A stretch of DNA of 34,364 nt from an uncultured virus (IMG/VR IMGVR_UViG_3300029258_001891) (taxonomy: Duplodnaviria > Heunggongvirae > Uroviricota > Caudoviricetes). The stretch lies in the IMG/VR virus record IMGVR_UViG_3300029258_001891. One strand, given 5' to 3'. Every line of letters starts with the position of its first letter. Positions within the stretch are counted from its first letter, which is position 1. Position numbers and translations under genes: made by a program. Of the stretch, positions 1 through 34,364 are shown piece by piece. The notes beneath the pieces were generated by a model. The model searched no databases and had not been told where the DNA came from. It was given only the letters and a program-made list of their open reading frames with translations.

Positions 1-118
1 GGCGCGGAGATGGACGAGGATTAGACATCCTCTCCTACCTAAATGGGGGTGTCTCGGGGAACAGGGTGGTTGAGTTGCGAGCCTCTTCCACCCTGTCCCT
101 ACTTTTAAGGGAAAAGCG

Positions 119-475
119 ATGGCAAAAAAGATAAAGACGATTCCAGTGTTTCGACTGAGGGAGAAGAAGTTTGATTCTCACGCTTTTCTTCGTGTTTCTA
201 TTGAGATGTGGCGCAATCGAAGGGAGACGCTGAACGACGGAGAAGCACAACCTGGATATGTTTACATCGGGCGTATGGACGGATTCACTCCGACAACCCT
301 CAGAAGGTTGAGAAAACACTTGGCCAAGTTGAAAGTAAAGGACGATTCCAATGAGCGAGGAAGAAAAAACGCCGCAAGAGGAGCCGCCGAAGTCATCGGG
401 GAAAGTCAAGTCAATCGACATTCTCATGGGAGTACCAAACCAAGACGAAGAAGAAAAGGAAAAGCAAAAGTATAG
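119..475 (+). CDS. Hypothetical basic protein
   Basis: 118-aa ORF with purine-rich leader; overlaps next ORF by 125 nt, no recognisable motif. Confidence 0.5.
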   Translation: MAKKIKTIPVFRLREKKFDSHAFLRVSIEMWRNRRETLNDGEAQPGYVYIGRMDGFTPTTLRRLRKHLAKLKVKDDSNERGRKNAARGAAEVIGESQVNRHSHGSTKPRRRRKGKAKV

Positions 476-779
476 TACCGTTGTCACCCTTCGTGAAGGA
501 ATCTCCTACTTCACGTGCTTGAGCATTCTGTACGAAGACAACATCAACAGCGTCGGATTGTTCAACATGAAGATCGTCCATGACAGCAACATTCCCGGCG
601 AGAACATCCAACTACATCGGTCTTTGCTTCAAGCGCATGTGGTGAACCTGAAGCAAATCACGCAAGCAGCCGCGATGAAGACAAAGCCGAATGCGGGAGG
701 TATCATCACGCCCGGAAGCCCTCAATACCGAAACAAGTTTGGTCCTCCGCCTAGAAAGAAGAGAGGAAGAGGACGATGA
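351..779 (+). CDS. Hypothetical protein
   Basis: 142-aa ORF; stop overlaps the polymerase start (ATGA coupling). Confidence 0.7.
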   Translation: MSEEEKTPQEEPPKSSGKVKSIDILMGVPNQDEEEKEKQKYSTVVTLREGISYFTCLSILYEDNINSVGLFNMKIVHDSNIPGENIQLHRSLLQAHVVNLKQITQAAAMKTKPNAGGIITPGSPQYRNKFGPPPRKKRGRGR

Positions 780-2683
780 AGATAAAGACTGTCAAGACGA
801 AGAAGGACTTGCGTCTTCTGTGTGAATATCTTGAGGAAGTCAGCAAGCGCAAGAATCCGTTCTGGCGGGCTTTTGCTTTCGACACGGAGACATATGCTCC
901 GGGCGGAAAGAAGACTTTTAAGAAAGAGGGGTTGGTTATTGACCGTGGACGTGTGATGTTCATATCCATCGCGCGAAAGAATCGTGCATGGGGAATCCCT
1001 CTATCCAGCTTCGATCCGGCGTATCTCGACACACAGTACGTTATGAAGAAGCTGGAACCTTTCTTCGCGGACAGAAGACTCACCAAGGTAATGCATCATG
1101 CCAACTACGACATCAACATGGTTATGAACCACGGCGTGAAGTTCGATCTTCGCTCCATCTATTGCACGATGATTGCGGGACACTGTTGGGACGAGAGAAT
1201 ACCTAATGCGCTCAAGGAACGCGCTGTTCTTATCGGAATGCGGCTTAGAAAAACGTCCAGTGTGGACATGAAGAACATCGATGAAATTGTTCCCTATGCC
1301 TGTAACGATGCTATCTCCACGTGGAAACTTTATGACGCATATGAGCGTGGGTACAAAGCCAGGACCGTTGACGGCGTTCGCAACATGCTGTTGAAAGGAA
1401 CGCGCCGAAAGTTTTTCGAGATGGAAATGGAAAGCCTCGCAGGTGTGATTCGCATGGAACGCCGGGGAATCAGACTGAATCCGAAAGGGATCAAGAGGAT
1501 AGATCGTCTTTTGGCAGATAAGATGGACAAATGTGCGGCCAAAGTCTATCAAAAGAACGGGAAGGAATTCAATCTCAATTCCAAGATACAGCTAGGAAAG
1601 TTTCTTTTCGGAAAATTGGGATTGGAACCTGTGGAGAAGACACCCACAGGCAGGCCGAAAGTTGACAAGGTTTGCTTGGCGTATTTGCTGGATGAACATC
1701 CGTTGGTGAAACAGATTGTCAACTACAACGCCTATCTCTCATTACGTAGATTTACCGGGCCGGATACGGGACTCTTTCTCTACTGCGACGATAACAACAG
1801 GATTCATACTACCTATTCGCAAGTGGGAGCGCGCACGGCCCGGTCTTCGTCGTCCAACCCGAATCTTCAACAGATTCCCTCTAAAACGGACATCCTTCAT
1901 ATCCGCGAATGCTTCGTGCCGAAACCTGGAAACAAACTGATTGTCGCGGATATGGAACAACTTGAATTGCGTCTTATGGCAATCTTCAGTTTGGATAAAA
2001 TGATGCTCCGTTGTTTTCGGAAGGGAATATCGATTCACATCCAAACGGGAGTGGAAACAGGATTGCTGCCTAAAGGAATAACGAAGGATGAGATTAAGGC
2101 GGAATTAAAATACGATCGGTCTTATATGATTGCTAAAAATTGCAATTTTGCTCTTCAATACGAGGGAATGTGGTTCACCCTCCAAAGACAGTTGATTCTT
2201 GAAGGCGTCTTCATAGAGAAAGAAGAAGCGATAGACATCATCGACAAGTATTGGAACATCTATTACGGTGTGCCGATCTACCGGGAACAGCTTTATGAAT
2301 CCTGCCGGGAAAGGGGCTTCATCAAGAACATCTGTGGCCGTCCTTTCAGGATCAGGAACATTTCCAGCGAAGTATTCCGGGAACGAAAGGCGGCTGAAAG
2401 GCAATGCATCAACACACAGATTCAGAGTTCCGCCGCCGATTGGCTGAAGCACGCGATGATCCTTTGCGATGCAAGCAAGGAGTTGAAAAGTATGAAGTGC
2501 AGGATGCTTATGCAGATTCACGACGAATTGATCTTCGAAGTTCCCGCGAAGTACGCGAACGAAGCAGCGAAGGTCGTTCAAAGACTCATGGAAACACCGC
2601 CGCCAAATCTGACAAGGAAACTTGTGATTCCGTTACTGGTTTCAGTGGGGATCGGAGACTCATGGGCTACCGCGAAAAACTAA
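776..2683 (+). CDS. polA: Family A DNA polymerase (3'-5' exonuclease + polymerase, no 5'-3' exonuclease)
   Basis: ExoI FDTET, ExoII HHANYD, ExoIII YACND; TARSSSSNPNLQQIP; motif A IVADMEQLELR; motif B-like AKNCNFALQY; motif C QIHDELIFE. Confidence 0.97.
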   Translation: MKIKTVKTKKDLRLLCEYLEEVSKRKNPFWRAFAFDTETYAPGGKKTFKKEGLVIDRGRVMFISIARKNRAWGIPLSSFDPAYLDTQYVMKKLEPFFADRRLTKVMHHANYDINMVMNHGVKFDLRSIYCTMIAGHCWDERIPNALKERAVLIGMRLRKTSSVDMKNIDEIVPYACNDAISTWKLYDAYERGYKARTVDGVRNMLLKGTRRKFFEMEMESLAGVIRMERRGIRLNPKGIKRIDRLLADKMDKCAAKVYQKNGKEFNLNSKIQLGKFLFGKLGLEPVEKTPTGRPKVDKVCLAYLLDEHPLVKQIVNYNAYLSLRRFTGPDTGLFLYCDDNNRIHTTYSQVGARTARSSSSNPNLQQIPSKTDILHIRECFVPKPGNKLIVADMEQLELRLMAIFSLDKMMLRCFRKGISIHIQTGVETGLLPKGITKDEIKAELKYDRSYMIAKNCNFALQYEGMWFTLQRQLILEGVFIEKEEAIDIIDKYWNIYYGVPIYREQLYESCRERGFIKNICGRPFRIRNISSEVFRERKAAERQCINTQIQSSAADWLKHAMILCDASKELKSMKCRMLMQIHDELIFEVPAKYANEAAKVVQRLMETPPPNLTRKLVIPLLVSVGIGDSWATAKN

Positions 2684-2734
2684 TGAGATCATGGGACAGT
2701 TTTTCTCTCCGGGGGTGGGACGCTGACTGTCAAG

Positions 2735-3061
2735 ATGTTAAAGCAAGCCGTAGAAAACATCTACAGGGAGTATAAGAAGGAGATTTCGATGTGTGAAGAA
2801 AAACCCACTACCTATGGAGGAAGAAGTCTAAACCCTCTTCCTCCTGACGTTATCTATGCTCACGAGATCGAGGGTTTTGCTCTTGTGTTGACAAGATTTG
2901 TCGGCGAAGACGCTTCTGCAAAAGAAGTTCTCTCGAAACACTTTGCAGACAGTTATGGTTCAAAAAAAGCTGTGAAAGAAAAGATTTACATAGTTGAGTT
3001 GTTAGATGAGAGTGGAGCTTCAATAAGTGTCGTAGAGATGCCATACTTTGTTTACCCGTAA
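2735..3061 (+). CDS. Hypothetical protein (AT-rich)
   Basis: 108-aa ORF filling the polA-recA gap; visibly more AT-rich than its flanks. Confidence 0.6.
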   Translation: MLKQAVENIYREYKKEISMCEEKPTTYGGRSLNPLPPDVIYAHEIEGFALVLTRFVGEDASAKEVLSKHFADSYGSKKAVKEKIYIVELLDESGASISVVEMPYFVYP

Positions 3062-3088
3062 ACTCGTTTCTCTTAGAAAGGGGATAGC

Positions 3089-4201
3089 GTGATGTCGATA
3101 GAGACTGTGATGAACCGCATAAATAAACGCTACGGTAGGGGAACAATCGTCCGTGCCAGCGATGCACTTGGATTGACGATCAAGCGTTTCAGCACAGGGA
3201 GCCATTCCCTTGATATTGCTCTAGGCGGGGGCTTCGTGGAAGGCCGGATAAACGAAGTCATAGGACACTACAGCGCGTATAAAAGCACGCTCGCTATTTG
3301 CGGAGCCACGAAGTTCATCAAGAAAGAGCCTAAGAAGCGGTACGTTGTCTACATCGATGTGGAGAACGCTTTCGATGTGAAGTGGTTGAAGTTCCTCGAC
3401 GCCGATCCGAACAAGTTCCTTCTCGTGTCGCCGACGACAAGCGAACAGTCCGTGGACATCGTTTGCGATGTGTTGGACGAGGGGGATCAAGTCTTGGTGA
3501 TCTTCGATTCCATCGGTGCTATCACACCGCACTTCGAAGTCGAGAAGAAGATGGAGAAAAGCAGTGTCGGGATGCACCCGCGTTTCGTGTCCAAGATGCT
3601 GCGTAAGCTGATTCCGCGATTGAAGAAGGATTTGCTTTCTTCTACGCCGAAATCGACCATCCTTTTGTTGAATCAAGTCCGTGTTCAAATCGGCGTGATG
3701 TTCGGCGATCCTGAAACGGCACCGGGGGGAAAGGCGCTTGAACACGCGGCATCTGTCTGCGTGAAGCTGTACCGCAAAGGCTACATCTATGAGGAAATCA
3801 AGGAAAGCGGGGAGACGTTGAAACAGGCCGTGGGAACAACGGTGGGATTCGTCGTTGTGAAGAACAAGACCGGCGGCAACGCGAACGAACGGGGATTCTT
3901 CAACTTCTACAATCGGGCATATGGATACCGGGAAGGGGGAACCATCGACAATGCGCTTGACCTTCTTCCCATGGCCGTGGTATACGGGATTGTCCGAAAG
4001 AAGGGACACGCCTACTCCTATCAGGGGATCAAGGCCAACGGGAGAGAGAAGTTCTGCAAGAAAATCTACATGGACAAGTACGTCTTGCAGGACTTGTACA
4101 ACGATGTGATGAAGGTACACAAAGGAAAACTCCAACTGAAGCGCACCGGGGATAAAGCGAAAAAGCGGCAGAAGAAGAACAGAAAGGCGTTCGCGCTATG
4201 A
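3089..4201 (+). CDS. recA: RecA/UvsX-family recombinase
   Basis: STGSHSLDIALGGG, P-loop GHYSAYKST, YIDVEN, VIFDSIGA, LLNQVR..IGVMFGDPETAPGGKALEH, VVKNK. Confidence 0.95.
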   Translation: MMSIETVMNRINKRYGRGTIVRASDALGLTIKRFSTGSHSLDIALGGGFVEGRINEVIGHYSAYKSTLAICGATKFIKKEPKKRYVVYIDVENAFDVKWLKFLDADPNKFLLVSPTTSEQSVDIVCDVLDEGDQVLVIFDSIGAITPHFEVEKKMEKSSVGMHPRFVSKMLRKLIPRLKKDLLSSTPKSTILLLNQVRVQIGVMFGDPETAPGGKALEHAASVCVKLYRKGYIYEEIKESGETLKQAVGTTVGFVVVKNKTGGNANERGFFNFYNRAYGYREGGTIDNALDLLPMAVVYGIVRKKGHAYSYQGIKANGREKFCKKIYMDKYVLQDLYNDVMKVHKGKLQLKRTGDKAKKRQKKNRKAFAL

Positions 4202-4515
4202 AGCGGCTGAAATCGGATCAACAAGAGAAACGCTTGGCTGAGAAGTTGAACGGGCGTGTCCAGCCGGGATCGGGATGCGGATGGCGCAACAAAGGGGATG
4301 TGAAAGGTCCGCAGTGGCTTGCGGAATGTAAGAGGACGGACAAGAAACAAATCATCTTGAAGAAGGCTGACATCGAGAAGATCATTGAACGGGCGGCTAA
4401 AGAAGGATTGGAACCGCTCATGGAGATTCAAATTCAAGATGTGAATGTTTATATTTTGACCGAGACAACTTTTGATTTTGTCCGAGATGCGATAGAAAGG
4501 AGACTTAGAGAATGA
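4198..4515 (+). CDS. Holliday junction resolvase-like PD-(D/E)XK nuclease
   Basis: QEKRLA..GRVQPGSG..KGDV..LAECKRT; ATGA overlap with recA. Confidence 0.8.
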   Translation: MKRLKSDQQEKRLAEKLNGRVQPGSGCGWRNKGDVKGPQWLAECKRTDKKQIILKKADIEKIIERAAKEGLEPLMEIQIQDVNVYILTETTFDFVRDAIERRLRE

Positions 4516-4567
4516 AAGAGAGGGTGAGTAAGATACATTGTGGAACAGTGTGGCAAACAGCTTAGGG

Positions 4568-4636
4568 ATTGAGGACATGCGCGTGTATGTCCTGGCGGAA
4601 TCAACGTTCGACTATCACTTTGTGGAGGATGAGTGA
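4568..4636 (+). pseudogene. Relic duplicate 3' end of the upstream resolvase gene
   Basis: Reads IEDMRVYVLAESTFDYHFVEDE*, matching the resolvase segment IQDVNVYILTETTFDF; stop overlaps the next ATG (TGATG). Confidence 0.7.
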
Positions 4637-4851
4637 TGCCTGAGATCGATCTTGAAATTAATGTGCACTTGCGGAAAGGTCCGTCTCTAACTGTTTCCCG
4701 AGACACAACCGGAGAAACCTGGTTCGGGGTAAGCGGAGAAAACCGCCCCATTAATTCAAAAGAAGCGTCTGCGTTGATCGGGGCGTTCGTATTGGCCTTT
4801 GGAGACAAACTCGATGAAGACAAAAGCCTTAATCAGATTAGTGGAGAGTGA
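4636..4851 (+). CDS. Hypothetical protein
   Basis: ORF with GGAGG RBS before ATG 4636. Confidence 0.7.
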   Translation: MPEIDLEINVHLRKGPSLTVSRDTTGETWFGVSGENRPINSKEASALIGAFVLAFGDKLDEDKSLNQISGE

Positions 4852-5044
4852 AGGGGGAAAGTTCCTACGTAGCAAGGGGAGTCACAAGATTTACCGGATG
4901 CCAAACGGCGAGATAGTGAACATCCCTCTCAGTGGCGCGCACACGGAAGCGTCACCGGGAATCGAGCACAAGGCAAAGAGGGCGATAAGGAGAAACCTAC
5001 ATGGCCCGGTACAAGGAGGAAAAGAAAATCCTTCGCGCAGTTAA
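4814..5044 (+). CDS. hicA: HicA-family (dsRBD-fold) mRNA interferase-like protein
   Basis: LIRLVESEGGKFLRSKGSHKIY..NGEIVNIP..H: HicA KGSH signature and typical size. Confidence 0.8.
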   Translation: MKTKALIRLVESEGGKFLRSKGSHKIYRMPNGEIVNIPLSGAHTEASPGIEHKAKRAIRRNLHGPVQGGKENPSRS

Positions 5045-5156
5045 GAAAGTCCACGGGAAGAAGCTGCCTAGGGAATGGTACTTGGAGTTGAAAAGCTGTG
5101 CTTCAAAAGAGGAAGCTTTGGAGAAGTACCGGGCGCTGAGAGGGAAGGAGATTTGA
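5001..5156 (+). CDS. Small hypothetical protein (51 aa, not in ORF track)
   Basis: TAAGGAG RBS, ATG 5001, MARYKEEKKILRAVKK...RGKEI*; abuts next gene. Confidence 0.6.
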   Translation: MARYKEEKKILRAVKKVHGKKLPREWYLELKSCASKEEALEKYRALRGKEI

Positions 5157-5157
5157 G

Positions 5158-5490
5158 ATGAACAAGTGTGAGCGATGTGGAAGAGCAGCCGGTCTTTTCG
5201 GCAGGGAAATGACAAAGTTTCGAGGAGGAATCACGGCATATATTTGTTGTCCTTGCAAGAACGAAGCGGATAAGTTTGTTCGGAATCATCCTCTCTTTAC
5301 GAAGTTGCGGGAAGTGGAAGCGAAGCGTTACGTGATGGATGCAAGGTACTCATGCGGAGAACGCCCTACGCCTACTGTCGAAGAAGTTGTCGAAGTTATG
5401 AAAGAAGAGGATGATGTGTTTGCCGTTTTCAATCCCGATCTTGTCGAGTTCCTGAAAGGAGAAAAAAATGTTGATATTAAAGGAAGTTGA
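5158..5490 (+). CDS. Zn-finger hypothetical protein
   Basis: CERC...CCPC motifs; AAGGAG RBS. Confidence 0.7.
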   Translation: MNKCERCGRAAGLFGREMTKFRGGITAYICCPCKNEADKFVRNHPLFTKLREVEAKRYVMDARYSCGERPTPTVEEVVEVMKEEDDVFAVFNPDLVEFLKGEKNVDIKGS

Positions 5491-5698
5491 TTTGCGTGTG
5501 GAAGGCATCGCAAGAGAAAGTATGGCCGATAACGCTTACAGTGTGTTGTTTTCCGCGTGTTTGCGATACACACAGGATGGAAAGGAAAACTGTGTAGACG
5601 TGGACGATGGAAAGCTTCGTATATTCGTGCCCAAGGAAGAAGCCAAGAACTTTTTGCCGGGGGAAGTGTTCAAGTTTGAAGCAGTGAACGGAGATTGA
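5468..5698 (+). CDS. Hypothetical protein
   Basis: AAAGGAG RBS; 76 aa. Confidence 0.65.
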   Translation: MLILKEVDLRVEGIARESMADNAYSVLFSACLRYTQDGKENCVDVDDGKLRIFVPKEEAKNFLPGEVFKFEAVNGD

Positions 5699-5709
5699 GG
5701 AGGAGAGCG

Positions 5710-6286
5710 ATGGGCGGGCGGAAGAGAGAAATCTGGAAGCCCATTCCCGGATGGGAAGGATATGAAGTCTCCGACCAGGGACGTGTGCGTTCTTTTTGGG
5801 CGCGAAAAACAAGAGGGGGCGTGTCGTGGCTTTAGACACTTCATCGGCCAGACGGCCAGGATACGCCCGCACAACATCTCGGAAAACGGAAGACCGATCA
5901 TTACGTTTAGCCTTAGCAACAAGTCGTTCAACTTCAAGGTTTGCCGTCTTGTGCTTCTTGCTTTCGTCGGCCCGTGTCCTGAAGGCATGGAATGCCGTCA
6001 TCTGGACGGGAACCCGGCCAATAACAGGATCGGCAATTTGGTTTGGGGGACTAAGAAAGAAAACATAGCTGACAAAAAGCGGCACGGAACGCATGTTCAA
6101 GGATCGAAGCAAAACGGGGCTAAGTTGAAGGAAAGAGATGTGCGCCGTATCTGTCGATTGTTAGCGCAAGGTGAAGGCCCAACTGAAATCTCTAGGAAGT
6201 TTGGTGTTCATCAAGTTACGATTACAGACATCAAACTTGGTCGATCTTGGGGCTGGCTTACGAAGCAGAGAAAAAGGAGGGCGTAA
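5710..6286 (+). pseudogene. NUMOD4-HNH-HTH homing endonuclease with a +1 frameshift
   Basis: GAGGAGG RBS, ATG 5710, EIWKPIPGWEGYEVSDQGRVRS (NUMOD4) stops at 5833-5835; HNH (RLVLLAFVGP..CRHLDGNPANNRIGNLVWGTKKEN) and C-terminal HTH are in the +1 frame. Confidence 0.85.
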
Positions 6287-6288
6287 CA

Positions 6289-6570
6289 GTGGGCGGCAAA
6301 GGTTCAGGGAGCAAGAAGGGAAAGGCGGGATCGAACTGGAAGGACGGAAGATGGGCGAACATGGCAAAGATGCGGGACAAGTTACGCGGGACGGGAAAAC
6401 TTGTTGGCCATGTCAAGCCCGTGACGCGGGACAAGAAGAACCACAACATTCAGGGCGGGCCGACAAGCAAAAACGCTTCATCGAATCTTCGTCCGGTTTC
6501 AAGAAGTGCGAACGCGAAAGGGACACGGAATGATCGAAGACGGATTAACCGGAGAGCGAATGCCCGATAG
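6289..6570 (+). CDS. Small basic HNH-like protein
   Basis: AAGGAGG RBS, GTG 6289; VGHVKP..GG..SNLRPVSRSAN resembles a minimal HNH; N-terminus MGGKGSGS. Confidence 0.6.
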   Translation: MGGKGSGSKKGKAGSNWKDGRWANMAKMRDKLRGTGKLVGHVKPVTRDKKNHNIQGGPTSKNASSNLRPVSRSANAKGTRNDRRRINRRANAR

Positions 6571-6964
6571 TTGCAAATGCGGTGTTTGCGGAAGGGCGGG
6601 CACAGAACTCCGTAAGTGTTGTGTGTGCGGACAGAATACGTGTCCGTTTTGTGTGTTTTTCATTGAAATGGAAACTGAGAAAAAGCCTATTTGTTCTGAT
6701 TGTTTTGACACCGTTTGTGGCTGCGACAACGAGTGTGATGGGCATTGTGATGAGTGTATTGAAAAAGCCAACGCAGAAGTTGAAGACGATGATGAGTTAG
6801 ATGATGAGTTAGATGATGACGATCATTTTTGTGCTATTTGTATTTCTTCTACACCTCCATGGGAATTGAGCACATGCCCTTCGTGTGGGCAACGTGTGTG
6901 TGATGGATGCTGCGTCAAGAAGGTTAATTTGTGTACATTTTGTGCACAAACATTGGGTAACTAG
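6560..6964 (+). CDS. Cys-rich multi-zinc-finger protein
   Basis: Two similar CxxC clusters separated by an acidic linker containing a tandem GATGATGAGTTA repeat; AT-rich. Confidence 0.7.
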   Translation: MPDSCKCGVCGRAGTELRKCCVCGQNTCPFCVFFIEMETEKKPICSDCFDTVCGCDNECDGHCDECIEKANAEVEDDDELDDELDDDDHFCAICISSTPPWELSTCPSCGQRVCDGCCVKKVNLCTFCAQTLGN

Positions 6965-6973
6965 TTGGAAAAC

Positions 6974-7050
6974 GGCTGCCCCCTGGGACGGGCGGCTTGC
7001 AAACGCGGGGGAGAGGGAGAGCCGACGCCTTGAACCCGCGTTTGCATTTT
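6974..7050 (+). terminator. Double hairpin, possible intrinsic terminator
   Basis: GCTGCCC/GGGCGGC stem, then perfect 12-bp inverted repeat TGCAAACGCGGG (6998-7009)/CCCGCGTTTGCA (7035-7046) followed by TTTT. Confidence 0.55.
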
Positions 7051-7074
7051 CACTGACCGAAAGGAGAAACGATC

Positions 7075-7539
7075 ATGGCTAGCGCAATGGGGTTTGGTAC
7101 AAGGACGAAGCGGACTTACTACGGACTTTTGCGAACTATCAAAGGAAAAGGCTTCGAATATGAAACTGTCGATCTTGTGACGGCGCACAAGAAAAGAACA
7201 CTTCAGAAGTATATCGACGCCTACGCTCCCGGAACGGAGCATCGCGTGGTCACTACTCGGGCGGCTCATGTGTGGCAAGCGTACCCGGAGATCACCAAGG
7301 CCGTTCGTGTTGGTACGTTTCCAGAATTGAACGAGGAAGAGAAGAAGCTGGTCGATAAACACATTCAGGATGGAATCATTCCTGCCGTCAAGAAGTACCG
7401 TGCCAGAACAGGTCTTGGTTTGAAAGAAGCTAAGGGTCAGATCGACAAATACAGGGAGTCAAAGAAGAATGCTTCGCAACCTGTGGAAAGACGTGAACAA
7501 GATGAAGAAGAGGAAAGTCTCGTTCATCAACGTCATTGA
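7075..7539 (+). CDS. Protein with ribosomal bL12 (L7/L12) C-terminal-like domain
   Basis: IIPAVKKYRARTGLGLKEAKGQID matches the bL12 CTD pattern KI.VIK.VR..TGLGLKEAK..V. Confidence 0.75.
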   Translation: MASAMGFGTRTKRTYYGLLRTIKGKGFEYETVDLVTAHKKRTLQKYIDAYAPGTEHRVVTTRAAHVWQAYPEITKAVRVGTFPELNEEEKKLVDKHIQDGIIPAVKKYRARTGLGLKEAKGQIDKYRESKKNASQPVERREQDEEEESLVHQRH

Positions 7540-8377
7540 TCGCTTCCTTTACGATGAACAGATGGCCCTCATGCGCCGGGAAATAACGGACGTTGACATT
7601 CGGCGTGCCGAAGCAAAGATCGAACTGGCATTGGCCGAACGCAAGTTCAAGCAGTGGAAGGCCGCGAAGAAAGACTACAGGGACAAGTATTATCATCCTT
7701 CCGCTATCGGGGGATGCGCTAGAAGGACTGTCTACAAATCCATGCGCGCACCCAAGAACAAACCTCCGATGGGTGGTATCGCGGACATCGCCAAGTCACA
7801 GCGAATCTTTGCCACGGGCGATTCGCTTCACTTGCGAATGCAAGTCCTCTTCGTCCGAATGGGCCTTTGTACGATAGATGACATCGAAGTTCCCTTCACT
7901 GTCGGCGATGAACAAGGAACCTGTGACGCCATAGTGAGTCTAAAGGGGAAGAAGTACATCGTCGATTTCAAATCCATCAATGACTACGGCTTCAAGAACC
8001 TTGGACGGCATTACGGGAAGGAAGGGTACAAGCAGCAGATTCACATGTACATGAAGCACTTGAAGATTCATCGTGCCGTGTTCATCTACGAGAACAAGAA
8101 CGATCAAACGTTGCGCGAGACGTTTTTCGAGTTCAACAAGAGCGACGAAAGGAAACGGAAGAAGCGTTTGGATTATCTCCGTGACCACGTGGACAACCGG
8201 AAGTTGCCGAAGAGGGAAGGGGAGTCTGTGCACCGTTTTCCTTGCAAGGGATGTTTCTACACCAACATTTGTTGGGATGAGAGAAAGGGAAGGAAATGGT
8301 TAAAAAACGCAAAGGGACGAAAAGCAAAAAGAAAAGGACCATCCTCGAAGAAACGGAGCGCCGCATTCGCGCTGTAG
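7469..8377 (+). CDS. Cas4-like PD-(D/E)XK exonuclease with 4-Cys cluster
   Basis: YHPSAIGGCAR, GDSLH, GTCDAIV, IVDFKS, QIHMYM, CKGCFYTNIC; start may be 7502. Confidence 0.88.
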   Translation: MLRNLWKDVNKMKKRKVSFINVIDRFLYDEQMALMRREITDVDIRRAEAKIELALAERKFKQWKAAKKDYRDKYYHPSAIGGCARRTVYKSMRAPKNKPPMGGIADIAKSQRIFATGDSLHLRMQVLFVRMGLCTIDDIEVPFTVGDEQGTCDAIVSLKGKKYIVDFKSINDYGFKNLGRHYGKEGYKQQIHMYMKHLKIHRAVFIYENKNDQTLRETFFEFNKSDERKRKKRLDYLRDHVDNRKLPKREGESVHRFPCKGCFYTNICWDERKGRKWLKNAKGRKAKRKGPSSKKRSAAFAL

Positions 8378-8787
8378 GTATCGTCGATACGGACAAGCCG
8401 AAGGACAGCACGGCGCAAATGCCGATTGACCCTACACGCCTGCCGCCCAAGAGGCTGCAACGAGCTTACACGGCTATGGTGGCGTGGTATGCCTATGCCA
8501 ACGATCATCTCGCCAAAACGAGAATCCAGTTGATCGGTGCGCAAAGAAGTTTGCGCACGGCAAGGGCGAGGATTCGATTCGCAAGCGGAGGGAAAAAGAA
8601 GTACGAACAGGATGCGGAGATGGACCTTGATCCGAAGATTCAAAAGTTGGTCCGTAGGTGCGAGGAACTTGAGGCGATGAAAATCGCCCTTGAAACGCGA
8701 GTGGACAACTACGACCGGAAATCCAAGGCGTTGAGCCGCGATCAAAGCAGAAGGAGTGTCGAGTATGAACGCTCTAGTCGAGCTTGA
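8296..8787 (+). CDS. Helical protein, possibly UvsY-like recombination mediator
   Basis: Coiled-coil character, DLDPKIQKL segment and recombination-module context; family call is tentative. Confidence 0.45.
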   Translation: MVKKRKGTKSKKKRTILEETERRIRAVGIVDTDKPKDSTAQMPIDPTRLPPKRLQRAYTAMVAWYAYANDHLAKTRIQLIGAQRSLRTARARIRFASGGKKKYEQDAEMDLDPKIQKLVRRCEELEAMKIALETRVDNYDRKSKALSRDQSRRSVEYERSSRA

Positions 8788-8884
8788 GTTGCCGGAGAAA
8801 GCCGAGTCATCAACGAGAAGTCGAAGAGGAAATGGTTGACAGGCGGTGAAAACCTCGTAGACTTCGGCAGATCAGGAGAGAGTC

Positions 8885-9289
8885 ATGGCCCGCACAGCGA
8901 AGCAGAGATCGAAGCACTGGAAGAAGGTCGAAGCCGATGTAGCGGCGTTCTTCGGAACCAAGCGCGTTCCTCTGTCTGGTAGCAACTCGGGCCACGACAC
9001 CCAATCAGACTCCCGTAGCCCTCACTTCTACATCGAAACGAAGTACCGCGACAAGCACGCGGCTGTGGAGCTGTGGAAGGAGCAGCTTCCCAAGGCACAG
9101 GAAGAGGGTAAGCCTCTCATCGTGGCCTTGGCCCAACGGCGACAACACAGACAGAAGGGATGCCCTCAGTTCCTTGTGTTGATCGATCCGGGAGACATCA
9201 AAACCATTGCTGCCCTACTGCCGAAAGCGAGGATGGAACAATGCCGGAAGCAAACGGGAACATCAAAGAAGAGAAGACCGGCTCGGTGA
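8885..9289 (+). CDS. Second Holliday junction resolvase-like PD-(D/E)XK nuclease
   Basis: WKKVEADVA..RVPLSGS..SD..FYIETKYR..KPLIVAL; AGGAG RBS. Confidence 0.8.
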   Translation: MARTAKQRSKHWKKVEADVAAFFGTKRVPLSGSNSGHDTQSDSRSPHFYIETKYRDKHAAVELWKEQLPKAQEEGKPLIVALAQRRQHRQKGCPQFLVLIDPGDIKTIAALLPKARMEQCRKQTGTSKKRRPAR

Positions 9290-9705
9290 AGAAGGCTGAG
9301 TACAGCTACCACCGGGGGTCTGTGAGGATCAGCGGAGCGACCCAAGTTTTCAAGATAGGGATGGACGCCTACAACCTGTGGGCACGGGGAGTGCGCCCTA
9401 TCGAGTTCGTCTTTCTCGGGGCGAACGCGGGCCACCAAGCGTACAAGTGCGCGATCATCACATGCAGGGCCATCAACAGGGATTTCGTCACCAAGCGTTC
9501 CAGGCTGCGTGTCGCCTGTATCCCCTACTGGACGAGCGTCGTAGTCGAGAACCGGGAAACGAAGGAAAAAATCATCAAAGATTGCTCAGTTTTGCGCCTT
9601 GTGAGTGTGGTTCCTGAGAATCACAAGAATTTCAGGGTTGCAAACTGGCGTCCTGTGCATAAAATAACCCCTCAAGAAGCAAGTTCGGATAAGCCGTCCG
9701 CTTGA
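9241..9705 (+). CDS. spoVS: SpoVS-family (Alba-fold) protein
   Basis: VRISGAT..IEFVFLGANAGHQAYKCAII..ACIPYWTSVVV aligns with SpoVS LKVS..EIQAIGAGALNQAVKAVAIA..ICIPAFTDI. Confidence 0.75.
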   Translation: MPEANGNIKEEKTGSVKKAEYSYHRGSVRISGATQVFKIGMDAYNLWARGVRPIEFVFLGANAGHQAYKCAIITCRAINRDFVTKRSRLRVACIPYWTSVVVENRETKEKIIKDCSVLRLVSVVPENHKNFRVANWRPVHKITPQEASSDKPSA

Positions 9706-9730
9706 CGGGAAGCCGGGATTCTACTAGGCT
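9702..9730 (+). promoter_or_regulatory. Sigma70-type promoter
   Basis: TTGACG-N17-TAGGCT. Confidence 0.55.
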
Positions 9731-9781
9731 GTGATCGTCGTACTGGCACTCAGGCCGGTACAAGGAAGAGAGGAGGCGATC

Positions 9782-9937
9782 ATGCCAGGGGGAGGAAAGG
9801 GGGGAACAGCAGCGGCAGGCCGCAAAGGGCGTCGAGGCGTTCGTGCAGGCCGTCGCCGTGGGGGTGCAGCGGCAGGCCGTGGCAGACAGCGCCTGGGCGT
9901 GCAGGCTGGCAAGCGAAGGCGTCCCCCGCGACCGTAA
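9782..9937 (+). CDS. 51-aa Gly/Arg-rich protamine-like peptide
   Basis: GAGGAGG RBS; MPGGGKGGTAAAGRKGRRGVRAGRRRGG...RRRPPRP*; no acidic residues. Confidence 0.75.
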   Translation: MPGGGKGGTAAAGRKGRRGVRAGRRRGGAAAGRGRQRLGVQAGKRRRPPRP

Positions 9938-9954
9938 GCATTCGTTGTAGGGGG

Positions 9955-10010
9955 AAGGCGAGTCAACCGTTAGCGTTTGCGGACGCTAGAAATACTCGCC
10001 TTTTTCTTTT
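9955..10010 (+). terminator. Intrinsic terminator
   Basis: GGCGAGT...ACTCGCC outer stem enclosing TAGCGTT/GACGCTA, followed by TTTTTCTTTT. Confidence 0.7.
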
Positions 10011-10020
10011 ACTCTCCGCA

Positions 10021-10434
10021 GTGGACGGTACGGCCATGGAAGACATCCCGCTCGGCAAAGTGGTTCCGTTTCCAGAAGAATATTCGCCATCCTTGCTCGT
10101 AGGCGTTCCTTTCCAAGTGAAGCATCCAACGCCGAGTATCTGCATTTCTTTCGAAGAGTTCACGTCTCTCTGTCCGGTGACGGGACAACCGGACTTCGGG
10201 GCAATCGACATACAGTACACGCCTTTCGAAAGCATCTGTGAATCGAAGTCGCTGAAGCTGTACTTGGGGAGCTACAGGAACTTCAAGGCGTTTCAGGAAA
10301 GCATCACAGCAAGGATTCGAGATGACTTCTTGAAAGCCATCGATCCTTTGACTGTGAGTGTGAGTACCACGTTCAACTCTCGCGGCGGTGTGAGGATACG
10401 TTGCACAGCGGAAGGAGAAAGAAAATGCCCGTGA
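10021..10434 (+). CDS. queF: preQ0 reductase (unimodular QueF)
   Basis: EFTSLCPVTGQPDFG, QueF motif ESKSLKLY, FNSRGG; start may be 10036. Confidence 0.93.
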   Translation: MDGTAMEDIPLGKVVPFPEEYSPSLLVGVPFQVKHPTPSICISFEEFTSLCPVTGQPDFGAIDIQYTPFESICESKSLKLYLGSYRNFKAFQESITARIRDDFLKAIDPLTVSVSTTFNSRGGVRIRCTAEGERKCP

Positions 10435-11123
10435 TCCTGGCTTCTGGAGGACTAGATTCTACCGCGCTGTTCTATGCCATCGCAAAGAACCCCTTTGTGT
10501 ACGGAGTGAACCCTGAAGAACGGATCATCAACTTGGTCGTTGACTTCGGGCAAGTGACAACAGAAAAGTCCATAGAGTACGTCGAGTATCATCAAGGAGT
10601 TCTCGGGAGAGGATTCTTGGTGAGGCACAGGGCTGACATACCGATGAAAGATGAAGTCAAAGGCGGGCCGATTTTCCGCTTTGGCGAGAAGATAGAACCT
10701 GGACGCAGTTCCATTGCCAAGGACTACATCAACGGAAGGAACACTTTCCTCATCACACAGGGCGCTTGTTTGGCCAGCATAGAAGAGATGGACCTGTTCG
10801 TGGGTTTCCATCACGAAGAGGAGGAACCGCATTCGGATCGCACTTCCGCTTTCCTTGACACGTATCGGGAACTTCAGGAAGTCGGCGGCTTCACGAAAGA
10901 CGAAATCACCGAGATACGAGCGCCGTTTCTTGAATGCGGATTCCAGAAGCATCAAGTTGCTTTGCTCGCGCTTAGTCTCGGCATCGATCTTGAAAAAACG
11001 AATTCCTGCAACTACGATCCAAAAGGTTGCGAAGTGTGCCTCGCATGTTTGGTTCGGGCTTCCGCGATAACCTCTGCACAGAAGGTGTACAAGAAATGGA
11101 ATCAGGACAAAAAGGCGCACTGA
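10425..11123 (+). CDS. Divergent QueC-family PP-loop ATPase
   Basis: SGGLDS, DFGQ, YINGRN, TNSC..CEVCLACLVR Zn site; canonical YPDCR replaced by HSDRT. Confidence 0.85.
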   Translation: MPVILASGGLDSTALFYAIAKNPFVYGVNPEERIINLVVDFGQVTTEKSIEYVEYHQGVLGRGFLVRHRADIPMKDEVKGGPIFRFGEKIEPGRSSIAKDYINGRNTFLITQGACLASIEEMDLFVGFHHEEEEPHSDRTSAFLDTYRELQEVGGFTKDEITEIRAPFLECGFQKHQVALLALSLGIDLEKTNSCNYDPKGCEVCLACLVRASAITSAQKVYKKWNQDKKAH

Positions 11124-11797
11124 TTCTTCTTTCCGGCGGACAGGATTCGGCAACCTGTCTTGCGCTGATGAAACGGAACTTCAAGTATCCGTTCGTGGAT
11201 GCTCTGTCTTTTTGTTACGGCCAGCGGCATGAGATGGAACTGCTCCAAGCAAAGCGGATAGGGAAAATCTTCGAAGTCCGCAAGCACGACACCGTTGATT
11301 TGAAGAACTACGGAGCACTCCTCGATTCCGCTCTGACAGGGTACAGTTTTGAGAAGATCGAGGAAAGCAAGAGGTTCAAGGGATTGCCCACGTCGTTTGT
11401 TCCTGGCCGGAACATGGTGTTCTTCTCTATCGCTGCCGGAGTGGCCGTCAGCCGGGGGATAGAGCACATCTACAGCGGCGTGTGCCAAGCGGATTCCAGC
11501 GGCTATCCTGATTGCCGTTATGAGTTTGTTGCTGCGTGTGAAGACGCTATCAACTTCGCCTTGGGATTGCCTAAGAACACTGTGCGCCTGTTCACGCCGT
11601 TAATAAACATGACGAAGGCGCGCATCTTTGAAGCAGCGGATGAGTTGGGCGTTCTGGAAACCATCTTGACTGAAACAGCGACTTGCTATAACACAGGGTT
11701 AGGCAAACACAGTTGGGGACACGGATGCGGAAAATGTCCAGCTTGCTTACTCCGAAAGAAGGGTTGGGAGGAGTTCTGTGAACGCCAGAAAGCGTAA
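11096..11797 (+). CDS. queC: 7-cyano-7-deazaguanine synthase
   Basis: SGGQDS, YGQRH..E, FVPGRN, GYPDCR, TCY..GCGKCPACLLR. Confidence 0.96.
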   Translation: MESGQKGALILLSGGQDSATCLALMKRNFKYPFVDALSFCYGQRHEMELLQAKRIGKIFEVRKHDTVDLKNYGALLDSALTGYSFEKIEESKRFKGLPTSFVPGRNMVFFSIAAGVAVSRGIEHIYSGVCQADSSGYPDCRYEFVAACEDAINFALGLPKNTVRLFTPLINMTKARIFEAADELGVLETILTETATCYNTGLGKHSWGHGCGKCPACLLRKKGWEEFCERQKA

Positions 11798-12344
11798 ATC
11801 GGCTGAAAAAGCCTATGCCCGGATGTGCCACCATCTAGGCATAAAGCTGAAGAACGAAACGCTGGAGACTCCCCGGCGTGTCGTCAAGATGCTTGAACAG
11901 ATGACAGCGAACAAGGACAAGATCAATGATCGCTATCCTCACCGATTACCTTTCGACTTCAAGTTGTTCAAATCAAGAGGGAACGACATCGTTGTCATGC
12001 GAGACATCTGTTTCGTATCGATCTGCCAACATCACTTCGTGCCGTTCTATGGGACAGTCGGAATCGGTTATTTACCAGGAAAACACATCGTCGGATTCTC
12101 GAAACTTCCACAGTTGGTTGAATTCTTCTCGAAGGTCGGAACTCTTCAAGAAGAGTTCACGCATAGAATCGCCGCAGAGCTTGAAGAAAGGCTCAAACCT
12201 GAAGCCGTTTGCGTTCTCTCCAAGGCCCACCATGCGTGTGTATGCGCGGGAACTGGTGACATCCATGCGGCGACCAAAGTCTGCGTCGTGCTCGGGCAAG
12301 CGGGTTTGCAAGTCAAGGATGAAATCCTGGAGCACATAAAATGA
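11778..12344 (+). CDS. folE: GTP cyclohydrolase I
   Basis: ETPRRV, SICQHHFVPFYG, GYLP..GFSKL, LQE, HHAC. Confidence 0.92.
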   Translation: MNARKRKSAEKAYARMCHHLGIKLKNETLETPRRVVKMLEQMTANKDKINDRYPHRLPFDFKLFKSRGNDIVVMRDICFVSICQHHFVPFYGTVGIGYLPGKHIVGFSKLPQLVEFFSKVGTLQEEFTHRIAAELEERLKPEAVCVLSKAHHACVCAGTGDIHAATKVCVVLGQAGLQVKDEILEHIK

Positions 12345-12634
12345 TTCCCTGTGGTGAAATGGTATCACGACGGCGAAGGAGATTGAAAATGCAGAAAGGG
12401 ACGAAGACAAAACGCCGACGCGAGATGGGCGAGAAGGCTTTGACTTTCATCATCGAAAAGGCATACGAAAGCTATTTGTAATTGCTGGGTGTAATGAATC
12501 ATATGAACGACTGCGGAAAGAAGCTGAGAAGTGCGTGTTGCTCTGTGCTGTTTGTCATCGTGCCGTTACTGTTGGGAGGCTCCGTCTTTCTGCGTAATCC
12601 GCGATTCCTGGTTCGAATCCAGGCGGGGGAGCCA
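12345..12634 (+). tRNA. Interrupted or pseudo-tRNA gene (Asn-like; anticodon not readable)
   Basis: 5' half TTCCCTG-TG-GTGA-AATGGTA-TCAC; 3' half TAATCCGC-GATT-CCTGG-TTCGAAT-CCAGG-CGGGGGA-G-CCA; acceptor strands pair 7/7 with two G-U; about 220 nt inserted in the anticodon arm. Confidence 0.75.
12358..12597 (+). pseudogene. HNH endonuclease remnant inside the tRNA
   Basis: Open frame reads ...GFDFHHRKGIRKLF..SYERLRKEAEKCVLLCAVCHRAVT..SA*; no in-frame ATG and no N-terminal CxxC. Confidence 0.75.
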
Positions 12635-12796
12635 CGACGCGCTGTTTTGGAGAACTTCGAATCACGAGCGAGTAAAACCATGAGAGATCACATGGTAGAC
12701 CTAATGTATGCGCTCACGATCATAGCTCTTGTGGGAGCATTGTCGTTTTTTGCTTTTTGGAGAAGTAAGATTGAAGAGAAAGAAAGGAGCGAATCA

Positions 12797-13102
12797 ATGG
12801 CGATTTCAGGAAAGATGACTCATCAAGTCGTGTTCAGCAGGCAGGGAAAGGGAAAGAAAGCCAAACACGAGGTAAGCGTGTACAGTGCCAACGGGAATTA
12901 TCTCTTCGGCACCGGCTCGCAAGGCGGGCAAGGCTACGAGAACCGTGTCGATTGCGTGAACATGTTTCGGAATTTCACCGAAGCCGTAAAGAACAAGACT
13001 GTCGAGTACGTCTTTGACGCTCCTCCGAAGACTGTCGTATCCCCTGAAGAAGCGCCCAAGGAAGATGAAGGTGAAAAATCCGAAGAAGACAAAGGAGAGT
13101 AG
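12797..13102 (+). CDS. DUF1508/YegP-like protein
   Basis: AAAGGAG RBS; VYSANGNYLFGTGSQ..GYENRVDC resembles the A.NG.I..S.GY...C pattern; in-frame upstream extension from 12680 adds a TM helix. Confidence 0.65.
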   Translation: MAISGKMTHQVVFSRQGKGKKAKHEVSVYSANGNYLFGTGSQGGQGYENRVDCVNMFRNFTEAVKNKTVEYVFDAPPKTVVSPEEAPKEDEGEKSEEDKGE

Positions 13103-13105
13103 GGT

Positions 13106-13303
13106 ATGAGATGTTGCGCCTGCCGGGAAAACGAAGGGAATCCTCATAGGACAATCGCGGGACATGCCGTGTGTAATGAGTGCTTTGAGGATTTCAAGAC
13201 GTTGAAGAAAGAAGATCGGCCCATGGCGCAAGTGTGGATCGAACAAAAACTCGGTCGGAATGCGTGCAAGGACAAAGGAAGAGGTAGCCTAGGAATGAGG
13301 TAA
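13106..13303 (+). CDS. Small Zn-finger protein
   Basis: CCAC...CNEC; AGGAG upstream. Confidence 0.65.
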   Translation: MRCCACRENEGNPHRTIAGHAVCNECFEDFKTLKKEDRPMAQVWIEQKLGRNACKDKGRGSLGMR

Positions 13304-13307
13304 ACTA

Positions 13308-13724
13308 ATGGTCAAGGTAACGAAATTTTTGGGCGAGTTCTCTATCGCCCATAGGTTGATGCGGCACGAAGGGAAGTGTCGTTTCTTGCACGGGCACAAC
13401 TACCGCGTGGAGTTGACGGCCTACGGCAACATAGGCGACAACGGATTTGTGGTGGACTTCGCGGAACTCAAAAAGTTGAAACACGTCGTGGAGAGATGGG
13501 ATCATAAAGTCGTTCTCAAAATAGACGATCCTCTCGCGGGCGTTCTCATTGAGGGCGGCTTCAGGGAACACGTGTTCATAATCCATCAAGACCCTACGGT
13601 TGAAGTGTTGGCGCTTCATTGGTTCGCGGAGATGAAGGAGTGTTTCGAGCATGAATCCGCAAGACTGGACTCCCTTCGCGTTTGGGAAACGAATACATCT
13701 TATGCGGAGGCAAGGAACTCCTAA
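13308..13724 (+). CDS. queD: 6-carboxytetrahydropterin synthase
   Basis: FSIAHRL..GKCRFLHGHNY, VVDF, WDH, PTVE, VWET. Confidence 0.95.
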   Translation: MVKVTKFLGEFSIAHRLMRHEGKCRFLHGHNYRVELTAYGNIGDNGFVVDFAELKKLKHVVERWDHKVVLKIDDPLAGVLIEGGFREHVFIIHQDPTVEVLALHWFAEMKECFEHESARLDSLRVWETNTSYAEARNS

Positions 13725-14466
13725 AGAAATTGGTGTACATGAAATTTATGAGACGATTTCCGGGGAAGGTCCAACAGTTGGCCTTCCTTCTGTTTTTCTG
13801 AGGACTCTTGGATGCAATCGAACATGTAGTTGGTGCGATAGCGGCTACAAACCGGAAAATATCAAACCGAGTCAGGCGGAAACAAAACACCTTTCGTTAT
13901 CTGTCGAGTATGTTATTTCTGTTTTGAAGTCTTTTCCTCTTCACAAGCGCCATGTTGTTTTCACTGGCGGTGAGCCTACTATCTTCCTTCCACAGATTGT
14001 TCAAATCTGCAAAGAGATCGAACCGGCGTTCGGGACTTCAATCGAAACGAACGGGGAACTTCTGGACAAGTGCGATCCGAAACATTTCGTTTGCATTGAC
14101 GCATGGATCATTTCTCCGAAACTCTCTAGCTCCGGTAGGCGCAGTGCGCTTCCTACATTGGTCCGTTATATGACGAATTGCTATTTCAAGTTCGTTGTCG
14201 GCACGGAACAGGACATGAGGGAAGTCGAGGAAATCCTGAAAGAAGAAGTCTTTGTGAGAGAAGTTTTCATCCAACCCGCTGACGGCCATCCAGATGCGAT
14301 AAAGGTGATATTGGAGAGTGGAATCTTTTCCGAAAAAGACAAGGTGTTTTCAAACCAACGTGAAACAAACCAACGTGCTTTTGCCTTTCCGTTCAGCGAC
14401 GATGTGAAAAGGTGTTTGGCCGTCAGGTTTGTCCCACAGGTTCACAAGTTTCTCGGCATGGCATAG
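13702..14466 (+). CDS. queE: 7-carboxy-7-deazaguanine synthase (radical SAM)
   Basis: EIYETISGEG, FLRTLGCNRTCSWCD, VFTGGEP, IETNG, ISPK, PQVHK. Confidence 0.95.
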   Translation: MRRQGTPKEIGVHEIYETISGEGPTVGLPSVFLRTLGCNRTCSWCDSGYKPENIKPSQAETKHLSLSVEYVISVLKSFPLHKRHVVFTGGEPTIFLPQIVQICKEIEPAFGTSIETNGELLDKCDPKHFVCIDAWIISPKLSSSGRRSALPTLVRYMTNCYFKFVVGTEQDMREVEEILKEEVFVREVFIQPADGHPDAIKVILESGIFSEKDKVFSNQRETNQRAFAFPFSDDVKRCLAVRFVPQVHKFLGMA

Positions 14467-14563
14467 GTTCAAGGTCACTTATACCCTTTCTTTGCTCGCA
14501 TAGAGGTAATCTGGTAAACCCCGTCTACCGTCATGTGATAACCTATAAGCAGATGTGGCCCTA

Positions 14564-14590
14564 TCCTGCACTTGTGCACCATGTGCAGGA
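14564..14590. repeat. Inverted repeat after the que cluster
   Basis: TCCTGCAC-N11-GTGCAGGA. Confidence 0.5.
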
Positions 14591-14594
14591 ATTA

Positions 14595-14682
14595 GTGAAA
14601 TTTCACGTGAAAAAGTTTTTTCTGTGCTTGCACTATGCTGGCATTTCGCTATAATGCCACATAGTATAATGTTCTTTGACAA
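14595..14682 (+). promoter_or_regulatory. Palindromic operator + sigma70 promoter + boxA-like site
   Basis: GTGAAATTTCACGTGAA 14595-14611; A/T tract; TTGCAC(14628)-N16-TATAAT(14650); second TATAAT at 14665; GTTCTTTGACAA 14671-14682. Confidence 0.75.
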
Positions 14683-15325
14683 TTGAGCGATTTACGAGCG
14701 ACGGCGAAACCCGGTTATCGCGTTCTATGTGACGCGCGGGGAACCCGAGCTAGGGTACGGCCTGAAGCCGAATCCAACGGAGCAAGCCAAGGTCGCGGGA
14801 ATGAATCGCAGGATTAAGAGCGGGGTTCGCGCCCACGGAATCGTCGGGAGACGATTGCTAGGGGCGGGCCGCAAACCGCGAGTGGACCGGGAAAGCACCC
14901 GGTTGCGAACACACAGAGACGGACAAGCGGCCAAGCAGACCTTCGGACGAACGGCGGATCGGGCTAGGTGGTGACAAGCGGGCCATCTTCGCTCCCGTCC
15001 TAATCCAGAAAACCGGAATGGTTAGGTTCTAAGTCTTGGCAAAAGCTGTCGCGTGCAAACCTCGTCCCGTAAGGCAATCCAAAACCATAGCGGGCCGTGC
15101 CGATAGGCCAGGTCGCGGGGAATGCACGTGCAAAGTCGCAGTCTCGCCGTGGATAGGGGAAAAGACCCCTAGCTAATGCTTCTGGTATGTCGATTCAAGC
15201 CGAAAACAAAATGCGGCGTCACGAGCGCGGAACAGGTCGGCACGTTGGCTTGAAAGCGCGGGTTAGGCGCGACGCAAAAAGCGGCGGATCGCGAAAACGC
15301 CGGGAGCACTGCTAGTGGCCTTTGA
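14683..15325 (+). ncRNA. Putative large structured RNA or leader (about 640 nt)
   Basis: No credible ORF; many stems, e.g. AATCGTC-GGGA-GACGATT (14839-14856), ACCGGG/CCCGGT, CC-GTAA-GG, TAGGGG/CCCCTA (15154-15171), TTCAAGCCGA/TTGGCTTGAA (15194-15254). Confidence 0.65.
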
Positions 15326-15351
15326 GAAGTGAACCGAAGAAAGAGAGGGAG

Positions 15352-15699
15352 ATGACCATGGGTCGTGTCAAAGCGTTTTTGTACGAAGTTGCTGTCGTCT
15401 TGGGTCGTGAAGACGACATGCACATCCTGGACATCGCCAAGATCGGGGAAAAGACCTTGGAATCGGTCGATGCAATGAGAGAACAGGGCGTCGAGTTTTC
15501 GGCGGTGGACGCGAAGTTTGCTGAGTACGTCCATCAAGCCGCGCGTTCTCTAGGGTACGATGACAACGGAAGAAGAGTCGAGAATCCATCCCGAGTACGG
15601 AGTACATCGTCGGGAAGAGGATGCTCTCGAAGCGAAGAAGTCCGCCGAACACGAAATCAAGAGAGCACTGGTGGGTGTGTGCTACGTGAGAAAGGTTGA
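15352..15699 (+). CDS. Hypothetical protein
   Basis: GAGGGAG RBS; first gene after the structured region. Confidence 0.6.
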   Translation: MTMGRVKAFLYEVAVVLGREDDMHILDIAKIGEKTLESVDAMREQGVEFSAVDAKFAEYVHQAARSLGYDDNGRRVENPSRVRSTSSGRGCSRSEEVRRTRNQESTGGCVLREKG

Positions 15700-15752
15700 T
15701 TGACTTCTTCGTTTTCACAAGTGACGAAAACACAATCTGAAAGGAGAGAATC

Positions 15753-16139
15753 ATGCAAGCGATTTTCGTGAAGACAGCGAAGGTTCTCGAAGAGCATCTT
15801 CGGGATGAGGAGTTCGTGAAATTGGGCGAAGCGATGGACAACGATCCTAACAACGCGCTTCTGGAAGCGGTGAACAAACGCTTGGCAAAGAGCCATCCCG
15901 AAATCTTCGGGAGCGGGACCAAAACGAAGAAGAAGGCAAAGACGGTGTATGTTCGGAAGACAAGGGATGTTGTTTGCCAAAGATGCGGGGTGAAAACCCG
16001 TGTTCCTGCCGGCGGTAGCTTGAAGAACTATGTGTGCGCAGCAAAGAACAAGAAGGACAGGATGTCCGGCAGATTGACCATATGTTCTGGTCAATTCCGG
16101 TTGATGAAAAAGGAGAACCGGCATGTACGTGACAGATGA
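15753..16139 (+). CDS. Hypothetical Zn-ribbon protein
   Basis: AAAGGAG RBS; CQRC..C..C. Confidence 0.7.
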   Translation: MQAIFVKTAKVLEEHLRDEEFVKLGEAMDNDPNNALLEAVNKRLAKSHPEIFGSGTKTKKKAKTVYVRKTRDVVCQRCGVKTRVPAGGSLKNYVCAAKNKKDRMSGRLTICSGQFRLMKKENRHVRDR

Positions 16140-16524
16140 AGCAGGGACGTACTACAAAGGTACGGAGCAGCATCACAGACGCGCTCCGTTTTTGATCCTC
16201 ATGCAACCGGACGATGAGGACGTGGGTAAGAAAAACAATTTACGTGGAATCGTCCGCAAGGTCGCACTCAGGCAATGCGGACATTGGATGATGGGCTGTG
16301 CCCGTGTCAAGAACAGGACTGTCTTCGTGTGCGGCGCTTACGGTAACAGCGGCTTGCCGAAGACTGTTTCCCGCAAGACGTGGGAGCAAGGCATTCCGCT
16401 CCCGCAAGAGTTGTACGACGCCTGGAACAAGGGCGGGGGTTGGAACAGTGTCGGAACCGAATGGGCGGCAATGCGCAAATGGGCCGTCAAAACACTCTTG
16501 AAGAAGAAAGGAGAACGGGAATGA
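16123..16524 (+). CDS. Hypothetical protein
   Basis: AAAGGAG RBS; 133 aa. Confidence 0.75.
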   Translation: MYVTDEAGTYYKGTEQHHRRAPFLILMQPDDEDVGKKNNLRGIVRKVALRQCGHWMMGCARVKNRTVFVCGAYGNSGLPKTVSRKTWEQGIPLPQELYDAWNKGGGWNSVGTEWAAMRKWAVKTLLKKKGERE

Positions 16525-16865
16525 CTTACAAGAAAGCGGACAGTTTGCTTCAAGGCAGGTGTAAGAAAAGCCGTAAGTTGACGAACAACACCTACTTGGA
16601 GCGGGACGGGAAGGACATCTGCGTCCGGTTGCACAGAACCAACATCCTACGTTTCAAGCCGGACGGCAGAATCATCGTGGTGACGGGCGGATGGGAGACC
16701 GTCACCACGAAAGACCGGATCAATCGGTACTTGCCTGGGAACTACAGGATCAGCCAACATTCCCACGTGTGGTATTGGCACGAAGGATGGAAACGCGGCT
16801 TCCCTTTCAAGGACGGAGACGAGATCGCAGCGAACGGAGAGTTGAAGGCACAGGCTCGTGTCTGA
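16521..16865 (+). CDS. Hypothetical phage protein
   Basis: AAAGGAG RBS, ATGA overlap; VRLHRTNI..TGGWETVTTKDRINRY. Confidence 0.75.
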   Translation: MTYKKADSLLQGRCKKSRKLTNNTYLERDGKDICVRLHRTNILRFKPDGRIIVVTGGWETVTTKDRINRYLPGNYRISQHSHVWYWHEGWKRGFPFKDGDEIAANGELKAQARV

Positions 16866-16889
16866 GTTCGGAGAAGAAAGGAGATTCAA

Positions 16890-17327
16890 ATGTCGGAATA
16901 CACCGTGGCACAGGAGTTGTCTTCCATTCTCAACGCGCTGACAAGGTGCACGGATGACCATACGCACGCGTACTACAGCACACTTCAATGGATGGAAGAG
17001 CAGTTTTATCCGTCCGGGGGCGGGTTCGACGACGGAACCACACTGGACTGCAACCGTTCGACGGCAGAGAAGTTGGTTTTCGACACATCATTTCACCACA
17101 TGAACAAGTATGGATTCTACGACGGGTGGACATACCACACTGTCATTGTGCGTCCCCAGTTCGTAGGATTCAAGATCACCATTTCCGGCAGAGACCGGAA
17201 CGACATCAAGGATGACATCTTCGAACTGTTCGATCTTGCGCTCCGACAGGTGTGCAAGAGGATCGACGGCAATGGTGTTCCCGAGTATGGCTGGTACTTC
17301 CGGGATGTGTGGAAGAAAAGGAGATAA
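16890..17327 (+). CDS. Hypothetical phage protein
   Basis: AAAGGAG RBS; PSGGGFDDG..FHHMN..GFYDGWT. Confidence 0.75.
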   Translation: MSEYTVAQELSSILNALTRCTDDHTHAYYSTLQWMEEQFYPSGGGFDDGTTLDCNRSTAEKLVFDTSFHHMNKYGFYDGWTYHTVIVRPQFVGFKITISGRDRNDIKDDIFELFDLALRQVCKRIDGNGVPEYGWYFRDVWKKRR

Positions 17328-17330
17328 CGA

Positions 17331-17660
17331 GTGGCAAAGAAAAAGCTTGTGAAGAAGGCAGTCAAGGAGAAGGAACCGGCCAAGAAGAAAGAGAGTCTTA
17401 CGGCCATCAAGGAAGCCAAGAAAGCCGACGACACCCAGGCGGGTGCTCACATGTACGCCGCTTGCGCGTACTGGCTCAAGGGCAAGTGGACGCCGAAAGG
17501 CGTCCGGTCCAAGCTGGACGAGATGATGGAGTTGTACGAAATCTCGTACAAGGCGAAGATGGCCGCGCAAGCCAGGAAGGACAAGGAGTTGAAGGCTAAG
17601 AAGAAAGGTGGGGGTAAGCACGTTGGCCAGAAAGCGAAGCAAGGTTCTTTCGCGTTTTGA
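17331..17660 (+). CDS. Lys-rich hypothetical protein with FAF C-terminus
   Basis: AAAGGAG RBS; ends QKAKQGSFAF*. Confidence 0.75.
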   Translation: MAKKKLVKKAVKEKEPAKKKESLTAIKEAKKADDTQAGAHMYAACAYWLKGKWTPKGVRSKLDEMMELYEISYKAKMAAQARKDKELKAKKKGGGKHVGQKAKQGSFAF

Positions 17661-17673
17661 AAAGGAGAAAACC

Positions 17674-17889
17674 ATGAAACTGTTTTCGAAGTTCCCGACC
17701 AAGATGATCCTGGACATCGTGAAGAAGGAGACGGGTTCCACGCGCCGGGAAATGCGGGAGGCGCTTCCCGACATTCTCGATTGCGTGAAGCGGGACGAGC
17801 CTGTCCACCGAAGCTGGATTCGCCACATGGGTCGGCTACGTATGCTGGAACAGGACTCGAAAGGGCGAACCAGAGAAAAGGGGAAATGA
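17674..17889 (+). CDS. Hypothetical protein
   Basis: AAAGGAG RBS, ATG 17674. Confidence 0.65.
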   Translation: MKLFSKFPTKMILDIVKKETGSTRREMREALPDILDCVKRDEPVHRSWIRHMGRLRMLEQDSKGRTREKGK

Positions 17890-18173
17890 TGGCAAGCTGG
17901 ACATGCGATGCCTGTGGTACGGTCTTCGATCTCGATTTCCAGGATGCGTGCCACAAGTGCGGGAAGCCTTTCGACACGGATGGCAAGCGAAAGGTCAAAC
18001 TCACTACGTTTGGTCGAATCTACACGGCGAAGGGAGCGGGAACAGGTGTGACAGGCACCATCACGGGCTGGCGCTCGCCGGAAGAAATCGAAGTCTTCAG
18101 GGAGAACTACACGAAAGATCACATGGAAAAACACGGATTCCGGGGTTCCGTGAAAGTTCAATACCTGGATTAG
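17886..18173 (+). CDS. Zn-ribbon protein
   Basis: WTCDACG..CHKCG; ATGA overlap. Confidence 0.7.
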   Translation: MMASWTCDACGTVFDLDFQDACHKCGKPFDTDGKRKVKLTTFGRIYTAKGAGTGVTGTITGWRSPEEIEVFRENYTKDHMEKHGFRGSVKVQYLD

Positions 18174-18185
18174 AAAGGAAAAACC

Positions 18186-18599
18186 ATGAAACTTGTTTTC
18201 GAAGGATCGAGTCTGATCGTCACGCGGGAGAAAGGTGATCCTCCAATCAAGGGCGGTTCATGGGGAAGCAAAGAGTCCCAGCTTCTCTACCACATCAAGC
18301 TGTTGCTCAATGCGGGCGATCACGATCTCGTGAAAAAGCGGATGTGGAAAGACGGTCATTTGGTGGCCGACGAGCAGTTGTATCTCCGCACCCGTTCGAA
18401 GAACAGTCACAAGCCGCACGTTTACATCTGGAACAATCGCTACGCGATTGAGGACGCGGGCGAAGAGTACATGAGAGAAGGGAAGGTGTCTCTCGAAGTC
18501 ATGTACGACGTTTTCGAAAAAGGGCAAAGGACCTTGGAAGAGGAAGAAGAGGGAGGAAGAAGAGGAAGGAGAACCCACGGATGCCGAGTGACTCGATAA
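18186..18599 (+). CDS. Hypothetical protein
   Basis: AAAGGA RBS; 137 aa. Confidence 0.7.
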   Translation: MKLVFEGSSLIVTREKGDPPIKGGSWGSKESQLLYHIKLLLNAGDHDLVKKRMWKDGHLVADEQLYLRTRSKNSHKPHVYIWNNRYAIEDAGEEYMREGKVSLEVMYDVFEKGQRTLEEEEEGGRRGRRTHGCRVTR

Positions 18600-19405
18600 A
18601 AGTGAAAAGGTTCTTGCATTTGATGTTGAACATGTCGTTCCTCGAAACGGAGTCCAAGGGGGAACGTGTCTTCGAACGGCAGATCGTCGCGCAAGAGAAC
18701 GGGAAGAAGCTACGTACTCGCGCCTGGGTGCGTATCTATTCCAGCATCAAAGGCGACAAGTTTCGTGGGGAAGGGGAAGACGCGATCCGCGTTGTCGCTG
18801 TCCGGCGGTGGGAGAATCCTGAAGAGGAAGCTCCGTTGGCCAAGACCACTCGGATCAATCGAACGGAGAACTGGGCTGGCGTGCTGAAACGTGTCCGCGA
18901 ACGGGCGAAGGAGATGTGGAAGGCCGGTGTCGCCAGAAGGAAGACGGCTAAGCGTCCTTCGGAGTTGGCGGCGGAAAAGGAAAGGAGAGAGAACGAACCC
19001 GCCACGGCGAAGCAAATCAGGTACTACGAAGACCTGAGCGGAACGGCAGTCGTTGGCAATTATACCAAGAAACAGATGTCCGCGATGATCGACAACGCAC
19101 GGACAAAGAACGGACTGCCGAAGTCCGAACAGAAGAAGATGGGAAAGAGGAGATACAATCGGGTTCCTGGCAACGAGATCACGAAAAGCCAGTTCGGTTA
19201 TCTGGAAGCGTTGACGGGCGTGGACTACCGGAAGACCGCCAAGGAATTGGGTCTTCTTCGCCTCGAAGGCAGTCAGATGATCGACTTGTGCAAGAAGAGG
19301 GAGAGTAAGATCGAAAGAAGAAATGCTCTTCTCGCGTATTTCAAGAAGCACAAGGCCCGGATCGAAGGAGGTAAGAAAGCGCGGCAGTCGTCGTTCGCTT
19401 TCTGA
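18581..19405 (+). CDS. Hypothetical protein with two AT.KQ..Y-type repeats and FAF C-terminus
   Basis: PATAKQIRYYEDL..SAMID and ITKSQFGYLEAL..SQMID; ends KKARQSSFAF*. Confidence 0.8.
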   Translation: MPSDSIKVKRFLHLMLNMSFLETESKGERVFERQIVAQENGKKLRTRAWVRIYSSIKGDKFRGEGEDAIRVVAVRRWENPEEEAPLAKTTRINRTENWAGVLKRVRERAKEMWKAGVARRKTAKRPSELAAEKERRENEPATAKQIRYYEDLSGTAVVGNYTKKQMSAMIDNARTKNGLPKSEQKKMGKRRYNRVPGNEITKSQFGYLEALTGVDYRKTAKELGLLRLEGSQMIDLCKKRESKIERRNALLAYFKKHKARIEGGKKARQSSFAF

Positions 19406-19438
19406 TTTGCGCGGAGCGTGAAAGGAGGTTGATTTGAT

Positions 19439-19612
19439 GTGAGCAAGGACAAGAGTCACTGGGATCGTTTTGCCGACAGCATGAAAAAGAAGAAAGGAGA
19501 AGAGTACAATGTAGTGAACGCGGGTGCTGATCTACTCACCGCGTTCATCTGTGGTGTGTTCATCGTCGTCGTTGGTTTTCTCGTGAAGTGGATTTTCTTT
19601 TGGAGGGAATGA
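19439..19612 (+). CDS. Small membrane protein (57 aa, not in ORF track)
   Basis: AAAGGAGG RBS, GTG 19439; hydrophobic LLTAFICGVFIVVVGFLVKWIFF. Confidence 0.6.
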   Translation: MSKDKSHWDRFADSMKKKKGEEYNVVNAGADLLTAFICGVFIVVVGFLVKWIFFWRE

Positions 19613-19613
19613 G

Positions 19614-19988
19614 ATGGTGTCAACAGACCCGGACAAGTCGGTCCTGGTGTACGTGGAAGACCTGGGGCGCGAACAGTTACGAGTTCGCGTCGTCCAGCAG
19701 ACCAAGAAGAGCAAGCCGATGATCGACATTCGTCGGTGGTATTTCGACAACCGCGAGGATTCGGAGACGTACAAGACGTGGCAACCCTCGCCTCGTGGCG
19801 TCCGGTTGACCATTTCTTCCTACAAGGCCATCAAGTCCGCCTTGGTGAATGTCAATCTGAAAGGGATCAATGCCGGAAAGGTGGACATCGCCGAACTGGC
19901 GGACTGTGACGTGCCGAAGGAAGCCAACAGGACCGGGGGGAAGAAAAAGAAGAAGGCCGAGAAGAAGGGCCGAAGGTCGGCGAGATAG
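19614..19988 (+). CDS. PC4/p15-like ssDNA-binding protein
   Basis: LRVRV..MIDIRRWYFD..WQPSPRGVRLT matches the PC4 pattern IDIR.WY..P.KKG.L. Confidence 0.8.
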   Translation: MVSTDPDKSVLVYVEDLGREQLRVRVVQQTKKSKPMIDIRRWYFDNREDSETYKTWQPSPRGVRLTISSYKAIKSALVNVNLKGINAGKVDIAELADCDVPKEANRTGGKKKKKAEKKGRRSAR

Positions 19989-20417
19989 ATGAGGCGCAAG
20001 TACAAGACCAAGATGTTCCGCTACACCATGTTGGGAGACTTCTCCAGGACCGGCAACCAAATCCAGAAAACGTTCAAGGTCAAAACAAAGAAGTCTCACT
20101 TCACAATCACGCAGTACAGATCGGGGAGCATATCATGTACTCGGTGCAAGAGCACGATATGCTCTCACATCAAGTTCCTCGTGGACCGGGGGGCGTTTGA
20201 CACATTGGCATACGTCGAATGCCTGGAAAGGAGAAAGCAAGGTGGATATGTACGCCGCACTGGTCCGGCGGCAGAAAAGAATCTTCCGGGTAGGAACCCG
20301 CGTGATCGTGGCAAAGCATCTGGACGAAAAATTTCTGAATCGGGACTTGTACGTGTGCGGAAAGGAGGTAGAAGGAAAGGGCGATTCGAAGCATCTGGTT
20401 TTGCTTTTGGGGATTAA
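19989..20417 (+). CDS. SWIM-like Zn-finger protein
   Basis: ISCTRCKSTICSHIKF; ends GFAFGD*; overlaps next ORF by about 170 nt. Confidence 0.55.
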   Translation: MRRKYKTKMFRYTMLGDFSRTGNQIQKTFKVKTKKSHFTITQYRSGSISCTRCKSTICSHIKFLVDRGAFDTLAYVECLERRKQGGYVRRTGPAAEKNLPGRNPRDRGKASGRKISESGLVRVRKGGRRKGRFEASGFAFGD

Positions 20418-20583
20418 GCGCGGAAAGAGGATCATCCCAAAGGGGATTCGCGCGACCGTCTTCGAGAACGGGGCTTGTCCGATTCAGGTGATCCGCTGGA
20501 ACCCGGACGCATGGAAAGGAGGATTGTATGTAGACGGGCAGAGTTCAAAACGGAAGAGTCGGGTTGTGAAAAAACGTCACTAA
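20248..20583 (+). CDS. Hypothetical protein
   Basis: AAGGTGG before ATG 20248. Confidence 0.55.
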   Translation: MYAALVRRQKRIFRVGTRVIVAKHLDEKFLNRDLYVCGKEVEGKGDSKHLVLLLGIKRGKRIIPKGIRATVFENGACPIQVIRWNPDAWKGGLYVDGQSSKRKSRVVKKRH

Positions 20584-20604
20584 CCTTTTAGGAGAAATGA
20601 AACG

Positions 20605-21951
20605 ATGGCGAAAAGTCCGAAGATTGTGAAGGGCGCGAAGTGCTTGGCGCTCTGTGAGAAGTTCTTCGCGGCACTCGGCAAGATTCTCGGTGGAAAGGCC
20701 GCGAAGCCTGCCGAGGAAGAGGAACCCGAGGAAGAGGAAGAAGAAGAAGCGGAAACCATCGACATCGGTCTTCCTTCCGCGAAACTCATCAAGAAGATGA
20801 AGGGCAAGAAGTTGAAGGCCCTTTGTGAGAAGATCGGCGTCGATCCTGGCGACATGACCTTCGCCGACATCAAGGCCGCGCTGGAAGGTATCGCGGCAGT
20901 GTGCAGCGATGAGGACGCCGTTGCCAACCAAAAGACCTTGACCCGAGCGGCCCGTCTGCTCGACGTGAAGGTCGGGAAGAAGTTGGAGGACAAGGAAGCC
21001 GCAGTGAAGAAGGCTTGCGAAAAGCTCGCTGCCGGTGAGGACGAGGAAGAGGAAGAAGAAGAGGAAGAGGAATCCGAAGAAGAGGAAGAGGAAGAAGAGG
21101 AGGAGGAAGAGGAAGAGGAGGAAGGTGAGGAGGACGAAGAAGAGGAAGAAGAAGAGGAAGAGGAATCCGAAGAGGACGAAGAGGAGGAAGAGGAAGGAGA
21201 GGAAGACGAAGTAGAGGTTGACGAAGAGGAAGAAGAGGAGGAAGAGGAAGAGGAAGAAGAAGAGGAAGCGGAAGCCGACGACGAAGAAGGTGACGAGGAA
21301 GACAACCCGGATCGTCTGACCGTCGCCAAAGAGTTCGTCGCCGGAGCTAGGAAGTCGAAGGAAGCAACGCAAGCCTCGGTGAAAAAGGAGTTCGCGGACT
21401 TCTTCCAACCGAGACACTACAAGCACTGCAACACGAAGCAGTGGCCGGAATACGCAAAGATTCCGGCATTGTTGAAGAAGAAGAAACTCTGGACGGCCTA
21501 CACGCTTTTCAAGTCACTCTTCGTGGCTGACGGTGGAGAGATCGCCGATCTGGACGTGCCTTACATCATCACGCACGAGAAGAACGACCGAGCAACGCCG
21601 TTCTGCAATGGGGTGGTGATGATCCCTGCCGAAAAGGAACTCGACGGGGATGCGCTGGCGAACGTGGAAGCCCAAATGAAGGACGACGAATTCGCCGCGA
21701 TGGATTCGGTGACGGGAACCGTCTTCGCCTTGGTGCCGCCGGATGAGAAGAAAAAGCGGGCCTTCGCATACAGGGAGATCGATCCCAAGAAGGCTGCCAA
21801 GAAGGGCAGGAAGAAAGTGAAGAAGAAGGCGGCAAAGAAGAAGGTGGTAAAGAAGGGCCGGAAAAAGAAAGTGGCAAAGAAGACCGTGAAAAAAGCCGCC
21901 AAGCGGAAGCCGAAGGCTCCGCGCAAGAAGACGGCCAGGAAGCGCAGGTAG
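20605..21951 (+). CDS. Poly-Glu acidic protein with histone H1-like Lys/Ala C-terminal tail
   Basis: AGGAG RBS; about 89-residue Glu/Asp tract; tail PKKAAKKGRKKVKKKAAKKK... Confidence 0.85.
   Translation: MAKSPKIVKGAKCLALCEKFFAALGKILGGKAAKPAEEEEPEEEEEEEAETIDIGLPSAKLIKKMKGKKLKALCEKIGVDPGDMTFADIKAALEGIAAVCSDEDAVANQKTLTRAARLLDVKVGKKLEDKEAAVKKACEKLAAGEDEEEEEEEEEESEEEEEEEEEEEEEEEEGEEDEEEEEEEEEESEEDEEEEEEGEEDEVEVDEEEEEEEEEEEEEEEAEADDEEGDEEDNPDRLTVAKEFVAGARKSKEATQASVKKEFADFFQPRHYKHCNTKQWPEYAKIPALLKKKKLWTAYTLFKSLFVADGGEIADLDVPYIITHEKNDRATPFCNGVVMIPAEKELDGDALANVEAQMKDDEFAAMDSVTGTVFALVPPDEKKKRAFAYREIDPKKAAKKGRKKVKKKAAKKKVVKKGRKKKVAKKTVKKAAKRKPKAPRKKTARKRR
21037..21303 (+). repeat. GAR low-complexity tract (poly-Glu) with internal duplication
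   Basis: GAGGACGARGAAGAGGAAGAAGAAGAGGAAGAGGAATCCGAAGA at 21037 and 21130 (one mismatch). Confidence 0.9.
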
Positions 21952-21963
21952 GCGCTGAATCAT

Positions 21964-22019
21964 GTGGTGGGGCGGAGGCGGCGATTTGTGAAGCGTCACG
22001 CCCTACCACTTTCTCTTTT
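21964..22019 (+). terminator. Intrinsic terminator
   Basis: GTGGTGGGGCG/CGCCCTACCAC stem followed by TTTCTCTTTT. Confidence 0.65.
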
Positions 22020-22034
22020 CGAGGAGGGTAGGAA

Positions 22035-22355
22035 ATGGCGAAGAAGAAACGGAAGAAGCGGAAGAAGCCTCGCGGAGAGGACGAAGAGGTTCCCGCGAAG
22101 AAGAAGCGCAAGTACAAGAAGCGCAAGCCCGCCAACGGAAGGAAGAAGGGCAAGCGCGGAAGGAAAGCGAAGGAGGTAGCCGTTGTTGTTTCGTTTACTG
22201 ACGGCGGCAATCACGTCTTCACGACCCCGAAAAGGGCTTTCGAGGATACCGTCAAGAAGGAACTGAGTGGGTACGAACCGGAGAGCGTCAAGGACATCCG
22301 GGCTTTCGGGAACGAGATTCCCGTCCGTATCCGCTACGGCTTCAGCCTCGTTTGA
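22035..22355 (+). CDS. Basic hypothetical protein
   Basis: GAGGAGG RBS; Lys/Arg-rich N-terminal half; ends RYGFSLV*. Confidence 0.75.
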   Translation: MAKKKRKKRKKPRGEDEEVPAKKKRKYKKRKPANGRKKGKRGRKAKEVAVVVSFTDGGNHVFTTPKRAFEDTVKKELSGYEPESVKDIRAFGNEIPVRIRYGFSLV

Positions 22356-22361
22356 GGTAGT

Positions 22362-22400
22362 CGGGAGTGGGGATGTCAAAGTCCCCACTCCCGTTCTTTC
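22362..22400 (+). terminator. Intrinsic terminator
   Basis: CGGGAGTGGGGA/TCCCCACTCCCG perfect 12-bp stem followed by TTCTTTC. Confidence 0.8.
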
Positions 22401-22414
22401 AACCGGAGAGAACT

Positions 22415-23605
22415 ATGACCAACCACGAAAGAAAAATCGTCGAGAACCTGTTGGAGATTGAAAAGGAGGTTAACGAAGTGCTGGCGGAAAGGGAAGACGC
22501 GCTACGTGCCTGCATCTATGCACTCATCCTTCGGATGCACGCATTCATGTTTGGTCCTCCCGGTACGGCGAAGTCTCTTGCCGCGAAACTCCTTTTGGAA
22601 TCCATCGAAGGGGCATCGTACTTTCACAAGCAGCTTACCCGCCAGATGACAGAGGAAGCGGTGTTTGGTCCTCTGAACGTGAAGAAGTGGCGGGAGGAAG
22701 GCGAGTATGAGTACAACATCAGAGGCGGGATGGCCGACTGCCAGCTTGCGCGTCTGGAAGAGTATTTCGACGCAAGCGATGCGTGCATTCGGAGCATGAA
22801 CGAGGTTCTGAACGAACGGGAGTACACCCGTTCAATCGGAAAGCCCGTCCAGTCTCCGTTGCATACCGCGATTGCCACGTCGAATTTCTGGCGTGACAAG
22901 AACGACGCGCAGGCCGTCGCGGATCGTTTCCTGTGCCGGATCAAGGTTCCCGATCTGGAAGAGGGGGCGTCACGCATTAATGTTGTGACGGCGTTCCTCG
23001 AAAACGGATTGCCGGAAGTCGAAGGAACCATTTCATTCGAGGACATCGAAAAGCTGGCCGATCTCCGGGAGACGGTCGAAGTCGATGAGGATGTTGTCGC
23101 GGCTTACGACGAACTCTTCGAACTCTACCGGCAGAGATTGGGGAAGGGCGAGGACATCTCCACTCGGCGGTATGTGTGGTCGGCCATGCTCATCCAGGCA
23201 TCCGCTATCCTGGACGGGCGAACGGAAGCCGAAGCGCAAGACATTCACGCGACCCGCTTCGGACTCTGTTTCATCGGTAACAGCGACCACGAAACGGCTT
23301 TCGAGGAAGTCTATCAGAAAGTCGTCGGCAACATCGAAGAGAAGAGCAAGTCGCGGAAGCAGTTGCAGACGTTCTCCCGTGTTCTCGATAAGGTCGAAGC
23401 GAAGACAAAGACCGGGAGCGCGAACCTTTTGGTGAAGTACCATCAGGAATTGATGACCATCAAGGGCGGCTTCAAGAACAGGAAGGTGCCTGTGAATCCC
23501 GATGCCAGCGTGGAGAAGGGTTTCGCTGAAGTCGAGCAGCGTTGCGCGAAACTTCTGGAAGCCGTCAGCAAGAGAATCAAGCCCGAAGACTTGCCGACTT
23601 TCTGA
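22415..23605 (+). CDS. MoxR/RavA-family AAA+ ATPase
   Basis: FGPPGTAKS, EEAVFGP, LNER, ATSN, AVADRF, ISTRR..ASAILDGR. Confidence 0.92.
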   Translation: MTNHERKIVENLLEIEKEVNEVLAEREDALRACIYALILRMHAFMFGPPGTAKSLAAKLLLESIEGASYFHKQLTRQMTEEAVFGPLNVKKWREEGEYEYNIRGGMADCQLARLEEYFDASDACIRSMNEVLNEREYTRSIGKPVQSPLHTAIATSNFWRDKNDAQAVADRFLCRIKVPDLEEGASRINVVTAFLENGLPEVEGTISFEDIEKLADLRETVEVDEDVVAAYDELFELYRQRLGKGEDISTRRYVWSAMLIQASAILDGRTEAEAQDIHATRFGLCFIGNSDHETAFEEVYQKVVGNIEEKSKSRKQLQTFSRVLDKVEAKTKTGSANLLVKYHQELMTIKGGFKNRKVPVNPDASVEKGFAEVEQRCAKLLEAVSKRIKPEDLPTF

Positions 23606-23618
23606 GAAAGGAGGGGAA

Positions 23619-25196
23619 ATGATCCGGGTATGTTATCATTACCACAAGGAGAAGAGGCTGAAGCGAACGCGGATGCCTGTCCTTGACGACGATGTGAAAA
23701 AGGAACTTCACGCCATCGCACGGAAGTTCCAGATCGACGATGAGGGTTTCGTCCAGGACTTGTACCTCATGCTAAAGTCCACAGGCCGTGCTCTCATGTC
23801 CCGGAAGAACGCCAAGCGCAATGTCAAGCGGATGATGAAAGACGAAGGGTGGACGTGGACTGCCGCGTACAAGCGAATGGCGAAGCACTATTCCTTCTTT
23901 CGGAAGCTGAAACACCTTCCGTACTTTCTGAAGTTGTGCCAAGTCAAGGACACCTACGATGCCGTGGAGAGGTTGTTGGCCATCTTCAAGAAGCTGAGCG
24001 CAAAGACTCAACCCGCGCGGTGCAATGCGTGCAATCACGCGAAGGATTGTGCGTTCGGAAAGCAGTTCAGCAAAGGGCACACGTCGTATCACAACATGCC
24101 GAACACGTTTTCCATTGACCACACCAAGAAGGTGAGCAAGGACTGTAAGGAACCTCCGTCCGCCGTCGATCCTTTGGTTCACGCCGTGATCGCGCTCTCG
24201 ATCCTCACTGTCATTCTCGATCCGATCCAAGGTGCCGCTTTCGCGGAACACATGGAACAGAACGGGGGAGAGAGTGCCACCGTGGAATTGGTCAACATGA
24301 TGATTCCGATGAATCAGGTCGGAAAGGCAACGCCGGAATTCGATGCCACATTCACGGGAGAGTCTTTCGTCAAGCGTCTTGAGCAAATGGTGGACGATGT
24401 TACGTCAAGGCAGCTTGCGATCTTCGAACTGGCAAGAACGTTCAACGAAACTTTATTGCCGGGTGAATCGGAAGAGAAGGAAGACGTGGAGTACATCTCC
24501 CACGATTTCCGCGCGAGGGAGATCAGGACCGTGGAGGAAGTTCCCAAGGCGCTCCCCGGTGAAGTCATTGACGATGACATGATGGACAAGAAGCTGGTCA
24601 CGGGGGAACTCCAAGTCCGGCAGGACATGCAACGGCAAAAGAAGAAGCAGTATTTCCACACCTTGCTGGACGTGTCGGGTTCGATGAACTCCATGATCGC
24701 GCCGAACGTCTACGCCTTGCACACGAAGGGAACTTTCGCTTCCGCGTTGTGCCTGTCCGTCATCAAAAAGATCAGCTTGGAACAGGGAACCATGCTGTTC
24801 CGGTTCTTCGCTGGCCAGCCGGATCGGCTCAAGATCGCGGACGACGACGATTCGATGGCCGATCTCGCGCGCATGGTTGGCATCTCCGATTTCAACGGGG
24901 GTGGAACCGAAATCATGCTCGCCTTGAAAGCGGCTTGTGAAGACATCCGGGAAAAGGAGAAGGAAGGAAAAGGTAAAGCCGAAATCCTTTTGATCTCGGA
25001 TGCCGAGTCATACGTTGACGAGAGCAAACTGGCAGGCATACTGAAAGACGACATTCGGTTGCATGTGTTGGATGTGTCTCCGCAAGGCTACATTGCACAC
25101 GCGGATACGCCACTGCGAAAGCTGGCGGCATCGTACTACAAGGTCGATCCTCAGAGTATCCAGTTTGATGATATTGCGAAAGCCGCGTCAGACTAA
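23619..25196 (+). CDS. VWA-domain protein (ViaA-like AAA+ partner) with Cys cluster
   Basis: MIDAS LLDVSGSM, GGTE, LLISDAE; CNACNHAKDC; AAGGAGG RBS. Confidence 0.9.
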   Translation: MIRVCYHYHKEKRLKRTRMPVLDDDVKKELHAIARKFQIDDEGFVQDLYLMLKSTGRALMSRKNAKRNVKRMMKDEGWTWTAAYKRMAKHYSFFRKLKHLPYFLKLCQVKDTYDAVERLLAIFKKLSAKTQPARCNACNHAKDCAFGKQFSKGHTSYHNMPNTFSIDHTKKVSKDCKEPPSAVDPLVHAVIALSILTVILDPIQGAAFAEHMEQNGGESATVELVNMMIPMNQVGKATPEFDATFTGESFVKRLEQMVDDVTSRQLAIFELARTFNETLLPGESEEKEDVEYISHDFRAREIRTVEEVPKALPGEVIDDDMMDKKLVTGELQVRQDMQRQKKKQYFHTLLDVSGSMNSMIAPNVYALHTKGTFASALCLSVIKKISLEQGTMLFRFFAGQPDRLKIADDDDSMADLARMVGISDFNGGGTEIMLALKAACEDIREKEKEGKGKAEILLISDAESYVDESKLAGILKDDIRLHVLDVSPQGYIAHADTPLRKLAASYYKVDPQSIQFDDIAKAASD

Positions 25197-25337
25197 CGAC
25201 TCAAGAGAGAAGTTTTGCAAGTGACGATAGCGAAGAGGTTCAAGATCACTCAGCCCCCCGTGAGTCAGATAAAGAGGAACCTGACTTGGTGTGACATCCA
25301 GTTCGACCAAGTGGCGGAGGCAAGCGCAGATGCCTAA
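25197..25337 (+). pseudogene. Relic C-terminal HTH of an HNH endonuclease
   Basis: Reads RLKREVLQVTIAKRFKITQPPVSQIKRNLTWCDI..*, similar to EISRKFGVHQVTITDIKLGRSWGWL in the HNH gene at 5710-6286. Confidence 0.55.
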
Positions 25338-25827
25338 GCGCAAACATCAATCAGCATTCGACTTTGGTGGGGGTGAGCACGTTGTTCTGAAAAAGAAAGC
25401 CAAGAAGAAGAACATCAAGAAGAAGACGAAGAAGAAAGTACCGCCTCCCGTGAACCAGCCTGTTGAAGTGGTGAAGGTCATCACGCCGGATGCTGATGCG
25501 TTTGCCGTGCTTGCGTATGTTTTGATCCGTCATTATGTGCATCGCAACTATTCCGTGACCGGAGCGAATATCGATGAAGGTATTTTCTTGAAACAAGTGT
25601 CGGAGAAATTCGGCGCATTGAGAAGGCAAGCCGGTGACAAAGTGTTGTGCGAGACGATACAGTCCGTATTGGACAATCTCGCGTACAGGGAACTCACCGA
25701 CGATCCAGACGCATTGCACGCGGGGTATGAAACGATTCAACTTGAAGGAGCTTTGCGGAGAATGGGCTGGCAACGGATCAAAACAGAAACGCTGCCAAAG
25801 AAAAAGGAGGAAGGCTTTTCCTTCTGA
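25330..25827 (+). CDS. Hypothetical protein with FSF C-terminus
   Basis: GGAGG RBS; ends PKKKEEGFSF*. Confidence 0.75.
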   Translation: MPKRKHQSAFDFGGGEHVVLKKKAKKKNIKKKTKKKVPPPVNQPVEVVKVITPDADAFAVLAYVLIRHYVHRNYSVTGANIDEGIFLKQVSEKFGALRRQAGDKVLCETIQSVLDNLAYRELTDDPDALHAGYETIQLEGALRRMGWQRIKTETLPKKKEEGFSF

Positions 25828-25837
25828 GGAGGTAGAC

Positions 25838-26437
25838 ATGATCCTTGTAATGCTGCGGGGAGACGGGAAGATCGCGTGCTCCCTTGGAGCATTTCACAAC
25901 CAAACATTCAACATCTATACGGCTTGGAGGGCCGCGAACGGAAAGGGTAGTGTGCAATCGGGATCAAACATCAAAGGGGATACCGAGTATGGCACTGTCA
26001 CGGCCATGGGTGAACAGCTTTCTTTCATCGTGGGCGACCGTTACGCCGGAGTGTTCGCCCATGACAGGAAGAAACCCTACATCCACGACGATGACGGTAA
26101 GAAATATCCCATTGATCGATCAACATTCGACGTGACGGCTGGCCGAATGTTGGGCGGGAAAAGCGGGCGGAAAAAACTGTGCATGGGATGGGGATGGGCG
26201 AACAGGTATCCTTACGATTGCGTGAAAGCGCCTATCGCCATTCTTGAGGAATCGGTGTCTATGTTTCCTTCCGCTCACCATGTGTTCCTGTACTTGGCCC
26301 ATCTTCGAATCGTGCAAGACGACGATCCGAAATTCGAATCGCTGGTCGAGAAACTGAACAAGAAGGTGAAGCCGAAGGAGTTCGTGAAATCGGCCAAGCG
26401 AAGGAAACGGAAGAAGGAAGGAGGGTTTTCTTTCTGA
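25838..26437 (+). CDS. Hypothetical protein with FSF C-terminus
   Basis: GAGGAGG RBS; ends KRRKRKKEGGFSF*. Confidence 0.8.
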   Translation: MILVMLRGDGKIACSLGAFHNQTFNIYTAWRAANGKGSVQSGSNIKGDTEYGTVTAMGEQLSFIVGDRYAGVFAHDRKKPYIHDDDGKKYPIDRSTFDVTAGRMLGGKSGRKKLCMGWGWANRYPYDCVKAPIAILEESVSMFPSAHHVFLYLAHLRIVQDDDPKFESLVEKLNKKVKPKEFVKSAKRRKRKKEGGFSF

Positions 26438-26787
26438 TGGTGAAAAAAGAAGAAGGATTGAAATTGATGGCTTCCAAGTTCGATCTCGACGATACGGTAT
26501 ACTTTGTCAAAGAGGTAAGCTGTATCAGAGAGCACCCATGCTCGGAGTGCGGTGAGAGACACTTGATCGCCGATATGAAATACGTGAGTGCGAGAGGAAA
26601 GGTGTTTGAGTTGCGAATCACGCACGCTCTTTTAAGGTACCACGTCACTTACGTTTTGATGGAACGGAACAGGAATCTGCACATCGTCGAGGAAAGAAAC
26701 GTTTTCGGTACAGTGAAGGAAGCCAAGGCAGCGAGGGACAAGGCGAATGCCCAGCTTGCGAAAAGAGTTAAAGGTAAAAGGCTTTGA
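26437..26787 (+). CDS. Hypothetical protein
   Basis: TGATG overlap; KFDLDDTVYF..CSECG. Confidence 0.7.
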   Translation: MVKKEEGLKLMASKFDLDDTVYFVKEVSCIREHPCSECGERHLIADMKYVSARGKVFELRITHALLRYHVTYVLMERNRNLHIVEERNVFGTVKEAKAARDKANAQLAKRVKGKRL

Positions 26788-27103
26788 GGATGTTGGAGTG
26801 ATCGTGTGGTCCAGGGGAGAGAATCGTCTGGCGCATTTCGAACTGGACTTCCGGCACGCTTCGAAGGCCGTGAGGAGAAGGTGGGATAAGCAAAGGAAGA
26901 CTGGAAAAGAACCTCGTGCGTTTACTCACGATGATTTCTCTATTACAGTCTTCGGTACTCCATACGATCTCACCGAACTCATCGAACGGATTTACAAGGC
27001 GCGGCATGTCATCGTCAAAAAAATGGCAAAGGCTATCGATGATGCGATGCCGGAAGAACAAATTGTGAAAAAGAAATCAAAGCAGAAAGGGTTTGCATTT
27101 TGA
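26747..27103 (+). CDS. Hypothetical protein with FAF C-terminus
   Basis: Ends KKKSKQKGFAF*; start uncertain. Confidence 0.7.
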   Translation: MPSLRKELKVKGFEDVGVIVWSRGENRLAHFELDFRHASKAVRRRWDKQRKTGKEPRAFTHDDFSITVFGTPYDLTELIERIYKARHVIVKKMAKAIDDAMPEEQIVKKKSKQKGFAF

Positions 27104-27333
27104 GTGATGAGGTACCTGTGGATACGATTCCTGTGTTTTGTAACCAGTGTGGCTGCAAAGTTGGGCGTATGGAACGAGTGAGACAGCCCGACGGCACGGT
27201 GCCCACAGGAGAATCCCTTCATGTTCCCTGTTGTCCCGCTTGTGACCCGGACGAATGCGCCGATGAAGACGGGCGCATGATGCTCAAGGTGATCGAGTTG
27301 AACGAACAACGGCGGATGTTCCAGTACAACTAA
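27100..27333 (+). CDS. Small Zn-finger protein
   Basis: CNQCG..CPAC. Confidence 0.6.
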   Translation: MSDEVPVDTIPVFCNQCGCKVGRMERVRQPDGTVPTGESLHVPCCPACDPDECADEDGRMMLKVIELNEQRRMFQYN

Positions 27334-27345
27334 GAAAGGAAAGCC

Positions 27346-27699
27346 GTGGACGACGAAACGAAGGAACTGCTACGTGAAACCGCGTCGTGGCTGACGGTAC
27401 TCGCGTTGTGCGAGGAAGAAGATGAAATCGAGACGATGGAACCGATGGTCTGTCGTCGGCTGCACAAACTCGTCGATCTTTTAGAAAAAGGTGTCATCAC
27501 AATAAAAGCGGTAAGTTGGGAAAAGGTCGTGGACAAAGCACGGACGTATTCTTATTTCGATACACAACACCATCCTTTCGGGGTGCACAACAGAATCGCT
27601 ACGATCAAAGCATATCGTGAGTTGACGGGAAACGGTTTGAAGGAGTCAAAGGATGCCGTTCAAGCGGAAGCAAGGCTACGTGGAAACTTTTGGACGTAA
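27346..27699 (+). CDS. Second protein with bL12 C-terminal-like domain
   Basis: NRIATIKAYRELTGNGLKESKDAVQ. Confidence 0.75.
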   Translation: MDDETKELLRETASWLTVLALCEEEDEIETMEPMVCRRLHKLVDLLEKGVITIKAVSWEKVVDKARTYSYFDTQHHPFGVHNRIATIKAYRELTGNGLKESKDAVQAEARLRGNFWT

Positions 27700-27717
27700 G
27701 AAAGGAGCAACGGACAA

Positions 27718-28221
27718 ATGAGCAGCGAATACGATGCCGGTCATGGCTGGAAAGACAAGGACGAGGAAGAATTTGAGAAGGCTTTGAATCTCACGCATGA
27801 AGAGCAGAAGCAGATGCACGAGATCGACAAGCTGATGGGTGATGCGCAGAACAAGTTCACGTTCTTCATGCGCCAGCATCAAGCCGATCCGAAGAAGCCG
27901 AAGGAAATCCAGTTCTCCATGAAGATACGCGAAGCCACACTGGCGCAGTTCATGTGGCTACGGTTCATGGTGATTGAGCCTGGATGGCAAACGTCCGCCC
28001 AAGTCATCGGAAAGATCATTCAGGAAGGAGTCAAAGTCGTTTACGGGATAGAACAAGAGGGTGTCGCGGCTGCGTTCCTGGCAAAGAAGATGCTTTCGCA
28101 GATGCCGCCAGAGTTCGCACGCGCAACGCTCGTCAACTCCATCCGGGCGGGGATCGAACAGCGGAAACGGGTCGAAGAGCAAGGATTGAAGGAGTCAATG
28201 GGTGAGGATACTTCTGGCTGA
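27718..28221 (+). CDS. Hypothetical protein
   Basis: AAAGGAG RBS; 167 aa. Confidence 0.75.
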   Translation: MSSEYDAGHGWKDKDEEEFEKALNLTHEEQKQMHEIDKLMGDAQNKFTFFMRQHQADPKKPKEIQFSMKIREATLAQFMWLRFMVIEPGWQTSAQVIGKIIQEGVKVVYGIEQEGVAAAFLAKKMLSQMPPEFARATLVNSIRAGIEQRKRVEEQGLKESMGEDTSG

Positions 28222-28345
28222 GTTCGTCTACCTTGTCGCGGAGTTCATTCAATTTTGTTCCTGGCTTCTCATCGTCGCTTCAGGTTTCACGGAACTCGTG
28301 GGCCTGTGGATCGAAGAAGGAGAATGGCCCAAGGAGGACGATTGA
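28202..28345 (+). CDS. Small hydrophobic protein (47 aa, not in ORF track)
   Basis: GTG 28202: MRILLAEFVYLVAEFIQFCSWLLIVASGF...EDD*; fills the gap to the next gene. Confidence 0.45.
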   Translation: MRILLAEFVYLVAEFIQFCSWLLIVASGFTELVGLWIEEGEWPKEDD

Positions 28346-28347
28346 CA

Positions 28348-28710
28348 ATGAGCGGCTATGTGATAAGGTCTGTTCGAACAAGAACGATATGGCCCGGCGA
28401 AAAGGAGACAGTACGTGAAGAGGAAGTGTACTTCTTTCAGCGTTTCGTGGGCCGATCAATACTTTGGGTTAAAAACAAGAAACAGCGCGCCGTGTACGCC
28501 AAGAAGGAGCAAGCGGAATATCACCATAAAATTCTCAACAGGTGTGCACAGGATACGTGCGTGAAGCCGAAGCCTGTGCTCACTGTATTGAGAGTGAAGG
28601 GCAAGCCGAACGCGAAGGAGATGACACATGGCCAGAAGGTTCAAACAACTCAGCAACCGCCGAAGAAAAAAGCCGTCATCAAAAGAAAGAAAAGCCCTTT
28701 TGCGTTCTAG
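28348..28710 (+). CDS. Hypothetical protein with FAF C-terminus
   Basis: AAGGAGG RBS, ATG 28348; ends VIKRKKSPFAF*. Confidence 0.75.
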   Translation: MSGYVIRSVRTRTIWPGEKETVREEEVYFFQRFVGRSILWVKNKKQRAVYAKKEQAEYHHKILNRCAQDTCVKPKPVLTVLRVKGKPNAKEMTHGQKVQTTQQPPKKKAVIKRKKSPFAF

Positions 28711-29110
28711 CGCGGGAGGAGAGAAACTCCTTCTCTCGGTCAAGTTGAAGCACGGCGACAGGGACAAGCGTCTCAACATGCACATCTATGTGGTGAGAGT
28801 GCGCGCGAAGACTTCTTCGAACAGTTCCATTCACCCGCTGTTCTATTGCAAGGTCGTCATCTTCAATGAACTGGAACAGGAGATGCCGACGAATTATCGG
28901 CACAGGCACTACCGTTTCCTTCAAGACGTGAAGGAATGGTACAAAGAGATGGTGAAGTCAGCCAGTCAAAAAGGTTTTCTTTGGTGGAACGCACCCAAAG
29001 ACCTGTTCGGCATCGCGAACGCGACGATTTTTTCTTGGGAAACCGTGCTGAACTCGTTGTACAACCTCGCTGCTGAAGAGAACGTGGAGGTTGATCGTAA
29101 GGACTTTTGA
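28628..29110 (+). CDS. Hypothetical protein
   Basis: 160-aa ORF; start uncertain (28628 or 28778). Confidence 0.6.
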   Translation: MARRFKQLSNRRRKKPSSKERKALLRSSAGGEKLLLSVKLKHGDRDKRLNMHIYVVRVRAKTSSNSSIHPLFYCKVVIFNELEQEMPTNYRHRHYRFLQDVKEWYKEMVKSASQKGFLWWNAPKDLFGIANATIFSWETVLNSLYNLAAEENVEVDRKDF

Positions 29111-29122
29111 GGAGAAGAGCAC

Positions 29123-29368
29123 ATGAAAAAGAAACTGAAGAAGAAAAGGAGTTGCTCGGCGAAAGGTTGCCGCACTCCCGCGAAGCACCGGCTCAAAGAG
29201 AAGTTCCCTTTGTGCCATGCGTGCTACGTCAGACTGTGGCGGCAAGGGAAGATCAAGGACGGCAAGCTGACCATGAATCAAAAGGTCGATCTGATCTTGG
29301 AGAACCAAGAGAAGATCATCAAGAAGCTGGACAGGCAGCACAAGAACAGAAAGAGAGTGGCGAGATGA
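29123..29368 (+). CDS. Small basic Zn-finger protein
   Basis: GAGGAG RBS; CSAKGC..LCHACY. Confidence 0.7.
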   Translation: MKKKLKKKRSCSAKGCRTPAKHRLKEKFPLCHACYVRLWRQGKIKDGKLTMNQKVDLILENQEKIIKKLDRQHKNRKRVAR

Positions 29369-29577
29369 TACGGTGTCCTTGTTGCGGGAGTGAAACATCG
29401 GTTTGTCCTGAGTGCAAGAAAACTTTTCTTCACGGGAAAGCCTCCCAGTGTGACGGAGAAAAGTGTAAGGATGTCTATGTCCCTTTGGACTGTTCCGGTT
29501 GTGGGAGAGTCGTTTGCCAAGACATGACAGGAGTTCTCTCCCAAGAAATGTACTTGCACAAGTACAAGGGGAAATGA
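29365..29577 (+). CDS. Cys-rich protein
   Basis: ATGA overlap; CPCC..CPEC..CSGC. Confidence 0.6.
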   Translation: MIRCPCCGSETSVCPECKKTFLHGKASQCDGEKCKDVYVPLDCSGCGRVVCQDMTGVLSQEMYLHKYKGK

Positions 29578-29578
29578 A

Positions 29579-30862
29579 ATGCCTACCCGTGTGTTTTTGT
29601 CCGGTGGTGAAGTCCCTAAGTTCTACGATTCGATGAAGCAGATGGGCGGCAAGTCGGTGCTGATGACGTACTGGACGCTGCGAAAGAATCCTGACTACCT
29701 CAAGCGGCGGAAGGACGCGGACCCCGACATCGACGTGTTCATTGACTCGGGTGCGTTCACCTTCTTTATGAAGGGATGGAAGAAGCCGCTCAAGTTCTAC
29801 GAGAGGTACGTGAGGGACTACGCCAAGTTTCTCCGCAAATACAGGGACTATATCTTTTGCGCGGCGGAACTGGACATCGACACCATTGTAGGTGATGTCG
29901 CGCAGAAGTGGCGCGAAGAAATCTTCGAGAAGATGAACAAGTCCGTTGTTCCAATCGTCTTTGTGTGGCACGACACGTGGCATGACGAAAACGATTTCAA
30001 AGCCTACTGCCAGCGATACGATTTCGTCGGAATAGGTTCCGGCTTTAACGACGATTACCAGCGACTCATGGCCACGGCCCGGCAATACTTGACCAAAGTC
30101 CACGTGTTCGGCTACACGAGAAGCACCGAGATTCAGAACTACGACTTCTATTCGGTGGATTCGACAACGTGGCTTCTCGGATCGAAGTACGGGGAGACGG
30201 ACATCTTCAACGGGAAGACGATCAATCGGTACGACAACACGAAGAAGGACATCCGCCGGACCTATCGCGTGAAATTCGAAAACGCTGGGCTTGACTGGAG
30301 CAAGATCGCAAGCGAGGATTACTATGAGGTAATCCGCATGAACATGCTTTCGTTCGTCGAGATGGAAGCATACCTCGCGAAAGTGAATCGGGTCAAGGCG
30401 TATTGGGAAAAGAGAATGCCCAAGCCCATGGTCGTGAGGAGTGCCAGCGACGATGGCATTGAGGGGTATCTCTTGACCCAAGGGCTGTCAAAAGAAGAGA
30501 TCGGCAACCTCGACATGAAAGACAAACGGGAACGGGCTTACCTGTTCTCGTGTCTGCAACACGGTCGATTGAAGACGATCAAGAAATGGATCGTGAGCAA
30601 TCCGCCGGAAGATGTGGGTGTCCTGTTCACCGATGACGCGGCAAAGAAGATCGCGGACATGGCCAACCCAAAACCAGACGAACTGGACGCGCTCAGACGC
30701 GCGTACAATCTCGGTCTTCTTGTTTCTGCAGGCGCGAGGAAAAGAACATCGCCTGAAGAGTTCAAACCCCGTTTCGTCACGCACAAACGGGATGATCCTG
30801 AGGTTGATCCCGTCGAGCGTTTGGACTCCGAAGGTATGGACTTGTTCTATGGAGACAAGTGA
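29579..30862 (+). CDS. dpdA: TGT-fold 7-deazaguanine DNA transglycosylase (DpdA-like)
   Basis: VFIDSGAFTF, AELD, VFVWH, VGIG, KVHVFG, SVDSTTW; a complete preQ0/preQ1 pathway lies in the same window. Confidence 0.8.
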   Translation: MPTRVFLSGGEVPKFYDSMKQMGGKSVLMTYWTLRKNPDYLKRRKDADPDIDVFIDSGAFTFFMKGWKKPLKFYERYVRDYAKFLRKYRDYIFCAAELDIDTIVGDVAQKWREEIFEKMNKSVVPIVFVWHDTWHDENDFKAYCQRYDFVGIGSGFNDDYQRLMATARQYLTKVHVFGYTRSTEIQNYDFYSVDSTTWLLGSKYGETDIFNGKTINRYDNTKKDIRRTYRVKFENAGLDWSKIASEDYYEVIRMNMLSFVEMEAYLAKVNRVKAYWEKRMPKPMVVRSASDDGIEGYLLTQGLSKEEIGNLDMKDKRERAYLFSCLQHGRLKTIKKWIVSNPPEDVGVLFTDDAAKKIADMANPKPDELDALRRAYNLGLLVSAGARKRTSPEEFKPRFVTHKRDDPEVDPVERLDSEGMDLFYGDK

Positions 30863-31179
30863 TGCTACAGGGTGAAAAAAGAATCGCGAGATGCGCAAGA
30901 TGCCGGTGCCCTATCAAGTACAAGTTGTTTTGCATATATGGGTGCTGTGAAATCTATATGTGCTTTGACTGCATGGGAGAAATATATCAGCGAATGAAAA
31001 TCGGTTCCGTGTACAACTATGTTTATGAATACTGTTTCATGTGCCGAGAAAGGATTCGCGTATCGGTGTACACAAAAGGACCGGACAAAGGGGAGTGGCG
31101 TGTACACGTAAACAAAAAAAGAAACATGGCCAAGTGGAATGAAGCACTCAATGCTCTCAAGAGGTTGGAGAGTTTGTGA
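30859..31179 (+). CDS. RING-like Zn-finger protein
   Basis: CARC..CCEIYMCFDC..CFMCR. Confidence 0.6.
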   Translation: MMLQGEKRIARCARCRCPIKYKLFCIYGCCEIYMCFDCMGEIYQRMKIGSVYNYVYEYCFMCRERIRVSVYTKGPDKGEWRVHVNKKRNMAKWNEALNALKRLESL

Positions 31180-31502
31180 TGCATAAGTGCGACAACTGCA
31201 ATGCGACATCCGCAGCACTCGTGGTCATGGATTGTTGCGGAAGTAAAATCTGTGACATGTGTTCTTTGAACGCGCTGGATTTCGACGACGAGGTTTTTAC
31301 GTTCAGTGCGGGAGTTCGTCTTAAGGAACGGACTATCATTCGCGGAGACGGGTTCGTCTGTCCTATTTGCGGACAGAAGAGAGCGACATACAAGATGCCC
31401 GCTTACGTGGACGAGAACACGCCTAAGCCTCCGGTCAAGGAACCGAACAGCACATGGGACGAAGCCGTGGATGCAGCGGAAAGATTGGAGGACTTGGAAT
31501 GA
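31176..31502 (+). CDS. RING-like Zn-finger protein
   Basis: CDNC..CCGSKICDMC..CPICG. Confidence 0.65.
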   Translation: MMHKCDNCNATSAALVVMDCCGSKICDMCSLNALDFDDEVFTFSAGVRLKERTIIRGDGFVCPICGQKRATYKMPAYVDENTPKPPVKEPNSTWDEAVDAAERLEDLE

Positions 31503-31831
31503 GCCCGGTAGACGGCTTGTTAAAGAACTTGGCAAAGTGTGAAATCTGCAACCGCTACTACAGTTTGATAGAAGAAAAGACTCCATGTTGGGGTAGAGTC
31601 GTCTGCCAGACTTGTTTGGGAAGAGCCATTCGTAAGGCCATAAACGTTCCTTCCAACTTCAACTTGATGGGTCCTAATTCTGAGTCTGAGTACAGGGAAG
31701 AGTGCGCTTTCTTCTGCGGTGCGACACTCAAGTACAAGATCGGAACCGATTTCTACACGATGGAGAAAACAGTGTCCCCAAAGGAATGGGATAAGGTCGT
31801 TCGGGCGTTTGGACAGTTGGACACGATCTAA
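31499..31831 (+). CDS. RING-like Zn-finger protein
   Basis: CEIC..PCWGRVVCQTC..CAFFCG. Confidence 0.6.
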   Translation: MSPVDGLLKNLAKCEICNRYYSLIEEKTPCWGRVVCQTCLGRAIRKAINVPSNFNLMGPNSESEYREECAFFCGATLKYKIGTDFYTMEKTVSPKEWDKVVRAFGQLDTI

Positions 31832-31843
31832 GGAGGAAGTGAG

Positions 31844-32281
31844 ATGAGCGACGAATTGCTGCTGTGCTACGTGTACAAGGCCAAACTGGTGAGGGTGATT
31901 GACGGGGATATCATCGATGTGGACATCGATCTCGGATTCCACATGACCACGAGGCAGCGACTCAGGCTTGCCGAGATAGACACGCTGAAACTCATGTCCA
32001 GGAATCCTAATGAGAGGATTGCGGCACGGCAGGCAAAGACCTTCATCCTCAAGGAATTGTCGGGAGACGTGCTCGACTTGCCGGACTTGCTCGACTCCAG
32101 GGAAGGATGGAGAGCCTACCTCCAAGTCCAAACGTCCAAGTCGGACTCCTTCGGGCGCTACTTGGCCATCGTCTGGTACAGGTGGAACTTGGACGACGAG
32201 TGGACCAACCTGAACGAAGAACTCCTTGACAGGGGCTTCGCGAAGCCCTACAAGAAGAAGCGAAAGAAGGGTGCCAAGTGA
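31844..32281 (+). CDS. Thermonuclease (SNase-like) family protein
   Basis: YKAKLVRVIDGDIIDVDIDLGF, RLRLAEIDT, DSFGRYLA, LNEELLDRGFA. Confidence 0.92.
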   Translation: MSDELLLCYVYKAKLVRVIDGDIIDVDIDLGFHMTTRQRLRLAEIDTLKLMSRNPNERIAARQAKTFILKELSGDVLDLPDLLDSREGWRAYLQVQTSKSDSFGRYLAIVWYRWNLDDEWTNLNEELLDRGFAKPYKKKRKKGAK

Positions 32282-32487
32282 TGACGCCGAACCAACGACG
32301 CGATATGGAAGCCCACAAGGAAGCCCTGAAGCGGTTCGGGGGCAAGATGCCTCTATCGAATGTGCCCCCTAAGAGACGGAAGAAGACTCCCGCGCTGCCC
32401 TGGAAGGTCCACTACGCTCTGACGAACAGGATCGACGCCCAGGGAAGAGGCAGCCGGATTCACCAGACGATGTACGAAAAGCGTTAG
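32278..32487 (+). CDS. Small basic protein
   Basis: GTGA overlap; 69 aa. Confidence 0.55.
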   Translation: MMTPNQRRDMEAHKEALKRFGGKMPLSNVPPKRRKKTPALPWKVHYALTNRIDAQGRGSRIHQTMYEKR

Positions 32488-32504
32488 CCAGGAGGAACCC
32501 TAAC

Positions 32505-33575
32505 ATGGGTAAGCGCCGGAAGCCGCCTCGCACGTTTTCGGACACCCCACCTAGCACGCTTTCGGGCAAGGCCAAGAAGCGCCCCAAAGCGTGCTCGGTG
32601 AAGCGAAAACCGCCCCGGAAGGACCGAAAAGGCGTGCAAGGTGCCTTTCGCCGCACAGACGATGCTGTACCGAAAACTCGTGCCCCATTCGCTTTCGGGA
32701 ACGACCCTAAAACGCATACCGAAGACTCGGCACAGGAACCCCTCCAGGAACCCGCCAAGGAAGCCGAAACGAAGACTGTCGAACCCTCTCCCCCGCCCGA
32801 AAAAACAACCCCGGTCAAGACTGAAGAACCCAAGACTGAGGAACCCTCTGGAAAGGTAGGTGATAATGGCGACGGTGCCAAGGAAGTCCCTGAAGAGACG
32901 AAGGACGGTCAGGAAGAGCCAAACCAACAATCTCAACCGGAAGCACAACACCAGAACGCCCTCCCGCCGCCGGAACCTGCTAAGCCGCTCACTCCCGCCC
33001 AAAAACGATCCATGGAAAAGCTGAACAAGGGATTCGGTAAGAAGCTGCCCCCCATCACATGCAACACATGCGCTTTTACCACCCAATGCCCCCAGTTCAG
33101 GCCCGACTACGAATGCGGATTCACGGACATCATAGAATCGGTCCATCTCGAAGGGATCGAGGACATCAAGCTGGCGCAGCTAAGGATCATTGAAGCGAAC
33201 CTCCAAACGGCCGAACTCGGTCTTATCCAGCAACGCTTGGCGGGCGGGATCATAGACGACAAGACTTCTTCCCGTCTAGACGCCGCACACGAGCAGCTAA
33301 ACGAGATGCGCAAAACGAAAGTCATGGAAGACCGGGACAAGGGAATCCCTCCCGGAGCAGGATCGGACCACATCTCCGGTCCTCGAATCATCGAACGTCT
33401 TTTCGGCGATCTTGGAAAAATCGGCACGAAAGAAGATTTCAAGGATGCTGAAGGCGAAGTGATCGTGGAACCCCCGCCGGAAGAACTTCCCGACAAACAA
33501 GTTGAAGCCGAACTGAAAACCCACAAGGAAACCGAACTTGACGAGGTTCTCGACGACTTCGCGAAAGAGTTCTGA
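32505..33575 (+). CDS. Hypothetical protein: disordered N-terminal half, CxxC-x5-C-x8-C domain
   Basis: AGGAGG RBS; CNTCAFTTQCPQFRPDYEC followed by a helical region. Confidence 0.85.
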   Translation: MGKRRKPPRTFSDTPPSTLSGKAKKRPKACSVKRKPPRKDRKGVQGAFRRTDDAVPKTRAPFAFGNDPKTHTEDSAQEPLQEPAKEAETKTVEPSPPPEKTTPVKTEEPKTEEPSGKVGDNGDGAKEVPEETKDGQEEPNQQSQPEAQHQNALPPPEPAKPLTPAQKRSMEKLNKGFGKKLPPITCNTCAFTTQCPQFRPDYECGFTDIIESVHLEGIEDIKLAQLRIIEANLQTAELGLIQQRLAGGIIDDKTSSRLDAAHEQLNEMRKTKVMEDRDKGIPPGAGSDHISGPRIIERLFGDLGKIGTKEDFKDAEGEVIVEPPPEELPDKQVEAELKTHKETELDEVLDDFAKEF

Positions 33576-34051
33576 TTCCTTTTTGGTCAAAACAAAAATC
33601 CTCTCACCAAAAATTCGCGGCCTGAAGAAAGGCTCTGTAGTGTCATAAGGGAAGAGTAGAGCATAGAGCCTGTGTGAAACTTTCCCTGTAACACGGTTTT
33701 CCTGTCCCTCACGACCATTCATTCCCTCCAGCCCCGATTCCATCTACTTCAACCAGAACAATCGAAAAGAACTTCTGTGTGATGTTCATTTCAATCGAGA
33801 AAAAAGACGTGGGCAGGAAGTCATAGTGTGAACAGGTAAACGAAAACGTGCTAGGTGGACAAAAACATAGGTGGGTCATGGGGTATGCGCCGCTATCCGG
33901 TATCGGTCGTTTCAAACCAACGTGCTAGGCGCGGTAGCGCCGGTAAGGTGTTCTTTTTTTCTTTTTCCGGTAGTTTTGAAAGTGACCTGAGGAGGATAGG
34001 TTTTTTGTCGTTTTGACCCGGTTGTTTTGAGCAAGTTTCGCGCCAGACTAT

Positions 34052-34210
34052 GTGAAAATTCACGTGAATGCACTAAAAAGAAAGAGTGAAAAAAGAAAAA
34101 GAAACGCCAACATTACTTGCGCTCGCTCGTTGAATGGAGTAGATTTGAAATTGGATATGGGAGTTGCCAATCGGATTTGAGGAACCCGATTCCTAGTATC
34201 TCTTTGACAA
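34052..34210 (+). promoter_or_regulatory. Second operator + promoter + boxA-like site
   Basis: GTGAAAATTCACGTGAA 34052-34068; A-tract; TTGCGC(34117)-N17-TAGATT(34140); CTCTTTGACAA 34200-34210. Confidence 0.65.
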
Positions 34211-34300
34211 CCTAAACCCTGGTTTTCTTGTGGCGCTCGCGAGTAGCGAAACGGCAAGCGGGGGGATCTTGTTAACCTCAACTAACGGAAGGAAAAGAAA

Positions 34301-34364
34301 ATGATCGAAGACGAAAGAGACACAACGGCTCACGATCTGTTGGATGATTTGGAAAATATGCCCT
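34301..34364 (+). CDS. Partial CDS running off the window
   Basis: GAAGGA leader; MIEDERDTTAHDLLDDLENMP... Confidence 0.5.
   Translation, partial: MIEDERDTTAHDLLDDLENMP

Follow-up and report, generated by a model that had tools for sequence, protein, structure and literature searches.

Why do eight proteins of an uncultured tailed phage, unrelated to one another and none of them structural, carry the same lysine-rich C-terminal tail, with Phe-x-Phe/Leu at its tip, and what might read it?

A shared tail on eight proteins

The observation of shared tails is confirmed. Re-reading the window, by which we mean the whole 34,364-nucleotide stretch of DNA analysed, returned all eight stops (4201, 8377, 17660, 19405, 25827, 26437, 27103 and 28710), tails and codon sets given in the first-pass annotation (Table 1). 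The last three codons of the eight tails read TTCGCGCTA, TTCGCGCTG, TTCGCGTTT, TTCGCTTTC, TTTTCCTTC, TTTTCTTTC, TTTGCATTT and TTTGCGTTC. The final 30 coding nucleotides are only 50% identical on average in pairwise comparison (70% at most). That excludes a DNA repeat and bears out the annotation's view that conservation lies at the protein level. By codon-usage score the reading frame is the best of six in each of the eight ORFs.

Table 1. Proteins carrying the tail or a variant copy of its motif, and the neighbouring MoxR and VWA genes (window positions).
Protein	Coordinates	Strand	Tail or motif copy	Matches and remarks
RecA/UvsX-like recombinase	3089..4201	+	...KKRQKKNRKAFAL, ends 4198	Pfam RecA 1e-49, phrog_97
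Cas4-like PD-(D/E)XK exonuclease	7469..8377	+	...SSKKRSAAFAL	phrog_1706, phrog_1990
QueE-like radical-SAM enzyme	13651..14466	+	PFAFG, residues 8-12 (nt 13672-13686)	Pfam Radical_SAM
109-aa K-rich protein	17331..17660	+	...QKAKQGSFAF	function unassigned
274-aa orphan protein	18581..19405	+	...KKARQSSFAF	tail modelled on clamp
142-aa protein	19989..20417	+	...EASGFAFGD (stop), near-terminal variant	weak coding score, 0.05 per codon
106-aa protein, polybasic N-terminus	22035..22355	+	...RYGFSLV (stop), variant	directly upstream of MoxR gene
MoxR AAA+ ATPase	22373-23605	+		Pfam bpMoxR 1e-28, AAA_5
VWA protein	23619-25196	+		weak Pfam VWA matches; MIDAS DVSGS...GGT...SD intact, read from translation
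165-aa protein	25330..25827	+	N-terminal QSAFDFG (nt 25348-25368); C-terminal ...KKKEEGFSF	two motif copies
199-aa protein	25838..26437	+	...KRRKRKKEGGFSF	
118-aa protein	26747..27103	+	...KKKSKQKGFAF	
~120-aa protein	28348..28710	+	...IKRKKSPFAF	ORF open from 28255; best coding-score frame
356-aa protein	32505..33575	+	PFAFG, residues 61-65 (nt 32685-32699)	matches C-terminal part of DpdA-type phrog_887

Those tailed proteins with an assigned function all act on DNA, judging by Pfam and PHROG. The AlphaFold2 model of RecA (mean pLDDT 85) has its core above 85 and residues 353-369 below 50, and the tail is accordingly predicted to be a disordered appendage. No Pfam, PHROG or NCBIfam match was found for the 17331..17660 protein, a homologue search with the 18581..19405 protein found only itself, the 25838..26437 protein had no tblastn match in GenBank phages, and tblastn likewise gave none for the 26747..27103 protein. 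A single-sequence fold of the 25330 protein was poor (mean pLDDT 50). The last tailed gene likely starts at 28348, where the ATG has AAGGAGG upstream, or at 28324, and not at 28255.

To set the tails against a full-genome and shuffled background, as the first-pass annotation had proposed, endings of the form F[AS][FL] were counted in all ORFs of at least 50 aa in the whole 76-kb record plus the window. They terminate 8 of the 232 plus-strand ORFs, where 0.16 would be expected from composition (Poisson probability of at least 8, 9e-12), and 0 of the 304 on the minus strand; 2000 rounds of shuffling the last 30 aa of every ORF yielded 0.18 on average and never more than 3. The outside control consisted of 189 further viral loci totalling 3.07 Mb, with many near-duplicates among them; their 12,055 six-frame ORFs include 17 such endings, at most one per locus, compared with 8 of 247 in the window (Fisher p 1.9e-8). 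A looser ending, with at least three K/R before the tip, occurs in 4 of the 12,055 control ORFs and in 9 of the 247 window ORFs, one of these nine, on the minus strand, being taken to be chance. By our own crude gene calls the tails sit on 8/59 genes in the window and 0/46 elsewhere (p 0.008), and across record and window they are confined to non-structural genes. Since the tail is so frequent and uniform here (8/232 against 0.16, with no control locus holding more than one), a common reader seems needed. We did not count the AFAF in PolA, which falls within the 3'-5' exonuclease domain.

Motif context, conservation and variant copies

Beyond the tip itself, the first Phe always follows a small residue, G, A, S or P (8/8 tails, p 1e-5), and K/R average 5.4 (range 3-8) over the 12 residues leading up to the tip, compared with 2.5 for the 97 remaining called genes (Mann-Whitney p 1.8e-4). 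Three of the eight tails have Gln three residues ahead of the first Phe (p 0.002; 0.013 when the linker's composition is taken as background). These Q-x-x-F-x-F copies are QGSFAF, QSSFAF and QKGFAF, joined by QSAFDF at the N-terminus of the 25330 protein.

Five variant copies were found. GFAFGD and YGFSLV stand directly before a stop, the 25330 protein has QSAFDFG near its N-terminus, the 32505 protein has PFAFG within a basic N-terminal region, and QueE has an N-terminal PFAFG. The QueE copy holds only if ATG 13651 is the true start, which has GAAGGAG upstream but implies a 74-nt overlap with QueD. Acidic residues come after the internal copies, as FAFGD (before the stop), FAFGND and FDFGGGE show.

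Two RecA orthologues, P0123 and P0124 (60% and 57% identity), end in a K-rich linker followed by AYSF or SLSF, and RecAs at or below 37% identity have no such tail. Among the 150 Cas4-like representative homologues listed, none carries the F[AS][FL] ending (0/150), and the nearest among the matches listed (49% identity) has a basic tail with no aromatic tip. Whether homologues from other phages lack the tail, a check raised in the first-pass annotation, thus has a mixed answer: distant RecA and Cas4-like proteins do lack it, and so does the closest Cas4-like representative listed. On the evidence of the RecA orthologues the tail is under selection. The core idea of a protein-level docking or address signal fits the conservation in RecA orthologues, the disordered extension and the restriction to non-structural clients; taken as a whole, the earlier interpretation is partly supported.

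Candidate readers of the tail

The reading we favour, tentatively and at a little under an even chance, is that each tail is a short linear motif for docking, of the kind that binds sliding clamps. The consensus would be a flexible polybasic linker followed by [G/A/S/P]-F-[A/S]-[F/L]-COOH, the best copies having in addition a Gln at the third residue upstream of the first Phe. Through such tails a single hydrophobic pocket on a DNA sliding clamp would capture accessory proteins of DNA metabolism, namely RecA, the Cas4-like nuclease, several small uncharacterised proteins and, probably, the enzymes of deazaguanine DNA modification. The host beta clamp is the likeliest candidate for that clamp; failing that, it would be one that the phage encodes in the ~20% of its genome outside the record. 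The two aromatic/aliphatic residues would fill subsite I and the Gln, where present, subsite II; the free carboxylate, or the acidic residue after the motif, would face arginines at the pocket rim, and the lysines would contribute DNA or surface contacts. If this is true, many weak hooks bring recombination, processing and modification enzymes to replicating phage DNA. That all the tails use one clamp site, as well as the biological purpose, we infer.

The first-pass annotation knew of no matching motif. However, excerpts of the review PMC11139829 describe the hexameric beta-clamp motif as Q-phi-x-[L/M]-x-[F/L], with Pol IV QLVLGL and Pol III epsilon QTSMAF as examples, and three tails and the one N-terminal copy fit this shape as Q-x-x-F-x-F. 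A complex model of the E. coli beta clamp with the last 45 aa of the 18581 protein, the most motif-like tail and the one tail modelled, gave ipSAE values of 0.76, 0.76 and 0.75 (best of 3 controls 0.00) with a clamp that is a stand-in and may not be the host's. The score mark that it passed is reached by 51/78 solved complexes and 2/108 mismatched pairs, and where a family has solved complexes a pass may reflect the model's memory. At least 84% of contacts are shared between runs, and the partner's pLDDT is 62 or more. Of the 19 clamp residues at the modelled interface, 13 are among the 18 pocket residues listed in the excerpted PMC11139829; the Gln contacts clamp residues 175, 320 and 364 (subsite II) and the first Phe contacts 172, 174, 175, 177, 242, 247 and 362 (subsite I). 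At the level of modelling only, then, one tail docks in the canonical beta-clamp peptide pocket. Among the hubs suggested earlier (clamp, replication compartment, capsid, protease, AAA+/VWA machine), the clamp is the sole one to gain further support, from this one modelled tail. Against the clamp, Gln stands at position 1 in only 3/8 tails, position 2 is aliphatic in 0/8 and position 4 is Phe in 8/8; the tail flanks are strongly basic and the surroundings of the clamp pocket are positive; the tail is absent from the PolA, DnaB-like helicase, primase and loader that the phage itself encodes; and the 76-kb record, which is 79% complete, showed no gene for a clamp.

It should also be considered that the tails might dock on another phage-encoded reader, a real but minor possibility, with the MoxR AAA+/VWA pair as leading candidate and the polymerase or another replisome protein, as in T7, behind it. 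In the MoxR-VWA version a MIDAS metal would bind the terminal carboxylate, or the Asp/Glu after internal copies, and MoxR would remodel or assemble the clients. AAA+ machines often read terminal tags via adaptors, the MIDAS residues DxSxS...T...D are intact, internal copies have the acidic residues noted above, and eight motif-bearing genes (17331 to 28710) flank the pair on both sides, four of them directly following it. However, the proximity of genes is by itself weak evidence, the genes for RecA and the nuclease are 14-19 kb distant from the pair, and 31 other viral loci with a distant MoxR have 0 or 1 tail per locus. T7 does dock tail-bearing proteins on its polymerase, but T7-type tails are acidic and those here basic. 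Dispensing with a protein reader altogether, the polybasic stretch (3-8 K/R within 12 residues before the tip) and two aromatics could be a generic anchor to an anionic surface: the cytoplasmic membrane, which would then house a membrane-bound replication factory; DNA or ssDNA, with lysines making contacts and aromatics stacking; or the phage's giant poly-Glu proteins in a charge-driven condensate. Basic-aromatic peptides are known membrane and nucleic-acid binders, many other phage proteins have polybasic ends, and two have acidic tracts of ~100 residues. We nevertheless judge such an anchor unlikely, as it leaves unexplained the F-x-[F/L] spacing, the small residue before it (8/8, p 1e-5), the chain-end position and the recurrent Gln; a membrane anchor is further disfavoured because just two hydrophobics preceded by G, S or P would not fold into an amphipathic helix of the sort that bacterial membrane-targeting sequences typically form.

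Were the tail instead a C-terminal degron, or a ligand for a protease or PDZ domain (hydrophobic-x-hydrophobic-COOH behind basic residues), it would allow timed removal of early proteins by a host AAA+ or tail-specific protease. The pattern does resemble class II PDZ ligands and basic-then-hydrophobic ClpX tags, the non-polar tip is exposed on a disordered end, and the clients are all non-structural. Yet N-terminal and internal F-x-F-G copies could not be read as free C-termini, instability of RecA, nuclease and modification enzymes alike is hard to rationalise, and the 76-kb phage record yielded neither a PDZ domain nor a protease family, leaving this reading quite improbable. Finally, the tails might be chance, or a nucleotide signal at gene ends (such as a ribosome-binding site and spacer that serve translational coupling). 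The E-E-G and E-G-G codons in two tails do coincide with GGAGG, the next gene's ribosome-binding site, and those of E-G-G in the 25838 protein double as that site. Against this stand tip codons that differ among the eight tails, downstream contexts that vary (overlapping starts, 10-30 nt gaps, or no adjacent gene), an enrichment far beyond chance, orthologues that keep the tip with other residues, and the existence of N-terminal copies, and an artefact is therefore very unlikely, to the point of being nearly negligible.

Comparison with known docking systems

Several known systems resemble what clamp-type docking would look like here. The SSB C-terminal tip and the T7 gp2.5 and gp4 tails are acidic, flexible and Phe-tipped, and as in this phage a flexible charged, aromatic-ended tail serves as a shared docking handle in replication and recombination. 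They differ in being acidic and not basic, and with SSB it is the hub that bears the tail and the clients that have pockets, whereas here the clients bear the tail.

T4 gp43, gp55 and gp33 carry interchangeable C-terminal clamp-binding epitopes on unstructured linkers, according to excerpts of PMC2988020. There too several unrelated phage proteins share one hydrophobic ending on an unstructured, variable linker. In those excerpts, however, the epitopes are hydrophobic and acidic and are read by the self-encoded gp45, whereas the present tails are basic and the 79%-complete record has no clamp gene. In phage Mu, as excerpts of PMC12867686 relate, MuC carries a motif for the host clamp at each terminus. 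On that account terminal motifs of MuC and the Mor/C family engage the host clamp with no clamp of their own, and the 25330 protein likewise has a copy at each end; the Mu motifs, though, are near-consensus (QHDLF, QPDLF) and belong to one transcription-factor family, not to at least eight unrelated proteins.

Turning to the beta-clamp motifs themselves, the excerpts of PMC11139829 give only Leu or Met at position 4 of natural E. coli motifs, with Phe weakening inhibitor peptides. The phage tails have Phe in place of Leu/Met at that position, no aliphatic position 2, no Gln in five of the eight, and basic flanks where those of E. coli clamp motifs are mostly negative; their clients include RecA and uncharacterised proteins, and not the phage polymerase. 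The same excerpts name QTSMAF as the weakest natural member, place clamp motifs C-terminally, N-terminally or internally, and have the C-terminal carboxylate contact Arg152. In common with these motifs, the phage tails are short linear motifs on a disordered end, with two hydrophobics one residue apart, a Gln three upstream in 3/8 tails and one N-terminal copy, and a free carboxylate right after the motif, and in both cases many unrelated DNA enzymes would converge on one pocket, in which one phage tail has been modelled.

Tails and the genome that carries them

The eight open reading frames (ORFs) that the first-pass annotation credited with a shared lysine-rich C-terminus tipped F-[AS]-[FL]-COOH are all present in the window, with stops at 4201, 8377, 17660, 19405, 25827, 26437, 27103 and 28710, and each lies in the frame with the best codon-usage score among the six. 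The start of the last tailed gene is probably 28348, not 28255. The codons of the tips are exactly those reported and differ among the tails, which are not a DNA repeat (mean pairwise identity 50% over the last 30 nt).

The tails are real and strongly non-random. Enrichment over background, on which the first-pass annotation made its proposal depend, is marked: of the 232 plus-strand ORFs reaching 50 aa or more, 8 carry the F[AS][FL] ending, against 0.16 predicted from composition, and 2000 trials of shuffling the last 30 residues of each ORF gave a mean of 0.18 such endings and a maximum of 3. None of the 304 minus-strand ORFs has the ending. Among 189 other viral loci (3.07 Mb), many of them mutually similar, it was found on 17 of 12,055 six-frame ORFs and never more than once per locus, as compared with 8 of 247 in the window (Fisher p 1.9e-8). 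Counted by gene, on our own gene calls, strict tails occur on 8/59 in the window and 0/46 elsewhere in the parent virus record (p 0.008), and none is carried by a core replisome protein. The residue preceding the first Phe is small in all eight tails, K, R, G, S and P abound in the linkers, and the 12 residues before the tip hold on average 5.4 K/R, as against 2.5 in other genes.

With the pattern widened to [GASP]-F-[ASD]-[FL] before a Gly or at the chain end, the window has five more copies besides the eight tails. These five, all noted earlier, are the near-terminal GFAFGD* and YGFSLV*, a copy in the basic N-terminal region of the protein starting at 32505, one at the QueE N-terminus (provided that translation starts from the ATG at 13651), and one at the N-terminus of the protein starting at 25330, which with its C-terminal tail therefore has a copy at each end. 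One extended-pattern copy in a structural protein was taken as chance. The AFAF of PolA, inside the exonuclease domain, was left uncounted.

The window (34,364 nt) covers the non-structural half of the genome of an uncultured, siphovirus-like phage, and nearly all genes are on the plus strand. It matches the reverse strand of bases 1-34020 of a 76,077-bp virus record (3 mismatches; completeness 79% by CheckV) and overhangs the record by 344 nt; this stretch, 34021-34364, enters a new ORF. Window 12373-33602 is also found, with 2 mismatches, on a metagenome contig of 92.7 kb, which by its coordinates should run ~16.3 kb past the window end. Sequence beyond the window was not found in IMG/VR. 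Outside the window the record carries terminase, portal, capsid and tail genes, then an SF2 helicase, a DnaC-like loader, a DnaB-like helicase and a primase.

Genes of the window identified with Pfam and PHROGs
Feature	Window coordinates	Strand	Source
PolA	776-2683		Pfam/PHROGs
RecA/UvsX	3089-4201	+	Pfam/PHROGs
Hjc-like resolvase	4198-4515		Pfam/PHROGs
HNH endonuclease	5762-6286		Pfam/PHROGs
Cas4-like exonuclease	7469-8377	+	Pfam/PHROGs
Full 7-deazaguanine set (QueF-like, two QueC, FolE, QueD, QueE)	10021-14466		Pfam/PHROGs
MoxR AAA+ ATPase and VWA protein	22373-25196	+	Pfam/PHROGs
DpdA-like transglycosylase	29579-30862		Pfam/PHROGs
SNase-like nuclease	31844-32281		Pfam/PHROGs

Several other features of this genome deserve record. 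A separate 356-aa protein at 32505-33575 matches only the C-terminal part of phrog_887, the PHROG to which the DpdA-like transglycosylase also belongs, so DpdA may be split or two-part. The terminase large subunit (926 aa; L002:15192-17969 of the record, minus strand, outside the window) contains an intein with a LAGLIDADG homing-endonuclease domain (Intein_splicing 5.7e-8, LAGLIDADG_3 6.5e-10). Acidic tracts of ~100 residues, almost pure Glu/Asp, stand beside polylysine ends in two proteins with no homology to each other, one at window 20605-21951 and the other at L001:3-965 (minus strand), ending at window 24 between primase and PolA; polybasic low-complexity stretches start or end many other proteins of the phage. 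A guess that the second of these poly-Glu proteins is a gp32-like SSB was dropped, as neither PHROGs nor PDB sequences gave a match for it. Two proteins without an assigned function, at window 7075-7539 and 27346-27699, have weak matches to the C-terminal domain of ribosomal L7/L12, which fall short of the curated cut-offs in both Pfam (4.8e-4 and 1.5e-5) and NCBIfam (6.6e-4 and 2.7e-5), and a small ORF at 4799-5044, between the resolvase and HNH genes, has a weak HicA-toxin-like Pfam match (3.5e-5, below cut-off).

Conservation of the tip

The first-pass annotation had made the presence or absence of the tail in homologues a point to check, and the outcome is divided: RecA orthologues at 57-60% identity keep the tip, RecAs at 37% identity or less have other endings, and the listed Cas4-like representatives are without it. 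The two RecA orthologues, from a large protein collection, have a K-rich linker and then AYSF (P0123, 60% identity) or SLSF (P0124, 57%) at the end, with linkers of different length and unconserved sequence. On this comparison the RecA tip (hydrophobic-[A/S]-[F/L] at the chain end) and a basic linker have been kept while the linker sequence drifted, which is the behaviour of a short linear motif; judged by their sequences, the tail is conserved in the orthologues that could be examined. The Cas4-like result tempers the case for the tail being selected: none of the 150 homologues among the representatives listed ends in the motif, and in the closest of them (49% identity) the tail is basic but lacks the aromatic tip. 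Several more distant Cas4-like phage nucleases (P0247, P0249, P0250, P0254, P0257, P0260, P0261) also have basic tails, in which a different pattern, approximately [AS]-[LI]-R-x-F-[VA], stands a few residues short of the terminus; this may be another docking code in other phages.

Relatives close enough to be informative were scarce. For RecA relatives at 57-60% identity and MoxR relatives at 44-48%, nothing but protein records from short contigs exists, and no such tails (0 or 1 per locus) are seen in 31 viral loci that have a distant MoxR. Neither a DNA search of GenBank phages nor tblastn of four tailed proteins, function-less by annotation, against the same phages gave a match. Scans of IMG/VR with RecA, MoxR and alignments of MoxR, RecA and Cas4 recovered nothing beyond self-like contigs and distant loci of at most 36% identity, the JGI metagenome scan only the self-like 92.7-kb contig, and the GTDB genome scans no match. 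For the 274-aa tailed orphan starting at 18581 no homologue was found except itself, with a weak DUF3072 lead in an Atlas look-up (score 0.75). NCBIfam added nothing for the tailed proteins, and a single-sequence fold of the 25330 protein was poor (mean pLDDT 50).

Candidate readers of the tail

The tails are most likely a docking motif, and on present modelling the sliding clamp would be the best candidate reader. As described in the review PMC11139829, natural beta-clamp-binding motifs (CBMs) take the forms Q-phi-x-[L/M]-[F/L] and Q-phi-x-[L/M]-x-[F/L], as in QLVLGL of Pol IV and the weak QTSMAF of Pol III epsilon, and are placed at C-termini, at N-termini (Hda) or internally. Three tails (QGSFAF, QSSFAF, QKGFAF) and the N-terminal QSAFDF of the 25330 protein have the hexameric shape. 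Counting positions from the Gln, position 1 is Gln in 3/8 C-terminal tails and in that N-terminal copy, the other tails having R, S, E, E and K; the same source describes the Gln as important, not essential (PMC11139829). Position 2 is aliphatic in none of the eight (K, A, G, S, E, G, K, S), a position that according to that text tolerates substitution and at which QTSMAF is also off-rule (PMC11139829). Position 4, Leu or Met in natural motifs, is Phe in 8/8 and Tyr and Leu in the RecA orthologues; Phe there is reported to give weaker inhibition by E. coli peptides (PMC11139829). The final Phe or Leu is present throughout (F 6/8, L 2/8). A motif lying in a disordered terminus or loop was seen on RecA, the only protein modelled with an alignment, where an AlphaFold2 model from 68 aligned sequences (mean pLDDT 85) has a well-folded core and residues 353-369 below 50.

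With the E. coli clamp as a stand-in for that of the phage's host, we modelled the C-terminal 45 residues of the 18581 protein, whose tail (QSSFAF) is the most motif-like; PMC11139829 describes a conserved pocket, so that ligands are common to the clamps of different organisms. Three runs scored 0.76, 0.76 and 0.75, with 0.00 for the best of 3 controls, a mark also reached by 51/78 solved complexes and 2/108 mismatched pairs. At least 84% of contacts agree between runs, and partner pLDDT is at least 62. The peptide is predicted in the canonical pocket: of the 19 clamp residues at the interface, 13 are among the 18 assigned to subsites I and II in PMC11139829, with the Gln set against clamp residues 175, 320 and 364 and the first Phe against 172, 174, 175, 177, 242, 247 and 362. 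As for the terminus itself, the C-terminal carboxylate of Pol IV is described in the same review as touching clamp Arg152 (PMC11139829). The model supports clamp binding and does not show it: to the model this tail looks like a clamp ligand, and since many clamp-peptide complexes have been solved, the pass may reflect learnt likeness.

No clamp gene came to light: neither a six-frame search of the 76-kb record nor Pfam scans of its ORFs gave a match to DNA_pol3_beta or DNA_PPF; as the record is only 79% complete, a phage clamp may lie in the missing part. A 273-aa protein between helicase and primase was rejected as a clamp because it resembles a PD-(D/E)XK nuclease, and a check of a 339-aa protein of no known function found nothing. 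As clues to the host, tRNA genes were sought and none found, and cellular RecA matches are scattered across phyla. We put clamp-type docking a little short of an even chance, because five of eight tails have no Gln, position 2 is never aliphatic, position 4 is Phe and the flanks are basic (those of E. coli CBMs are mostly acidic and the pocket rim positive, according to PMC11139829), and because the phage polymerase is itself tailless and the modelling covered just the tail nearest to the motif.

Other explanations must be weighed against this one. It is unlikely, though not strikingly so, that the tails serve another reader encoded by the phage, for which the leading candidate would be the MoxR-VWA pair, central among the tailed genes; MoxR is a bpMoxR/AAA_5 ATPase, and the adjacent VWA protein (525 aa, the first ~340 residues matching nothing) has an intact MIDAS site. 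Taken to its specific form, a phage-private address code read by this AAA+/VWA machine with no clamp involved, the idea is very unlikely. The MIDAS site would then grip the terminal carboxylate beside two aromatic residues, and the ATPase would load, assemble or recycle a dozen clients, including RecA, nuclease, deazaguanine-modification enzymes and small orphan proteins; the place might be a charge-driven compartment made of the phage's poly-Glu and poly-Lys proteins. Quite unlikely, too, is a generic basic-aromatic anchor to membrane, DNA or those poly-Glu proteins, which accounts neither for the fixed spacing and terminal position nor for the Gln and the small residue ahead of the tip.

The eight tails, with a free hydrophobic-x-hydrophobic-COOH, do fit a class II PDZ ligand or degron, yet we regard this as a long shot: the five further copies, N-terminal, internal or near-terminal, are not exactly at a chain end, and Pfam scans of the phage record detected no PDZ domain or protease family. 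That the endings are chance or a nucleotide signal is extremely improbable. Two tails (25816-25840 and 26417-26440) do overlap the ribosome-binding site of the next gene, their Glu/Gly codons before the F-S-F tip doubling as its GGAGG, and one of the two stops overlaps the next start (TGATG). The Glu/Gly residues in these two are under dual constraint; however, codons and contexts differ among the tails.

Significance and known systems

If the tails do hook onto a clamp, no fewer than eight unrelated proteins, and perhaps twelve, including a RecA and probably DNA-hypermodification enzymes, would have been rewired onto the sliding clamp via a non-canonical basic Phe-x-Phe motif. Searches for clamp clients, now biased to Q-L-x-L-F, would gain a wider sequence space, six orphan proteins would be marked as replication-fork players, and the phage would be a tractable system in which recombination and deazaguanine modification are coupled to the fork. 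Should the reader be another, the tail would be ready-made bait for finding a phage or host hub. Either way, it gives a testable way into proteins otherwise lacking annotation.

The principle of terminal clamp-binding epitopes is established. In T4, gp43, gp55 and gp33 have interchangeable C-terminal clamp epitopes on unstructured linkers, as described in PMC2988020, and MuC of phage Mu is described as engaging the host clamp through two motifs, one N-terminal and one C-terminal (PMC12867686). We found no report of a basic F-x-F tail common to many phage proteins in the open-access literature searched. In the T4 type the reader is a phage-encoded gp45/PCNA-like clamp, whereas none was found in the 79%-complete record here, and the epitopes are hydrophobic and acidic, whereas the present tails are basic. 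Tails of the SSB-Ct/T7 type share the aromatic tip and differ in being acidic. With no clamp gene in view, what sets the present variant apart is its basic linker ending in Phe-x-Phe/Leu, carried by eight or more unrelated proteins, a RecA among them.
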